This document shows positions 1-46,062 of a stretch of DNA of 46,062 bases, one piece after another. Every line of letters starts with the position of its first letter. Within the stretch, counting starts at the first letter, position 1. Under the pieces are notes generated by a model that was given only the letters and a program-made list of their open reading frames with translations, had not been told where the DNA came from and made no database searches. Both the position numbers and the translations under genes were made by a program. The DNA lies in the IMG/VR virus record IMGVR_UViG_3300025034_000006. One strand, written 5' to 3'. This stretch comes from an uncultured virus (IMG/VR IMGVR_UViG_3300025034_000006). Its lineage: Duplodnaviria; Heunggongvirae; Uroviricota; Caudoviricetes.

Positions 1-97
1 CTAAGTTGTTAACCATCAAAGTGGAAAAACTACTTGACCGAATCACTTGTGCCGCCTAGAAACGAATCACCGCAATCAAGCGGTTGGAGACTTGACC

Positions 98-520
98 ATG
101 CCTAAGTGGCAATACAGTGGCGACCTTGATCTGCGAGAGGGCGGATTCTTCTGGCTGGACAACGGCGATGAAGACTGGGTGGCAGCCGTAAGCGTGACCC
201 CTTGCAGCAGCGCAAGCGGGCCTGACAATCTGTTCTATATCGAGTCGGGCTCGATCTACTTTGCCCGCGATAAGTATGCTGACTATCTGTCAGTGATCGG
301 CATGGAACCGGAAGACGCGACTCGCGAAGACGTGATCTACGCCGCGCACGCCTATGCTGGAATCGAGCGGGACCACGAAACGGTCGTCCGAATTGGTAAG
401 GACGAAAGAGCGTCGGACCCTTGGCGGTGGAACGATTCGGGGTGGAACCCGGAACCCGATGTAGTGCTGCGCGGTAATGCGAGCCTGCAACGTTGGGTTG
501 AACGCGAGTATCTGTCATGA
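98..520 (+). CDS. Hypothetical acidic early protein A (140 aa)
   Basis: GGAGA RBS before ATG 98, downstream of promoter repeat. Confidence 0.8.
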   Translation: MPKWQYSGDLDLREGGFFWLDNGDEDWVAAVSVTPCSSASGPDNLFYIESGSIYFARDKYADYLSVIGMEPEDATREDVIYAAHAYAGIERDHETVVRIGKDERASDPWRWNDSGWNPEPDVVLRGNASLQRWVEREYLS

Positions 521-765
521 ACGCCGATGCAATCGAAGCGGAAGCCGCCGCAATCGCCCAAGCCGTTGCCGAGCGTAAGGCCCGGCCCTATCAGGCCGAT
601 GACAAGGCCCTAGTGGCGGCCTACCTTGCCGCCTCTGGTGTCGCGGGCTCACGCTCTTGGGAGATAACCCCGGAAGCGTTGGACTTGCCCTACCCTGTGT
701 GGGCGGCCATCCGGGCGGCCTACTTCGAAGCCGCGTGCAAGTGGAAGCGGGAGTCCGGCGCATAG
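517..765 (+). CDS. Hypothetical early protein (82 aa)
   Basis: ATGA overlap with upstream gene, followed by hairpin. Confidence 0.75.
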   Translation: MNADAIEAEAAAIAQAVAERKARPYQADDKALVAAYLAASGVAGSRSWEITPEALDLPYPVWAAIRAAYFEAACKWKRESGA

Positions 766-887
766 CCGGGCTCTTTCCCGGTAACCATCCGTTAACCTTA
801 ACAAGTCGTTACCACTAAGTGGAAAAAGTGCTTGACCGAATCGCTTGCGTCACTTAGAAACGAATCAGTTGAAACGGAGACAGACCA

Positions 888-1391
888 ATGCCTGAATTTC
901 AAATGGATAAAGAGGGAACCGTCAATGGGATGGTTTTCGCCGATCTCTCCATGATCTTTCAGGGTTACGTGGAAGCGATGCTTTTCACGGAAAACTCGCC
1001 CGGCAATAGCATGGTCGATTGGCTGGATGATGAAGTGCAGGCAGGCTTGCGGGAAGGCACCATTGACGGCTGCATTCCGGAAGATGCGGGCTGGGGTGAT
1101 ATTCACCCCGAATCGGCTGAGCGGATGCAACTCGATTGCCTTAACTTCGAAGTGCAAGCCCGCGATCTACTGGCGCAAGCCTATGAGCGCGACTATGACG
1201 CGGCGCAAGCGGGCCGGGATTTCTGGTTCACTCGCAACGGTCACGGCGTCGGCTTTTGGGACCGCAAGGAACTGGAAGCGGACGGGCTGGGGGATGCTCT
1301 CACCACCATCGCCGAGTCGTTCGGGCAAGTGTATGTCGATTTCATCGCAGACCCTGAAAGCCCGACCGGTTACGGTTACGTCCACGTCTGA
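888..1391 (+). CDS. Acidic phage hypothetical protein B (motif GRDFWFTRNGHGVGFWDR)
   Basis: RBS, promoter and terminator; motif resembles a recurrent phage hypothetical family (recalled). Confidence 0.85.
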   Translation: MPEFQMDKEGTVNGMVFADLSMIFQGYVEAMLFTENSPGNSMVDWLDDEVQAGLREGTIDGCIPEDAGWGDIHPESAERMQLDCLNFEVQARDLLAQAYERDYDAAQAGRDFWFTRNGHGVGFWDRKELEADGLGDALTTIAESFGQVYVDFIADPESPTGYGYVHV

Positions 1392-1546
1392 GAGGGGAGG
1401 GGCCTTGCGCCCCTCTCTTTTTGTCCGGTAACCTATCGTTAAGGTTAACGTGCCGGCCGATCTTCTTAACCATCAAAGTGGAAAAAGTGCTTGACCGAAT
1501 CACTTGGGTCACCTAGAAACGAATCACTTGAAACGGAGACAAGACC

Positions 1547-2245
1547 ATGAAACTTTTCCCTGATGCCGCCGCCCTCGAATCATCCGGCTATCTTTTCCGG
1601 ATCACTGACAACGGCGGCGAAACCTTTGACAGAATCACCGTCACGTTTTGCGATGGCGACGCGCTCGTTTGCACGCTCGGGACCATTTGCGCCCACGTTG
1701 AACGGGTTGACGTTCAAGTTGACGCAGAAGCCGTCGAATCCGGCGAGGCGCGGGACTTGCGCTGGATTGATCTGGACCCCGGCCTGCAATCGCGCATCCT
1801 TGCCGATCTGAATAACGGCTTTGCGGATTATATCGAAGCCGCGCCCGCAGCCGCGACTCGGGACGAAGCCCGCGACTGGGAAGGGCTATGGGATCACTAC
1901 AGTGATAAACGTTCGCCGATTTATAAGTTGGGGGATTATTATCGCATCCGCGATGATGAGCGCGACAATGAAAACGACGATGACGATGACGCCTTTGAGA
2001 CGCCAGCATTCGCTACGTTCCGGGACGCCTTATTCTACATGTTGCCAACCGACTATGACTTGAGCGGCCCGGAATATCACACCACGGTCGATCTCTGGGA
2101 TACCGAAGGGGGACCGGCTGAACCTTGGGAAAAGGAACAGGATTGCGGTCAATGCGAAGGCACCGGCACAATCGAAGGCGGACCGGGCGGTGATGGGGAG
2201 GATGAGGAATGCCCCGTCTGCGATGGGAAGGGCAAGCAGGGATAA
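1547..2245 (+). CDS. Very acidic protein C with C-terminal DnaJ-type zinc finger
   Basis: CGQCEGTG...CPVCDGKG (CxxCxGxG twice); RBS; terminator. Confidence 0.85.
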   Translation: MKLFPDAAALESSGYLFRITDNGGETFDRITVTFCDGDALVCTLGTICAHVERVDVQVDAEAVESGEARDLRWIDLDPGLQSRILADLNNGFADYIEAAPAAATRDEARDWEGLWDHYSDKRSPIYKLGDYYRIRDDERDNENDDDDDAFETPAFATFRDALFYMLPTDYDLSGPEYHTTVDLWDTEGGPAEPWEKEQDCGQCEGTGTIEGGPGGDGEDEECPVCDGKGKQG

Positions 2246-2404
2246 ACTAGGCGGGCTCCGGCCCGCCTCTTTTCCCGGTAACCCGGCGTTAACCTTAACA
2301 AATCGGACTAAGTTGTTAACCATCAAAGTGGAAAAACTACTTGACCGAATCACTTGTGCCGCCTAGAAACGAATCACCGCAATCAAGCGGTTGGAGACTT
2401 GACC

Positions 2405-2827
2405 ATGCCTAAGTGGCAATACAGTGGCGACCTTGATCTGCGAGAGGGCGGATTCTTCTGGCTGGACAACGGCGATGAAGACTGGGTGGCAGCCGTAAGC
2501 GTGACCCCTTGCAGCAGCGCAAGCGGGCCTGACAATCTGTTCTATATCGAGTCGGGCTCGATCTACTTTGCCCGCGATAAGTATGCTGACTATCTGTCAG
2601 TGATCGGCATGGAACCGGAAGACGCGACTCGCGAAGACGTGATCTACGCCGCGCACGCCTATGCTGGAATCGAGCGGGACCACGAAACGGTCGTCCGAAT
2701 TGGTAAGGACGAAAGAGCGTCGGACCCTTGGCGGTGGAACGATTCGGGGTGGAACCCGGAACCCGATGTAGTGCTGCGCGGTAATGCGAGCCTGCAACGT
2801 TGGGTTGAACGCGAGTATCTGTCATGA
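2405..2827 (+). CDS. Second identical copy of protein A
   Basis: Identical to 98-520. Confidence 0.8.
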   Translation: MPKWQYSGDLDLREGGFFWLDNGDEDWVAAVSVTPCSSASGPDNLFYIESGSIYFARDKYADYLSVIGMEPEDATREDVIYAAHAYAGIERDHETVVRIGKDERASDPWRWNDSGWNPEPDVVLRGNASLQRWVEREYLS

Positions 2828-3072
2828 ACGCCGATGCAATCGAAGCGGAAGCCGCCGCAATCGCCCAAGCCGTTGCCGAGCGTAAGGCCCGGCCCTATCA
2901 GGCCGATGACAAGGCCCTAGTGGCGGCCTACCTTGCCGCCTCTGGTGTCGCGGGCTCACGCTCTTGGGAGATAACCCCGGAAGCGTTGGACTTGCCCTAC
3001 CCTGTGTGGGCGGCCATCCGGGCGGCCTACTTCGAAGCCGCGTGCAAGTGGAAGCGGGAGTCCGGCGCATAG
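2824..3072 (+). CDS. Second identical copy of 82-aa protein
   Basis: Identical to 517-765. Confidence 0.75.
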   Translation: MNADAIEAEAAAIAQAVAERKARPYQADDKALVAAYLAASGVAGSRSWEITPEALDLPYPVWAAIRAAYFEAACKWKRESGA

Positions 3073-3194
3073 CCGGGCTCTTTCCCGGTAACCATCCGTT
3101 AACCTTAACAAGTCGTTACCACTAAGTGGAAAAAGTGCTTGACCGAATCGCTTGCGTCACTTAGAAACGAATCAGTTGAAACGGAGACAGACCA

Positions 3195-3698
3195 ATGCCT
3201 GAATTTCAAATGGATAAAGAGGGAACCGTCAATGGGATGGTTTTCGCCGATCTCTCCATGATCTTTCAGGGTTACGTGGAAGCGATGCTTTTCACGGAAA
3301 ACTCGCCCGGCAATAGCATGGTCGATTGGCTGGATGATGAAGTGCAGGCAGGCTTGCGGGAAGGCACCATTGACGGCTGCATTCCGGAAGATGCGGGCTG
3401 GGGTGATATTCACCCCGAATCGGCTGAGCGGATGCAACTCGATTGCCTTAACTTCGAAGTGCAAGCCCGCGATCTACTGGCGCAAGCCTATGAGCGCGAC
3501 TATGACGCGGCGCAAGCGGGCCGGGATTTCTGGTTCACTCGCAACGGTCACGGCGTCGGCTTTTGGGACCGCAAGGAACTGGAAGCGGACGGGCTGGGGG
3601 ATGCTCTCACCACCATCGCCGAGTCGTTCGGGCAAGTGTATGTCGATTTCATCGCAGACCCTGAAAGCCCGACCGGTTACGGTTACGTCCACGTCTGA
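3195..3698 (+). CDS. Second identical copy of protein B
   Basis: Identical to 888-1391. Confidence 0.85.
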   Translation: MPEFQMDKEGTVNGMVFADLSMIFQGYVEAMLFTENSPGNSMVDWLDDEVQAGLREGTIDGCIPEDAGWGDIHPESAERMQLDCLNFEVQARDLLAQAYERDYDAAQAGRDFWFTRNGHGVGFWDRKELEADGLGDALTTIAESFGQVYVDFIADPESPTGYGYVHV

Positions 3699-3852
3699 GA
3701 GGGGAGGGGCCTTGCGCCCCTCTCTTTTTGTCCGGTAACCTATCGTTAAGGTTAACGTGCCGGCCGATCTTCTTAACCATCAAAGTGGAAAAAGTGCTTG
3801 ACCGAATCACTTGGGTCACCTAGAAACGAATCAGTTGAAACGGAGACAGACC

Positions 3853-4092
3853 ATGCAAACAGCTATTGAACGCCTCAAGGAAGCCGCCAAGGACTCATTC
3901 ATGAAGCCGCAATCCTACATGGGTGCGGACATTCAGGAAGCGATTATGGAAGCCGGGCTCGATCTGGAAGACGACAAGATTTATGCACGCCTCTCGGCTC
4001 CGGGCTATCTCGATTGCACTGATTGGAGCGGTCCCTTCGACACCACGGAAGAGGCCGCACAAGCCTTGCTGGACCTCTACTTCGAAGATTGA
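3853..4092 (+). CDS. Acidic hypothetical protein D (79 aa; YARLSAPGYLDCTDWSGPF)
   Basis: GGAGACAGACC-ATG; terminator after stop. Confidence 0.85.
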   Translation: MQTAIERLKEAAKDSFMKPQSYMGADIQEAIMEAGLDLEDDKIYARLSAPGYLDCTDWSGPFDTTEEAAQALLDLYFED

Positions 4093-4251
4093 GAGTAGGG
4101 GCTTCGGCCCCTCTCTTTTTGCCCGGTAACCAGCCGTTAACCTTAACAGCGTGGTAACTAAGTGGAAAAACTTCTGGACGAATTGGCTTGCGAATCACCT
4201 ACGACTCGCCTATCAAGAGTTCAGCGCAATTCCGCGCTTGGAGACGACCAA

Positions 4252-4701
4252 ATGTCATCACCTTTCCTACCTTCGGTGCAAGAGCAACTACAAGCTCGCC
4301 GCGACGAATCGGACGACGGCTTCGCCTGCGTTCATATCGATACCTGTCTTTCATCCTTTCTGAATGACCACCACAATCGCGATGGCGAATTGCTGCTGGG
4401 CGCAATCGTCTTCGGCGATACTTCCATCGGTGAAGTCAAGAACGAACTGCTGAGCGAGTTCGACTCGGTGGCTTACGATCTGGCTGGTGAGCGTGCTGGC
4501 TATGACCACGACAAGGCTCGGAAAGCGATCCTGCGTGCGTTTGTGGACGTTCATCCCATGGAACTGGACCGGAAAGCTTTCGATCCTTCGCTGGATTTCC
4601 GCGACGAAGAGGACGACGGCTTCGGCTGCGAGGAATACTGTCAAGCGTGGTTCCTCATTACGTGGAACGTTCCGGAAGAGGAGGACGAGACATCGGATTG
4701 A
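4252..4701 (+). CDS. Acidic hypothetical protein (149 aa)
   Basis: GGAGA RBS before ATG 4252. Confidence 0.8.
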   Translation: MSSPFLPSVQEQLQARRDESDDGFACVHIDTCLSSFLNDHHNRDGELLLGAIVFGDTSIGEVKNELLSEFDSVAYDLAGERAGYDHDKARKAILRAFVDVHPMELDRKAFDPSLDFRDEEDDGFGCEEYCQAWFLITWNVPEEEDETSD

Positions 4702-4790
4702 TCGACGCACTCGCCCGCCTAGGTGTGGGCGTCCTCTTCCTTATCCTTGCAACTGGGCTGGCCGCGTGCCAGCCCCTTTTCTTTTGGTAA
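4698..4790 (+). CDS. Putative micro-lipoprotein MIDALARLGVGVLFLILATGLAACQPLFFW
   Basis: TTG overlapping upstream TGA; hydrophobic signal and lipobox LAAC; paralogous to 6543-6656. Confidence 0.55.
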   Translation: MIDALARLGVGVLFLILATGLAACQPLFFW

Positions 4791-4892
4791 CCATTCGTTA
4801 AGGTTAACAACAAGTGGAGTTCGGTGGAAAAAGTTCTTGACCAAATCGCTTGCACCGCCTAGAAACGAATCAGTTGAAACGGAGACAGACCA

Positions 4893-5165
4893 ATGATCAA
4901 AGCAGCAGCAGATTTCAGCCACATCCGCCCGGACGAAGTAGCTGAGTGTTGGGATGGTGTTGACGCCGTTCCCGGCCTTTACAGCGCCCTTTGGGGTTGT
5001 GTGAACGATTACAAGGCCCCGTCGCCGGAAGTATCGGAAGAGCCCTGCCACGGTATGGATTCGGTCGCTGACTTCTGGGATCGGTTCTCGGATGATCACA
5101 AAGAGGCGCTTAACGCCCTCTGCGAACGGCACGCTGAGTTCTGGACCGGCCACGAGGAGTATTGA
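4893..5165 (+). CDS. Acidic hypothetical protein (90 aa)
   Basis: Promoter repeat and RBS. Confidence 0.8.
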   Translation: MIKAAADFSHIRPDEVAECWDGVDAVPGLYSALWGCVNDYKAPSPEVSEEPCHGMDSVADFWDRFSDDHKEALNALCERHAEFWTGHEEY

Positions 5166-5167
5166 AC

Positions 5168-5413
5168 ATGAAGCTATTTTTCGTTGCTCACTTCAACGGC
5201 GAAAACTACGACTTGTTCGTGGTTGCCAACACGGTGGCGGAAGTGACTCAAGTCTGGCGAGACCATTACGAAATGCCGGACGAAACGCCCGAAATGATCT
5301 TCAAGGTAGCTGGCGCGAGCCCGGTCGGATCACGGGAAGAGCCCCATGCCTTCGAATGGCACGGGGTCAATCTCCCACGGGTTGGCGGCTCTCGACCGGC
5401 CAACCCGCGCTGA
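5168..5413 (+). CDS. Hypothetical protein (81 aa)
   Basis: GAGGAG RBS within upstream gene end; terminator follows. Confidence 0.75.
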   Translation: MKLFFVAHFNGENYDLFVVANTVAEVTQVWRDHYEMPDETPEMIFKVAGASPVGSREEPHAFEWHGVNLPRVGGSRPANPR

Positions 5414-5569
5414 GGGGAGGGGCTTTGGCCCCTCTCTTTTTGTCTGTAAAAATTCGTTAAGGTTAACAGCCCGATAACCACTGGAAAAATAAATGGAGAA
5501 AGTGCTTGCGTGAATCGAATCACCGGCCTATTACCGAATCACCGGCACGGAGCCGGAAGGAGAAAGACC

Positions 5570-6016
5570 ATGCAAGACGCCTCACTTTTCAAGCGCCGCG
5601 AAACGACCTTCAACGGCGGCGAATCGACCACTGGGGTTTACATCCCCAAGCAGACCGTCACGATCGGGCGGTGTGTTGATGAAAACGAAGACATCTGGAC
5701 CGTCACAGACGTGAACGGCAAGACCCACCGGGTTGATGGATGCGAGTTGCACCCGCACCCGGAATCCGCGCTGACCAATGTCGAGTTCATGAATCTGGTC
5801 ATGACGTGGTGCAAGACCCCGTTGATGCACGCCTTCATCTTTCAGGCGCTGGATCAATACGCCAAGGCTGTCGTCAAGGCAGACGTGGCGACGCTCGAAA
5901 CCCCGTTCATCGCTGGGGCGGCGTGGCAGGAAACGGCCCGTGAATATATGGGCTTCGCTGTCGCCCGTGAATACGTGGAGAAAGAGCGCCACAAGGAATT
6001 GACTCCGGCCGATTGA
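5570..6016 (+). CDS. Hypothetical protein (148 aa)
   Basis: AAGGAGA RBS before ATG 5570. Confidence 0.8.
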   Translation: MQDASLFKRRETTFNGGESTTGVYIPKQTVTIGRCVDENEDIWTVTDVNGKTHRVDGCELHPHPESALTNVEFMNLVMTWCKTPLMHAFIFQALDQYAKAVVKADVATLETPFIAGAAWQETAREYMGFAVAREYVEKERHKELTPAD

Positions 6017-6186
6017 GCCTTCGGGCTCTCGGCAGAGGGGCAGGGTTTGGTCGCCCTGCCCCTCACCTTTTTCTGGTAGGGACCCGTTAACCTTAACAAA
6101 TAGGGGTGGGTTGTTAATCGTGGAAAAAGTGCTTGACCGAATCAGTGGATAATGGCACCAACGAATCACCACAAAGGAGACAGACC

Positions 6187-6543
6187 ATGCGAATCACTTA
6201 CGAAATTGTGACCCCGGAAAGCGCCGAACAAGGCGACGCCGAAGAACGGGGATTCGTCCTTCCGGCTCGTTTCTTCCATATGAAGGTATCAATCGAACAG
6301 GTCGATGAACTGGATGACTCAGACTTGGAGTGGAGCTTGCGGGACGCTGAACAATACCTAGGCCGTAATGGCATGGAGGATTCCGGTCGCTGGTTTTCCA
6401 CAATTGACCCGGACCGCGATTATCAAACAGGTGCTGAAACCTATGAATCGCTGCACCCGTCGGACAACATCACACCGGCAAGCTACGAACGCCTTGCGCG
6501 TATCTTTTGCTGGGATCGCGACCCTCGACAGTTGCGAAGCTGA
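6187..6543 (+). CDS. Acidic hypothetical protein (118 aa; YEIVTPESAEQGDAEERGF)
   Basis: AAGGAGA RBS before ATG 6187. Confidence 0.85.
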   Translation: MRITYEIVTPESAEQGDAEERGFVLPARFFHMKVSIEQVDELDDSDLEWSLRDAEQYLGRNGMEDSGRWFSTIDPDRDYQTGAETYESLHPSDNITPASYERLARIFCWDRDPRQLRS

Positions 6544-6656
6544 TGGGCTGCCTTGACGCCGTGGCCCGGCTGCTGCTGGGTGTGTTCTTACTGATCATCG
6601 CCGCCGGGGTTGCATCATGCACCCCGGCATTTTTCTTTCTGGTAACGGTTCGTTAA
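6543..6656 (+). CDS. Putative micro-lipoprotein MGCLDAVARLLLGVFLLIIAAGVASCTPAFFFLVTVR
   Basis: TGATG coupling; hydrophobic signal and lipobox-like VASC; paralogous to 4698-4790. Confidence 0.55.
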   Translation: MGCLDAVARLLLGVFLLIIAAGVASCTPAFFFLVTVR

Positions 6657-6764
6657 CCTTAACAGAAGTGTTTCACTTGTTAACCAACTTTGAAGTGGAA
6701 AAAGTGCTTGACCGAAACAGCGAATCACCCTAGACCGGGATCACCAACAACGGAGACAAACCAA

Positions 6765-7163
6765 ATGAGCGAACACGCAATCAGCAATGCACGGGGCTGG
6801 CTCTCGACAATCGTCGGGGCGATGGCCGCGCTGGAAGCCCTGAACGACGGAGCCGAATCGGCTGAGTTCGACGGGGAGACCTTCACCGACCCGGACGACG
6901 TGCAGAACCGGATTCAGGAAATGCCGCTTTCCGTGGAAGTGCGCGACGGATGGCGGGCACCGGGCGGCGAATCGGAGCCGGAAGAGTTCGCGATTCTGCT
7001 CTCGACCGGCGGACCGGCCTTGCGGGTATATGGTGACATCGGCGGCGAACCTTTCTTGCAGTGGCAGGACTGGGGCACGCCGTGGACCACCTACCATGAC
7101 ACCACCGAACAGGAAGACGAGGCCCTGCAAGCCTTTGTCGGAATGTTCTATCTCGGCGAATAA
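6765..7163 (+). CDS. Very acidic hypothetical protein (132 aa; ILLSTGGPALR...WQDWGTPW)
   Basis: RBS, promoter, terminator. Confidence 0.85.
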   Translation: MSEHAISNARGWLSTIVGAMAALEALNDGAESAEFDGETFTDPDDVQNRIQEMPLSVEVRDGWRAPGGESEPEEFAILLSTGGPALRVYGDIGGEPFLQWQDWGTPWTTYHDTTEQEDEALQAFVGMFYLGE

Positions 7164-7332
7164 GGAAAGGCGGGGCAACCCGCCTTTTTCTTTGGGTGTA
7201 AACATTCGTTAAGGTTAACGGAATCGGTCTATCGTGTTAACCATTCTTCAAAGTGGAAAAAGTGCTTGACCGAATCGCTGGAAAATGCGAATCAGGGTTT
7301 ACCGGAAGAGACCGGAAAACAGGAGACAGACC

Positions 7333-7638
7333 ATGAAGACACTTTTTGAAATCCCGACCCGTGGCGATGACATGACCATGCCGGGCGGCATCGCGCTGCG
7401 CTACAACGAAAACCGCGAAGAGTTTGTGGTCCACAACTACAACACCGACCGGGAGACAGGCACCGAACGCAATTACTTTGGTGGCGGCTACTACTGCTCG
7501 GGCACACCGGCGGAACGTCTGAGCGGGGCCATGGCAGACCTCAGCAAGCGGGTTGCACGTCAGAGCAATTACGATCTGGGCGGCTCCATTGATGTGGAAG
7601 CTTTGACCGGACTCCCTGCCCGGCTCTACGCCATCTAA
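7333..7638 (+). CDS. Hypothetical protein (101 aa)
   Basis: AGGAGACAGACC-ATG. Confidence 0.8.
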   Translation: MKTLFEIPTRGDDMTMPGGIALRYNENREEFVVHNYNTDRETGTERNYFGGGYYCSGTPAERLSGAMADLSKRVARQSNYDLGGSIDVEALTGLPARLYAI

Positions 7639-7641
7639 TAC

Positions 7642-7727
7642 CGGGACCCGGCACCCTGAGAACAGGGGCCGGGTTTCCAAACACCGGCGGGACCCGGCCC
7701 ACTGAGAACAAGGGCCGGGTTTCCAAA
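7642..7727 (+). repeat. Two tandem 40-nt hairpin repeats (7642-7681, 7688-7727); related copies at 12681-12742
   Basis: CGGGACCCGGC..CTGAGAACA(G/A)GGGCCGGGTTTCCAAA. Confidence 0.9.
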
Positions 7728-7855
7728 TTGGTAACCAATCGTTAAGGTTAACAAATTGATGAAATGAGTTAACTATTAAAGTGGAAAAAGTGCTTGACCG
7801 AATCGCTGGGAACGGGCAAACGAATCAGGCGCACTCAAGCGCAGGAGACAGACCA

Positions 7856-8143
7856 ATGCCCAAACTTTACAATGCGGACATTAGCATCACCGCGACCGCC
7901 TATGTGATCGCTGAGAACGAAGACGACGCACGGGAAAAGATTAGCGCCCTTCAAGGGGACTACATCGAATTTTCCGACCGCCGCCAGCAAGTGGCAGACG
8001 ACCTGTTCGTGACCGGCGAAACCTATGGCCCTGATATGCCGAAACTGTCGCTGAGCCCTGCTATGACCATCAACCACAGCGCGACTCGCCCCTATGTCTG
8101 TCTGGTGCAGGAACTGACCGGCGAAGAAGAGGATGTAGGATGA
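7856..8143 (+). CDS. Acidic hypothetical protein (95 aa)
   Basis: AGGAGA RBS before ATG 7856. Confidence 0.8.
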   Translation: MPKLYNADISITATAYVIAENEDDAREKISALQGDYIEFSDRRQQVADDLFVTGETYGPDMPKLSLSPAMTINHSATRPYVCLVQELTGEEEDVG

Positions 8144-8415
8144 TGCACGAAGCCAATCAATCCCGGATCGACTGGGCAAAGAACGCCCTCGATACCTTCA
8201 CCATCGAAACCTATGGCGGACGGCCTTACTCGACGCTTGAAGCGCAATGCGCCGACTGCGAAGAAGGTGAGGGTGACGACTACACGGCCATCCAAGACCT
8301 TATCGGTGATTTGCTCCATGTGGCCCACGAAAGAGGCTGGAACACAGCCGAACTAATCCGGCGGGCGGAAGCCAACTTCGTCTATGAAGCTGCACCGGAC
8401 TATCAAGGCGACTAA
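8140..8415 (+). CDS. Acidic hypothetical protein (91 aa; IQDLIGDLLHVA)
   Basis: ATGA overlap; terminator follows. Confidence 0.8.
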   Translation: MMHEANQSRIDWAKNALDTFTIETYGGRPYSTLEAQCADCEEGEGDDYTAIQDLIGDLLHVAHERGWNTAELIRRAEANFVYEAAPDYQGD

Positions 8416-8750
8416 GGGAGAGGGGCTTCGGCCCCTCTTTGCTTTTTGGTCGTTTTGGATCACCGCCGCTTTGGATCGACGCGACTTTGGATCGCCCCGG
8501 TTTTGGGTTTGGATCATTTCGATTTTCATGATCGCCGCCATTTTGCAGGAGCCCGGACCGACCGACCGAACCAGCCGACCGAGCCCCACGCTCCCCACCA
8601 GCAGATGGTTAACGAAACTGACCAATCTGTTAAGGTTAACGCCGGCGGCCGAATCCGTTAAGGAATATGGTTAACAGATTGGCTGATTTTGTTAACCATC
8701 AAAGTGGAAATAGTGCTTGACCGAATCAGCGAATCGGTCCATACCCGAAT

Positions 8751-8837
8751 GGTAAATGGTTGGACAGCCAGATCAAGGAACTGGATTGCGATTGGGGCGA
8801 CCCTGTTTCACCTGAATGCGAATCGCATCTCTATTGA
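8751..8837 (+). pseudogene. 5'-truncated cassette gene remnant (GKWLDSQIKELDCDWGDPVSPECESHLY*) or 25-aa peptide from TTG 8760
   Basis: Full promoter upstream and terminator downstream, but no RBS or in-frame ATG. Confidence 0.45.
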
Positions 8838-9004
8838 GGGAGCGGGCTTCGGCCCGCCTCTTGGCTGGTAACGGTTTGTTAAGGTTAACGGTCGGCCGGG
8901 ATTTGTTAACCATCAAAGTGAAAAGTAAGTGGAAAAACTGCTTGACCGAATCGGCTTAGACTGGCACTAACGAATCACCGCAATCAAGCGGACGGAGAAA
9001 GACT

Positions 9005-9091
9005 ATGAGCCGACACCAGAAACGCCGCCTTGCCGCCAAGCGTGCGCGCATCGCCATTCTTTCCTCGTGGATCGCAAAGGGCCGCCGCTAA
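9005..9091 (+). CDS. Arg-rich 28-aa peptide MSRHQKRRLAAKRARIAILSSWIAKGRR
   Basis: GGAGA RBS; TAATG coupling to next gene. Confidence 0.7.
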   Translation: MSRHQKRRLAAKRARIAILSSWIAKGRR

Positions 9092-9357
9092 TGGCTGGCT
9101 TCTGGGATCGCGTGGACACCCTCGAAATGGTGGAACTCTACGCCGAGGACAACGGCCAGATTGCCAGCGAAGAGGAGCTTTCCAAGCGCTTTGACGAAGA
9201 AGTGCTTCCCGATGTGATCGCACACTACGGCGAAAACGATTCGGTTGCTATCAATGAAGAATTTAGCAACTGGTCGGACATGCTGTGTAAGGACGGCGAA
9301 ATTCACCCGGAACAATACAATTCGTATTGCTACGTTGGAAAGCTGGCAGACGACTAA
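9091..9357 (+). CDS. Very acidic hypothetical protein (88 aa; NWSDMLCKDGEI)
   Basis: Coupled start; hairpin after stop. Confidence 0.8.
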   Translation: MAGFWDRVDTLEMVELYAEDNGQIASEEELSKRFDEEVLPDVIAHYGENDSVAINEEFSNWSDMLCKDGEIHPEQYNSYCYVGKLADD

Positions 9358-9468
9358 GGCGAGGGGCTTAGGTCCCTCACCAAACTTTTTTTTTGTAATT
9401 AGTGGAAAAAGTGCTTGACCGAATCGGTTGGTTCGCCTAGAAACGAATCAACAGCAACGGAGGCAGTC

Positions 9469-9573
9469 ATGCAGATCAACACCTACCACGTTTACATCAA
9501 CAACACCTTTTCCGGGATCATCTCGGCGGTGTCTTACCGGCAAGCGCGCCAGCGCGCTAAGGCCAAGGTTTGA
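9469..9573 (+). CDS. 34-aa peptide MQINTYHVYINNTFSGIISAVSYRQARQRAKAKV
   Basis: Own promoter, GGAGG RBS and terminator; similar to N-terminus of 14031-14303. Confidence 0.75.
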   Translation: MQINTYHVYINNTFSGIISAVSYRQARQRAKAKV

Positions 9574-9735
9574 GGGGAGGGGCTTCGGCCCCTCTTTCTT
9601 TTTGCCCGGTGAAATTTGTTAACCTTAACGAATATGGTTAACAAATTGACGTTTGGGGTTAACTATCAAAGTGGAAAAAGTGCTTGACCGAATCGGTGAC
9701 TCGTGCGAAAACGAATCATCAATCGGAGACAGATC

Positions 9736-9867
9736 ATGCAAAACATCCGCAAGAATCCCATTGCCGCCTCGCTCGCCAGCGCTCACCTCGCCCCTCGCAA
9801 GGTTCGCGCTCGTAAAGGCAAGGGCTCTTTCCGCCGCAACCCCAAGCATCGGGGAGTGGCGGCATGA
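9736..9867 (+). CDS. arfA: ArfA-like (alternative ribosome-rescue factor A) peptide, 43 aa
   Basis: MQNIRKNPIAASLASAHLAPRKVRARKGKGSFRRNPKHRGVAA matches the ArfA pattern N.I.A.L....F..R....KKGKGSY.R..KH; RBS GGAGA; below ORF-track cutoff. Confidence 0.7.
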   Translation: MQNIRKNPIAASLASAHLAPRKVRARKGKGSFRRNPKHRGVAA

Positions 9868-10046
9868 GCCGCGCTCGCAACACCCTCGACTCCCGCTATA
9901 GCGTGCGCCTCGAATGGTGCGGACGTGCGACGCAGCAATGGGTTGCCCGCTTCTGTGGTGATTGGCTCGGATGCGACTCGACCCGCTCGGGCGCTGAGGA
10001 AATCGCCCGTCTGTATGAGCGCGACCGCTGGAGCATGGCAGCATGA
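9864..10046 (+). CDS. Hypothetical protein (60 aa)
   Basis: ATGA overlaps at both ends, GGAG RBS. Confidence 0.75.
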   Translation: MSRARNTLDSRYSVRLEWCGRATQQWVARFCGDWLGCDSTRSGAEEIARLYERDRWSMAA

Positions 10047-10387
10047 GCGACCGCATCCGCCCCGTGACTTTCGACTCGGCCCAGATCGAGCCCTTTGCTG
10101 CTCGCATCATCGGCATAGCCGCTTCGCAATTCTGTCGCCTCAAAGAGCGCGAGAAAGAGACCGGAGAGAAGTCGGACCCCTTCGACATGGAAGATGCTCT
10201 TATGCATCTCTGGTGGGCTCTCAAGGGGCTTGATCACATTGCAATAGCGTTACGCGGCGGCAGGGACTGCGACGACGTGTCAGGCGTTCATTTTTCCATG
10301 GTGATGAATGCGGAACACAGCAGGATTCGCCGCCTCATCATGGAAGAACTTGGAGTCGATCCCGGATCGCATCCGCGCTGGAAATGA
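10043..10387 (+). CDS. Hypothetical protein (114 aa)
   Basis: ATGA overlap; terminator follows. Confidence 0.75.
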   Translation: MSDRIRPVTFDSAQIEPFAARIIGIAASQFCRLKEREKETGEKSDPFDMEDALMHLWWALKGLDHIAIALRGGRDCDDVSGVHFSMVMNAEHSRIRRLIMEELGVDPGSHPRWK

Positions 10388-10594
10388 GGGGCTTCGGCCC
10401 CTCTCTTTTTGCCCGGTAACCCCACGTTAAGGTTAACCGATCGGGCGAAGTTGTTAACCATCAAAGTGAAATTGAAGTGGAAAAAGTTCTTGCACGAATC
10501 AGCGAATCGCCCTAGACCCGAATCACCGGGCGGCACCTACTGACTGGCAGAGCAGCAGCAAGGCTCGCCCGGTAACTCACACAGGAGACAGGCT

Positions 10595-10756
10595 ATGTTC
10601 GAAGTCAAGACCACCCTGCGGACCTACAAGGTCGAAGCCAATCACATCAACGCCGCTTTCATCGCCGCAAACGTGCTGGCAGTGGAAGGCGAAGAAATCC
10701 TTTCCGTGGCCTATGCTGGGCCCGTCACGTTCATCATCGTGGAGATCGCGGCATGA
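10595..10756 (+). CDS. Hypothetical protein (53 aa, MFEVKTTLRTYKVEA...VEIAA)
   Basis: AGGAGA RBS; ATGA coupling to next gene. Confidence 0.7.
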   Translation: MFEVKTTLRTYKVEANHINAAFIAANVLAVEGEEILSVAYAGPVTFIIVEIAA

Positions 10757-10971
10757 TCAGCAAGAAAGATGCCATCGCCAAGGCAATCGCGGCTGGAGCC
10801 TCGGAGGAGGAAATTGATCGCCAAGCCGCAAACTACGTCCGCCAAGTCGGCACCGTGCCTTTCAACAACATGATTCGGGCTCTCAACATCGGCCCTTGGC
10901 ACAACACCGTTGACGACTGGACTCGGCTGGCAGCAGCCCTGACCGCGAGGGGATTGGCGCGAAAGCGCTAA
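10753..10971 (+). CDS. Hypothetical protein (72 aa)
   Basis: GGAGA RBS, coupled start. Confidence 0.75.
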   Translation: MISKKDAIAKAIAAGASEEEIDRQAANYVRQVGTVPFNNMIRALNIGPWHNTVDDWTRLAAALTARGLARKR

Positions 10972-11091
10972 TTCCTTAACGGAATTGATGAATTTGTTAA
11001 GGTTAACGCGAATTAAGAATAAAGTGGAAAAAGTGCTTGACCGAATCAGTTAACCATCCTAGAAACGAATCAACAGCAACGGAGACACACA

Positions 11092-11304
11092 ATGAAGATC
11101 AAGATCAAGACCACCGCTCGCTACACCGCAAAGCGCAAAGCCGCCATCATCGCCGATGTGGACAACGGCACCACCACCCTCGAAGACGTTTGCAGCCTGC
11201 ACAACATCACAAGCGAAGAGTTTGCTGGCTGGCGTAAGTCGCTGGATCGCTCGGGACAGCAGGGGCTTCGGATCACTCGCCTGCAACACTACCGGGCAGC
11301 ATAA
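11092..11304 (+). CDS. sciP: SciP/DUF1153-family CtrA-inhibitor homologue (70 aa)
   Basis: RYTAKRKAAII...G...LEDVC....TSEEFAGWRKSLDRSGQQGLRITRLQHYR aligns without gaps to the SciP core RWVIRRKAEVV...G...L.EAC..Y.LT.EEF.SWQ..IDRHG..GLR.TRIQ.YR (recalled). Confidence 0.88.
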   Translation: MKIKIKTTARYTAKRKAAIIADVDNGTTTLEDVCSLHNITSEEFAGWRKSLDRSGQQGLRITRLQHYRAA

Positions 11305-11454
11305 GGGGAGGGGCTTCGGCCCCTTTTCTTTTGGCCTTAACCCAGTGTTAAGGTTAACAGATCAGCCGAATTAGTTAACCAATTAGCTGGAAAAAGTGCT
11401 TGACCGAATCAGCGAATCACCTTAGACCCGAATCACAAACAACGGAGACAGACC

Positions 11455-11697
11455 ATGCGTTTTCTTTCTGCAACCCTTATGGCCCTCGGCCTTTTAGCTG
11501 GTTATGGTGCTTTCTACATGACAGCGAACATTGACCTAACCCCGCTCGCCCCTGAGGCCCGGACCGTCACCCAGATGCTCTTTAACGCCCTTGCTATGTG
11601 CGGGCTTTGCCTGCCCGCCTTGTCGATGCTAGCGCTGCACGACGACGCAAACTTGCGCCGCCAGTATCCCCACCGCTATCGCAAGAATCGCCGCTAA
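11455..11697 (+). CDS. Small membrane protein (80 aa, two hydrophobic segments)
   Basis: Promoter repeat and RBS; hydrophobic stretches with basic tail. Confidence 0.75.
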   Translation: MRFLSATLMALGLLAGYGAFYMTANIDLTPLAPEARTVTQMLFNALAMCGLCLPALSMLALHDDANLRRQYPHRYRKNRR

Positions 11698-11861
11698 TGG
11701 AAACGCTGGCAGAATATCGCCACAAGCGCGACCGGGCAATCGTTCAACGCCGCATGGGCGAAGAGCGCCGCCGCCACGTCAATCAATGCGTGGCTGACAT
11801 CATCGCACAAGGTAAGATGGAAGAGCGCCGCCAGACCATCCGCCGGGAGGAAGATCAATGA
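11697..11861 (+). CDS. Arg/Glu-rich helical peptide (54 aa, METLAEYRHKRD...)
   Basis: TAATG and ATGA couplings. Confidence 0.65.
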   Translation: METLAEYRHKRDRAIVQRRMGEERRRHVNQCVADIIAQGKMEERRQTIRREEDQ

Positions 11862-12058
11862 CAGACCGCCGATTCGTTATCGTGGAAAACGCCGGATATG
11901 AAGGCGAAAAAGACATCACCCACTTTCTCACCTTGCGGGAGGCATTCGCCTATCAGCGCGGCCATTATGAGCCGGACGAGATCGAAGAATTGCACGTCGA
12001 TATTCGCCAAGACTGGACGGACGAAAACGGCGATTTTCATCAGGAATATGTCTATTAG
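11858..12058 (+). CDS. Acidic hypothetical protein (66 aa)
   Basis: GGAGG RBS, coupled start. Confidence 0.75.
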   Translation: MTDRRFVIVENAGYEGEKDITHFLTLREAFAYQRGHYEPDEIEELHVDIRQDWTDENGDFHQEYVY

Positions 12059-12125
12059 GTGGAAAAAGTGCTTGACCGAATCGATGGACTATGCGAAAAC
12101 GAATCATCGAAACGGAGACAAGCAA

Positions 12126-12320
12126 ATGACCACCATCCTGATCCTCGCAATCGCCTTCCTGATCACCGCCACCGTGGCAATCATCAAGGCCCGCGCCGAA
12201 CTCGCCGCTCACGCCGCCGAACAGGCAAGCAAGCATATCCCCAACCCAACCGAATACACCGGCCCGCGCTTCACCGCACATGGCCGGGAAATCCAACAGA
12301 CCGGACGCCGGATCATCTGA
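12126..12320 (+). CDS. N-terminally membrane-anchored protein (64 aa)
   Basis: GGAGA RBS; MTTILILAIAFLITATVAII; terminator. Confidence 0.75.
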   Translation: MTTILILAIAFLITATVAIIKARAELAAHAAEQASKHIPNPTEYTGPRFTAHGREIQQTGRRII

Positions 12321-12476
12321 GAAAGGGGCGGGAGAAATCCCGCCCTTTTCTTTGTCTGGTAACCGGGTGTTAAGGTTAACAAAACGGTTAAATTCGTTAA
12401 CCATCAAAGTGGAAAAAATGCTTGACCGAATCGGCTGGTATGTTTAGACCCGAATCACTGGAAACGGAGACAGACC

Positions 12477-12674
12477 ATGAGCAATTCCACCGAACAAGCA
12501 ATGGCCGCCGACCTCGACCTTTGCGACATGATCCTTGCATTCGGAACGCCTGCCGCCAAGCGCAAGGCCCGCGCCCACCGCAAGGCTTGTTTCGCAGAAA
12601 TCGCCCGGATGAACGCCGAGTCTGGGACTGACAAGCTGAGCGATGATGAATTACTCGCCGAATTGATGGCCTGA
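12477..12674 (+). CDS. Hypothetical protein (65 aa)
   Basis: Promoter repeat and RBS. Confidence 0.8.
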   Translation: MSNSTEQAMAADLDLCDMILAFGTPAAKRKARAHRKACFAEIARMNAESGTDKLSDDELLAELMA

Positions 12675-12862
12675 CAGGAACCGGCCCCTGACAACAGGGG
12701 CCGGGACCCTAATTCACTGAGAAAAGGGGCCGGGCTCCAAAATCGTAAATTCAGGTTAACCTTAACCGATCGGCCGAAATCGTTAACCATCAAAGTGGAA
12801 AAAGTGCTTGACCGAATCGGCTGGCGCGTTTAGACCCGAATCACTGGAAACGGAGCCAGACC

Positions 12863-13138
12863 ATGGAAAGATTCGAACTGACAGGCTCGGGCATCAGCGA
12901 CGGGCAGAATCCGGAAAAACTGCTTGCCGCCGCGAAAAAGTGCGGCCTTCACAATCCCCGACTCGCCTATCACTTCGGCTGGTCGAATCAGCCGAAAACG
13001 ATTCGTTTCAGCGCTGAAAGCTGGGAAGCTGCCGATAAGGTCGCCGATCTGGTGCGAACCGAATTTTACCCGGAAAATGCCGAGGGCCGTTTGTGCCCGA
13101 TGATTCGGGCCTATCCGGTGAAAGCCCCGGAAGCCTGA
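12863..13138 (+). CDS. Hypothetical protein (91 aa)
   Basis: Promoter repeat, RBS, terminator. Confidence 0.8.
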   Translation: MERFELTGSGISDGQNPEKLLAAAKKCGLHNPRLAYHFGWSNQPKTIRFSAESWEAADKVADLVRTEFYPENAEGRLCPMIRAYPVKAPEA

Positions 13139-13311
13139 TCCCGGAAAAGCCCGATTCGCCGAATCGGGCTTTTTCTTTGGCGGTAATCTCTGGTTAACCT
13201 TAATAAAACGGCGAAATTCGTTAACCCTAAAAATCGGGATTTTCTGGAAAAAGTGCTTGACCGAATCGGCCTTTTCTGGAAAAACCGAATCACCGCAAAC
13301 GGAGAAATGAC

Positions 13312-13467
13312 ATGATCACCATGGAAGCGATTATCGGGGGCCTTATTTCGGGGTTCGCTGTGCGCCTCTATGGTGCAGGACTGGCGCTCTATGTGGGCCT
13401 GTGTGCGAGCGACCTTATCAGCAGCACCCTTGCCAGCGCCACGGCTACCCTAGACACCCTACCCTAA
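13312..13467 (+). CDS. Hydrophobic 51-aa peptide (MITMEAIIGGLISGFAVRLYGAGLALYVGLC...)
   Basis: GGAGA RBS after last promoter repeat. Confidence 0.65.
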   Translation: MITMEAIIGGLISGFAVRLYGAGLALYVGLCASDLISSTLASATATLDTLP

Positions 13468-13536
13468 CCTACTCTGTCCTGCCCGGCCTAGGCTGTGTGC
13501 GCGGCTCTCGGCTGCTATGGATCAAGGTCATTTTAG

Positions 13537-13662
13537 GTATGCGTGCGTGTGCGCGTGCGTGCGTGTGCGCCTGTGCGTGCGCCTGTGCGGGCGCGTGCGC
13601 CTGCGGGTGTGCGCGCCTGCGTGTGTGTGTGCATGTGTGCGCGTGCCTGCCTAGGCGCGCAC
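13537..13662. repeat. Alternating purine-pyrimidine (GT/GC) low-complexity tract
   Basis: Uninterrupted RY alternation at 13537-13570 and 13618-13646. Confidence 0.9.
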
Positions 13663-13665
13663 GAG

Positions 13666-14024
13666 GTGGAAAAACAAACTCACAAACTAATTCATTTTGT
13701 TATTGATTTGGTAACGAATCCCTGCGATAAAGGGACATCGAAAGCGAACGGAGACAAGACCATGTTCAAGATCATTGACACCGCAAACAACAGCGAATGC
13801 CTTGGTAGCTATGAAACCCGCGCTGGGGCAGACTACGGGCTCGGCATGGTAGCTTGTGGACGTGGTAACGACTCGGGCTTGCGTATCGTCAACCAAATGA
13901 CTCATTGCGTAGAAGTGCCCGCCACGTTCTAAGTAGTGGAAAAACAAACTAACAAAATAATTCATTTTGTTATTGATTTGGTAACGAATCCCTGCGATAA
14001 AGGGACATCGAAAGCGAACGGAGA
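13666..14024 (+). promoter_or_regulatory. Two near-identical 89-bp variant promoters (13666-13754, 13936-14024): TTGATT-N17-GATAAA with AT-rich UP-like element and GAATC in spacer
   Basis: -35 at 13703 and 13973; each followed by GGAGA RBS and ATG. Confidence 0.8.
13762..13932 (+). CDS. Hypothetical protein (56 aa, MFKIIDTANNSECLGSYETRAGA...)
   Basis: GGAGACAAGACC-ATG. Confidence 0.75.
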   Translation: MFKIIDTANNSECLGSYETRAGADYGLGMVACGRGNDSGLRIVNQMTHCVEVPATF

Positions 14025-14030
14025 AACAAC

Positions 14031-14303
14031 ATGACCAACCTGATCCCCACCTTCCGCGTTTACAAGAACAAGGTCCTTGTCGGCACCGTGTCGGCAACCA
14101 CCGAACAGCAGGCCCATGCCCGCGCATACGGCAAGTATGGCCGCTGCGAAGTCATGAAGGCTGACATGGAGCGCCGCCTTAGCACTAGCGGCCGTGTGGA
14201 GCGCGCTGACAGCAGCTTCACCCATGGCCGCAGCCCCTACCCCACCCCCGGCTTTGAGGCACGCCGTGCCGCTGAAATCGCCCGCTGGAAAGCGGGCGAA
14301 TAA
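14031..14303 (+). CDS. Basic hypothetical protein (90 aa)
   Basis: GGAGA RBS; last gene of early array. Confidence 0.8.
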   Translation: MTNLIPTFRVYKNKVLVGTVSATTEQQAHARAYGKYGRCEVMKADMERRLSTSGRVERADSSFTHGRSPYPTPGFEARRAAEIARWKAGE

Positions 14304-14896
14304 GCCCACCTTAACAAACGTTAACCTAAACGAAGGGCGAGTCGAGTGATCGACTCGCCCTTCCGATTCGCGTGCGAATCGAATCGATTCGTTCCTTTGC
14401 GAAAAAATTTGACCCCCTAGGGGACCCAAAGGGGTTTACCCCCACCTGAAAAAATCGGCCCTCTTAGCTCCTACATGAATCAAAACAGGTAGACATTCTC
14501 ATATAGCTGTGCTAGTATCCCTGTCCATGGTCAACTAAGATCATGCAGCAAGTGGAGGGGGACCCAACGACCCTCCCATCACGCCCAACTCCCAACAAAA
14601 CCACCCGTATATTATATATTTTTTCATCACGCCCACTAAAGCTTTGATCCCCTCATCACTCCCATCTCGGCAAACCGGCGAACCGGCAAACCGACCAAAA
14701 TGGTGACATGACGATCCGGTAATAGCCGTCGTGATGATATGTATTTTTGCGACCCACCGGGGGACCCAAAGGAGGGGGACCCATCGCCGGGGGACCCCGA
14801 TGGCGATACACCGCCATTATTACGTGACAGTGATGCACCTTAGCTGTGATGCAGTGGTGTCTTCCTGACGGATGCCTATCTTCCCCACCAAAATGA

Positions 14897-15718
14897 TTGG
14901 ACCCAATACCCGTGGCCCACAAGAAGAAGCAGATTTTCTTTCCCACCGATCCTGTTCACGTCGCCGAGAAGGTCGCAGCCAGCCGGCAGCCGCCCAAGCC
15001 GGTCCCAGTCCTGAAAGCGCAGACCCCCGGTCAGAAAGGTTACATCCGCAAGCTTACCCAGAACCACCACGACATTCTTTTCGCCGTCGGCCCGGCCGGC
15101 ACCGGTAAGACCTACGCCGCTGTTCTCGATGCCATCATCAAGTTCCGCCGAGGCGATTGCACCAAGATCATCATCACGCGTCCCATGGTCGGTGCTGGTG
15201 GTGAAGAGCTTGGCACTCTGCCGGGCGGCGTGATGGAGAAGGTGGCACCATGGTGCATCCCGCTCCTCGACATCTTCAAGGAGTTCTATACCAAGTATGA
15301 GGTCGAGCAGATGCTGGACCGCGAGGAGATCGAAATCGCTCCCCTTGCCATCATGCGTGGCCGCACCTTGAAGAACGCGATCGTGATCGCCGACGAAGCC
15401 CAGAACTGCACGATCGAGCAGATGAAGATGCTGATGACGCGTATCGGCTCGGGCTCGCGGATGGTCATCACGGGCGACATCGAACAGCACGACCGACCGC
15501 ACGGCCAGTCGGGTCTCGCCGACGTGATCCGCCGGATCGAGGAAAAGGAAGCACGGACGCGTTTCGAGGCGGCCATTCCCGGATCGATCGTTGCGAGTGA
15601 TGAGGACGAAGAGACGCCCCGGCTGCGTCACAGCCGCATCGGCGTCGTGCGTCTTGGTCGCAAGGACATTGTGCGTCACGAGGTGATCGATGACGTTCTG
15701 AGCCTCTACGAGGAGTAA
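14897..15718 (+). CDS. phoH: PhoH-family ATPase
   Basis: GPAGTGKT, MRGRTLKNAIVIADEAQN, TRIGSGSRMVITGDIEQHD motifs; start codon uncertain. Confidence 0.95.
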   Translation: MDPIPVAHKKKQIFFPTDPVHVAEKVAASRQPPKPVPVLKAQTPGQKGYIRKLTQNHHDILFAVGPAGTGKTYAAVLDAIIKFRRGDCTKIIITRPMVGAGGEELGTLPGGVMEKVAPWCIPLLDIFKEFYTKYEVEQMLDREEIEIAPLAIMRGRTLKNAIVIADEAQNCTIEQMKMLMTRIGSGSRMVITGDIEQHDRPHGQSGLADVIRRIEEKEARTRFEAAIPGSIVASDEDEETPRLRHSRIGVVRLGRKDIVRHEVIDDVLSLYEE

Positions 15719-15907
15719 GAAAAAGGTGGGTGCGGCGGTTCTTGGGGGCGGCCGCACCCACAGACAAAGCCGGCCGGGGGTATGGCGGGCTTCGGACGAT
15801 CGGAATCGGGTAACCGATCTCTTCGTCGGTATCTCAACAATTCCCCTACGTCAAGAACCTTTCCCACACATTAACAATGCCGCCGGCATCCACCTCAAGG
15901 AAATCCC

Positions 15908-16438
15908 ATGTTTCACCCACCCATCTTCGTAACCGAGAGCCGCCCCGGCGGCGCGAACGCCAATCACAATCTGTTCCGGATCAAAATCTGGCGCAAGGCT
16001 GTCAGCGGAGCGGCCACCTTGCTGCAAGAAGTGGTGGAGTGGCAGTTCATCGTTCCGATCATGTTGATGATCCCCGTCTTGGTGGGAGGCGCTGGTTATC
16101 TGCTCATCGATTTCCCCTCGAACGTCGAGTTGGGTTTTTGGATGTTCTTGTCCGTTCTGCTGGGGATCGCCAGCCCGATCTACCTGACGCCGGTCACCCG
16201 TGAGATGGAGCTTCGGGGTAAGACCTGCGAAGCTGTCGCAGCGCATCGGGCCTATGGTGTCGATTTCGAAGAGCGCTTCAACATGGAAGCCGGCTCTCTC
16301 ACTTACTACAAGCAGTTCAAGGGTTGGACCCTCGACCGGATCAAAGCCGGGATGCTCAAGAAGGTGCCCTACGCCCAACGCAAGTATGAGGCGAACGCCG
16401 CTTGGGTCCTCAAGTGGAAAGAGAAGCTGGAGAAATAA
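15908..16438 (+). CDS. Membrane protein (two TM segments), unknown function
   Basis: AAGGA RBS; hydrophobic segments. Confidence 0.7.
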   Translation: MFHPPIFVTESRPGGANANHNLFRIKIWRKAVSGAATLLQEVVEWQFIVPIMLMIPVLVGGAGYLLIDFPSNVELGFWMFLSVLLGIASPIYLTPVTREMELRGKTCEAVAAHRAYGVDFEERFNMEAGSLTYYKQFKGWTLDRIKAGMLKKVPYAQRKYEANAAWVLKWKEKLEK

Positions 16439-16439
16439 T

Positions 16440-16607
16440 ATGAGACCTCGTTGGCAAGTCACTCTCCTCTTGCTCACCCTTCCGATCTGGTTCCTTCCGG
16501 CGATGGTCTACGTTGGCTGGATGGAAGCAGGACGAGACATCATCACCAAGGATGTCCCGGTCGGTGTGCCGTGGATGCTCTTCGGTAAGAAGCCACGCGG
16601 ATATTAA
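16440..16607 (+). CDS. Small membrane protein (55 aa)
   Basis: GGAGA RBS; fills gap between neighbours. Confidence 0.65.
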   Translation: MRPRWQVTLLLLTLPIWFLPAMVYVGWMEAGRDIITKDVPVGVPWMLFGKKPRGY

Positions 16608-16610
16608 ACC

Positions 16611-17135
16611 ATGGAAACCTTCTTCATCCTTCTCGGGCAAGCTGTCGTCGGCTGGATCATCGCTGATCTGCTGGGCGGTTTTGTTCATTGGTATCTCGAT
16701 AGGGTTGCCCGGCCGCGCTGGGATTGGCTGGAGAAGTCAGTCTGGGCCCCGAACCGGGTTCACCACGCTGACCCGCTGGCGTTCACCGCTCATGGTTTCT
16801 TCAACCGCAACTCGACGACCTTTGTGGCGGCCAGTGTAGCCGCCGGTTTGTGGCTCTTGGCGTTCGGACCGTCTGTTGTTCTCCTGTTTGCCTACGCCGG
16901 TGGGATGTTGCAGAACGAGGTCCACTACTGGACTCACAAGAAGTCCACCGGTTGGATCAAGGTCATTCAACAAACTGGTGTCATCCAGTCTATCCCAACA
17001 CATGCCCGGCACCACAAACCACCCCAGAACCGGAACTACTGCATCCTGACTGAATGGTGCAACCCGGTGCTGGAGCGTCTGGATGTATGGAACCGGTTGG
17101 AGCGCCGCTTCGGAATCACCGACATTATTACTTGA
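16611..17135 (+). CDS. CarF/TMEM189(PEDS1)/FAD4-type lipid desaturase-domain protein
   Basis: ADLLGGFVHWYLD, HHADP, NEVHYWTH, HARHH..P....YCILTEWCNPVLE histidine boxes. Confidence 0.85.
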   Translation: METFFILLGQAVVGWIIADLLGGFVHWYLDRVARPRWDWLEKSVWAPNRVHHADPLAFTAHGFFNRNSTTFVAASVAAGLWLLAFGPSVVLLFAYAGGMLQNEVHYWTHKKSTGWIKVIQQTGVIQSIPTHARHHKPPQNRNYCILTEWCNPVLERLDVWNRLERRFGITDIIT

Positions 17136-17160
17136 CAGTGGTGGAACATTCTGTTAGGTT
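17132..17160 (+). promoter_or_regulatory. sigma70-type promoter TTGACA-N17-TAGGTT with upstream CACCGACATTAT box
   Basis: Direct match; precedes 370-nt leader and portal. Confidence 0.7.
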
Positions 17161-17165
17161 TACAT

Positions 17166-17515
17166 CAAATCAAATGTAGCATCACGCGCCTAGGCGACAT
17201 CTCGTTGTAAGATCGAGACCACGGGGAGGCGAGTTGGAGGTAGTAAGTCCTTGGTCGGACCGAACCCCGAGACGGACCAATCTGCGATCGAAAAGGCGGA
17301 CTGTCATTTACCGAAGTGCTTGATGTGGTAGGTGAGCCCGGTTCCAGTGGGGCCAGATGGGTAAGCCCCTTCTCACGCGTGGTAGGTCTTACAAGACCGC
17401 TCGAAGCGCGGGGATTGTTTCAGATACCGGCTTCGGCCGGCGGTTGGCCCCGTCATCGGCCTGTCTCCTCCCAGACTGGCCCCCTCGCTCCTCGGATCGA
17501 GAGGGTCCTTTTCCC
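17166..17515 (+). ncRNA. Candidate large structured RNA / 5' leader of portal operon
   Basis: Nested helices 17205-14/17385-94, 17218-23/17378-83, 17224-29/17369-74, 17251-56/17275-80, 17304-12/17327-35; UUCG hairpin 17427-40; no credible ORF. Confidence 0.55.
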
Positions 17516-17529
17516 GGAAGTTCTTCTCC

Positions 17530-19296
17530 TTGGCTGATAAAATCACAAAGCGGCAAGCCCGCACCTTCGCTCAGCGACAGGCGCTCTATGCTACGCGTCA
17601 GTCGAAGCAGCAGATGATGGAGAATGTCCCGCTCTTCGCGAACTGGGACTATGCCAACTGGCGCTTGATCTGGCTGGCGATCCGTCACGCCATGATCGGT
17701 GAAGTAGAGATCAAGAAGCACGGCACCGAATATCTACCCCAGCCGGAAGGCATGGACGAGAGCCAGTATTCGGCCTACCTCGATCGCGCTGTTTTCTACA
17801 ACATGGTTTACCGCACCGTCACCGGCCTTACCGGTGCGATCTATCGGCGTGACCCGCGCCTGATGAAGGCTGGTCCCAAGGTCCGTGAGCTTTCGAAGCG
17901 CATCTCCAAGGACGGTCTGTCCCTCAAGCTGTTCGCCAAGGTCATCACTCAGGAAATGCTTTCGACCGGACGCTACGGCGTTCTGGTTGACAAGACTGAT
18001 GACGCCAACAGCGTGACCGCCAAGCCTTACCTCGCCGGCTACACCTGCGAGAACATCTTGGACTGGACGACGACCGAGATCGAAGGACGCGACGAGTTCG
18101 ACTACATTCTCCTGCGAGAGTTCAGCGTCGATCGCCGCTTCTTCGAAATGGTTGCCGATCAAGTGGTGCCGAATGCCACCTACGGGCAGTTGTTCACTGT
18201 CTACCGCGTCCTGCGTCTGGTCTACAACGACATGGATAATCGCTGGGAATACCGGCAGGAACTCTACGCCCGTGGTTCGGCCGATGCCGATCTTTCGGAA
18301 GAGCCGATCATCACGACCCCGATGGTATTCGGCGTCCCAATGAAGCGCATCCCGTTCCGCTTCTTCAATGCCACGACCAATCTCGGCGACATCGAAAAAC
18401 CGCCGATCCTCGACATCCTCACCCTCAACCTCTCGCACTACAAGAGCTACGCTCAGCTTGAGCATGGCCGCTTCTACACTGCCAACCCGGTCTACTATGT
18501 GTCGGGCGGACAGGAAGACGACGAATACCACATCGGCCCCTCGGTCGTCTGGGAAATCGGAAACGGCGAGAAGGCTGGTATCATCGAGTTCAACGGCTCT
18601 GGTATGAAGAGCCTTGAGAATGCCTTGCAGCAGAAGGAGACGCAAGTCGCTTCGCTGGGTGGGCGTTTGCTGGGAGACTCATCGACCGCCGGCCAGTCGG
18701 ACAATCAGGTCAAGCTCAAGGATCGCAACGAAGCATCCTTGCTCCTCAACGTCACCACGGTCCTCAACGAGAACTTCACTGAGCTTCTGATCATCCTCGG
18801 TAACTGGATGAACGAGCGCTCAGAAGGTCTGGAGTTCCGCGTCAACCAAGACTTCCTGCTCGATCAGGCCGCCGCCCGTGAGTTCCGCGCCATCACGATG
18901 ATGTATCAGGCCGGGCTCATCGGCATCGAGATCATCTATGAATACTTCCTCAAGGCGGATGTTATCCCGGAGTATGTGACTCTGGAAACCTTCACCAAGA
19001 TGCTGGAAGATCAGGCCCAGTTCCCGAACAACCCGGACTTCGCCAGCCGCAAGGAAGGGTTCCCGGATGCCCGGACCCAGCGCGCCGACGAACTGGCTCG
19101 CGATCTCGACGACAACGAAACCGGCCGCCTCGACAGCGAACTGGAATCGGACGAAGCGATTGCCGAACAGGCCCGCAAGTCCGCCGAGAAGGTTGCCAAG
19201 GAACAGCCGAAGATCGCTCCTGTCCCAGCGACCGCAAAGCAAGCAATGCAAAAAGACGCCCCGGCACCAGCGCCAAAGCCGGCACCAAAGGCGTAA
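17530..19296 (+). CDS. Portal protein (DUF4055 type)
   Basis: YLDRAVFYN...RTV.GL.G, KPPILDI..LNLSHY..YA.LEH motifs; first gene of head module; start may be ATG ~17614. Confidence 0.88.
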   Translation: MADKITKRQARTFAQRQALYATRQSKQQMMENVPLFANWDYANWRLIWLAIRHAMIGEVEIKKHGTEYLPQPEGMDESQYSAYLDRAVFYNMVYRTVTGLTGAIYRRDPRLMKAGPKVRELSKRISKDGLSLKLFAKVITQEMLSTGRYGVLVDKTDDANSVTAKPYLAGYTCENILDWTTTEIEGRDEFDYILLREFSVDRRFFEMVADQVVPNATYGQLFTVYRVLRLVYNDMDNRWEYRQELYARGSADADLSEEPIITTPMVFGVPMKRIPFRFFNATTNLGDIEKPPILDILTLNLSHYKSYAQLEHGRFYTANPVYYVSGGQEDDEYHIGPSVVWEIGNGEKAGIIEFNGSGMKSLENALQQKETQVASLGGRLLGDSSTAGQSDNQVKLKDRNEASLLLNVTTVLNENFTELLIILGNWMNERSEGLEFRVNQDFLLDQAAAREFRAITMMYQAGLIGIEIIYEYFLKADVIPEYVTLETFTKMLEDQAQFPNNPDFASRKEGFPDARTQRADELARDLDDNETGRLDSELESDEAIAEQARKSAEKVAKEQPKIAPVPATAKQAMQKDAPAPAPKPAPKA

Positions 19297-19299
19297 CCT

Positions 19300-19476
19300 A
19301 TGAGTAACCCGGACTACGACATCCACTTGGATCGCGGCCAGTTCAATTCTTTGTTCGATGATGATGGAGAGTCCGGGTTCCCATACGGGGAAGATTTGGA
19401 TGATATTGAACGTGCCATAGCCGAAGAACTAGGCCCTCCAAAACCTAGGAAGAAACGGAAGAAGGCAAAAAAGTAA
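19300..19476 (+). CDS. 58-aa protein, acidic N-half and basic tail (PKPRKKRKKAKK)
   Basis: ATG 3 nt after portal stop; read by hand. Confidence 0.55.
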   Translation: MSNPDYDIHLDRGQFNSLFDDDGESGFPYGEDLDDIERAIAEELGPPKPRKKRKKAKK

Positions 19477-19505
19477 CTTTTTTATTCCATCACCGCCATT
19501 TTAGC

Positions 19506-19534
19506 TTGACAGTGCATGGAAAATCTCGTATCCT
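19506..19534 (+). promoter_or_regulatory. Promoter TTGACA-N17-TATCCT with upstream CACCGCCATTTT box
   Basis: Direct match upstream of scaffold/capsid operon. Confidence 0.75.
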
Positions 19535-19765
19535 TGTCGGCATATTGGAATTGAAAGCGTTTACCGGGGTCCGGATCAACCGCTTCTTCCACTTTCCCAC
19601 AAACATGGCTCCGGGGGAGCCTCTACCCAATCCCCAAGGTTCGGAACAAGAAGTAACGCGTCGGTGCGCCGGCAGTCAGCCTTCTTGTTCTGGAAATCCT
19701 CTGGAGGGTCCGGAGGTCGCGATGTGAGACGCGTTCATCTCCAGAACCCTCGGTGAGGATTTCCA

Positions 19766-20554
19766 ATGCCCATTATCAATTTCAACACCCTCGAAGAAGT
19801 TCCGGCGGAACTCCGCGAGTATGCCAAGGCTGACGAAGAGTCCGGCAAGTTCGCCGTCAATGTCGTCCCCAACCAGAAGCTCGTCGAGTTTCGTGAAAAG
19901 AATATCGACCTGAGCAAGCGGCTCGAAGCGGTCACTCCGACCCTCGCCCGTGTTCAGGAAATCGCCGGCGAAGACCTCGATGCCTTCGTCAATGACCTCA
20001 ACGGTCTCCGCGACATCGCCCAGCGGGTGAAGGACGGGGAACTCAAGACCGACGACCAGATCGAATCTGCGGTTCAGGACCGCATCAAGGTTCTCCGGGA
20101 TGGCTACGACGAAAACTCGAAGGCGCTCCGCAAGGAACTGACCGAATACCAGCAGAAGGCCCAGACGCTCACCGAGCGACTGAACCGCACTGTTATCGAC
20201 AAGGAAGTCACAGCGGCCGTCATCGTGCCGGAAAGTGGTGTCCAGCCTCAGGCCCTGCCGGACATTCTCCAGCGTGCCTACGGTCTCTTCAAGATCGAGG
20301 ACGGACAACTGGTTCCGAAGCGCGGCGAAAGCGTGATTTACGGCAGCGACGGCGCAAGCCCGATGAGCGTTTCCGAATGGCTCATCAAGCTCCGCGACGA
20401 AGCGCCCCACTACTTCAAGGGCAATACCGGCGGCGGCGCTGCTGGTGGCAAGGAAGAGAAGATTGGCGGCATGACCGCTGCTCAGATCGCCCAGCTTTCG
20501 CCCATGCAACGCCTTGAACTGGCGAACAAGACCAACGGCAACAAGGGTCGTTAA
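19766..20554 (+). CDS. Capsid scaffolding protein
   Basis: Coiled-coil, C-terminal APHYFKG..GGGA; immediately before capsid gene. Confidence 0.75.
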   Translation: MPIINFNTLEEVPAELREYAKADEESGKFAVNVVPNQKLVEFREKNIDLSKRLEAVTPTLARVQEIAGEDLDAFVNDLNGLRDIAQRVKDGELKTDDQIESAVQDRIKVLRDGYDENSKALRKELTEYQQKAQTLTERLNRTVIDKEVTAAVIVPESGVQPQALPDILQRAYGLFKIEDGQLVPKRGESVIYGSDGASPMSVSEWLIKLRDEAPHYFKGNTGGGAAGGKEEKIGGMTAAQIAQLSPMQRLELANKTNGNKGR

Positions 20555-20679
20555 GGTTAACGGCTTCGGTCGGTCGTCAGTTCCACGAGATCACCCCGGC
20601 TTTGGTAGCCTGTCGGGGTTAGTCAATCAACCCCTCAGGCTACCGACGACCAACCACCACTCTCTAGGAGTTTTTCAAT

Positions 20680-21606
20680 ATGCTCACTCTGCACGAGGCA
20701 TCCAAGCTCGTCGATGGTGATCTCAAGCGTCAGGCGATCATCGAGATGTTCGCTGGCTCGACCGATCTCATGGCCGCTCTGCCCCTCATGGATATTCCGG
20801 GTAACTCGTATAGCTACGCTCAGGAAGCGAAGCTGCCGAGCGTCGGGTTCCGTGGTTACAACCAAGGCTATGACGCGTCGATCGGCGTGATCAACCCGCA
20901 GTCCGAAACCCTCCGCATCGCCGGTGGTGAACTGGATGTCGATACCGCGCTCGTCAAGACGCACGGCATCGGTGTTCGCACCCGTCAGGAAGCGATGCAG
21001 GTCAAGGCAATGGGTGCCAAGATCACCGCAGCCTTCATCAACGGCGACTCCAGCGATGGCGTTTCGTTCGATGGTCTGCGTGCCCGCGTCAATGGTTACC
21101 AGCTTCTGGCAGCCGACGAAGACAGCCCGGCCGCAAACGGCCCGCTGAGCCTCGCAACGCTCGACGAAGCGATCGACCGTGTGGACAATCCGACCCACAT
21201 CATCATGTCCAAGCGTATGCGCAACCTGCTCTCGCAGGCCGCAAAGGACAAGGATGTCGGCGGTGACCTCCAGTGGTCGAAGGACGACTTCGGCCGTCGC
21301 GTTGGCTTCTACAACGACCTGCCGATCCTCATCACTGAGGACGACGACAAGGGCGAGAAGATCATCGACTTCAACGAAGCCGGCCCGGCCGGTGGTGCAG
21401 TCAGCCAGTCCGTCTATGTCGTGAGCATGGGCGACGGCAAGATCGTCGGCCTCCAGAACGGCATCATGGATGTCCGCGATCTGGGCGAGATCGACGCAAT
21501 GCCGGTTTACCGCACCCGCGTCGAGTGGCTGATTGCCATGGCCGTCATGCACGGCAAGGCAGTGGCCCGCATCTGGGGCATCACCAACGCGGCGATCGTT
21601 CGCTAA
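20680..21606 (+). CDS. Major capsid protein (HK97 fold)
   Basis: MLTLHEASKL, LPSVGFRGYN, GGELDVD, FDGL, YRTRVEW motifs; size and position. Confidence 0.9.
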   Translation: MLTLHEASKLVDGDLKRQAIIEMFAGSTDLMAALPLMDIPGNSYSYAQEAKLPSVGFRGYNQGYDASIGVINPQSETLRIAGGELDVDTALVKTHGIGVRTRQEAMQVKAMGAKITAAFINGDSSDGVSFDGLRARVNGYQLLAADEDSPAANGPLSLATLDEAIDRVDNPTHIIMSKRMRNLLSQAAKDKDVGGDLQWSKDDFGRRVGFYNDLPILITEDDDKGEKIIDFNEAGPAGGAVSQSVYVVSMGDGKIVGLQNGIMDVRDLGEIDAMPVYRTRVEWLIAMAVMHGKAVARIWGITNAAIVR

Positions 21607-21680
21607 GTTGGTAGGTGGGGGAGGTCTTCGGACTTCCCCACTGACCCTCCTCCACCAAACCTACCTCAGGAGTCATTCAA

Positions 21681-22124
21681 ATGGCAAAGCTCAAGTCCAA
21701 CTTCAAGTATATGCTGGATGCTGCACCGTCGATCACTTTCCGTGACGCTGCCGCTGCCCCGCTGACCGCAGACGGCAACACTGCTGCAATCGTTCTCGAC
21801 ACCCTCGACGGTTACTGGAACGACAACAACGAACTCGCCGACAGCACCTTCGCGATCGTCGTGAACGTCAACGCTCTCGCCACCGCCGGTGCCGATGAAG
21901 AGTATGTTCTCAACCTCGTGGCAGGCCCGGTTGGCTTCGCAACCTCGACTGTGGTCGGGACCATCACGGTCCTCGAAACCGGCCAGCACGTCTTCCTCGT
22001 TGACATCGATACTGTCCGCAAGTCGGTTCCCGACGCTGCTGCTCTGCGTATCGCCGTTGACGTGACCGGCGTTGCACCGTCGATCGACTTCGTTGCCTTC
22101 ATCGGCGGCGCGATCATCCGCTAA
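21681..22124 (+). CDS. Minor capsid/decoration protein
   Basis: Beta-rich, follows capsid gene, AGGAG RBS. Confidence 0.6.
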   Translation: MAKLKSNFKYMLDAAPSITFRDAAAAPLTADGNTAAIVLDTLDGYWNDNNELADSTFAIVVNVNALATAGADEEYVLNLVAGPVGFATSTVVGTITVLETGQHVFLVDIDTVRKSVPDAAALRIAVDVTGVAPSIDFVAFIGGAIIR

Positions 22125-22131
22125 GTCTTAG

Positions 22132-22156
22132 AGGGCCGGGTAACACCGGCCCTTTT
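22132..22156 (+). terminator. Intrinsic terminator
   Basis: AGGGCCGG-GTAACA-CCGGCCCT-TTT. Confidence 0.65.
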
Positions 22157-22184
22157 CGGCCCGACCCAGACTTAGGAGTAACCC

Positions 22185-22667
22185 ATGCAGAACCCGAACA
22201 CCGTGACGGTCTACAGCCCTGAGGGCGAACCGTTCGAAATGAGCCGTGTGAACGCACGCGACCTTTGCAGCCACCGTGGCTGGTCGATGTCGCCGCTGAC
22301 TGTTCCGCCGGTCAAGGCTGAAAAGCCCGCTGAGATCAAGACCGAAACACCGGTCGAAACCAAGGAAGAAACCCATGCCGAAGCTGACAGCGAAGGAAGC
22401 GGGCAAGCTGATGCCACCGGTGAAACCGAAGATGGCGAAGGCGAAGGGACAGAAGGCAGCACCAGCGGCGAAACGCCGGGATCGGAACAAGAAGATGTAT
22501 TGACCGATCCGGTCATCTTCACAACCGAAGAGCAGTTCGCTGGAATGACCGATCGTGAAGATGTGGTGGTCTATCTGGCAGGCGCTTTCCCTGACTTCAA
22601 GCCCCACCACAAGGCAGGTCGCGACGGCCTCGTTGCCAAGGCAATCGAACTCGCAACGGGCGAATAA
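22185..22667 (+). CDS. Hypothetical protein with acidic low-complexity linker
   Basis: AGGAG RBS. Confidence 0.75.
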   Translation: MQNPNTVTVYSPEGEPFEMSRVNARDLCSHRGWSMSPLTVPPVKAEKPAEIKTETPVETKEETHAEADSEGSGQADATGETEDGEGEGTEGSTSGETPGSEQEDVLTDPVIFTTEEQFAGMTDREDVVVYLAGAFPDFKPHHKAGRDGLVAKAIELATGE

Positions 22668-22696
22668 TCAACAATCAATACCGCTAAGGCGGCTCC

Positions 22697-22736
22697 GGGC
22701 TTGGCAGGCAATTAGCTTGCCAAGCCCTTTCCTTTT
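22697..22736 (+). terminator. Intrinsic terminator
   Basis: GGGCTTGGCAGGC-AATTA-GCTTGCCAAGCCC-TTTCCTTTT. Confidence 0.8.
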
Positions 22737-22749
22737 CAAGGACTTTCTC

Positions 22750-23175
22750 ATGGGAAAGCACCTAAAACCAGAACCCAACACAGTCCGTGGTATCTGTATC
22801 GAATGTGGTGAAAAACCTCAAAGAAGCGCTGGTAAAAGAGCAGATGGAAAAACTAAATTTTCATCCTTATGCGGAAAATGCACTCACCAAAGAAATCCAC
22901 AAAAGAAGCCAAGCAAGCGCCCAGAAAGATACTGGGAAAATTGGAAAAGAAGTAGTTACAGAAGCCACAAAAAGGACAAGTGCGAGGAATGTGGTTTTAT
23001 ACCACAAGACCCCTGTCAACTCGATGTGGATCATATTGATGGAGATCATAACAACCATGATCCCAAAAACCTACAAACCTTGTGCGCAAATTGTCATCGA
23101 TTGAAAACCAAGATGAATGGCGACGGGGTTTACCGGAATAAACAAGCAGGAGCAACCCATGGCACTCGTAGTTGA
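22750..23175 (+). CDS. HNH endonuclease (free-standing, A-rich insert)
   Basis: CEECG...LDVDHIDGDHNNHDPKNLQTLCANCHRLKT; N-terminal CxxC pairs; AAGGA RBS. Confidence 0.92.
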   Translation: MGKHLKPEPNTVRGICIECGEKPQRSAGKRADGKTKFSSLCGKCTHQRNPQKKPSKRPERYWENWKRSSYRSHKKDKCEECGFIPQDPCQLDVDHIDGDHNNHDPKNLQTLCANCHRLKTKMNGDGVYRNKQAGATHGTRS

Positions 23176-23668
23176 AGATGGCACCGGTGTGGTCACCGCG
23201 AATGCCTATGCATCGGTCGAAGAGGTCGATGAAATTCTGGGTGTCAACATCCACTCACAGTGGAGCCTTATCGTTGATGTGGAGACCAAGGAAAAGCTGA
23301 TCCAATGGGCCAGCCGCATCCTTGATGAACGCGTCAAGTGGTTCGGTAAAAAGACCCACCCCACCAGCGGCCGGGCATGGCCTCGCGTCATGGTCAAAGA
23401 TCGCGAAGGCCTCTTGATCGAAGACAACGTTGTGCCGTTGGCTGTCAAGGTTGCTACGGCTGAGCTTGCCGACCATCTTCTGGCCGGTGACCCTGAGACC
23501 GCAAACACCGGATCGAACATCACGGCGCTACAAGTCGATGTGGTTATGATCAAGTTCGACGCCCGCCTCGATGCCGAACGCTTCCCGCCCAACCTTTCGA
23601 AAATCCTTTACGGACTCGGCTTTATGTCGTTCGGCCGTGGTGGGCCCAAGAAGATCATCAAGCACTAA
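23159..23668 (+). CDS. Head-tail adaptor (putative DnaT-like family)
   Basis: MALVVEDGTG...ANAYASV, G.K.......AWPR, VP..VK.ATAELA. Confidence 0.8.
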   Translation: MALVVEDGTGVVTANAYASVEEVDEILGVNIHSQWSLIVDVETKEKLIQWASRILDERVKWFGKKTHPTSGRAWPRVMVKDREGLLIEDNVVPLAVKVATAELADHLLAGDPETANTGSNITALQVDVVMIKFDARLDAERFPPNLSKILYGLGFMSFGRGGPKKIIKH

Positions 23669-23671
23669 GTC

Positions 23672-24055
23672 ATGGCACTCAACGACATCATCAAGCAGCA
23701 GGTGACCAATGCGTTCACCAACATCCTAGCACCGGGTGGTCTCACAGAGTCCATCACGATGAAGTATTTCGTCGCCGACGGTGTATTCGATGTTGAGGAA
23801 GATACGGCAGTGCCGCAGTTCAACGACGTTCCGGATGTCATTGCTCTGGTCGCCAAGCCGACATTTGACGACATGAAGAACCACAAGGTGGTCATGGCTG
23901 ATGTCAAGCTGGTGATCGCCGGTCCACTACTTCCAGCAGAGCCGCAAGCTGACACCGATAAGGTGATCCGGGCAAACGGCGAGGAATGGGATGTCCGCAA
24001 GGTCGTCGGCGTTCCGGGCGGATCGGTGTGGCTGGTTTTCATCTATCGGACCTAA
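23672..24055 (+). CDS. Head closure/stopper protein
   Basis: Position and size in neck module. Confidence 0.6.
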   Translation: MALNDIIKQQVTNAFTNILAPGGLTESITMKYFVADGVFDVEEDTAVPQFNDVPDVIALVAKPTFDDMKNHKVVMADVKLVIAGPLLPAEPQADTDKVIRANGEEWDVRKVVGVPGGSVWLVFIYRT

Positions 24056-24056
24056 T

Positions 24057-24551
24057 ATGGCCGGCGCACGTCTCGAAGGCCGGCAGCAGGCCCATGCAGC
24101 AGCAATGGCATCGATCGAAGCGCTGGAACGGAAGTTCGCTCAGAACATCCAGAATCTGGTGGAAGAAATCGACCATCACATCAAGGCGCTGACCCCGGTC
24201 AACACCGGTCAAGCAGTTCGCAATTATATCTGGTCGATCAACAACCCAAACCCGGTTGTTTATCAAGCGATCAATAATGGCGATCCCGGCCGCACCAACC
24301 AGATGGCCTTGGGGACCGAACCCCGGCGTGGTGTGAACGAAGCAGCGGCCGCCGAAAGCATGAACACCCTTGGGTTGATGAGCAATCCGTTCGGGGTGAT
24401 CTACCTGACCAACAATTCTCCGGACATCGTGGGACTTGAAATGGGTATCCTACCGGGCCCGCCTTTCAAATCACGTTCGCCTCGCGGAATGTTCGGCGTC
24501 ACCGAAGCCTACTTCAACGCGCTGATCAAAGCACAAGGAATACTCAGGTGA
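24057..24551 (+). CDS. Neck/tail-completion protein (HK97 gp10-like)
   Basis: TPVNTGQAVRNY, IYLTNN.P.I..LE.G, S..PRGM. Confidence 0.7.
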   Translation: MAGARLEGRQQAHAAAMASIEALERKFAQNIQNLVEEIDHHIKALTPVNTGQAVRNYIWSINNPNPVVYQAINNGDPGRTNQMALGTEPRRGVNEAAAAESMNTLGLMSNPFGVIYLTNNSPDIVGLEMGILPGPPFKSRSPRGMFGVTEAYFNALIKAQGILR

Positions 24552-24988
24552 GTAAAGAAGCAGAGCGGGTCTATCTGACCAACAAGATGAAGGCTCGGGC
24601 CGACGAACTGGGATTCCCGATCTCTTATCCCAATCACCAGTTCAACATCCCAGTCAATGACATCTATGGTGAGTTTCACATCATGTCAGGGCCAAAGCCC
24701 ATCATCGTCGGGGGTGAAGGTAAGGGACGTATCAGAGTCCGCTACGTCGGTATGGTGCAGCTTACGGTTTACATCCCCAAGGACAAGGGGACTAAGAAGG
24801 CCGCCCTTGCTCAGGATGTGTTCAAGGAAATCTTCCAGTTCAAACTCGGGCGTGACGCTGAGCAATCCAGCTACAAGTTCGGTGTCCTCCAAGACTACAA
24901 CCCGGAAACCAAAGTGGGTTGGGAATGCTATGTGGTTCGGGTGAGTTTCCAGCGGGATTCAATTGAGACTGTCCAGATCAGCGAATAA
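24548..24988 (+). CDS. Tail terminator protein
   Basis: Position before tube gene; GMVQLTVYIPKDKG motif. Confidence 0.65.
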   Translation: MSKEAERVYLTNKMKARADELGFPISYPNHQFNIPVNDIYGEFHIMSGPKPIIVGGEGKGRIRVRYVGMVQLTVYIPKDKGTKKAALAQDVFKEIFQFKLGRDAEQSSYKFGVLQDYNPETKVGWECYVVRVSFQRDSIETVQISE

Positions 24989-25033
24989 TTTTAGGCAACA
25001 CCGACATTATGGCTGCGTGAACGACATTCTCGC

Positions 25034-25062
25034 TTGACACGTTAACCATTTTCGTTTACCAT
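25034..25062 (+). promoter_or_regulatory. Promoter TTGACA-N17-TACCAT with upstream CGACATT boxes and GTTAACC in spacer
   Basis: Direct match upstream of tail tube gene. Confidence 0.7.
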
Positions 25063-25142
25063 TGGCGTCTTAATTCCGCCCCTTTGGATGGGGCTGCGTT
25101 TAGACGCATCACTCCACCATAACTGAGAAGGGCAATTCCAAA

Positions 25143-26936
25143 ATGGCAAACAAGCTGCTCGCCGATAGCAACCGCGCTTCGCTCCGCGAGATCATCGAAT
25201 CCAACAACGCGTGGGGCGAGACCCCGGCAGCAGGTGTTACCCGCGCCCGTCGTTTCCGCACGTCCTCGATCACGGCCTCGAAGGAGACCGTTGAGTCGGA
25301 GGAAATCCGGGACGACCGCATGATCTCCTCGGTCATCGAAACCGCTGCAATGTCGGGCGGCGAGATCGCTTGGGAATTTGCAGCCGGCACGACCGACCTC
25401 GACTTCCAACGCACCCTCATGGGTGCGTGGTCGCGTCCGATGGACTGGGACGTGTTCCGTGGTAAGACTGTCTCGATCACAGCCAACAACACCGTCCGCA
25501 TCAGCGGCGCTGATGTGGCAGCCTACTTCACTGTCGGCCGTCGTATCAAGACCAGCGGTTTCGTGAACCCGTCGAACAACGACTATCTCCAGATCAGCAG
25601 CGTCGCGTTCGCGGGTGGAAACACCGACATCGTGGTCACTGGCACTTCGCTGGTGGTTGAAGCCGGTTCTCCGAACACAACTGTCGCCGACGCAAACGAT
25701 GTCATCATCCTGCGTGCGACCACCCTTCGTTTCGGTAACTCGCCGAACACCATCGACGGTGAAGGCGCTAACCCGTTTGCTGCTGCGATCGCTGCTGGTC
25801 AGTTGAAGACCGGTCAGCGCATCTTCGTCGAAGGCATCGGCTACGAGACCGGAACCATCACGGCCAACACTGTTGTCGCCGGTGATACTGTCACGCTGTC
25901 TGACGGCGTTGATACCGTTACTCTGGAAGCCGACCTCGATTTCGACATCGGCGCGGACGACACCGAAACCGCAACCAATCTGGCGGCTGCAATCAACGCG
26001 CTGCGCCCGACCGGAACCGTTGCTCTCTCGGCCACTTCGGCACTGGGCGTCGTTACGGTTCGCAACCTCCTCAAGGTCGGCGGCGTCCTGACCGAAGACG
26101 CGGCAACCCTCGCGGTTGTTGACTTCACTGGTGGCTCGGCAACGGACGGCGGCTTCTACACCATCGTTTCGCTGACCGATGACACCCTCGTTCTGGATCG
26201 CGCTGTCCCGGCAATCGCTGCTGGTGGCCCGATCACGATCAAGGGCTCGATGCTCCGCAATCCGGGCAACAGCGCCGACATTACGCCGCAATCGGCATCG
26301 ATCGAAACCGGCTTCCAAGACGTGAGCCAGTTCTTCACCGTGGACGGCCTGCGTTGCGGTGGTATCGAAATGGAAGTCGCTGCCGGCTCGATCGTCACCG
26401 GTCAGTCCACTCTCATGGGCCGCGCTACCAAGCGCGCCTCGACCGAGAAGCTGACTGGCGCTGCTTATACCGCGCTCGAAGCCCCGGCAACCGAAGTCGT
26501 TTCGGCGACTGCGAACGTCGGCGCTCTGACCGTGAACGGTGTCGAACAGGCAACCGCGATCAACTCGATCCAGTTCTCGATCGAAGGCAACCTGCGCAAC
26601 CAGCAGGCCATCGGCTCGAAGTTCCCGGTCGGCATCGCTGCTGGCCGTCTGAACCTCACTGGCACGATCGAAGCCTACTTCGCCGACGGTGAAATGTATG
26701 ATCGCTTCATCAACCACGAGACGGTCAGCCTCACCTTCCCGATCATCGATCAGGACAAGAACACCTACTACTTCACCATCCCAGCATTCAAGGTCACCAG
26801 CGATCCGATCGCACCGGGCGGCCTCGATCAGGATGTCATGGAGTCGCTGGAGTTCAGCGCCTTCCGCGACGCGACCACGGCCTGCATGGTGCAGATCGAT
26901 CGCTTCTCGTCCACCGCTCCGATTACTGCACTGTAA
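25143..26936 (+). CDS. Major tail tube protein with inserted domains
   Basis: ESEEIRDDRM, GGEIAWEF, GRLNLTGTIEAYF motifs; precedes chaperone and tape measure. Confidence 0.85.
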   Translation: MANKLLADSNRASLREIIESNNAWGETPAAGVTRARRFRTSSITASKETVESEEIRDDRMISSVIETAAMSGGEIAWEFAAGTTDLDFQRTLMGAWSRPMDWDVFRGKTVSITANNTVRISGADVAAYFTVGRRIKTSGFVNPSNNDYLQISSVAFAGGNTDIVVTGTSLVVEAGSPNTTVADANDVIILRATTLRFGNSPNTIDGEGANPFAAAIAAGQLKTGQRIFVEGIGYETGTITANTVVAGDTVTLSDGVDTVTLEADLDFDIGADDTETATNLAAAINALRPTGTVALSATSALGVVTVRNLLKVGGVLTEDAATLAVVDFTGGSATDGGFYTIVSLTDDTLVLDRAVPAIAAGGPITIKGSMLRNPGNSADITPQSASIETGFQDVSQFFTVDGLRCGGIEMEVAAGSIVTGQSTLMGRATKRASTEKLTGAAYTALEAPATEVVSATANVGALTVNGVEQATAINSIQFSIEGNLRNQQAIGSKFPVGIAAGRLNLTGTIEAYFADGEMYDRFINHETVSLTFPIIDQDKNTYYFTIPAFKVTSDPIAPGGLDQDVMESLEFSAFRDATTACMVQIDRFSSTAPITAL

Positions 26937-27170
26937 TCGTGAGCCCCGGTGGGTTCCCCCGACCCACCGGCGCGATTTGAGGTAAGGACTTCGGTCCTTG
27001 TCCTCCGCCACCCCGGTTAGCCGGTAATAGTCCCCGCATACAGTCTAGGCTCTGTGCGGACGACGGGTGGAGTATCCAGTTCCCCGACACCGATTTCGCT
27101 GGCGAAACGGGGTGCAGCCTTGTCGGGAGGCTGCATCCCACCCTCCCGACAACCGACAAGGATTACCCCG

Positions 27171-27572
27171 ATGAACCTCTACGAAGCATTTGAAAGCAAC
27201 CTCGACGACACCGCCAAGGAGTTCCCGCTCTCGGACACGGCGTCGATCACACTGATGCCGATCGCTGGCGACAAATCGCGCCGGGCCTTCGAGCGCATGA
27301 TGGAACCCTACAGTGTCCGCCTGAACGCCGGCGGCAAGCTCACCGACGAAGAGAACAAGGCGCTGAACGTTCGGTTCTACGCTGAGAACATCGTCAAGGG
27401 CTGGAAGGGCATCAAGGATCGCGAAGGCAAGGAAATCAAGTTCAGCCCGGAAGCTGCTACGGCTCTCTTCTCCGATGAGAAGCTGGCGGGCTTCTTCGCT
27501 CTGATCATCCGTATGGCATCGAACGACGCCTCGTTCGAAGCCAAGAAGGCCGAAGCAGACGAGGGAAACTGA
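27171..27572 (+). CDS. Tail assembly chaperone (gpG-like)
   Basis: AAGGA RBS before ATG 27171; IVKGWKGI motif; ends in slippery G-GGA-AAC-TGA. Confidence 0.85.
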   Translation: MNLYEAFESNLDDTAKEFPLSDTASITLMPIAGDKSRRAFERMMEPYSVRLNAGGKLTDEENKALNVRFYAENIVKGWKGIKDREGKEIKFSPEAATALFSDEKLAGFFALIIRMASNDASFEAKKAEADEGN

Positions 27573-28000
27573 TAGCCTACCTCAACTGGACGCAGCGTCC
27601 GACTGCTAAAAAGTCGGACTGGCTGCGCCAGATTGAGGCTGAGAAAGGCATCAAGATCAAAACCCTTGAGGACGAACCCGTTCTCTCTCCACATCTCTAT
27701 TGGATTTGGAAAGCCTTCACCGATCTCAACAGCCGGCGACCGGTTGCAGGGATGGGAGGTTTTCTACCATTCTCCTACACCGAGATCGAAGCCTACTGCC
27801 GGCTCAAAGGCATTTACTCCCTCGGTGAACGTGAGCGCTTGCTGCGTCTCCTCGAAATCCTCGATCATGAATGGATCAAGGCTTACGTCGAGCGTGAAGA
27901 AAAGAAGAACAATTCTTCGAAAGGCACACCCCCACCACCATCCCACTCGCCCCCTCGCGGCGGTGGACGAAAAGCACCCCCTCGAAAACAGGTAGCGTAG
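27171..28000 (+). CDS. gpGT-like -1 frameshift fusion of tail chaperone
   Basis: GGGAAAC at 27563-27569; -1 frame open (KLIAYLNWTQR...) and continuous with ORF 27752-28000. Confidence 0.85.
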
Positions 28001-28003
28001 CCA

Positions 28004-31000
28004 ATGGATACCCATGGCATGAAGTTTGTCGTTGACACGACTGGAGTCGCGAAGGGTTTTCGCGACTACAAGTCGGCTGTCGATGGCATCTTCGCTTCCC
28101 TGACCAAGTTCGAAGCCCACGTCGATAAGACGATGAAGGGGGTTGCTAAGGCTTCGGCTAACCCACAAGCACTCAACGCATTCAAGAAGGCCGTCAGCGC
28201 CTTTGCGAAGGTAGACATCGACACGTCGGCAGCCCGCAAGCTGTCGGCGCTGTCGGCTGCCATGCAGGGCTTTAAGGCCCCCTCCAGCGCCCAGACAGCA
28301 AACACCAAGCGCTTCTTCAATGTTCTGGGTAACTCGCTCCCAGACCTGACTAACGCATACCGTTCGATCAAGATGCTGAACGACTTGAAGACCGCGCTGG
28401 CGGGCTTCAAGGCACCACCGGCTGGGGCTTCCAAAAATCTCACGGCGTTCGCCAATGCAATGCGGACCGCCGCGCCGGCTTTCAATAGCCTCAAGAGCGT
28501 GTCTGGCACAGCGCGGGTCGCTAATGAACTGGCGCTGCTCGGCGCTGCATTCCAAAATCTCCGAGTCCCTACCGCTGGTCAGGTTACCAACCTTGGTAAT
28601 TTTGCCCTTGCAATGCGCTCCTTAAACTTCTCCAACCTTCAAGGTTCGGGGAACTTTTATGCTGCGCTGGCCGCGATCGGAAACTTCCGGGCCCCAACAG
28701 CAGCACAGATTCGTAACCTCCAGTCGTTCGTAACGGCTGTTGCCAACATGCGTGTTCCCCAGAACGCGGATGCGGTCGCAGCCGCACTGGCTCGGATCGC
28801 AGGGGCGGTCGGTCGGGCAAGTGACGCGATGCGAGGTCTTCGCGGCAATGTAGGCAGCCTCGGTAACAGCCTCGGTAACTTGGGAGGACAGGCACGCGGC
28901 GCTTCGATCCAGATGATGGGTCTCCAGAACGCTTTCTCTGGCACGTTCCAAGTGGGCTCTGTTTTGCGTTCGCTTCTGGGATCGCTGACCATTGCTGAGC
29001 TTGGTCGCAACTTCTTTGAAGCGACCAACGCAGCTATCCAATTCAAGGCACAGATGGGCGTCCTGAACAAGGACCTTCAATTCGCCGACGCTCAGATGAC
29101 CTATGTCCGAAACACAGCCAATGCTTTCGGAACGGACATGCTTGCGGCGGCCACCGGCTTCGCCAAGGTCAGCATCGCGGCTGATAAATCCAACATGACC
29201 GTCATGCAGACGCGTCACATCTTCGAAGGTCTGTCCACCGCCATGACGGTTCTGGGCACGACCACTGCTGGGCAGGGCGATGTGTGGTTGGCTCTGCAAC
29301 AGGTCATGAACAAGGGCTATCTGTCGGCCGAAGAACTCAACCAGCAGCTTAACGAAAAGCTGCCGGGTGCGATGGCTTATGCTACCGAGTATGCCAACAG
29401 CCTCGGACTGTCTCTGGAAAAGGGTTTGAAGACCAAGGCGCTGGATGCCGCTGGTGTGCTTGCCCATATTGCACAGCGGATGAAGGAAGACTTCGGTCCT
29501 TCTGTGGCTGCTGCTTTGATGCGCCCGGCCGCACAGATGAATATCCTGCGTAACAACATCGATCAGTTGTTCATCGCCATCGGCGAGAACGGCGGTAACG
29601 ACGCGTTCGCAAACCTGCTCGCGAAGATCAACGAGCGGATGAAGCCCGAAGACATCGAACGCTATGCAGTAGCGATCGGTGAGGGCCTGAAAAACGCGGT
29701 CGATAGTCTGTCGGCGGCCTTCGATTGGTTGTATCAGAACTGGGATTCGATCAAGGGCCCGCTTTCGGCAACCCTGGAACTCCTCGGTAAGTGGATGATT
29801 GTATCCAGCGCCCTCCAGATTGGCCGCTTTATCGTTCAGCCGCTGATGGCTATCGGACCGGCATTAGGTGGTTTACGGACCGCTGGGGCCCTTCTGGGTG
29901 TGACCTTCGCAACAAGCGCCCGTGCTGCTGTCGGTGCCATGGCGGGCCTGACAGGCAGCGCTAGAGCCGCTGCTGTGTCGATGCTCCAGTTCCGTGCATC
30001 TCTGGCTGCTACGATCGTAGCTATGCGCGGTGCTACTGTGAGCGTCGCCGGTCTGCGTGCGGCTATGCTGGCATTGGCGACCACCGGTATCGCCGGGGCT
30101 GTCGCCGGCCTGCGTGGGCTGGTTGCCTTGCTTGGTGGTCCGCTCCTGCTTACACTGGCGGCTGTTGGTTACAGCATCTACCGGGTGGTGGATGCTTGGG
30201 ACTCGCACAAAAGAACGCTCGAAGAGGCGAACGTCACGATCGACAAGAACAGAAAGTTGATCGATGAAACACGCACTTCTTTAGCATTCGGCAGCACGGC
30301 AACCGACACCGCGACGGGTGCGACCAACCTCTATGGTATCTCGATGGACACTGCACGCGGGTTCATGGAGCGATTCCGCCAGAAGGCCGATGAAGCAACC
30401 AACGGGTTGTTCTCGATGGCATTACAGGCGCGTCAAACCCGCGTCGAGATGTTGAAGTTGGCGCAAGCCGACATCACCAAGAAGCTGTCCAGCCTGCAAA
30501 CCAACTCCGTCCGGGAGCTTGGTCAGTTGGCTGATCAACAGTTCGCGAAGGGTAACTATTTCACCGGTGCTGGAGCCAAGCTTTACCAAGGTATGCAGGG
30601 TCTCCGCAACATCGGTGACCGTGCGCGTGAAAAGGATGTCAACGAAGGGATTGACCGACTCAAAGCACAGCGGGACGAACTGGCTGCGCTGCAAAAAGAG
30701 GTAGAATCGGAATCTCTCGACACCGGTATGGACAGACTCCGAGCCCAAGGGTTCGGTGGTAAGCCGCCGCGTGCGTCCACGCCGACCGAAGCTGGTAGCG
30801 GTGGTGGTTCTTCGGGCGTCAACAAGGCAGCCCGCGAAGCTGAGCGTCTGGCTAACTCGGTAGACCAGATCATGGGAACCTTGATGGAGAACGACCCGAT
30901 CGGGAAGCTCTATCAGGACTTTGTTGAAACTCTCGGTGATCAGGCTAGAGTCCTGCTCAACGATAAGGGTTACGAACAGTTCGTTGCCAACGTCAAGGCG

Positions 31001-32776
31001 CAGAACAAGGACGGTGTGGTTTCGGTCGAGTCACTGATTTCGGTGATGAAGGCCAGTGGAACCACCTCGGCCGGTGCTTTGAAGCTGATCGAAGACAAGT
31101 ATGGTAAGACCAGCGACCAAATCGTAAACCTGCTCAAAGAACAGCAGGCGGCGTTGGAAGAAGCTTACACCGACGCGGCTATCAAGGAATTGGATAAGTC
31201 CTTCCGTTCGCTGTCGCGTGGTATTTCCATGGTTGGGGATAGCATCCCCGCTGTGGCTGAATTGGGTGCTAACCTTCAAACTATTGAAGGTCTGGCTCGC
31301 TTTGTCATGCCTGCCAATGAGGGCTTTGTTAAGTTCCTCAGCGACGTTCGTTCAGGTGCGCTTTCAGCAGCGGAAGCGATGGATAAGCTGGAAGCCATCA
31401 TGGCTGATCCAAACCAGCGTTCGGCAACCGCAAGCCAGTTTTTCGCTACTTCCAACACCAACCCGGCCGAAGTTGCGAAAGCAAATCGTGATCGCGTCGC
31501 GGCGAATGCAAACGCACGCGCCGAAGCTGAGTTGGATATGCAGTTCGGTGAACGACTGCTCCAGCAGCGCAACAACGAAATCAAGCTCCTCCAGATGTCT
31601 TCGCAGGAGGCGGAAGCCTACACGACGGTAATGGAAGAAGTTAACCGGATGCGCGCTAAGAGCGGCCCGGTTTCTCAGGAGGTTATCAACAACCTCCTTG
31701 AGGAAGTTCGTGCGCAGCAGGCACTCGCTAACCAGATGCAGCGGAACAAGGAGTTCTTCGAGAACAACGGGGTTCGCAGCTACATCAACGACATCAAGAG
31801 CGTTGGTGAGTCGATCAACGAGTTGGACAAGAACGTCCTCCAGTCGTTGGAAGATCAGTTGTTCAGCCTCGGCACGACTGGGAAGTTCAGCTTCCAAGCT
31901 ATCTTTGACACGCTCCAACAGGGCCTGATTCGTTTCGCTTCCCAGAACATCCTCAAGGAAGGGCTGGGCAAGCTGTTCGGCGGGGATCAATTGGAGGGCG
32001 GAACCCCGAGCCTTCTGGGCGGCCTCTTCAAGGCGATGGGCTTTGAACACGAAGCTGGCACTACCGACCCACTCGGAACTGCAAGACGCCCGATGCACGT
32101 CATCATCGATGGTGGCACCGGTAACTTGATCAGAAAAACCGGTGAAGTCATCATGGAAACTGGTGGCACCCCTGAGGAAGCTGTTGGCAACGCTGTGAAC
32201 AGCTTGATCAGCGGAACCAATCAGGTCGGACAGATCATCCGTGACCAGTGGGGTAACGAAGTCAAGGGCATTGGTGGTATCCTCGGCCAGATCGCCGGGA
32301 GCTTGATGGGCGGAGGTGCTGGTGGTGGCGCTGGTGGCATCCTTGGAAGTCTGCTCAACATCGGCATGTCGGCACTTGGCGGCGGCGCGGGTCCTCTTGC
32401 TTCTCTGGCAGGTAGCGCGGCTCAGACGATCGCAGCAAATCCGGGCATCTTCAAGGAAGGTGGTTTTCCGGGATCGCCGGTGGCGCGGGCTTCGGTCCAC
32501 CCGTCGGCATTCACCAACGCCCCGCATTATGCGGAAGGCACGCCGAACACCAGCGGCGGTCACCCGGCTATTCTGCACGACAATGAAGCGGTGATCCCTC
32601 TCAGCCGTGGCCGCAAGGTTGCTGTTGAGATGAACGGGGGAAGCCGTGGGCAGACGATCAACAACAACTTCATGATCAACAGCCCAGATGCGAACTCGTT
32701 CCGTAAGAGCGAAACTCAGATCGCGACCAAGATGCACATGCAAGCCGGCCGCGCCTACCGCCGCAACCACGGCTAA
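28004..32776 (+). CDS. Tape measure protein (1590 aa)
   Basis: Ala-rich helical; ALQQVMNKGYLSAEELNQQLNEKLPG tape-measure motif; position. Confidence 0.95.
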   Translation: MDTHGMKFVVDTTGVAKGFRDYKSAVDGIFASLTKFEAHVDKTMKGVAKASANPQALNAFKKAVSAFAKVDIDTSAARKLSALSAAMQGFKAPSSAQTANTKRFFNVLGNSLPDLTNAYRSIKMLNDLKTALAGFKAPPAGASKNLTAFANAMRTAAPAFNSLKSVSGTARVANELALLGAAFQNLRVPTAGQVTNLGNFALAMRSLNFSNLQGSGNFYAALAAIGNFRAPTAAQIRNLQSFVTAVANMRVPQNADAVAAALARIAGAVGRASDAMRGLRGNVGSLGNSLGNLGGQARGASIQMMGLQNAFSGTFQVGSVLRSLLGSLTIAELGRNFFEATNAAIQFKAQMGVLNKDLQFADAQMTYVRNTANAFGTDMLAAATGFAKVSIAADKSNMTVMQTRHIFEGLSTAMTVLGTTTAGQGDVWLALQQVMNKGYLSAEELNQQLNEKLPGAMAYATEYANSLGLSLEKGLKTKALDAAGVLAHIAQRMKEDFGPSVAAALMRPAAQMNILRNNIDQLFIAIGENGGNDAFANLLAKINERMKPEDIERYAVAIGEGLKNAVDSLSAAFDWLYQNWDSIKGPLSATLELLGKWMIVSSALQIGRFIVQPLMAIGPALGGLRTAGALLGVTFATSARAAVGAMAGLTGSARAAAVSMLQFRASLAATIVAMRGATVSVAGLRAAMLALATTGIAGAVAGLRGLVALLGGPLLLTLAAVGYSIYRVVDAWDSHKRTLEEANVTIDKNRKLIDETRTSLAFGSTATDTATGATNLYGISMDTARGFMERFRQKADEATNGLFSMALQARQTRVEMLKLAQADITKKLSSLQTNSVRELGQLADQQFAKGNYFTGAGAKLYQGMQGLRNIGDRAREKDVNEGIDRLKAQRDELAALQKEVESESLDTGMDRLRAQGFGGKPPRASTPTEAGSGGGSSGVNKAAREAERLANSVDQIMGTLMENDPIGKLYQDFVETLGDQARVLLNDKGYEQFVANVKAQNKDGVVSVESLISVMKASGTTSAGALKLIEDKYGKTSDQIVNLLKEQQAALEEAYTDAAIKELDKSFRSLSRGISMVGDSIPAVAELGANLQTIEGLARFVMPANEGFVKFLSDVRSGALSAAEAMDKLEAIMADPNQRSATASQFFATSNTNPAEVAKANRDRVAANANARAEAELDMQFGERLLQQRNNEIKLLQMSSQEAEAYTTVMEEVNRMRAKSGPVSQEVINNLLEEVRAQQALANQMQRNKEFFENNGVRSYINDIKSVGESINELDKNVLQSLEDQLFSLGTTGKFSFQAIFDTLQQGLIRFASQNILKEGLGKLFGGDQLEGGTPSLLGGLFKAMGFEHEAGTTDPLGTARRPMHVIIDGGTGNLIRKTGEVIMETGGTPEEAVGNAVNSLISGTNQVGQIIRDQWGNEVKGIGGILGQIAGSLMGGGAGGGAGGILGSLLNIGMSALGGGAGPLASLAGSAAQTIAANPGIFKEGGFPGSPVARASVHPSAFTNAPHYAEGTPNTSGGHPAILHDNEAVIPLSRGRKVAVEMNGGSRGQTINNNFMINSPDANSFRKSETQIATKMHMQAGRAYRRNHG

Positions 32777-32783
32777 TTTTCCC

Positions 32784-32822
32784 TTGACAGTCACCGCTAT
32801 TTTGAATAGACGGTGACTGTCA
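32784..32822 (+). promoter_or_regulatory. Promoter TTGACA-N17-TAGACG embedded in an inverted repeat
   Basis: TGACAGTCACCG-CTATT-TTG-AATAG-A-CGGTGACTGTCA. Confidence 0.6.
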
Positions 32823-32834
32823 GAAGGACCCTCT

Positions 32835-33437
32835 ATGGAAATTGCAAACTTTCACGATGTCCGATTCCCGGAGGACATCAGCTACGGCTCGTCCGGCGGA
32901 CCGGGATTCAATACCAGCGTCATCGATCTGGCATCCGGACACGAACAACGGAACATCAACTGGTCCTTGGCCCGCGCCAAGTATGACGCCTCTTACGGCG
33001 TCAAGACCCGCGAGCAGATGGAGGAAGTGCTTGACTTCTTCTATGCGCGCCGGGGTAAGGCTTATGGCTTCCGGTTCAAAGACTGGATGGATTTCGTTCT
33101 TGATCGTCAGGCGATCGGGGTAGCCGGCGGCACAAACACGCTCCAAGTTTTCAAGCGTTACGAGCCACTAACCAGTTATTTTTACGATCGCCCGATCATG
33201 AAGATCGTTCCGGGGACGGTGCAGGTGTGGGCAAATGGCGTCGAACTCTCACCGCTGCTGGTTAACACTGGAACCGGTCTCGTCAACACGACCACTTACG
33301 CTGGTCAGACATTCGAAGTTGCCTGTGAGTTCGATGTCCCGGTTCGTTTCGACACCGACGAAATCAACATCACCCACGACGACTGGGAATTGATGTCGTG
33401 GCCTTCCATCCCCCTCATCGAACTGCGTCCGCGATAA
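32835..33437 (+). CDS. Distal tail protein, DUF2460 (RcGTA-like)
   Basis: FHDVRFPEDISYGSSGGP, FFYARRGKAYGFRFKDW.D, EFDVPVRFDTD. Confidence 0.93.
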   Translation: MEIANFHDVRFPEDISYGSSGGPGFNTSVIDLASGHEQRNINWSLARAKYDASYGVKTREQMEEVLDFFYARRGKAYGFRFKDWMDFVLDRQAIGVAGGTNTLQVFKRYEPLTSYFYDRPIMKIVPGTVQVWANGVELSPLLVNTGTGLVNTTTYAGQTFEVACEFDVPVRFDTDEINITHDDWELMSWPSIPLIELRPR

Positions 33438-33440
33438 GCC

Positions 33441-34295
33441 ATGAAATCCATCAGCATTGAACTTTCAAACCATCTGGATGGCGAGGTCACCACCTTGGCA
33501 TCATGCTGGCGCGTGGTTCGACGCGACGGCCGTGAGTTCTACTTCACTGACCATGACCAAGACATCGTGTTCGAGGGTAACACCTACGAAGCGGAATCGA
33601 GCTACGACCGAACGGCGGTAGCAAACGGTTCGGACATGAGCGTCGATAACATGGACGTTGCCGGTATTCTCGATTCCGAGAAGATTAGCGAAGAGGACAT
33701 GCGCAACGGTCTCTTCAACCGGGCTGATGTCTACGTCTTCATCGTCAACTGGCAACACCCGGAATATGGCCCACTCAAGGTCCGTCGGGGATGGTTTGGC
33801 GAAGTGACGATCACCGATACCGGGATGTTCACTACCGAAATTCGTGGTCTGGCACAGGCTCTGTCGCACAACTTCATCGAAGTCTATGCGGCCGAATGCC
33901 GGGCCGACTTCTGCGATTTCAGATGCAAGCTCAACATCGAAGATTACGAAATCCCGACGACCGTCTTGGTTGCCTTTCAGCGGGACTCCTTCGTTCTCCC
34001 GGTCAATTTTGTGCCGCCTTCGCAAGGACTAGCGCCGGGCACTGTTCGTTTCGTCGATGGACCGAATGCCGGACGAACAGTTGAGATCACAGGATACAAC
34101 ACTGACACCCGCACCGTCGAACTGTTCGAAAGCGTGGCTTACGAAATCACGACCGGGACAGCGATCGTGGTTGCTCCCGGTTGCGACGGATCGCTTGAGC
34201 GGTGCAAGCTCTACAACAATGTCATCAACCGCCGCGCCGAGGATTACGTCCCCGGCAACGACGAACTCATGAAGTATCCCGATGCCAAACAGTGA
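33441..34295 (+). CDS. Baseplate hub protein, DUF2163/BR0599 (RcGTA-like)
   Basis: TTLASCWRVVRRDG...FTDHDQD, CRADFCD..C, PGCD....C...NN..N. Confidence 0.92.
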   Translation: MKSISIELSNHLDGEVTTLASCWRVVRRDGREFYFTDHDQDIVFEGNTYEAESSYDRTAVANGSDMSVDNMDVAGILDSEKISEEDMRNGLFNRADVYVFIVNWQHPEYGPLKVRRGWFGEVTITDTGMFTTEIRGLAQALSHNFIEVYAAECRADFCDFRCKLNIEDYEIPTTVLVAFQRDSFVLPVNFVPPSQGLAPGTVRFVDGPNAGRTVEITGYNTDTRTVELFESVAYEITTGTAIVVAPGCDGSLERCKLYNNVINRRAEDYVPGNDELMKYPDAKQ

Positions 34296-34698
34296 CGATT
34301 TTATCGCAGCAGCCCGTTCCTACATGGGGGTAAAATGGCGACATCAGGGACGAAATCGATTGGGAGTAGATTGTGTCGGTCTGGTCCTTTGCAGTCTGGC
34401 TGATCTGGGAATCCCAGCACCGGACATGCAGGGATACCGGAGAACACCTGATCCGATCTTCGTCGAGCATATCCGAAACAATTCATTACCAGCCGAAAGC
34501 ACAGCGCCCGGAACTCTCGGTATCTTCCGAGATGGAACCCAGCCGTGTCACGTTGGTATCTTCGCAACCATGCACGGTCAAACTTCGCTGATCCACGCTT
34601 ATGCTGGAACCGGGATCGTCATGGAAGAAGTCTTCATCCACGACTGGCCGAACAAGCTGGTTGAGGTCCGTGCATTCAAAGGACTTGAATACATCTAA
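34282..34698 (+). CDS. NlpC/P60 tail peptidase
   Basis: WRHQGR...GVDCVGLV, HVGI, IHAY. Confidence 0.92.
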   Translation: MPNSDDFIAAARSYMGVKWRHQGRNRLGVDCVGLVLCSLADLGIPAPDMQGYRRTPDPIFVEHIRNNSLPAESTAPGTLGIFRDGTQPCHVGIFATMHGQTSLIHAYAGTGIVMEEVFIHDWPNKLVEVRAFKGLEYI

Positions 34699-37600
34699 TG
34701 GGACAACTCGCGACCACCATTGCTGGCGGCGTCATCGGCTTTGCAATCGGCGGGCCCTTCGGGGCTCAGGTCGGGATGATGCTTGGCGGCATGATCGGTG
34801 CCACTTTGTTTGGTCCGACGGTCCATGGCCCGCGCCTCAACGACCTCAAGGTCACAGCCTCAACATATGGGGTCGCGATACCTGAAATCTACGGGACCGT
34901 CCGGGTGGGTGGAAACCTCATCTGGACCAGCGGCATCCGCGAAACCAAGAAGTCTTCGCGCCCCGGTAAGGGCGGACCGAAGCAGACAACCTATTCCTAC
35001 GATGCCACTTTCGCCATGGGCTTGTGTAAAGGGGAAGTGGGAGAGATTTTGCGTATCTGGGCTGACAGCAAGATCATCTACGACAAAACCGGAGGGACGA
35101 CCAGAACGCCGGCACCGAGCGGCGGTAGTGTCTTCCAGACCTTGTTCGTGGAAATCCTCAACGCAAAGAAAAAGAAGAAGCGGATCAACCTTCGTCTCTA
35201 CCGTGGCGACGAAAACCAACTTCCCGATTCTCTCATCGAAGCAGACAAGGGCGTGGGCAACGTTTCGGCTCACCGTGGGTTGGCTTATGTCGTGTTCGAA
35301 CGACTGGAGTTGGAGAACTTCGGTAATCGCATTCCTCAGATGACCTTCGAGGTTACCAAGGCGAGAACGCGTGGGTTGTCTGCCCTTCCCGTGCGTGATC
35401 GCAGCGGCGTCGTCGAGGACACTGCAAACCGCGATTGGCTCCCAGACTTTGCGTCCGGGCGTTTGCTCAGCTTCGACAGAAGCGGGGGTGGCACCAAGCT
35501 CTACAACACAGCGGACAACACCTTGATTGCAGAAGACGAGTCGATGGACTTCGATCTGAGCGACAAGTCCTACAGTCTGGTTGATGGTCAAAACGGATTG
35601 CTGGTTGCCAACTTCCCCAGCGGGGTAGGTTTCTCCTATTACAACACTGCGATTCTGACAAAGATCAAGGAATACAATTCCTCCACCGGAACTTCCAACA
35701 TTTGGGACCCGGAGGAGCAGGATATAACACTGGCAACGAATGGCAAGATCGGACACGGCCGATTTGTGTCAGGAACGTCAGGCGGCCTGCACGTCGTCCA
35801 TACCGACACGACCGGCAAGACTTTCTTGATGGACAGCGAAGGCCGTCTGCTCAACGAGGTCGATGCTCCGTTCCAGCCAGACGTATTCCTCGAAGGACGA
35901 CGTGACGCGCCCAACTCGCAGATCATCGGTTGGCGGTTTGCCAACGATCGCCTCGAAATGTTCGAGGTCAAGATCGGATCATCCGCGAACTATACCACCA
36001 TATCTGATGGCGCGACCACGACGTGGGTTCCTCAAGAAGACTTTGAGTTGAAAACCATCAACCTCAAACCATACCCCGATGAGAAATTCCAGCCGCTGGT
36101 TCTGGTCTATGATCCAACCGATGATCACTTCTTCTGTCTGGGTGTCGATCCTGACAAATACAATGACATGGGTTCGTTCGGCAACGGCGGCGGCGTCATC
36201 GTGTTCAAATACTCGATGGCGACCGAGACCTACAAGTTTCTGGTTAGACACGCTGGCACGCCTGTCCCTCGTGGCCTGACGCAGAACATGCGCGCCTCTA
36301 GGGTCGCCGGTGGCACATTCGGATGGGTAGGTAAACCGGTTGTTGGGGCTCCCACAGTCAATCAAGTGAGTCTGCAAACCGGCGGCCTTGAAAATCTCTT
36401 TGAGGCACAGGACGATTTTGGCTCCGGCTTGACCGGCGACGGGGACCAGTATTGGGATGATGAAACGGACAGCATCTTCGCCGACAGGATCGTCGGAGGG
36501 GAAACGAATAGCTACCGACTGCGCGTGAGTGACAGCGTGTCACAGGTGACCGTTCCAGCTATTGTCGAGGACATCTGTCTCCGCACTGGTGTCTTGGCAC
36601 CAGAAGACATTGACATCACTGAACTGGATGCCTCGCCTCTGGTCGGTTATTCTCTCGACCGGATGACCACGGCTCGCGACGCCTTGAAGCAGATGGCTAC
36701 AGCGTTTCTGTTTGACGGCTACGAAAGTGACTACAAGCTCAAGTTCCGCTCGCGGGGCGGGGATTCGGTTGTCAACATCCCGGAAGACTGGATGGTCCGG
36801 GAAGGCGAGGATGGTGTCATCAAAGAGACCATCACGCAAGAGCTTGAAATGCCGGTTCGGATCAGCGTCAACTATTACGACATTGCTCGCGATCACCAGC
36901 AGAACAGCCAGACCGCGAAGCGCAAGGTTGCCCCTTACCCGACCATGTGGACGGCCAAGGAAGACTTGATCGACCTGCCCATCACATGGGACGCGGACTC
37001 GGCCAAGCAGTGTGCAGACAAGTTGCTCAAGATGGCGTGGGCAAATCGGATCGGTCATCAGTTCAGCTTGCCGTGGCGCTATCTGAAATATGATCCGACC
37101 GATGTCGTCACCATCACGATGGAAAACCAGACGACTTACAATCTGCGTCTGACCGAAGCGAACATCGGGTCCAGCTTTTCGATCGAGGCGATGGCGGTTA
37201 GCGAAGTTGCGACCGCTTATGTCTCGACCGCGACCGGGGCCCAGTCGCCGGCTCCTATCCAGACCGTTGAGGGTGATGGGACGGCCTTCCCGATCATCAT
37301 GAATACACCGCTGCTGCGTGATGTCGATTACGACACCACTGGCTCCTCTATCTGCTACTTTTCGGCCGGCACCAATGAAGTCACCTTCAACGGGGCGGCA
37401 GTGTATATCGATGACGGTAGCGACTATCAGTCCGTTGGTGTCATCGATAGCCAGACGACCACAGGATACGTCGTAGAGGCTCTTCCGGATACGAATAGCT
37501 ACGAAGCCACCGACGACACCACGGTCCTGAGGGTGCGGCTGTCCGATCCAAGCATGGAGCTTGAGTCGGTCACTCAGGATGACATCCTGAATTTCGAAGC

Positions 37601-38297
37601 CAACTCGGCCTTGATCGGAAATGAAATCATCCAGTTTCGGGACGCAACACTGCTGCCGACCGGAGAGTGGGCGCTGACCGGCATCCTGCGTGCCCGTCGG
37701 GGCACCAACTACGCTGTGCTGGGCCACCAGCCGGGTGAGAACTTCCTGTTGGTCAACAGCCTCTCGACGGGAAAATTCTCTCGCCCGCCTGAGAGCTATG
37801 TGACAACTCGGTTGTTCAAGGCAGCCCCTGTTTCAGTGCCGTTGTCGGACGTGGTGCCTATCTCGGTGGACTTGATCCCGCGAGACCTCATGCCTTACAC
37901 CCCTGAGGCGGTCAAGGTGACCGATGACGCCACTGATGTAGTGATCAGCGCCGAACGCCGCTCGCGTGTCACAGCGCCTCTCAGAGACGGTCTGGGCACC
38001 ATTCACTACAAGGAAGGGGATATGCTCAGCGCCCGGATCGTTACCAAGGTCTGGTTCGGCAAGGGGTTGTCCGATGTGAACACCGTCGGTGATCCAGACC
38101 TGACCTTGACAAACTATTTGTTCGACGCCGCCGGTCAAGACATCCCTGTGGAAGCAACCTTCCCTGTGGCTTCTCTGGGTGCCGAGGACATGATCCTGAT
38201 CCAACTCGCAGAGATCGGTGAAGTGACAGGCACGCCCAAGTGGGTGCAAGCCATCCGAAATGGTCCAGCCGGGTGGGACCTCCTCGAATTATATTGA
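34698..38297 (+). CDS. Tail tip/host-specificity protein, copy 1 (GTA megatron/gpJ-like)
   Basis: STYG..IP.IYGTVRVGGNLIW, AHRGLAYVVFE...LE.FGNRIP, LRARRGT motifs. Confidence 0.9.
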   Translation: MGQLATTIAGGVIGFAIGGPFGAQVGMMLGGMIGATLFGPTVHGPRLNDLKVTASTYGVAIPEIYGTVRVGGNLIWTSGIRETKKSSRPGKGGPKQTTYSYDATFAMGLCKGEVGEILRIWADSKIIYDKTGGTTRTPAPSGGSVFQTLFVEILNAKKKKKRINLRLYRGDENQLPDSLIEADKGVGNVSAHRGLAYVVFERLELENFGNRIPQMTFEVTKARTRGLSALPVRDRSGVVEDTANRDWLPDFASGRLLSFDRSGGGTKLYNTADNTLIAEDESMDFDLSDKSYSLVDGQNGLLVANFPSGVGFSYYNTAILTKIKEYNSSTGTSNIWDPEEQDITLATNGKIGHGRFVSGTSGGLHVVHTDTTGKTFLMDSEGRLLNEVDAPFQPDVFLEGRRDAPNSQIIGWRFANDRLEMFEVKIGSSANYTTISDGATTTWVPQEDFELKTINLKPYPDEKFQPLVLVYDPTDDHFFCLGVDPDKYNDMGSFGNGGGVIVFKYSMATETYKFLVRHAGTPVPRGLTQNMRASRVAGGTFGWVGKPVVGAPTVNQVSLQTGGLENLFEAQDDFGSGLTGDGDQYWDDETDSIFADRIVGGETNSYRLRVSDSVSQVTVPAIVEDICLRTGVLAPEDIDITELDASPLVGYSLDRMTTARDALKQMATAFLFDGYESDYKLKFRSRGGDSVVNIPEDWMVREGEDGVIKETITQELEMPVRISVNYYDIARDHQQNSQTAKRKVAPYPTMWTAKEDLIDLPITWDADSAKQCADKLLKMAWANRIGHQFSLPWRYLKYDPTDVVTITMENQTTYNLRLTEANIGSSFSIEAMAVSEVATAYVSTATGAQSPAPIQTVEGDGTAFPIIMNTPLLRDVDYDTTGSSICYFSAGTNEVTFNGAAVYIDDGSDYQSVGVIDSQTTTGYVVEALPDTNSYEATDDTTVLRVRLSDPSMELESVTQDDILNFEANSALIGNEIIQFRDATLLPTGEWALTGILRARRGTNYAVLGHQPGENFLLVNSLSTGKFSRPPESYVTTRLFKAAPVSVPLSDVVPISVDLIPRDLMPYTPEAVKVTDDATDVVISAERRSRVTAPLRDGLGTIHYKEGDMLSARIVTKVWFGKGLSDVNTVGDPDLTLTNYLFDAAGQDIPVEATFPVASLGAEDMILIQLAEIGEVTGTPKWVQAIRNGPAGWDLLELY

Positions 38298-38322
38298 CAA
38301 CCACCGCCATTTTCCCTATACA
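38294..38322 (+). promoter_or_regulatory. Promoter TTGACA-N17-TATACA overlapping stop codon; CACCGCCATTTT in spacer
   Basis: Paralogous to 42312-42340. Confidence 0.7.
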
Positions 38323-38344
38323 CTCTCCTCATTTAGGATAGCCG

Positions 38345-38746
38345 ATGCCCAACACGCCGCTCCTCAACATCCCGCAGGTTTCGGCCTCTCAGAACAACAA
38401 AGAGATCACCATCAACGACTCGATCCTCGCATTGGAAAATGCGACGAATGCGAATCTGGATGTTTCCTTTACGAGCAGCAACGACGTTGTTCTGACCCAG
38501 ACCCAAGCTACCCGAAACTTCATCTACACCGCGATCGACGCGACGGGAGTAAGCACTTTGCGATTCCCGAACACGATCGGTGCTGCGAACTTCAACCGGG
38601 TCGTCTGCGTCCGCAACACCAGCGGCGCTGTTCTGACTGTAAGCTTCGAGACCGGGGCTGGTGCTGCCGTGGAAATCCCGGACGGACAGGCCCGCTTGAT
38701 TCTCGCTGTCAACGGGTTGGACATGATCGCGGTTTCTGCGCCTTAA
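38345..38746 (+). CDS. Short tail-fibre adaptor-like protein (paralogue of fibre N-terminus)
   Basis: MPNTPLLNIPQVSASQNNKEITINDSILALENATN vs MPSTPILGITQVSTSQNGKETTINDAIIALENATN at 42364. Confidence 0.8.
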   Translation: MPNTPLLNIPQVSASQNNKEITINDSILALENATNANLDVSFTSSNDVVLTQTQATRNFIYTAIDATGVSTLRFPNTIGAANFNRVVCVRNTSGAVLTVSFETGAGAAVEIPDGQARLILAVNGLDMIAVSAP

Positions 38747-38766
38747 TTATCAGATAGCCAAAACCC

Positions 38767-41700
38767 ATGGGTCAACTTGTTACCACCATCGCCGGCGGCG
38801 TCATCGGCTTCTTGATCGGCGGCCCGATGGGCGCGTCGATCGGTATGGCACTTGGTGGTATGATTGGTGCTACCTTGTTCGGTCCGACCATCAAGGGACC
38901 GCGCCTCAACGATCTCAAGGTTTCCTCCTCGACCTACGGGATTGCGATCCCTGAAATCTACGGAACCGTTCGGCTCAGCACGAACTTGATCTGGACAACC
39001 GGGATCAAGGAAACCAAGAAGACACGCCGCGCCGGTAAGGGTGGCCCGAAGATCGAAACCTACTCCTACGATGCTTCCTTTGCCCTAGGACTGTGTAAGG
39101 GCCCGATCCGGGAAGTTCTTCGTATCTGGGCTGACAGCAAGCTCATTTACGATGTCAGCAGCAATGGCACCCGTAACCCGCTCAACGCAGGTCAGTCAGG
39201 TATTCTCGCACCCATTCTTCTGTCCTTCCGAACCGGAAGCACAAAGAAGAAGCGGGTCAATATGCGTATCTACCTCGGTAACGAAGAGCAGCTTCCAGAC
39301 TCCCTGATCGAAGCCGATAAGGGTGTTGGGAACGTCTCGGCTCATCGCGGCTTGGCTTATGTCGTGTTTGAGCGACTCCAGCTTGAGGATTTCGGTAACC
39401 GGATTCCCCAGTTCACAATGGAAGTCACTAAGGCTCCTGCCGAATCTTTTCCTTCTGTCGAAGTCAAAGAAGGACCGGCCGGCCCGGTAGAGCGGCCCGA
39501 TGGACGATTCTGGTTTCCTGACTGGGAAAACGGCAAAGTCTATTCCAGCATCATCGGGGATGACACCACACAGGTGTTTGATCTCAATACCATGCAGCAA
39601 ATGCAGAGTTGGTCGGGATCGGATATGTGGTTGACTAAACGCTATGGCTTTGCGCCTTGGGCTGGTATTTTCTTCGAGGACGCCGGGTCTGGTAACTCGC
39701 GTCCATTAGCCATTTATAGCCTCAGCACTGGCGCTCGTATCAATCTTGTAGGTGTTGGTTCCCGCTCTCTGTCTGGATTTTATGTCCAGAGTGGACCGGA
39801 CCAAGGTGCTTTAGCTATGGGTGCTAATTTTGGTAACCAAGCTACCGCAACCTTGGATGGGCGATACATCGTTCTGGCAGGGTGGACACGCGATAACTGG
39901 ATCATCACACCGGGCGGGCAACCGGTGGGCTGGTATGAATCAGCTTGGTCTCCGCAACACTTGTTCCCAGCCCTTGGCTCTGTGTGGGGCTGGCGTAATG
40001 GAAACAACGGCCTCCAGATCGCTGACTTCTTGAGCGGTGGGATTGGAGGGTTTACCTTAGCTCCGCCTGATAATAACGGAAATGTCTTTTGGAGACAAGG
40101 TGGTAGCCTTGCTTTCAACACGACGTTGCGTCCGTTACCGGGTGAAACTTACATTGCATCGCTTTGTCTTTACGATCCATCTGACGGACATTTTTTCTCT
40201 GTTGGTCGCTCGAACGATGGAACACGATCCATCGCTGTTGCATTCAAATATAATCCGCTAACGGGGTTATATAAATTCATCAATGCCGACCCGGAAATCA
40301 TAGTCCCAAGTGGCCCTATGCAATGGTCCCGCTTAAATGGTGGAACTTTTGGTTACATTGCTGATAGCCTTAACCGTAACTTTAAAGTAAACTTGCAGCA
40401 GATCAGCCTACAGGATGGTTCGATCGTAAAAGACGTTCCTTATGGTAGCACTTGGGGTGGCCCTATCTATATCAGCGGTCGGCAATACTGGGATGATGTT
40501 AGCGGTAGTATTATCACTACAACCAGATACAATTTCCGTCGTATCTGGTTCAACGACAGTGCGAAAGCTGTCAGACTTTCTGATGTGGTCAGGGATATTG
40601 CTACGAAGTCCAACGTTCTGACTGTTGATGATGTTGACACCACCGGATTGTTCAACGAGGAGATCATTGGTTTTTCCATTGATCGGCAATCGTCAGCAGC
40701 CGATGCTCTAAAGCAGTTGGCTACTGGTTATATGTTCGACGCGTTCGAGAGTGACTACAAGCTCAAGTTCCGGACGCGAGGACGCGACTCCGAAGTTGTC
40801 ATTCCACAAGATTGGCTTGCTCGGCCGGGCGACGAGATGATCAAGGAGAACCTTGTTCAGGAACTTGAAATGCCTCTCAAGGTCACGGTGAACTACTATG
40901 ATACTTCGCGTGATCACCAACAGGGATCGCAGTCGTCTCGCCGCAATTCCGGCCCATTTCCGACCATGTGGACGGCCAAGGAAGACATCATTGACTTGCC
41001 GCTGGTATGGACGCCGGATATGGCTAAGCAATCGGCTGACAAGCTTCTCAAGATGGCGTGGGCAAACCGCGTCGGACTGCAATTCAGCTTGCCGTGGCGC
41101 TACCTGAAATATGAGCCTTCGGACGTGATCACGATCACCACCGATAAGGCTGTCTATTTCACACGCTTGACTGAGGTTACGATCGGGCAGGACTTCTCGA
41201 TCGAAGCGTCCGGGGTGACTGAGAAAGCCAGCGCCTATGTCTCGACCAAAGTAGGTAGCCGGGTCGAATCCCCTGAGCAAACAATTGAAGATGGTTACCC
41301 AGCCTATCCGATCGTGATTAACACACCGTTATTGCGGGATGAAGATTACGACACAAGTGGTTCATCTGTATGTTTCGTTTCCGCTGGAACAAATGCCTTC
41401 ACTTTCAGTGGAGCAGCAATCTATGTCTACGATGGTATCGAAGATCAGCGGATTGGGTTCATCGGAGCCGACACTACGCGTGGGGTGGTGATCAACGAAC
41501 TCCCCTACACCACGGCTTACGAATCGACGGATGAAACTACTGTCTTGCGGGTAGTATTGAACAACCCCAACGATGAGCTTGAGTCTGTGACGCAACTAGA
41601 CATGCTCAACTTCGACATGAACGCGGCCTTGGTTGGTGAGGAAGTCATTCAGTTCCGGGACGCTGTTCAGCAGCCCAACGGTGAGTGGTGGCTGACCGGG

Positions 41701-42315
41701 CTCCGTCGGGCGCGACGCGGCACCAACTATGCGTTGCGTAGTCACAAGCCGAACGAACTCTTTCTGCTTCTGGAACCACAGGCAATTACCTCGTTTGTCC
41801 GGCCGCCGGAATCCTACGTGACTACGACTGAGATCGTTGCTGTCACCGCTGGGCAGATTATTGCAGATGCAATCCCAGTCCGGGCAGACCTCCAGCCTCG
41901 CGATCTCATGCCTTACACCCCGGAAGACATCAAGATCGACGACGATGGTTCTGACATCACCATCATGGTTCAACGTCGTTCGCGGATTATTGCTCCGTTG
42001 CAGGATGGGATTAGCAACATCCACTTCAAGGAAGGTGCAAAGCAAACGTCCAAGATCGCCTGTCAGGTGTGGCCGGGTCGAGGCTTCGAGGTGATCGATA
42101 CAAACCTCCCACCTACGCTGGTTGAGCATGTCCCGATCTTTGATTCCAACGGGCAAGACCTTCCGTTGGAAATCAGCTTCCCACTCTCGACACTGGGATC
42201 ATCCACAAATTTTGTGGCCCGGATCACCGAACAAGGTGTGGTGGATGGCATCGCCAAGTGGATCGCTTTCGAGCGGGTAGGTGAGGGACGCTGGAACCAG
42301 ACCGAATTTTATTGA
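38767..42315 (+). CDS. Tail tip/host-specificity protein, copy 2
   Basis: Full-length paralogue of 34698-38297 with divergent central domain. Confidence 0.9.
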   Translation: MGQLVTTIAGGVIGFLIGGPMGASIGMALGGMIGATLFGPTIKGPRLNDLKVSSSTYGIAIPEIYGTVRLSTNLIWTTGIKETKKTRRAGKGGPKIETYSYDASFALGLCKGPIREVLRIWADSKLIYDVSSNGTRNPLNAGQSGILAPILLSFRTGSTKKKRVNMRIYLGNEEQLPDSLIEADKGVGNVSAHRGLAYVVFERLQLEDFGNRIPQFTMEVTKAPAESFPSVEVKEGPAGPVERPDGRFWFPDWENGKVYSSIIGDDTTQVFDLNTMQQMQSWSGSDMWLTKRYGFAPWAGIFFEDAGSGNSRPLAIYSLSTGARINLVGVGSRSLSGFYVQSGPDQGALAMGANFGNQATATLDGRYIVLAGWTRDNWIITPGGQPVGWYESAWSPQHLFPALGSVWGWRNGNNGLQIADFLSGGIGGFTLAPPDNNGNVFWRQGGSLAFNTTLRPLPGETYIASLCLYDPSDGHFFSVGRSNDGTRSIAVAFKYNPLTGLYKFINADPEIIVPSGPMQWSRLNGGTFGYIADSLNRNFKVNLQQISLQDGSIVKDVPYGSTWGGPIYISGRQYWDDVSGSIITTTRYNFRRIWFNDSAKAVRLSDVVRDIATKSNVLTVDDVDTTGLFNEEIIGFSIDRQSSAADALKQLATGYMFDAFESDYKLKFRTRGRDSEVVIPQDWLARPGDEMIKENLVQELEMPLKVTVNYYDTSRDHQQGSQSSRRNSGPFPTMWTAKEDIIDLPLVWTPDMAKQSADKLLKMAWANRVGLQFSLPWRYLKYEPSDVITITTDKAVYFTRLTEVTIGQDFSIEASGVTEKASAYVSTKVGSRVESPEQTIEDGYPAYPIVINTPLLRDEDYDTSGSSVCFVSAGTNAFTFSGAAIYVYDGIEDQRIGFIGADTTRGVVINELPYTTAYESTDETTVLRVVLNNPNDELESVTQLDMLNFDMNAALVGEEVIQFRDAVQQPNGEWWLTGLRRARRGTNYALRSHKPNELFLLLEPQAITSFVRPPESYVTTTEIVAVTAGQIIADAIPVRADLQPRDLMPYTPEDIKIDDDGSDITIMVQRRSRIIAPLQDGISNIHFKEGAKQTSKIACQVWPGRGFEVIDTNLPPTLVEHVPIFDSNGQDLPLEISFPLSTLGSSTNFVARITEQGVVDGIAKWIAFERVGEGRWNQTEFY

Positions 42316-42340
42316 CATCCAGCGACATTTTGACTATACA
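42312..42340 (+). promoter_or_regulatory. Promoter TTGACA-N17-TATACA overlapping stop codon; CGACATTTT in spacer
   Basis: Paralogous to 38294-38322. Confidence 0.7.
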
Positions 42341-42363
42341 CTGTCGCCTCATAGAGAGCCCTA

Positions 42364-45300
42364 ATGCCCAGCACACCCATCCTCGGTATCACGCAGGTTT
42401 CGACTTCTCAGAACGGGAAAGAGACCACGATCAACGACGCGATCATCGCGTTGGAAAACGCGACCAACGCAAAGTTGGCCGTGTCGATGGCTGCTGGTAA
42501 CGTTACTCTGAGCGTCCCCGAAGCAACACGGAACTTCATTTTCACAGCCGCCGGGGCAACAGAAGCCAGTGAGTTGCTTTTTCCGATCGAGGTCAACGGT
42601 AACCCATACAATCGTGTGATCGTGGTTCGGAATGTTAGCGGCCACGGCCTTACCGTTCGCTTTGTTTCGGGTGGTGGTGATACCGTCACGATCCCGAACG
42701 GAGAGTCGCGCCTGATCAGTGCCGCTGATGGGCTCGACATGAGCGTTGCGGCTGAACCGCCGAGCGTCATTACGTTTCTGTCCCTGACTGATGCCCCTGA
42801 GACTTTCACCGGTCAGACTGGGAAGTTTTTGTCCGTCAACGAGACCGAAACCGCTCTGGAGTTCACGGACGCCGCTGTGTTCCCGACACTCGCAGGTAAC
42901 GCTAACCGATTCTTGAAAGTCAATTCCGGAGCCACCGGTGTCGAGTGGTCAGAAATTGATTTTGCTGGTGCTTTCACAGAGCTATCCGACACACCGGCCA
43001 GCTATGCTGGGCAAGGTGGAAAGCTCGTTAGGGTAAATGATCTTGCCACTGGCCTTGAGTTCGTGGAAGCGTCGGACGCCGAAGCGGTCAACTTCCAAGA
43101 AGCCAGCCGCTGGCGCATCCTCCTGCTTGAGCCGGGTGTGTGGCCTGAGAACCCTCCGGGTGTGGAGCCGGGAGACCCTGAGTTCATTGAGCAGACCGAT
43201 CAGGTAGGCTTCGGTGAAGTCGAGTTCTTGGATCAGGATGGAATCGATCTCACCGGGACCGGGACCGCTACGGCTTCCAACTTCCTGACGGGAAACGAAC
43301 CGAGCCGGGCATTCAACAACAACACTGACCCGGCTGACGGCTGGCTGACCGAAGCCACCTACGTCGGTGAAGTCTGGATCGAATACGACTTTGGGGCTCC
43401 TGTGGCTCCGCGCCGCGTTCGGCTGTCTTCGATCGACTCCTTCCCGCAATACGGCACCACACGCTTCCTGATCCAGTATTGGGACGGAAGCGCTTGGATC
43501 AGCTTAGGTGACCGCTCGCCGGCACCTTGGGAATCTGGGGTTCCCCAGACGTTCAAGATCAATGGTATCCCGCTGGACTTCCTTGAGGAAGCCCCGTCGA
43601 ACGGATCGCTGTATGGTCGGATCGACGGCGAGTGGTTGAAGATCAACGCCGAGGTCGTTTCAGACAACACGACCACCAGCAATCTCGATGCTTCTCAGAC
43701 CTTCCAGTATCGGCGCTACATCAACGAAGGCACCAAGACACTCAATATCCGAGCGAACATCGATCATCCGACTCCAGCGGATGGTGAGTGGTATGTCTAC
43801 GTGGCGGTCGGAGCCGCCTTGAGCATTGTCCCGGCACCGGGCGTAACAGTGAATGCACCGGCCGGTGGATCGCTCATTGTGCCCTTAAATGGCACCGTGC
43901 GGATCAAGCGCGTAGCTGTCGATGTCTACGATGTGTTTGGCGACACTGTGTCGTCAGGCGGCGTGGGCGCGGAAGATATTCCGCCGATCATCGGTAATGA
44001 GAACAAGCTACTGGCGGTCAAGCCGGATGCCAGTGGTATCGAATGGATTACACCGCCGGTTACTTACACCGACGAGAACGCCCGCGATGCGCTGGCAACA
44101 GCTTTGGTGGCCGGCACCAACGTTACGATCGTCAACAACGATGCGGCAAACACGATCACCATCTCGGCTGCTTCGATCGGTCTGGATGCCGAACAGGTTC
44201 GGGATACGATAGGAGCGGCGCTACGCGCCGGGACAAACCTGTCGTGGTCGATCAATGATGCTGGGGATACGATCACGATCTCGACTAGTGCGTTGGATGC
44301 CGAAGGGGTTCGCGACACTATCGGTGCGTCTCTCGTGGCCGGTGCCAACATGGCGATCAGCGTCAATGACGCGGCGAACACTATCTCGCTTGCTGCGACG
44401 ATGGACACCGAGGTCATTCAAGACATCGTAGCGGACACCTTGGTGGCCGGCTCGAACACCTTGATCACCTATGACGACGTGACCGGAACCATCACGATAG
44501 ACTCGCTCGGAGGCGGGGGCGGAGGAGGTCTGGACGCTGAGCAAGTCCGCGATGTGGTTGGCGCTACGCTGGCCGCTGGGAACAATATCACGATCAACGT
44601 GAACGACGCAGCCGACACGATTACGATCGACTCGACCACCGACCCGGAAGTTGTCCGGGACACGATCTCTTCCGCTCTGGTCGCGGGCTCGAACGTTACG
44701 ATCGTCCACAACGACGCAGCGAACACCATCACCGTTTCGGTGGCGATGGATCAGGAAGTCATTCGCGACACGATTGGTTCCGCCTTGGTGGCTGGTGATG
44801 GCATCACCATCACACCGAACGACGCGGGAAATACCATCACAATCACCGCGACTGGCGGGGGCGGGGGAGGCTCGACCGACCCGGAAATCGTGCGTGATGT
44901 GATTGGGACCGCGCTGGTGGCCGGTGCCAATGTCACGATCACTGTAAATGATCTAGGCGATACGATCACCATCGCAGCATCCGGCGGTCTGGATGCCGAA
45001 GCGGTGCGCGACACGATCGGTGCTACGCTGGTGGCTGGCACGAACATCACTGTCGATGTCAACGATGCGGCCAACACGATCACGATCAGTTCGGCGACAA
45101 ACCCGGAAACGATCCGAGACACCATGGCTTCGGCTCTGGTGGCCGGGGCTAACATCACCATTACCCCGAACGACGCGGCTGATACGATCACGATCACGGC
45201 CGCTTCGGACCCTGAGTTCGTCCGGGACACCATCGCTACCGCGCTGGTGGCGGGAAGCAACATCCTGATCACCCACGATGATGTGGCGAACACGATCACA

Positions 45301-46062
45301 GTTGATTCCTTAATCGCGGACGGAAGCACGTTCACGATCGATGAGAACCCGTGGAAATATGGTCAACGCTGGGAGCCCGGCGCTGAAATCACCTTCTCCG
45401 GACTGGGGGGGGGAAATATCTCAGCATCGTTTGATACGATGCCACGGAATGATTTTTACTTCTCAAGCTCTTCTGGATCACAGATCGTCAAGATCGATTT
45501 CGGATCGGGTGATACCAAGATCATTCAAGGGTTTCGCATTTTCCAAAATAACGGTGTTTCTCAGGGAACGTGGAGCTTCCAAGGGAGCAACGATGACGTT
45601 AACTGGGTAGACGTTGATGCTGGTTGGGACTGGACCCCTATCACTGTCGCCGGCCTTGTCTACCTTGAACGTGAGTTCGCCAATTTGGCGGCTTTCAGAT
45701 ATTATCGATTCACCAAGACAGCGGGAAGCACTTCCAACTCTCCCTACGTTAATTGGTTTCAGTTCCGCTACGCTCAGACCTATTTCAGCGGCGGTAATGG
45801 CGCTGTAGGGATCGACGACGAAGGCGTTGAGGTCGTCCCTGAGGCAGCCCGCATAAACTTCGTTGGTGCCGGGGTAACTGTCACTGACGCTGGTAGTGGT
45901 CAGGTAGAAGTCAACATCCCCGGTGGAGGCGGGGGCGGCGGCGGCGGCGCTGTGGCGATCGAAGATGAAGGGGTGGAAGTCATCTCCGAGGCTTCGCGCC
46001 TGAACTTTACCGGCGACGGTGTTACCGTTACCGATTCAGGTGCAGGTGAAGTCGAGATCAAC
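42364..46062 (+). CDS. Long tail fibre/receptor-binding protein, truncated by window end (at least 1233 aa)
   Basis: ATG 42364; frame open in the segments translated by hand, through the window end; fibre repeats (TDxPxxxxGxxGK), two discoidin/F5-8C-like domains, 11 tandem shaft repeats; absent from ORF track, consistent with no stop in window. Confidence 0.88.
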   Translation, partial: MPSTPILGITQVSTSQNGKETTINDAIIALENATNAKLAVSMAAGNVTLSVPEATRNFIFTAAGATEASELLFPIEVNGNPYNRVIVVRNVSGHGLTVRFVSGGGDTVTIPNGESRLISAADGLDMSVAAEPPSVITFLSLTDAPETFTGQTGKFLSVNETETALEFTDAAVFPTLAGNANRFLKVNSGATGVEWSEIDFAGAFTELSDTPASYAGQGGKLVRVNDLATGLEFVEASDAEAVNFQEASRWRILLLEPGVWPENPPGVEPGDPEFIEQTDQVGFGEVEFLDQDGIDLTGTGTATASNFLTGNEPSRAFNNNTDPADGWLTEATYVGEVWIEYDFGAPVAPRRVRLSSIDSFPQYGTTRFLIQYWDGSAWISLGDRSPAPWESGVPQTFKINGIPLDFLEEAPSNGSLYGRIDGEWLKINAEVVSDNTTTSNLDASQTFQYRRYINEGTKTLNIRANIDHPTPADGEWYVYVAVGAALSIVPAPGVTVNAPAGGSLIVPLNGTVRIKRVAVDVYDVFGDTVSSGGVGAEDIPPIIGNENKLLAVKPDASGIEWITPPVTYTDENARDALATALVAGTNVTIVNNDAANTITISAASIGLDAEQVRDTIGAALRAGTNLSWSINDAGDTITISTSALDAEGVRDTIGASLVAGANMAISVNDAANTISLAATMDTEVIQDIVADTLVAGSNTLITYDDVTGTITIDSLGGGGGGGLDAEQVRDVVGATLAAGNNITINVNDAADTITIDSTTDPEVVRDTISSALVAGSNVTIVHNDAANTITVSVAMDQEVIRDTIGSALVAGDGITITPNDAGNTITITATGGGGGGSTDPEIVRDVIGTALVAGANVTITVNDLGDTITIAASGGLDAEAVRDTIGATLVAGTNITVDVNDAANTITISSATNPETIRDTMASALVAGANITITPNDAADTITITAASDPEFVRDTIATALVAGSNILITHDDVANTITVDSLIADGSTFTIDENPWKYGQRWEPGAEITFSGLGGGNISASFDTMPRNDFYFSSSSGSQIVKIDFGSGDTKIIQGFRIFQNNGVSQGTWSFQGSNDDVNWVDVDAGWDWTPITVAGLVYLEREFANLAAFRYYRFTKTAGSTSNSPYVNWFQFRYAQTYFSGGNGAVGIDDEGVEVVPEAARINFVGAGVTVTDAGSGQVEVNIPGGGGGGGGGAVAIEDEGVEVISEASRLNFTGDGVTVTDSGAGEVEIN

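Follow-up and report, generated by a model that had tools for sequence, protein, structure and literature searches.

The window, i.e. the whole stretch of 46,062 nucleotides analysed here (uncultured virus IMGVR_UViG_3300025034_000006), belongs to a large aquifer phage, a phiCbK-like siphophage whose host is very probably a member of Sphingomonadales of the Erythrobacter type. Its nearest records are the Erythrobacter phages XM05 and vB_EliS-L02 (L02), and its layout is common to both and to at least 21 IMG/VR contigs. Positions 1-14391, from the window start to a non-coding stretch before phoH, are occupied by an array of 24 small-gene cassettes on the + strand only; beyond it lie PhoH, portal, capsid and tail genes, and in XM05 the array is located between terminase and phoH/portal. 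The array holds approximately 30 ORFs of 28-232 aa, with no Pfam family in 28 of the 30 scanned.

The units follow one order: a terminator precedes a GGTAACC-N4-GTTAA(SS)TTAAC box, which is often joined by a proximal GTTAACCAT box; then come a promoter, a Shine-Dalgarno sequence and a small ORF. The promoter reads TTGACC-N17-TAGAAA between two CGAATC(A/G) sites (site 1 and site 2), with an A-tract and a short leader containing GGAGAC. A search of the + strand of positions 1-13300 with the anchor GGAAAAA...CTTGAC returned 25 sites, of which that at 12924, inside an ORF and devoid of the other unit features, was rejected. In the remaining 24 units the T of the -35 element is found at 34, 832, 1491, 2341, 3139, 3798, 4175, 4837, 5506, 6133, 6708, 7266, 7794, 8717, 8942, 9415, 9684, 10490, 11037, 11400, 12072, 12422, 12808 and 13257. 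Only 21 are distinct, because units 34, 832 and 1491 recur as 2341, 3139 and 3798 in a tandem duplication of 2,307 bp (1-1540 = 2308-3847).

The control region of cassette 1 (1-69) is truncated by the window start and retains the GTTAACCAT box (7-23) and a core (21-69) with both GAATC sites, while its complete copy (2275-2376) has a CtrA-like box of 12.7 bits and both GAATC. The region 778-867 (CtrA-like box of 13.9 bits, GTTAACCTTAAC, TTGACC promoter, two GAATC) is duplicated at 3085-3174, and that at 1425-1526 (13.4 bits, GTTAAGGTTAAC, proximal TTAACCAT, promoter, two GAATC) is duplicated at 3732-3833 as far as the promoter, the downstream gene being different. A variant at 4123-4210, read as TTGCGA-N17-TATCAA, has a GAATC that overlaps the last bases of the -35 element, as in L02, and no site after the -10 element. 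The top CtrA-like box (15.2 bits) belongs to 4784-4872, where site 1 is lost (CAAATC) and site 2 is present. Then follow 5443-5541 (-35 TTGCGT; three GAATC, at +6, +11 and +30), 6073-6168 (weak box of 9.0 bits, both GAATC), 6639-6743 (site 1 lost as GAAAC, GAATC at +14, i.e. ~ -19, and GGATC for site 2), 7195-7301 (site 1 kept, second GAATC at +23) and 7728-7829 (15.0 bits, both GAATC, site 2 at +28). Five iteron-like direct repeats of ~16-18 bp starting with TTTGGATC (8454-8544) precede a box cluster (8598-8700), in which four matrix hits of 13-21 bits are arranged as a 30-nt inverted repeat; the same region (8598-8752) includes an ORF-less promoter backed by a terminator-like hairpin (~8840-8866), a candidate source of a non-coding transcript.

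Further downstream, 8865-8977 comprises a CtrA-like box of 13.0 bits, a proximal box and both GAATC; the promoter core 9402-9450 has both GAATC and no upstream TTAAC boxes; 9605-9719 contains GTTAACCTTAAC, ATGGTTAAC (20.2 bits with the TTAACCAT matrix), a proximal box and the promoter; and 10413-10525 combines a box of 12.0 bits with the -35 TTGCAC and three GAATC (+6, +14, +30). The SciP-like gene (11092-11304) is preceded by a control region (10983-11072) with both GAATC and a GTTAACCAT box within the -35/-10 spacer (TTAA at ~ -22..-19), a position found in no other unit. It is followed by 11334-11435 (14.4 bits, TTAAC-N6-GTTAA, three GAATC); by a promoter core adjoining a stop codon, with both GAATC and neither terminator nor boxes (12059-12107); by two complete sets (12356-12457, with box, proximal box and both GAATC, and 12742-12843); and by 13180-13292 (12.9 bits, both GAATC). 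A variant promoter at 13666-13740, TTGATT-N18-GATAAA, has CGAATCC in its spacer (centre ~ -21) and an 11.3-bit CtrA-matrix match overlapping its -35 element; a second copy of it occurs at 13936-14010. The array ends, with no strand assigned, at 14297-14392 with TTAAC boxes of 9.6-10.6 bits, a hairpin with a 14-bp stem (14332-14363) and four GANTC within 28 bp (14365-14392).

An earlier note, made from this DNA alone, had described repeated promoters that combine such boxes with a pair of GAATC sites, and this description holds: GTTAA(SS)TTAA is found up to 130 nt upstream in 21 of the 24 units, and both GAATC sites in 19. A proximal TTAAC(C/T)A is present in 14 units, and two promoters lack boxes altogether. 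The (G/T)TAA-N7-TTAA pattern given in that note fits 16 of the 24, one unit being truncated by the window start, yet the upstream half-site reads GTAA in almost every case, and the strict TTAA-N7-TTAA occurs once in 2308-14400. In 100 first-order Markov simulations of this region, which avoids double-counting of the duplicated copies, [GT]TAA-N7-TTAA was expected 0.3 times (16 observed), TTAACCAT 0.2 times (12 observed) and GTTAASSTTAAC not at all (17 observed). In a scan against controls, suggested by the same note, the boxes scored as CtrA sites: the experimentally derived Caulobacter CtrA matrix (Fumeaux 2014, supplement file 4) gave 24 matches at ≥10 bits versus 1.08 simulated (maximum 6) and 13 at ≥12 bits versus 0.10, and outside the array (14401-46062) two matches versus 1.8 expected. 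Since the units copy one module, with near-identical cores in the window phage, in XM05 and between the two, these excesses over simulation demonstrate a repeat family rather than 24 independent events, and the enrichment partly reflects the repeat. The same GTTAASSTTAAC box, in the form GTTAACCTTAAC/GTTAAGGTTAAC, and the GTTAACCAT box also precede promoters in the terminal repeats of CcrBL9, a Caulobacter phage from a group whose sites bind CtrA~P and depend on CtrA in reporters. Against the CtrA reading weighs the position of the boxes, which lie 39-88 nt before a -35 element close to consensus, unlike in Caulobacter CtrA promoters, where they overlap it. Among Sphingomonadales, GTT(T/A)A(C/A)C lies directly upstream of sciP in 60 of 73 loci; the 59 alignable loci share the box aTGAAc-N5-GTT(T/A)ACC, in Croceibacterium GTTAACCTTGAT.

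Of the GANTC sites, site 1 lies 5-6 nt past the T of TTGACC and site 2 at +26..+32, each in 21 of the 24 units. When promoters were anchored by TTGAC, blind to GANTC, site 1 was found in 15 of 18 (window), 23 of 26 (XM05) and 23 of 26 (L02), and site 2 in 15 of 18, 21 of 26 and 21 of 26, respectively. In 2308-14400 there are 105 GANTC versus 54.4 ± 6.6 simulated, and 52 CGAATC[AG] on the + strand versus 3.4. The published GcrA consensus, TGATTCG / YGAKTCK, fits 42 of the 44 promoter-core GANTC, each of them showing GAATC on the top strand, and 19 of the 75 GANTC in 14401-46062, which equals the chance expectation of 25%. The suggestion that they are GcrA sites gains from the exact extended consensus (the reverse complement of CGAATC[AG] is YGATTCG) seen in the Caulobacter GcrA/CcrM sigma70 promoters ctrA P1, PcsM and mipZ (Haakonsen 2015, Wu 2023, Zhou 2015), from the top-strand GAATC shared with PcsM and from the predicted centre of site 1 (~ -27/-28, start sites being deduced), close to that of the ctrA P1 GANTC (-28/-29) and on the margin of the -30 ± 2 class (the other reported class being -20 ± 1). 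It does not extend as well to site 2, whose predicted centre at ~ -3 falls outside every described class, directly after the -10 element, around which Haakonsen found GcrA sites almost absent. Six units carry an extra site at ~ -19, one of them (unit 6708, site at +14) without site 1. Also unlike in Caulobacter, where most GcrA promoters have one site, the rule here is two per promoter, phage-borne, in ~20-30 copies per genome, and GcrA dependence is a prediction. GANTC is depleted beyond the array (75 versus 179 expected in 14401-46062), being the lowest of the 16 abNb'a' words there (z = -5.7), and the near-identical record G001 has 251 in 86 kb versus 395 ± 17. In this the phage resembles host genomes that bear CcrM (Gonzalez 2014).

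The protein encoded at 11092-11304 matches Pfam DUF1153 (PF06627) with 71.5 bits. Over the helix-turn-helix core of SciP, which inhibits CtrA in Caulobacter and other Alphaproteobacteria, it has 44-53% identity to Sphingomonadales SciP, and it keeps the conserved residues R10, R15, K16, A17, G26, E42, E43, W47, R53, G55, G58-L59-R60, T62-R63, Q65, Y67 and R68; of its 80 best cellular relatives, almost all come from Sphingomonadales. Unlike SciP (~90-100 aa), it is phage-borne, has 70 aa without the N-terminal arm of ~27 residues, and scores 67.7 bits against NCBIfam NF051866, whose equivalog cut-off is 100. The SciP homologue of the earlier note is therefore, judged by its sequence, a member of the SciP family that does not pass the SciP equivalog threshold. 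Full-length host SciP is present in 97 of 101 genomes. The spacer box of the phage promoter is retained in four distinct sequences of relatives, in which the flanks vary, and recalls the TTAA half-site in the core of ctrA P1 (at -14).

An E. coli-type promoter scan gave 5 sites versus 6.8 expected, no unit among them; the promoter call rests on an alphaproteobacterial -10 consensus. Genes for GcrA and a CcrM-type methylase were not found in G001, XM05 or L02, nor was a sigma70 domain in the phage search; the promoters would therefore have to be read by proteins of the host, and the host-type genome of Croceibacterium salegens indeed encodes CtrA (424 bits), GcrA and SciP.

The interpretation we favour, at about an even chance, is that a phiCbK-like siphophage carries here an array of early-gene cassettes with three inputs: host CtrA, host GcrA/CcrM and the phage SciP-like protein. 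Each cassette would be self-contained, with its terminator, regulator boxes, a strong promoter of the host sigma70 type, leader and small ORF. CtrA would bind the GGTAACC-N4-GTTAA(SS)TTAAC box, ~90 nt upstream of the presumed start, as well as the GTTAACCAT half-site at ~ -57, and would most likely activate the phage promoters, by analogy with phiCbK. CcrM-methylated CGAATC(A/G) sites, at ~ -27/-28, in six units at ~ -19 and directly 3' of the -10 element, may help the GcrA-carrying RNA polymerase onto the promoter, in which case promoter strength would depend on the methylation of incoming or replicating phage DNA. The arm-less SciP-like protein, expressed from its own promoter with a TTAACCAT box in the core, may feed back on CtrA-dependent promoters of phage and host. 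In the reading of the earlier note, early expression would be gated by host cell type and methylation state, the SciP-like protein may then disable CtrA, and about 25 copies of the sites may titrate CtrA and GcrA.

We consider it unlikely that the array is a plain repeated promoter-terminator module. On this view, duplication and recombination among the cassettes would have multiplied a constitutive early promoter of high strength together with its flanks, TTAAC and GAATC would be kept by module copying or by polymerase contacts (UP-like tract, spacer, discriminator), and CtrA, GcrA and CcrM would be uninvolved. In T4-type phages, promoter-plus-stem-loop repeats flank small early-gene cassettes and can act as points of recombination at which cassettes are shuffled, and the window modules likewise recur around small early ORFs; to our knowledge, however, the T4-type repeats do not carry host-regulator or methylation sites. 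Plain copying would fit the near-identical cores, the tandem duplication, assembly contigs that break at units, cassette joints that differ among relatives (two wastewater runs, short joint sides and hence weak), the unclassed site 2 and the two promoters without boxes, presumed active. It does not explain why, in the information profile of the unit, GAATC stays constant while spacer and leader vary, why the diverged L02 core retains both sites although site 1 has moved by one base (TTGACGAATC), or why a unit that lost site 1 has a site at ~ -19; nor does it account for the GcrA consensus in a single orientation, the selective depletion of GANTC across the other 86 kb, or the same box before unrelated core promoters in CcrBL9.

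Still more doubtful is the idea that the boxes are operators of a phage regulator, the SciP-like protein or another small early protein, for post-early shut-off without host CtrA. GTTAA-SS-TTAAC is a 5+5 inverted repeat present in both orientations (CC in 9 array copies, GG in 12), as in a typical dimeric helix-turn-helix operator; the ChIP-derived SciP matrix gives 24 matches at ≥12 bits versus 0.71 expected; and the spacer box of the SciP-like gene is conserved. Yet the complete L02 genome, with ~39 boxes in 30 kb, has the promoters and no DUF1153/SciP-like gene, which is thus not obligatory in the module; CcrBL9 has the same boxes, and CtrA~P binds sites of its phage group in vitro; and the small ORFs, mostly without family, offer no named alternative regulator. 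Moreover, the TTAACCAT "SciP motif" has been disputed and held to be a CtrA half-site, and purified SciP is reported to have protected other sequences (Zhou 2015). Finally, restriction pressure by a HinfI-type host system, with the promoter sites as tolerated leftovers, is highly improbable: the 86 kb are poor in GANTC and the phage avoids the palindrome GTAC (0 versus 68.5 expected in 14401-46062, one occurrence in 96.8 kb), but more than 100 GANTC in 12 kb of array would defeat avoidance, GANTC persists at ~0.55-0.64 of expectation as in a CcrM host while GTAC is lost entirely, and the promoter sites keep to set positions and a single orientation and share extended flanks.

CtrA-site clusters in phages are not new. 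Mascolo 2022 (PMC9437464) described them in the terminal repeats or gap regions of phiCbK-like and other alphaproteobacterial phages under the term 'lytic deferment'. EMSA and reporters showed for phiCbK gp005/gp018 and Cp1R7A-A1 gp19 that CtrA~P binds and that activation depends on CtrA, and a matrix scan predicted clusters in the phages Lacusarx (Sphingobium) and MMDA13 (Sphingomonas); GcrA and SciP motifs had no positional skew in that phage set, and the text mentions no Erythrobacter phage. The window agrees with these clusters in having one dense intergenic region of CtrA-matrix matches before many small genes of unknown function, in a phiCbK-like siphophage for which Lacusarx and MMDA13 provide Sphingomonadales precedents. 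It differs in its upstream half-site (GTAA instead of TTAA), in the large distance of the boxes from the -35 element downstream of them, in the position of the XM05 array outside any annotated terminal repeat, and in adding the GcrA-consensus GANTC pair and the SciP-like gene. Of the three elements that the earlier note did not know to be described together, only two, the GcrA-type GANTC pair at fixed positions and the SciP-like gene of the phage, appear to be undescribed in print.

The framing of the array as putative cell-cycle rewiring is Caulobacter-centric; in a member of Sphingomonadales, the promoters are more likely to read the state of motility or lifestyle than the stage of the cell cycle. 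Judging from the arrangement of its promoters, the phage probably adjusts the timing of its first genes to the condition of its host.

The first part of the window (1-14391) is a single long run of small cassettes, all on the + strand, and the rest codes for PhoH, portal, scaffold, major head, HNH, tail and tape-measure proteins. A search anchored on the A-tract and the -35 element returned 25 sites, and after removal of the one at 12924, an intra-ORF site that shows nothing else of the unit, 24 repeated control regions (units, named here by the position of the -35 T) were retained; 21 of them are distinct and three are second copies, as 1-1540 is duplicated at 2308-3847. A full unit starts with a G+C hairpin and a T-run, followed by GGTAACC-N4-GTTAA(CC or GG)TTAAC and 15-25 variable nucleotides; its middle part comprises, in this order, GTTAACCATCAAA, GTGGAAAAAGTGC, TTGACC, GAATC(A/G) and about 12 variable nucleotides; and it ends with CCTAGAAAC, GAATCA, about 10 nt, and GGAGACAGACC with the ATG. 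Two variant promoters, at 13666 and 13936, have the form TTGATT-N18-GATAAA, and their spacer contains a single CGAATCC. The promoter call leans on what we take to be the alphaproteobacterial -10 consensus; a scan for E. coli-type promoters and terminators gave five sites vs 6.8 expected, none of which is a unit.

Several other elements accompany the cassettes. The duplication is a tandem one of 2,307 bp (1-3847), with three genes present twice; in a probable source run a contig over 1512-3191 has a depth of 34.9 compared to about 16 elsewhere, i.e. roughly doubled, which could mean that the duplication is real, that another copy precedes the window, or that a terminal repeat has raised the depth. 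For window 1-14400, two wastewater runs contain relatives (90-99% alike) whose contigs order the cassettes differently, with breakpoints at promoter units, a weak hint (the joints have short sides) that the promoter repeats may act as recombination points for cassette shuffling. The region 8454-8870 contains five iteron-like direct repeats starting with TTTGGATC and spaced by 16-22 nt, then a 30-nt inverted repeat of TTAAC boxes, then the full promoter 8717, which has no ORF, and a hairpin near 8840-8866; judged by this layout, it is a candidate for a non-coding RNA or an origin-like element. An ORF of 43 aa (9736-9867, + strand) matches Pfam ArfA, the alternative ribosome-rescue factor A (30.8 bits vs a cut-off of 25.5, E = 2e-7), with no NCBIfam match, and a ribosome-rescue factor borne by a phage would be unusual. 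A G+C-rich low-complexity run of GTGCGCG/GCGTGCG-type units (13530-13650) separates the last standard cassette from the two variant promoters. Rfam searched with window 1-15000 gave nothing above the thresholds and three weak matches below the gathering scores; the match of the 3' end of a cassette (4706-4791, + strand) to the alphaproteobacterial sRNA family suhB/mmgR (28 bits vs a gathering score of 41) is probably due to chance.

It had been claimed in the earlier note that nearly every early promoter combines an upstream (G/T)TAA-N7-TTAA box with extra TTAAC half-sites and usually two GAATC sites at fixed positions. The GAATC part is borne out: site 1, just after the -35, is present in 21/24 units, site 2, just after the -10, also in 21/24, and both in 19/24, and the pair is kept in related phages. 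The box part stands in a weaker form, as a word of the (G/T)TAA-N7-TTAA type occurs in 16 of the 24 units, while the strict TTAA-N7-TTAA has a single exact match in 2308-14400, where GTAA-N7-TTAA prevails. GTTAASSTTAA is found in 21/24 units and the proximal TTAAC(C/T)A in 14/24; promoters 9415 and 12072 have no boxes and retain both GAATC. Compared with 100 first-order Markov simulations of 2308-14400, a scope in which duplicated copies are counted once, the following words are in excess: GANTC (105 vs 54.4 +/- 6.6), CGAATC[AG] (52 vs 3.4), [GT]TAA-N7-TTAA (16 vs 0.3), TTAACCAT (12 vs 0.2) and GTTAASSTTAAC (17 vs 0). According to one less probable alternative, the array is just a plain repeated promoter module, and since the units are copies of one module, these figures reveal a repeat family and not independent selection. 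Better evidence is provided by the variation within the unit, where in an information profile the spacer and leader vary freely and TTGACC and GAATC are fixed, by the relatives, and by the rest of the phage.

The only megablast matches of the window are two Erythrobacter phages, XM05 (80.8% identity over 15% of the query) and vB_EliS-L02 (L02), and a 44-bp piece of the Caulobacter phage CcrBL9. XM05 has at least 25 units of the same design, located between the terminase and phoH, and the more diverged L02 has about 26-30, with TTGACGAATCA...(A/C)CGAATCATCGG and the same GGTAACC-N4-GTTAASSTTAAC box. L02 has been described as a Cbk-like siphophage, and a term search of that paper for CtrA, GcrA, SciP and methyltransferase gave no hits. 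The exact promoter word TTGACCGAATC-N17-21-CGAATCA was found in 113 IMG/VR stretches, always as one-strand arrays among the matches listed, which come from at least 21 contigs of up to 176 kb. The stretch itself is present in about 20 aquifer DNA metagenome runs, possibly its source; an aquifer RNA-library run yielded nine contigs that match early ORFs at >=99%, for which DNA carry-over is possible and which show no transcription starts. The genome of Croceibacterium salegens, taken here as one of the host type, encodes GcrA, CtrA (424 bits) and SciP. A cassette protein of 167 aa (888-1391 and 3195-3698) matches PHROG 1915 with 112.9 bits, and a 44-bp stretch of its region is 93% identical to that of the CcrBL9 terminal-repeat gene gp038 (L211, 20021-20677); by this resemblance, at least one cassette gene may be common to phiCbK-like phages of different host orders.

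The TTAAC boxes were scored with Caulobacter-derived probability matrices for CtrA and for SciP, published by Fumeaux et al. 2014 (PMC4083442, supplement file 4, parts 3-4). With the CtrA matrix, 2308-14400 contains 24 matches of at least 10 bits vs 1.08 in simulated sequences (largest value 6), and 13 of at least 12 bits vs 0.10, while the structural half (14401-46062) is at the chance level (2 vs 1.8), so that the CtrA-like sites supposed in the earlier note are a real excess confined to the array. These matches correspond to the GGTAACC-N4-GTTAA box, which is intergenic, directly follows the previous terminator and lies 39-88 nt (mode 53) before the -35. The SciP ChIP matrix, (G/A)TTAACCAT(A/G), gave 24 matches of at least 12 bits vs 0.71 in the same region, comprising GTTAACCTTAAC in both orientations and GTTAACCAT, the proximal box, which precedes the -35 by 27 nt. 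However, this motif is disputed: Zhou et al. 2015 take it for half of a CtrA site and report that the sequences protected by purified SciP were different ones; therefore all boxes are read here as CtrA-type.

Alternatively, and less probably, the boxes could be operators of a regulator of the phage itself. Two features count against CtrA: strict CtrA words are nearly absent, and a long distance separates the boxes from a -35 whose sequence seems optimal as it is. The CtrA-type reading is backed by two independent comparisons. The terminal-repeat promoters of CcrBL9 have an unrelated core (TTGACA-CGCAT...), yet the same GTTAACCTTAAC/GTTAAGGTTAAC and GTTAACCAT boxes upstream. In the Sphingomonadales, GTT(T/A)A(C/A)C is found just upstream of sciP in 60 of 73 loci, and the 59 alignable ones share a conserved box aTGAAc-N5-GTT(T/A)ACC, whose Croceibacterium version is GTTAACCTTGAT; PsciP has been described as a CtrA/MucR target in Caulobacter. 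Control of phage genes by CtrA is established in a few phages. According to Mascolo et al. 2022, predicted CtrA sites accumulate in the terminal repeats of phiCbK-like phages ahead of small genes annotated without function, CtrA~P binds the sites of such clusters, the promoters of phiCbK gp005 and gp018 and Cp1R7A-A1 gp19 need CtrA, and Sphingobium phage Lacusarx and Sphingomonas phage MMDA13 (repeat TGCGTTAACCAT) have the same signature. Our array resembles these clusters in its concentration in one region and its intergenic placement before small genes, and differs in the canonical TTAA-N7-TTAA(C) word. Given this precedent, what is seen here for CtrA adds one more case to a kind already in print. 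All five GGGGACCC words of the window are in a 378-bp non-coding stretch before phoH (14420-14797), a count that is not significant (5 vs 2.25, reached by 6/100 shuffles), and the CcrBL9 terminal repeat has similar GGGACCC repeats upstream of gp003.

For the GAATC pair, the relevant motif is the GcrA consensus given by Haakonsen et al. 2015, TGATTCG, or more broadly YGAKTCK, and the reverse complement of CGAATC(A/G), (T/C)GATTCG, fits it exactly. Among the GANTC of promoter cores, 42/44 fit YGAKTCK, all of them GAATC on the top strand, compared to 19/75 in the control region 14401-46062, i.e. the 25% expected by chance. With a TTGAC anchor, which is blind to GANTC, loses promoters with a non-TTGAC -35 and retained 18/21 units of 2308-14400, site 1 was found in 15/18 promoters of the window and in 23/26 of both XM05 and L02, and site 2 in 15/18, 21/26 and 21/26, respectively; 33/34, 47/50 and 50/53 of the 7-mers fit the GcrA consensus. 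If the -10 hexamer occupies +23..+28, counted from the T of TTGACC and thus behind a 17-nt spacer, and the start is assumed about 7 nt later, the centers of the sites fall at about -27/-28 (site 1), about -19 (an extra site in six units, including unit 6708, which lost site 1) and about -3 (site 2), with a GANTC pair within 40 bp of the inferred start in 19/24 units. According to the literature, GcrA boxes have their centers either in the spacer, at -20 +/- 1 and -30 +/- 2, or downstream, at +5..+30 (Wu et al. 2023), the GANTC of ctrA P1 is at -28/-29 (Zhou et al. 2015), and there are almost no sites around -10 (Haakonsen et al. 2015). With starts inferred in this manner, site 1 is at the edge of the -30 class and matches ctrA P1, the -19 site fits its class, and site 2 belongs to none, which, together with the inferred nature of the starts, the relation of the copies by descent, the failure of the E. 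coli-type scan to pick out any unit and the lack of skew of GcrA and SciP motifs in the phage set of Mascolo et al. 2022, counts against the proposed reading as a whole. The promoters of CcrBL9 do not have the pair (GACTC overlaps the -35 in 4/23), so it characterizes this Sphingomonadales-type clade, not the phiCbK-like phages at large.

Outside the promoters, GANTC is scarce: 14401-46062 contains 75 vs 179 +/- 12 in the first-order Markov model, under a second-order model none of the other abNb'a' words, 16 in all, is depleted as strongly (75 vs 140, z = -5.7), and the other 86 kb of the near-identical 96.8-kb virus record contain 251 vs 395 +/- 17. Restriction pressure is a very unlikely cause of the GANTC pattern. 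Scarcity overall combined with retention at promoters is what Gonzalez et al. 2014 describe in CcrM-bearing Alphaproteobacteria, and the phage shares it. Four GANTC are packed in 28 bp (GATTCGCGTGCGAATCGAATCGATTCG, 14365-14392) right behind the hairpin that ends the array. The word GTAC has no occurrence in 14401-46062 (68.5 expected) and one in the 96.8-kb record, a near-total avoidance that would be expected under a GTAC-cutting restriction system. The 96.8-kb record and the complete XM05 and L02 genomes yielded neither a gene for GcrA nor an N6_N4 methylase domain, nor was sigma70 region 2 found, so the readers of the promoters would be host proteins; the search for a T7-type RNA polymerase was blank for the phage and for every control genome and hence uninformative.

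The SciP homologue announced in the earlier note is a 70-aa product (11092-11304) that belongs to the DUF1153 family (PF06627, 71.5 bits vs a gathering score of 23.5, E = 6.5e-20), but it remains under the cut-off of the NCBIfam equivalog "CtrA inhibitor SciP" (NF051866, 67.7 bits vs 100), matching only positions 28-90 of 90. The N-terminal arm of SciP (G-x-x-G...L-P-P-P-x-T) is absent from it and its phage relatives, and the alignment shows the conserved core residues retained. Among 1.84 billion representatives scanned, 1,694 turned out to be relatives; those of phage size (64-70 aa) score 52-90 bits, while of the 34 closest cellular relatives checked (>70 aa) 31 reach at least 100 bits (up to 141) and three 88.0-96.5, by which the nearest checked ones are true SciP. 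Cellular relatives were recovered by an alignment-based genome scan, as the single-protein query gave none, and the best 80 are nearly all from Sphingomonadales; a full-length host SciP above the cut-off is kept in 97/101 sampled genomes of the C. salegens family. The gene is present in XM05, absent from L02, and carried by seven IMG/VR contigs of the same clade with 86-100% identity. In no other unit does a GTTAACCAT box lie between the -35 and the -10, as it does in the promoter of this gene; the box is retained in the sequences of four distinct relatives with differing upstream flanks; in XM05 the gene is second in its cassette and the spacer box is missing. The promoter thereby follows the plan of ctrA P1, with a GANTC near -28 and a TTAA half-site in the core, which according to Zhou et al. 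2015 is activated by GcrA and repressed by CtrA. A predicted complex of Croceibacterium CtrA with the SciP-like protein scored 0.00, a value that says nothing either way, as controls were not folded.

Taken as a circuit, these elements would work as follows. Host RNA polymerase with sigma70 would read all units early, and CtrA at the upstream boxes would increase transcription, as in phiCbK; that the promoters are read by the host and carry CtrA-type boxes seems to us quite probable. Polymerase-bound GcrA would load via methylated GAATC sites, so that the methylation state of phage DNA would matter; for a role of GcrA and CcrM we regard the balance as even. The arm-less SciP-like protein would damp CtrA-dependent promoters, and its own promoter would be shut by CtrA or by the pair; its action through CtrA is a tentative proposal, slightly more doubtful than not. 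In a Sphingomonadales host, following the discussion in Mascolo et al. 2022, the signal read would probably be the motility or lifestyle state rather than the cell-cycle stage. The complete scheme, which we consider unlikely as a whole, is that in this clade of 150-176-kb Sphingomonadales phages early promoters are built on the plan of the host's ctrA P1 and unite CtrA boxes with methylation sites of the GcrA consensus, the CcrM mark of the previous host on virion DNA and the CtrA activity of the new host set the firing of about 25 early genes upon entry, and an arm-less phage SciP closes the loop on CtrA.

The earlier note had supposed that the combined module was undescribed, and this must be narrowed: CtrA sites in phages have been published (Mascolo et al. 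2022), and it is the GANTC/GcrA pair and the phage SciP-like gene that appear to be new. In full-text searches, neither a SciP homologue of a phage nor phage promoters with GANTC or GcrA sites came up as the subject of a paper; none of the papers returned for the former concerns phages, and those listed for the latter deal, by their titles and the beginnings of their abstracts, with host biology.

With GcrA/CcrM sites at fixed positions of phage promoters, phage biology would gain a link to the epigenetic arm of the alphaproteobacterial network. Three phages, cultured or near-cultured, together have about 70 such promoters, a natural series in which sites at about -27, about -19 and about -3 could be used to probe the position rules of GcrA, and the SciP-like protein offers a minimal SciP for dissecting the role of the N-terminal arm. 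As the hosts of XM05 and L02 are cultured Erythrobacter, every step is open to bench testing. If the scheme were true, the virus would use inherited DNA methylation as a memory of the state of its last host.

Follow-up and report, generated by a model that had tools for sequence, protein, structure and literature searches.

Small-gene array promoters of a phiCbK/Lacusarx-like phage resemble the host 16S rRNA promoter and carry selected GANTC sites that may be read by host GcrA

The word GANTC is the target of the cell-cycle methylase CcrM. Strong promoters that are served by the host polymerase on the first-entering DNA, where they drive small takeover genes, are familiar from the terminal repeat of phage T5; to our knowledge these pre-early promoters carry no methylation word, unlike the promoters described here. 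In Caulobacter crescentus, the sigma70 promoters governed by GcrA and CcrM (ctrA P1, PcsM, ftsZ, mipZ) contain GANTC in the context YGAKTCK/G (PMC4647560, PMC5887438, PMC9976885). The GcrA motif is given as TGATTCG or YGAKTCK, with CGAATCA on the opposite strand (Haakonsen 2015, PMC4647560), and as YGAKTCG (Wu 2018, PMC5887438; Wu 2023, PMC9976885); GcrA boxes have their centres at -20 ± 1 or -30 ± 2, or lie downstream, and most Caulobacter targets have a single box (PMC5887438). A GcrA matrix has also been applied to phages of Alphaproteobacteria, including Lacusarx, with neither a positional asymmetry nor a GcrA signal reported in the accessible part of that work (Mascolo 2022, PMC9437464), and no description of GcrA-type boxes in phage promoters was found in the literature.

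The window analysed here, which is the whole 46,062-nucleotide stretch of DNA from an uncultured virus (IMGVR_UViG_3300025034_000006), comes from a phiCbK/Lacusarx-like siphophage whose host is of the Erythrobacter type, and its portal protein shares 90%, 72%, 68% and 59% identity with those of the relatives XM05, L02, Lacusarx and RXM. Bases 1 to ~14,000 form a small-gene array between terminase and portal, and the equivalent region in Lacusarx and RXM is a direct terminal repeat of roughly 10-11 kb. The CtrA-box promoters described for phiCbK-like terminal repeats (Mascolo 2022, PMC9437464) belong to the same phage supergroup and occupy an equivalent location: in phiCbK as in the window, the terminase is followed by small genes without a known function, within the terminal repeat. 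The promoters themselves differ: in phiCbK a CtrA box replaces the -35 and GANTC is absent, whereas the window combines a normal -35 with GANTC and has CtrA-like words upstream.

Some two dozen near-identical promoters, each heading a small-gene cassette, occur in the array as 24 copies of one design at 22 distinct loci spanning 21-13292 (Table 1), window 1-1526 being exactly repeated at 2308-3833. Of the 24 copies, 21 have TTGACC as their -35 hexamer. A first GANTC, always GAATC, starts 5-7 nt past the initial T of the -35 hexamer in 21/24 copies, and its context is CGAATCA or CGAATCG throughout, TGAATCG being the single exception. A downstream GANTC directly follows the hexamer at the -10 position, at offset 28-31, also in 21/24 copies (20 CGAATCA and one CGACTCG). 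The sequence-only reading had described paired CGAATC(A/G) words, one abutting the -35 and one immediately past the -10, with a third in the spacer of some copies, and this arrangement is borne out: both sites, mainly CGAATC(A/G), are present in 19 copies, an additional spacer GANTC in eight, and at least one GANTC in all 24. The -10 positions hold TAGAAA (nine copies), TAGACC (five) or another hexamer (ten), with the A at -11 retained in 23 of 24.

Table 1. Promoter copies and flanking region in the window (offset 0, first T of the -35 hexamer)
Feature	Position	Strand	Details
Copy 1	21..69	+	A-rich upstream block; TTGACC 34; CGAATCA 39-45; TAGAAA 57-62; CGAATCA 63-69
Copy 2	819..867	+	-35 at 832; GAATC 838, 862
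Copy 3	1478..1526	+	-35 at 1491; GAATC 1497, 1521
Copy 4	2328..2376	+	exact duplicate of copy 1
Copy 5	3126..3174	+	exact duplicate of copy 2
Copy 6	3785..3833	+	-35 at 3798; GAATC 3804, 3828
Copy 7	4162..4210	+	degenerate: -35 changed to TGGACG, first site GAATT; CGAATCA offset 17, CGACTCG offset 28
Copy 8	4824..4872	+	first site mutated to AAATC; downstream CGAATCA retained (4867)
Copy 9	5493..5541	+	-35 TTGCGT; three GAATC: 5512, 5517, 5536
Copy 10	6120..6168	+	GAATC 6139, 6163; CACCAA at -10 position
Copy 11	6695..6743	+	first (GAAAC) and downstream (GGATC) sites lost; spacer CGAATCA 6722
Copy 12	7253..7301	+	GAATC 7272, 7289 (offset 23, the -10 position)
Copy 13	7781..7829	+	GAATC 7800, 7822 (offset 28)
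Copy 14	8704..8752	+	GAATC 8723, 8731; GAATG at downstream site
Copy 15	8929..8977	+	GAATC 8948, 8972
Copy 16	9402..9450	+	GAATC 9421, 9445
Copy 17	9671..9719	+	GAATC 9690; spacer GACTC 9698; GAATC 9713
Copy 18	10477..10525	+	-35 TTGCAC; GAATC 10496, 10504, 10520
Copy 19	11024..11072	+	GAATC 11043, 11067; heads SciP-like gene
Copy 20	11387..11435	+	GAATC 11406, 11414, 11430
Copy 21	12059..12107	+	GAATC 12078, 12101 (offset 29)
Copy 22	12409..12457	+	GAATC 12428, 12452
Copy 23	12795..12843	+	GAATC 12814, 12838
Copy 24	13244..13292	+	GAATC 13263, 13287
Second promoter class, copy A	13666..13740	+	TTGATT 13703; 17-nt spacer; CGAATCC from offset 13, then GATAAA
Second promoter class, copy B	13936..14010	+	TTGATT 13973; spacer identical to copy A
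PhoH, portal, head and tail genes	14401..46062	.	75 GANTC, 0.42 of expectation

The count of GANTC that the same reading had proposed separates the two parts of the window clearly. Positions 1-14400 contain 123 sites (8.54/kb; 75 GAATC vs 19 GATTC), and 14401-46062 contain 75 (2.37/kb), corresponding to 1.91 and 0.42 times the first-order Markov expectation, ratios which are respectively the highest and the lowest among all 16 XYNY'X' words; the whole window holds 198 sites, compared to 247.7 ± 14.1 in shuffles. A load of 123 sites in a terminal-repeat-type array, of which many copies would accumulate after replication, could conceivably soak up CcrM or GcrA and disturb the host cell cycle, or serve restriction avoidance or as a decoy, without any role at promoters. 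This is extremely improbable, since 50 of the 123 sites lie at fixed promoter positions that together occupy 888 nt, and the array outside the promoters has about the expected density (5.4/kb). The GcrA motif given in the sequence-only reading is correct, and the top-ranked YGAKTCG context, on either strand, surrounds 48 of the 50 promoter-core sites, compared to 47 of the other 148 sites in the window.

The copies inside one phage are paralogues, so that within-phage counts are not independent. Taking the first T of the -35 hexamer as offset 0, XM05 has 25 promoter copies of the same design as in the window, while L02 carries TTGAC-GAATC at offset 5 in 25/25 copies and a site at offset 29-31 in 21/25. 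In Lacusarx the sites fall at offset 5 (8/8), at offset 15-16 (6/8, as GACTC, GAATC or GAGTC) and at offset 30 (2/8), and in RXM at offset 14-15 (11/12) and offset 2 (6/12). Thus, the register and the middle base of GANTC vary between lineages, the two-site register by 1 nt (24 vs 25 nt), and the GA-TC and the C...R flanks remain constant, a pattern suggesting that the methylation word as such is under selection. Spacer sites exceed the shuffle mean in all five phages: 8 vs 1.7 in the window (reached by 1/5000 same-segment shuffles), 6 vs 1.75 in XM05 (32/5000), 8 vs 2.0 in L02 (3/5000), 6 vs 0.6 in Lacusarx (0/5000) and 11 vs 0.9 in RXM (0/5000). The arrays are likewise richer in GANTC than their flanks in L02 (7.6 vs 1.3 per kb), Lacusarx (4.4 vs 1.9) and RXM (6.1 vs 1.5), whereas the CtrA-box promoters in the phiCbK terminal repeat lack the word.

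The core of these promoters is shared with the host. The pattern TTGAC(N0-1)GAATC occurs 22 times in five named Sphingomonadales genomes, compared to 6 for the control word, and among 12 such places that were read, three precede a 16S gene by ~400 nt, a fourth shows this design at the end of a contig and one stands before the SRP RNA gene. The 27-nt word TTGACCGAATC-N12-TAGA has 11 matches in 9 of 61 host-family genomes (control, 0), nine of which precede a 16S gene by 350-400 nt. When the search started from 16S genes, 9 of the 24 regions upstream of them, belonging to 9 of 21 genomes, had GANTC 0-2 nt past TTGAC. In an alignment of six phage and five host promoters (A1), 21 columns are invariant, among them AAAAA, TTGACCGAATC and TA-A. 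TTGACC-GAATC-N12-TAGA therefore also serves Erythrobacter-type hosts as their 16S rRNA promoter, which is new here, and the phage promoters resemble it, with GANTC under selection. The sequence-only reading had listed the -10 hexamers accurately, yet had taken them as weak and hence activator-dependent; this second part does not hold, as the host 16S rRNA promoters have the same core, making the -10 host-typical and the -35-edge site a host promoter element.

The phage and the Erythrobacter-type 16S rRNA and SRP RNA promoters thus share the A-rich block, TTGACC, GAATC, a 12-nt variable stretch and a TAGA-type -10, as well as TCACCG around the likely start. They differ in the discriminator, which is GC-rich (GCCCTC type) in the host and CGAATC in the phage, in the 3' flank of GAATC, mostly C or T in the host and A or G in the phage, and in the products, rRNA and SRP RNA as opposed to small protein genes. 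This likeness allows for another explanation, whereby GAATC was captured or imitated as part of the host rRNA core promoter and is read by RNA polymerase, or is neutral and maintained by gene conversion, with no role for methylation. The shared TTGACCGAATC-N12-TAGA and upstream block, the near-identity of the paralogues within a phage, and the host sites, mainly CGAATCC or CGAATCT and so outside the best GcrA context, all speak in its favor. We nevertheless consider it unlikely, given the turnover of GANTC position and middle base between constant flanks, the spacer-site excess in every phage, the lack of a counterpart of the second site in host promoters, and the standing of GANTC, which of all words is the most enriched within the array and the most depleted outside it. 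Moreover, the first spacer half is free of GANTC in 14 of 24 rRNA promoters of the family, and the word is thus dispensable for rRNA promoter function in general.

Factors that would methylate and read the sites are encoded in the host family. GcrA (PF07750) is encoded in 61/61 host-family genomes and a PF01555 methylase (~220 bits) in all five named host genomes. No GcrA was found in the five phage records and no CcrM-family methylase in the window, XM05, L02, Lacusarx or RXM, the only methylase of the phage lineage being of the NPPY type; lacking a GcrA of their own, the phages would need the host factor for their first genes. With the start site inferred, the phage sites are centred at about -27, -19 and -3, and they present GAATC on the non-template strand, as does the GcrA-RNAP cryo-EM scaffold (offset 13), which is that of PcsM. 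In the Caulobacter GcrA regulon (table S3), 18 of 140 rows fall at -26 to -32 and 30 of 140 at -18 to -22, and ctrA, with the rank-2 site, is at -27, so that ctrA P1 matches the phage -27 position. The GcrA reading proposed from sequence is therefore supported in part: the -27 and -19 positions agree with regulon classes, but the position near -3, which lies in the melted region, has one equivalent among 140 promoters. The Caulobacter promoters differ further in being host promoters, whereas the phage ones have two or three boxes each, in some 24 near-identical copies in tandem cassettes.

Methylation might also act without GcrA, with m6A next to the -35 and in the discriminator altering RNA polymerase contacts directly, or else the binding of some other host protein that is sensitive to methylation. 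Analogues of such a switch are the Dam-sensitive promoters of IS10, P1 cre and Mu mom. The evidence for selection on GANTC applies to it equally, and a methyl group at -3, a rare place for GcrA boxes, could affect DNA melting. Yet we judge it quite unlikely, as the flanks at 48 of 50 sites follow the preference of GcrA beyond bare GANTC, and the -27 and -19 positions fit its classes.

A phage protein, injected or made early, could instead bind CGAATCR, perhaps repressing the array to silence it. The -35 edge and positions -5 to -1 are typical operator positions overlapping the core promoter, a SciP-like HTH protein is encoded within the array (11092-11304), and 29 of 31 scanned array ORFs have no Pfam match at E <= 0.01. 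However, the same -35-edge word in host rRNA and SRP RNA promoters means that a host reader exists, the 1-nt register shift and variable middle base suit a reader of GANTC better than a fixed operator, and the SciP-like gene recurs in only one of five other records searched, being present in XM05 and absent from L02, Lacusarx, RXM and phiCbK. Such a protein therefore appears very unlikely.

The reading we prefer, at roughly even odds, is that the first genes of the phage are tied through the GANTC promoters to the host methylation-reading factor GcrA. Each cassette has a strong sigma70-type promoter built on the pattern of the host 16S rRNA promoter, composed of the A-rich upstream block, TTGACC, the adjoining GAATC, a spacer of 17 nt and a -10 of the TAGA type that retains its -11 A. 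Host CcrM would methylate the phage GANTC, and host RNA polymerase carrying GcrA would read the methylated box near -27 and the optional box near -19, which would help the polymerase to bind and open the promoter, in the way of ctrA P1 or PcsM in Caulobacter. The extra CGAATCA, which stands where the rRNA promoter has its GC-rich discriminator, may act as a second box or else as a discriminator exempt from growth-rate control. In Lacusarx the element after the -10 is mostly not GANTC (ATCACCG in 5/8 copies, GANTC in 2/8) and may thus be an initiation or leader element. Also weighing against the GcrA scheme are the lack of GANTC in the CtrA-box promoters of phiCbK, the GcrA-matrix result of Mascolo 2022, the host rRNA sites outside the best GcrA context, and the lack of a CcrM-family methylase in the five phages: if host CcrM is as short-lived as in Caulobacter, packaged phage DNA may be poorly methylated. 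Early expression of the array, and replication acting as a timer, are possible extensions of this scheme.

Two additional features accompany the array. The CtrA-like word GTAA-N7-TTAA(C/G) occurs 16 times within it, tens of bases upstream of promoters, and 0 times elsewhere. A second promoter class lies at 13666-14010, beyond the range covered by the sequence-only reading.

The recurrent promoter design described in the sequence-only reading is a solid observation: a script anchored on the upstream block recovers 24 copies, corresponding to 22 distinct loci because a stretch spanning three promoter cassettes is duplicated exactly. The -35 hexamer is TTGACC in 21 of the 24 copies and GAATC follows the -35 directly in 21, as had been claimed, and the GANTC claimed to recur after the -10 lies at offset 28-31 from the first T of the -35, one base past the -10-position hexamer, in 21/24. 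Both sites are present in 19 of the 24 copies, and eight contain a site in the spacer. The -10-position hexamer is located 17 nt downstream of the -35 and has A at its second place (-11) in 23/24 copies, and the two elements are of sigma70 type at normal spacing. An information profile reveals two conserved blocks, GTGGAAAAAGTGC-TTGACC-GAATC and A..AA.CGAATCA, with a variable spacer between them. A scan with an E. coli-type consensus misses all 24 copies, as their -10 does not end in T; this is regarded as a limit of that consensus and not as evidence against the promoters. The density comparison proposed earlier gives 123 GANTC sites in 1-14400, the array of small-gene cassettes, versus 75 in the other 31.7 kb. 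Ranked by observed/expected ratio among the 16 words of the form XYNY'X', GANTC comes first in the array (1.91) and last in the structural part (0.42). Of the 123 array sites, 50 fall within promoter cores totalling 888 nt, and GANTC is near expectation (5.4/kb) in the array outside them.

The portal protein relates the window to Erythrobacter phages XM05 (90% identity) and L02 (72%), Sphingobium phage Lacusarx (68%) and Citromicrobium phage RXM (59%), and more distantly (~41-44%) to roseophages and the Caulobacter phiCbK-like phages. XM05 has the gene order of the window, i.e., large terminase, a long series of small unnamed genes, PhoH, portal, head and tail, and a near-identical viral record of 96.8 kb (G001), which has 96% of the window's sampled words in common, was used beside these GenBank relatives. 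According to the relevant passages of the respective reports, the 10.5 kb directly 3' of the Lacusarx terminase have double read coverage and represent the authors' terminal repeat, the direct terminal repeat of RXM was determined as its first 10,992 bp, and that of phiCbK begins within the terminase gene. The small-gene array of RXM sits inside those first 10,992 bp. Gene order and repeat positions in the relatives thus mark the first ~14,000 nt of the window as the terminal-repeat-type array of this phage group, and from this position we infer that the array is expressed early. The word depth of contigs from the probable source run (13.5-19.4 over the array, 9-10 after ~13.8 kb) gives a weak hint of a terminal repeat. 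A simple repeat, at which contigs of this run end and just after which word depth falls from ~15-19 to ~9-10, possibly marks the right-hand end of the terminal repeat. The repeated words beyond the array end resemble the GGGGACCCT repeats in the first 1 kb of the phiCbK terminal repeat and may serve as a packaging or replication signal. Contigs from two wastewater runs, like those from the probable source run, join promoter cassettes in other orders, and the array is either reshuffled by recombination at repeats or difficult to assemble.

Features of the window discussed in the text, in order of position
Feature	Position	Strand	Remarks
Direct duplication	1-1526 and 2308-3833		1526 nt, exact
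Promoter copies 1-24	21-13292		
Hairpins	69-84, 7829-7845, 8977-8993		ACCGCAATCAAGCGGT type
GTAA-N7-TTAA(C/G) words	781-13200 (e.g. 781-803, 1428-1450, 4126-4148)		array 16, elsewhere 0
Metatranscriptome contigs (aquifer, X23)	6759-7041, 8993-9183, 12128-12325, 14066-14247	not shown by contigs	100% identity
ArfA-like gene	9736-9867	+	43 aa; PF03889, 30.8 bits, above cut-off
SciP-like gene	11092-11304	+	70 aa, HTH; behind promoter copy 19; DUF1153, E 6.5e-20
Simple repeat	13534-13646		GT/GC-rich, GTGCGTGC type
Second-class promoters	13703-13731, 13973-14001		TTGATT, 17-nt spacer, GATAAA
GANTC cluster at array end	14339-14390		seven sites in 52 nt; part in a 14-bp hairpin, part in a palindromic GATTC/GAATC run
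Repeated words	14400-14830		few genes; GGGGACCC type
Portal protein gene	17530-19296		588 aa

The copies within one phage are paralogues, and evidence that the GANTC sites are more than the mark of a repeat family must therefore come from other lineages. XM05 has 25 copies of the window's design. L02 likewise has 25, in which GAATC sits one base closer to the -35 than in the window and shares the final base of TTGACG, and GANTC occurs at offset 29-31 in 21 of them. Lacusarx exhibits TTGAC-GAATC in all eight copies, with a second site 10-11 nt further on in six, reading GACTC, GAATC or GAGTC; at offset 30, only two of the eight have GANTC and five keep ATCACCG. In RXM, CGAATCG, CGAATCA or CGACTCG is located at offset 14-15 in 11/12 copies, and GACTC overlaps the -35 in 6/12. 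Upstream blocks and spacers vary among these four phages, while GA-TC, the preceding C and the following purine are kept. GANTC in the spacer exceeds composition-matched shuffles in all five phages, and it is 2.4-5.7 times denser in the arrays of L02, Lacusarx and RXM than in adjoining DNA (40 kb from L02, 40 kb from Lacusarx and 100 of the 104 kb of RXM). Since the word and its flanks persist across lineages while their surroundings differ, it is concluded that the GANTC word itself is under selection in the phage arrays. The roseophage DSS3P8 has only a few TTGAC-N8-CGAATC promoters.

The genomes of Erythrobacter-type bacteria suggest where the design comes from. PhoH gave no match as bait for host genomes, and five named Sphingomonadales genomes (Erythrobacter oryzae, Erythrobacter sp. 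AP23, Qipengyuania intermedia, Parerythrobacter lutipelagi and Sphingomonas sp. Leaf33) were reached via a short degenerate word matching the beginning of GcrA, the sigma70 cofactor. They contain TTGAC(N0-1)GAATC 22 times, versus six for the reversed control, and 16 of the 22 are the exact 11-mer of the phage. Among 12 of these places that were read, those in four genomes have an A/T-rich upstream region followed by TTGACC-GAATC-N12-TAGATG with no ORF behind it, and Rfam places a 16S rRNA gene ~400 nt downstream in three of the four. Directly 3' of a fifth TTGACC-GAATC site (Parerythrobacter lutipelagi, host locus L141) Rfam finds SRP RNA, and the word thus marks stable-RNA promoters beyond those of rrn. 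A 27-nt word that the phage promoters fit as well, TTGACCGAATC-N12-TAGA, is present at 11 sites in 9/61 genomes of the E. oryzae family (control 0), and nine of these sites lie 350-400 nt upstream of a 16S gene. The reverse approach, from 16S genes, yielded 26 loci in 22/41 genomes; in the 24 loci with 650 nt of upstream sequence, GANTC is found 0-2 nt after the TTGAC of the upstream promoter in nine and at offset 10 in one, and the initial half of the spacer lacks GANTC in the other 14. When six phage and five host promoters are aligned, 21 columns are invariant. The shared word, this alignment and the proximity to 16S genes thus indicate that the phage promoter closely resembles the rRNA promoter found in one group of Erythrobacter-type bacteria, sharing its upstream A-tract, TTGACC, 17-nt spacer and TAGA-type -10.

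The phage promoter is, by the same comparison, rrn-like yet no rrn promoter, as it drives protein genes instead of a stable RNA. GAATC is followed by A or G in the phage but mostly by C or T in the host, and the phage has CGAATC where the host has a GC-rich discriminator of the GCCCTC type; the TCACCG that follows is common to both. This likeness replaces an argument of the sequence-only reading, whereby weak -10 hexamers had been taken as a sign of activator dependence. That argument fails, as the strongest promoters of the hosts have a similar -10, also without T as its last base, and the -11 A is kept in nearly every phage copy. The -35-edge site is then a host promoter element and no phage invention. 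This favours a reader supplied by the host over a phage-specific factor binding these sites, the explanation ranked third among the rivals. A host element may also have been retained simply as a passenger of the core promoter, an explanation that ranks directly behind recognition by GcrA and has to be weighed against the persistence of the word in lineages whose spacers differ.

The GcrA motif named in the sequence-only reading, YGAKTCG, agrees with the one given in the pertinent passages of three publications (PMC4647560, PMC5887438 and PMC9976885), and the YGAKTCK/G context is found at 48/50 promoter-core sites versus 47/148 elsewhere in the window. The start site was placed at the conserved A after the second GAATC, which is 7 nt past the -10 and aligned with the TCA of rRNA promoters, whereby the boxes would be centred at -27 (-35 edge), -19 (spacer) and -3 (downstream). 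The GcrA regulon of Table S3 (PMC4647560; 140 rows) includes 18 sites between -26 and -32, of which four are at -27 (ctrA among them, with a rank-2 site), and 30 at -18 to -22, and only six between -12 and 0. Passages of Wu 2023 (PMC9976885) describe GcrA boxes with centres around -20, around -30 or between +2/+5 and +30 relative to the start, as well as a cryo-EM scaffold whose non-template strand has GAATC 7 nt after TTGACA. With the start so placed, the geometry of the upstream phage sites would fit GcrA. The downstream site would be unusual, since a single row of Table S3 has -3, and may represent an initiation or leader element, a discriminator escaping growth-rate control, or a new box position.

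Reader and writer are both available at the family level, in genomes that stand in for the phage's own host: GcrA (PF07750) scores above the Pfam cut-off in 61/61 genomes of an even sample of the E. oryzae family, and all five named genomes code for both GcrA and a ~220-bit PF01555 methylase, the family of the GANTC methylase CcrM. Neither protein is present in G001, XM05, L02, Lacusarx or RXM. All five records code for a ~250-aa protein with an NPPY motif, which matches phrog_799 'DNA methyltransferase' (E 2.7e-55) and has no useful sequence match in Pfam, NCBIfam or PDB; the predicted methyltransferase of G001 (246 aa, L013 1078-1818) adjoins a dCMP-deaminase-like gene. A methylation switch that acts independently of GcrA would involve the same GANTC mark, with no part for the cofactor whose preferred context the core sites carry, and ranks between the passenger and the phage-factor explanations. 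The GcrA/CcrM reading of the array promoters remains ahead of all three and is a good lead, on which our own confidence is evenly divided.

A more ambitious reading, which we consider improbable as a whole, would join these elements: phages of Sphingomonadales would have modelled their terminal-repeat promoters on the rRNA promoter of the host, improving on it with a second box, and these promoters would act as an early-to-late timer. The -35-edge GANTC of the host rRNA promoter would itself be an epigenetic element with CcrM as its writer and GcrA as its reader, and the phage would have optimised the GANTC flanks and put the second box where the host has its GC-rich discriminator. Incoming, fully methylated phage DNA would fire immediately, while replicated, unmethylated progeny DNA would go silent, which would build the switch from early to late expression into the genome. 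If true, rRNA synthesis in Erythrobacter-type bacteria would be tied to DNA methylation and the cell cycle.

To date, GcrA has been known for its control of cell-cycle genes in the host. Approximately 24 phage promoters with its preferred box would clearly exemplify the use of a host epigenetic reader by a virus, and cultured phage-host pairs are available for this question (XM05, L02, RXM and Lacusarx). Separate from the question of GcrA, the resemblance to the host 16S rRNA promoter shows the source of the promoter design and raises the question of whether rRNA transcription in Erythrobacter-type bacteria is itself methylation-sensitive. Among the matches listed for GANTC or GcrA together with phages, none concerns phage promoters by title or abstract. 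Term searches found promoters only once in the L02 paper, in its reference list, and no methylation, GcrA or CtrA there; in the RXM paper, promoters, GcrA and CtrA are absent and methylation appears only as carbamidomethylation in the methods. The Lacusarx paper, in its passages on promoters, treats them only as one predicted per module. Mascolo et al. 2022 (PMC9437464), in the sections on motif distribution, report that CtrA boxes cluster in the terminal repeats of phages related to phiCbK, among them Lacusarx, and find no asymmetry for GcrA, SciP or DnaA motifs.

The window's array also contains words resembling the full and half CtrA boxes of the phiCbK repeats. GTAA-N7-TTAA(C/G) is located directly 3' of the preceding gene, in several cases past a called terminator hairpin, and is joined either to GTTAAGGTTAAC (array 12, elsewhere 1) or to its reverse complement GTTAACCTTAAC (array 8, elsewhere 0), thus representing one word in both orientations. 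An additional word, TTAACCAT, occurs 11 times, mostly ~12 nt upstream of the promoter block. The CtrA-like boxes of the window lie upstream of this block, whereas those of phiCbK lie at the -35, and no array promoter of the window has a phiCbK-type TTAA-N7-TTAA box overlapping its -35. In phiCbK, a TAAC/TTAAC box followed by a CTAGGGT-like -10 was found in 8/14 upstream regions examined from its repeat, these eight being devoid of GANTC, and a search of phiCbK for the window's promoter design found none.

In the two second-class promoters, CGAATCCCTGC directly precedes the -10; the PcsM-derived GcrA scaffold, as described in the cryo-EM passages, has an identical 11-letter stretch in the corresponding position, a match that could be due to chance or a shared optimum. 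The hairpins begin 1-7 nt from the predicted start in some copies and may act as 5'-end stabilisers of the transcripts. The SciP-like gene is, judging from its predicted product, a phage copy of a cell-cycle regulator inside the array, its score against the NCBIfam 'CtrA inhibitor SciP' model (67.7 bits) being under the cut-off of 100. Of the five other records searched, XM05 also has it and L02, Lacusarx, RXM and phiCbK do not, and the protein was rejected as a general reader of the GANTC sites. Four short contigs of an aquifer metatranscriptome fall within array genes; they are blind to starts and strand and may include DNA carry-over, and thus provide neither a start site nor proof of expression. 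The product of a further array gene matches ArfA, alternative ribosome-rescue factor A, which is also annotated in the array of RXM.

Follow-up and report, generated by a model that had tools for sequence, protein, structure and literature searches.

In Alphaproteobacteria, CtrA is the master regulator of the cell cycle and of motility, and the locus described here raises the question whether a phage of these bacteria encodes its own form of the CtrA inhibitor SciP and what such a protein might do for the phage. The open reading frame concerned lies on the plus strand of a 46,062-nt sequence from an uncultured virus (IMG/VR record IMGVR_UViG_3300025034_000006), and this whole stretch is referred to below as the window. 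The frame occupies positions 11092–11304, encodes 70 amino acids and was present as given in a preliminary description made from the same sequence.

The phage and its genome

The window represents a CbK-like siphophage of Sphingomonadales that is related to Erythrobacter phage XM05, and the host of the phage is to be sought among Sphingomonas/Erythrobacter-type bacteria. Nucleotide matches of the window were patchy and restricted to two Erythrobacter phages, XM05 and vB_EliS-L02, the latter with a CbK-like siphovirus morphology (PMC9127768, in excerpt). The remainder of the window encodes PhoH, a lipid desaturase, a portal-type protein, the major capsid protein, the tail tube, the tape measure and a GTA-like distal tail module. 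A 96.8-kb IMG/VR record shared 96% of the window's sampled words and carried the same SciP-like gene, and near-identical DNA was present in many aquifer metagenome runs.

Several other features of this genome were observed. The PhoH-like ATPase gene and the gene of the lipid desaturase/fatty-acid hydroxylase type (14897–15718 and 16611–17135) are situated between an array of repeated promoters and the structural module, and an HNH endonuclease ORF (22555–23175) lies inside the head module. Two paralogous tail proteins of ~1190 aa (34698–38297 and 38767–42315) each combine Phage-tail_3 with Rcc01698_C, a domain of the GTA host-specificity type, and behind them comes a third large protein, which is cut off by the window's end. 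An imperfect GC-rich tandem repeat (13540–13646, period 12–22, ~70% matches) occupies a stretch without a convincing gene.

A minimal member of the SciP/DUF1153 family

The 70-aa protein matched Pfam DUF1153 (PF06627) with an E-value of 6.5e-20 and 71.5 bits, above the gathering threshold of 23.5 bits. Residues 6–68 aligned with positions 25–87 of the 87-position profile, 63 residues on 63 positions and gapless, and the first ~24 profile positions had no counterpart in the phage protein. These results bear out the preliminary description, which had presented the product as a phage-encoded SciP/DUF1153 homologue that aligns without gaps and lacks the N-terminal part. The narrower identification as SciP held for the domain family and not at the equivalog level: the NCBIfam model ‘CtrA inhibitor SciP’ (NF051866) returned 67.7 bits over profile positions 28–90 of 90 only, below its cut-off of 100 bits. 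No corresponding family was found in PHROGs.

Structural comparison gave a consistent picture. A profile built from the protein and its eight close relatives (68–70 aa) matched the PDB entries 2jrt (E 2.3e-11) and 2oa4 (E 3.1e-10) over residues 6–67. The AF2 model of the phage protein (pLDDT 77.8) has main helices at residues 13–24, 30–37 and 41–54 and a short C-terminal helix, arranged as a helix-turn-helix, and its top Foldseek match was again 2jrt (probability 0.98, E 0.13, TMq 0.63). The protein is basic, with a pI of 10.0.

A passenger without any role, either a host gene that was captured and is decaying or what remains of an IS-derived HTH, has some points in its favour: the relatives carry the JGI name ‘transposase-like protein’, and weak NCBIfam matches to IS3 and IS66 families were obtained (E 0.003–0.01). 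We nevertheless regard this as highly improbable. The DUF1153 score is far above that of the IS3-type HTH_Tnp_1, to which Pfam reported a secondary match (29 bits; cut-off 24.1), and none of the 25 scanned small ORFs of the surrounding array, flanking ones included, gave a match to any Pfam family at E ≤ 0.001, transposases included, so that a transposase partner was not found among them. The gene is conserved across four related phage records, with promoter, ribosome-binding site and terminator intact in relatives, and it evolves under purifying selection, with pairwise dN/dS values of 0.03–0.39 in all six pairs compared with three relatives (L007–L009). The ORF is a genuine gene of the phage that purifying selection maintains, and its product is a minimal, arm-less member of the SciP/DUF1153 family.

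Retained arginines and lost arms

The preliminary description had singled out two arginines, R10 and R15, as the counterparts of R35 and R40 in Caulobacter SciP. Both are retained, and both fall in columns that are at least 90% conserved among 24 family members. The two arginine columns (R32 and R37 in host numbering) were invariant among 28 diverse full-length homologues, as were, among others, P26 and W33; at these host-invariant sites the phage protein has R10 and R15 for the arginines, a tyrosine for W33 and nothing for P26. In Caulobacter SciP, the conserved R35 and R40 lie outside the HTH and are critical for the SciP–CtrA interaction (bioRxiv 10.1101/335265, in excerpt). The proposed correspondence with R10 and R15 would fit, judged by the five-residue spacing and the arginine conservation and not by a direct alignment of the Caulobacter protein. 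The XM05 homologue has an isoleucine at the position of R15.

A profile search of 1.84 billion representatives returned 2902 proteins at E ≤ 0.001, of which 612 reached E ≤ 1e-10. For host SciP, one genome per species was scanned with a 7-sequence alignment as query, and 587 of the 600 candidate stretches were confirmed. Among these 587 cellular matches, the top 80 shared 46–54% identity with the phage protein, and 75 of the 80 were titled Sphingomonadales. All 80 host sequences represent a ~99-aa protein with an N-terminal arm (GPLGEPLT..LPPP.TTRW) and a C-terminal tail (LYERQQKY). Both the ~29-residue arm and the tail are absent from the phage protein and its eight close relatives; the loss of the tail goes beyond the preliminary description. 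In the AF2 model of host SciP, the arm is ordered (pLDDT 86–87, with short strands) and the tail forms a helix, and since the phage protein has neither, a function of host SciP may be lost.

The combination of retained putative CtrA-contact arginines and two lost arms, which are conserved in the hosts, also suggests a decoy. Here the arm-less core would sit on CtrA in the place of SciP and leave recruitment of RNA polymerase unblocked, and CtrA-activated transcription, that of CtrA-dependent phage promoters included, would be shielded from host SciP. The position of the phage clade on long branches away from the full-length forms is compatible with such an anti-SciP. It presupposes a putative repressing function of the arms, and we consider it distinctly improbable.

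Distribution of the gene among phages

Among 50,697 GenBank phage records, XM05 was the sole match, whether the phage protein or host SciP was the query. Its homologue (XM05_97) has 65 aa and is 58% identical over residues 23–70. In IMG/VR, a DUF1153 homologue was found on seven contigs of the same phage group and on five more distant ones; the nearest record gave a DUF1153 score of 69.7 bits. One of these, a 69-kb IMG/VR contig (L104), encodes a DUF1153 protein of 88 aa that retains part of the N-terminal arm (5001–5177), located 2.8 kb from a T4-type large terminase, and a second, unrelated viral lineage may thus carry a SciP-like gene. Full-length SciP-like genes on four IMG/VR contigs (L100–L103) were not counted as phage genes: they lie at contig ends beside AlpA, a methylase and LuxR and may belong to host or island flanks.

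Short forms were also found among the profile matches, with 11 of the best 150 having at most 75 aa; the eight that were checked for context all lay on contigs of 0.7–4 kb, which offered no informative surroundings. A tree calculated from 51 sequences over 93 columns set 12 phage-type and four short forms weakly apart from the full-length forms (branch 82/80); 31 of its 48 inner branches were open, and there were long-branch warnings. The phage clade sat on long branches away from all full-length forms, and no donor or origin of the phage gene could be named from this tree. Other cell-cycle regulators were searched for in the four related records, and a phage-encoded GcrA (PF07750), an OmpR/CtrA-type DNA-binding domain and a CcrM-type methylase (N6_N4_Mtase, PF01555) were each found in none of the four.

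The literature that we searched, with subscription journals and supplements outside its scope, held no paper on a phage-encoded SciP, and a search for DUF1153 returned no paper. Two Erythrobacter phage papers that were searched for the terms did not mention SciP, CtrA or GcrA. In the excerpted text of a study on CtrA sites in phages (PMC9437464), SciP occurs five times, only with respect to host sites or in references and without a phage-encoded homologue, and Erythrobacter does not occur.

Gene anatomy and transcription signals

The SciP-like gene has a promoter repeat in front and a terminator behind, and its neighbours are small ORFans, each with its own promoter. The ribosome-binding site GGAGAC (11081–11086, plus strand) ends 5 nt before the ATG, its GGAG (11081–11084) being 7 nt from it, and an identical GGAGAC precedes most ORFs of the array. 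Upstream lies a promoter-like repeat unit (11024–11072), one of 21 copies that are all on the plus strand. It consists of the A-rich GTGGAAAAAGTGC, a -35 element TTGACC (11037–11042), a 17-nt spacer (11043–11059) and a -10-like TAGAAA (11060–11065), and it contains two GANTC sites, both GAATC (11043–11047 and 11067–11071). As the preliminary description had reported, a CtrA/SciP-type word is located in the spacer of this promoter: the spacer contains GTTAACCAT, with TTAACCAT at 11050–11057, and the extended form GTTAACCATC (11049–11058, plus strand) matches a CtrA half-site and the SciP ChIP-seq word (PMC4083442, in excerpt). Further upstream, a GTTAAGGTTAAC doublet (10996–11007, plus strand) provides TTAA-type half-sites; doublets of this type, in either orientation, occur upstream of most array promoters.

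The stop codon TAA (11302–11304) is directly followed by a terminator-like hairpin with a GGGGC-UUCG-GCCCC core and then UUUUCUUUU (11303–11333, plus strand). The hairpin, with a predicted energy of -20.4 kcal/mol (z -2.27) and a U-run behind it, had not been part of the preliminary description. A scan of positions 10500–11800 for E. coli-type consensus signals called neither a promoter nor a terminator. It misses the promoter because the -10 hexamer ends in A; we call the element a promoter because it recurs 21 times before ORFs, on one strand only. Taken together, the promoter repeat, ribosome-binding site and terminator suggest that the gene is transcribed as a unit of its own within an array of host-RNA-polymerase-type promoters.

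Two aquifer metatranscriptome runs each yielded one 100%-identical contig from the array (12128–12325 and 10534–10709), although these are contigs only and DNA carry-over is possible; neither run had a contig over the SciP-like gene. Two wastewater ‘RNA-Seq’ runs probably represent DNA of related phages.

An additional observation concerns the 5' leader of the gene at 10595–10756. A 32-nt stretch of this leader (10533–10564) is 100% identical in vB_EliS-L02 (L108, 1501–1532) and forms the inner part of a hairpin in both phages, in which the outer stems differ in sequence and still pair. The hairpins have energies of -26.5 and -24.8 and z-scores of -2.7 and -3.1 in the window and vB_EliS-L02, respectively, and match no Rfam family; indeed, no Rfam family matched anywhere in the window. 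The stretch may be a conserved leader RNA element.

A promoter array carrying a CtrA/SciP-type word

Positions 1–13330 on the plus strand hold an array, with the SciP-like gene as one unit, in which every small ORFan gene is preceded by its copy of the promoter repeat. The 21 promoter copies in the window comprise 18 distinct ones after removal of an exact duplication. This duplication, a 1526-bp direct repeat (1–1526 and 2308–3833, spacing 2307) that doubles three promoter–gene units, reflects either a genuine tandem duplication or an artefact that the repeated promoters or a terminal repeat caused during assembly. The units share the design GTGGAAAAAGTGC-TTGACC-GAATC...ACGAATCA...GGAGAC, and most of them contain two GANTC sites and a copy of TTAACCAT, usually 25 nt upstream of the -35 element. 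Most units also have a GTTAAGGTTAAC/GTTAACCTTAAC doublet, which puts TTAAC exactly 21 nt further upstream of TTAACCAT. Similar arrays were found in a complete related genome of 176.5 kb (G005, 72.0–94.5 kb) and in XM05 (78.5–96.0 kb), and the design is thus conserved between phages that share almost no other DNA.

The word is strongly enriched. There were 15 occurrences of TTAACCAT in the window against 0.57 expected, a number reached in none of 100 shuffles, and 14 of the 15 fell within the first 13.5 kb; two pairs of them belong to the exact 1526-bp duplication. Its position is also constrained, as seen when offsets are counted from the first base of the -35 hexamer. In the window, nine of 21 promoters had an exact copy at most 45 nt upstream of the -35 element, with the word (≤1 mismatch) at offset -25 in ten and at -35/-36 in two; the respective numbers were 19, 16 and 3 for the 34 promoters of G005, and 17, 9 and 6 for the 26 promoters of XM05. 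Compared with the modal -25 class, the -35/-36 class is displaced away from the promoter by about one more helical turn. TTAAC was located exactly 21 nt upstream of the word in 7/8 cases in the window, 17/19 in G005 and 13/17 in XM05, and two GANTC sites per promoter were present in 16/20, 27/34 and 21/26, respectively. The promoter copies are related by descent, and all these counts are therefore of non-independent events.

Only the promoter of the SciP-like gene has TTAACCAT in the -35/-10 spacer (1/21 in the window, 1/34 in G005). The spacer word is conserved in seven relatives (L003–L009), down to 86% protein identity; the counterpart promoter in XM05 lacks it, and the XM05 gene follows another ORF in an operon. 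A word inside the gene's own spacer occupies the classic position of an autorepressor site, and this brings up a phage repressor or timer that is independent of CtrA. Its HTH would bind DNA directly, at TTAACCAT or at another operator in the repeat unit, and would shut down or tune the early array together with its own gene, the link to the host cell-cycle circuit being one of ancestry only. The HTH fold, the pI of 10.0, the secondary match to the DNA-binding IS3-type HTH_Tnp_1 (29 bits) and the loss of the host-conserved arms agree with this, as does one published view that SciP binds DNA on its own (PMC4083442, in excerpt). That view is disputed, the question being whether SciP contacts DNA itself or only CtrA (same source, in excerpt). 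The phage protein has, moreover, kept the arginines tied to CtrA contact, and vB_EliS-L02 runs a similar array without the gene. On balance, we hold such a timer to be unlikely, with an appreciable chance left to it.

The array of vB_EliS-L02 (OL955261.1, 135.4–147.6 kb, near the right end) consists of 14 copies of a variant promoter, TGCTTGAC-GAATC, that is one base shorter; GTTAAGGTTAAC and GTTAACCAC lie upstream in the one copy read. No DUF1153 gene was found in this phage despite the array, which can therefore run without a SciP-like protein.

The resemblance of the word to known sites has its limits. The motif (G/A)TTAACCAT(A/G) was derived from the top SciP ChIP-seq sites of Caulobacter and has one half of a CtrA box within it (Fumeaux et al. 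2014, PMC4083442, in excerpt). In the array, TTAACCAT is usually followed by C or T instead of A or G, and the full CtrA box TTAA-N7-TTAAC is absent from both strands of the window. In three Sphingomonadales genomes, GTTAACCAT was barely above control (8, 5 and 11 against 3, 7 and 6), and upstream of 78 host sciP genes TTAA-N7-TTAA was found in none and TTAACCAT in one. A different word was seen in five of the eight Sphingomonadales sciP upstream regions that were printed out (L010–L016): it resembles TTTACC-N7-TTTCAG and lies ~60–120 nt upstream, where a CtrA box might be expected.

A proposed role at CtrA-dependent promoters

We hypothesize that the phage protein acts as SciP does, on CtrA-dependent promoters of both host and phage, a reading to which we give somewhat less than an even chance. 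It builds on what was observed, namely the homology, the fold class, the arginines, the loss of both arms, the selection, the gene anatomy and the enrichment, position and conservation of the motif across diverged phages; from these we infer that the protein would bind CtrA or DNA and repress promoters, what its targets would be and when it would act. In such a mechanism, the phage protein would associate with the host response regulator CtrA at half-sites of the TTAACCAT type and change the output of CtrA-dependent promoters, probably by silencing them. One set of targets would be the CtrA-activated genes of the host. The other would be the phage's own array, where the word recurs in the promoters at a set distance and in helical phase, and the copy in its own spacer would subject the SciP-like gene to negative autoregulation.

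A CtrA orthologue above the NCBIfam cut-off was present in each of three host-type genomes. A complex prediction for the phage protein and an Erythrobacteraceae CtrA scored 0.01 (mark 0.32) in a calculation made without control runs, a result that we weigh in neither direction. Against the SciP-like role we count the equivalog score below cut-off, the missing arms, the change of W33 to tyrosine, the isoleucine at R15 and the spacer without the word in XM05, the array without the gene in vB_EliS-L02, the lack of a full CtrA box and the scarcity of GTTAACCAT and TTAACCAT in the host clade. In addition, the TTAACCAT ChIP-seq motif was obtained in Caulobacter, outside the host clade.

The preliminary description had proposed a special case of this role, in which the protein silences pilus and flagellum genes, leading to receptor shut-off and superinfection exclusion, or blocks division, at a level set by a ClpXP degron at its -AA end. 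The targets named there have a basis in the literature: in Caulobacter, SciP-bound promoters include those of flagellar, pilus-secretion and chemotaxis genes (PMC4083442, in excerpt), pili- and flagellotropic phages of Alphaproteobacteria exploit CtrA (PMC9437464, in excerpt), and the relative vB_EliS-L02 is of CbK-like morphology (PMC9127768, in excerpt). The degron found no support. The phage protein does end in -AA, but the ending is not conserved, with AA in only two of nine close relatives, NA in five, TA in one and NV in one, and host SciP is described as a substrate of Lon that wild-type ClpXP degrades poorly (bioRxiv 10.1101/2021.08.18.456811, in excerpt). As a whole, we find this version improbable.

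The SciP-like role can be extended to a self-contained module for hijacking CtrA, in which the phage's arm-less SciP would join two to three dozen early promoters equipped with CtrA/SciP half-site operators in helical phase. We put this forward tentatively and think it rather unlikely in this complete form. If true, the phage and not the host cell cycle would time the firing of CtrA-bound promoters, the host would be locked in a SciP-on state and the phage's own early programme would be closed. The protein would then also count as the first homologue of a CtrA antagonist from a virus, and as a control element for ‘lytic deferment’ that the phage itself encodes. No other recognisable protein would so far have tied a phage of this kind to the CtrA circuit. 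For the question how viruses read or override their host's cell cycle, a phage-made SciP provides tangible starting points: the protein of 70 aa with its two arginines, the defined DNA word and XM05, a cultured relative that grows on Erythrobacter sp. JL475.

Comparison with known systems

Among helix-turn-helix proteins, the N-terminal HTH of the IS3-family transposase OrfA (HTH_Tnp_1) is related to the phage protein, with a score far below that of DUF1153. The closest solved structures are the NMR models of two DUF1153 proteins, 2jrt (Rhodobacter sphaeroides RHOS4_12090) and 2oa4 (SiR5), which match the phage protein in sequence, 2jrt also being its top Foldseek match; they differ in length (95 and 101 aa) by some 30 extra N-terminal residues, and no function was assigned to them by the depositors.

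CbK-type phages carry GcrA-like and CcrM-like genes of cell-cycle regulators. The idea is the same in these cases, a phage copy of a regulator of the host cell cycle, and the protein family is a different one.

The array resembles the clusters of CtrA sites described in connection with ‘lytic deferment’ (Mascolo et al. 2022, PMC9437464, in excerpt). According to that text, sites that occur in clusters in CbK-like phages and in other phages of Alphaproteobacteria are bound and regulated by CtrA, repeats with GTTAACCAT in them are found in Sphingomonas phage MMDA13, and no function could be assigned to any of the genes behind the phage CtrA sites. In both systems, intergenic CtrA-type sites are dense in a block of small genes of unknown function. 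Unlike in the clusters of the excerpted text, one gene of the block described here encodes a SciP homologue, and the sites are half-site words at fixed promoter positions instead of full boxes.

The nearest counterpart remains SciP itself (PF06627; NF051866). The phage protein shares its domain family, its gapless HTH core, both invariant arginines, its small size and its basic character, and the promoter of the phage gene carries a word of the CtrA/SciP type. It differs from SciP in being encoded by a virus, in its length of 70 instead of ~99 aa without the N-terminal arm and the C-terminal tail, in an identity of ~50% to the nearest host proteins, in a score below the equivalog cut-off and in the replacement of RW by RY. 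Such a natural arm-less form amounts to a deletion experiment on SciP, and it shows which part survives when only the needs of a phage count. Within this known regulator family, the gene is a variant that is carried by a phage, has been truncated and has diverged.
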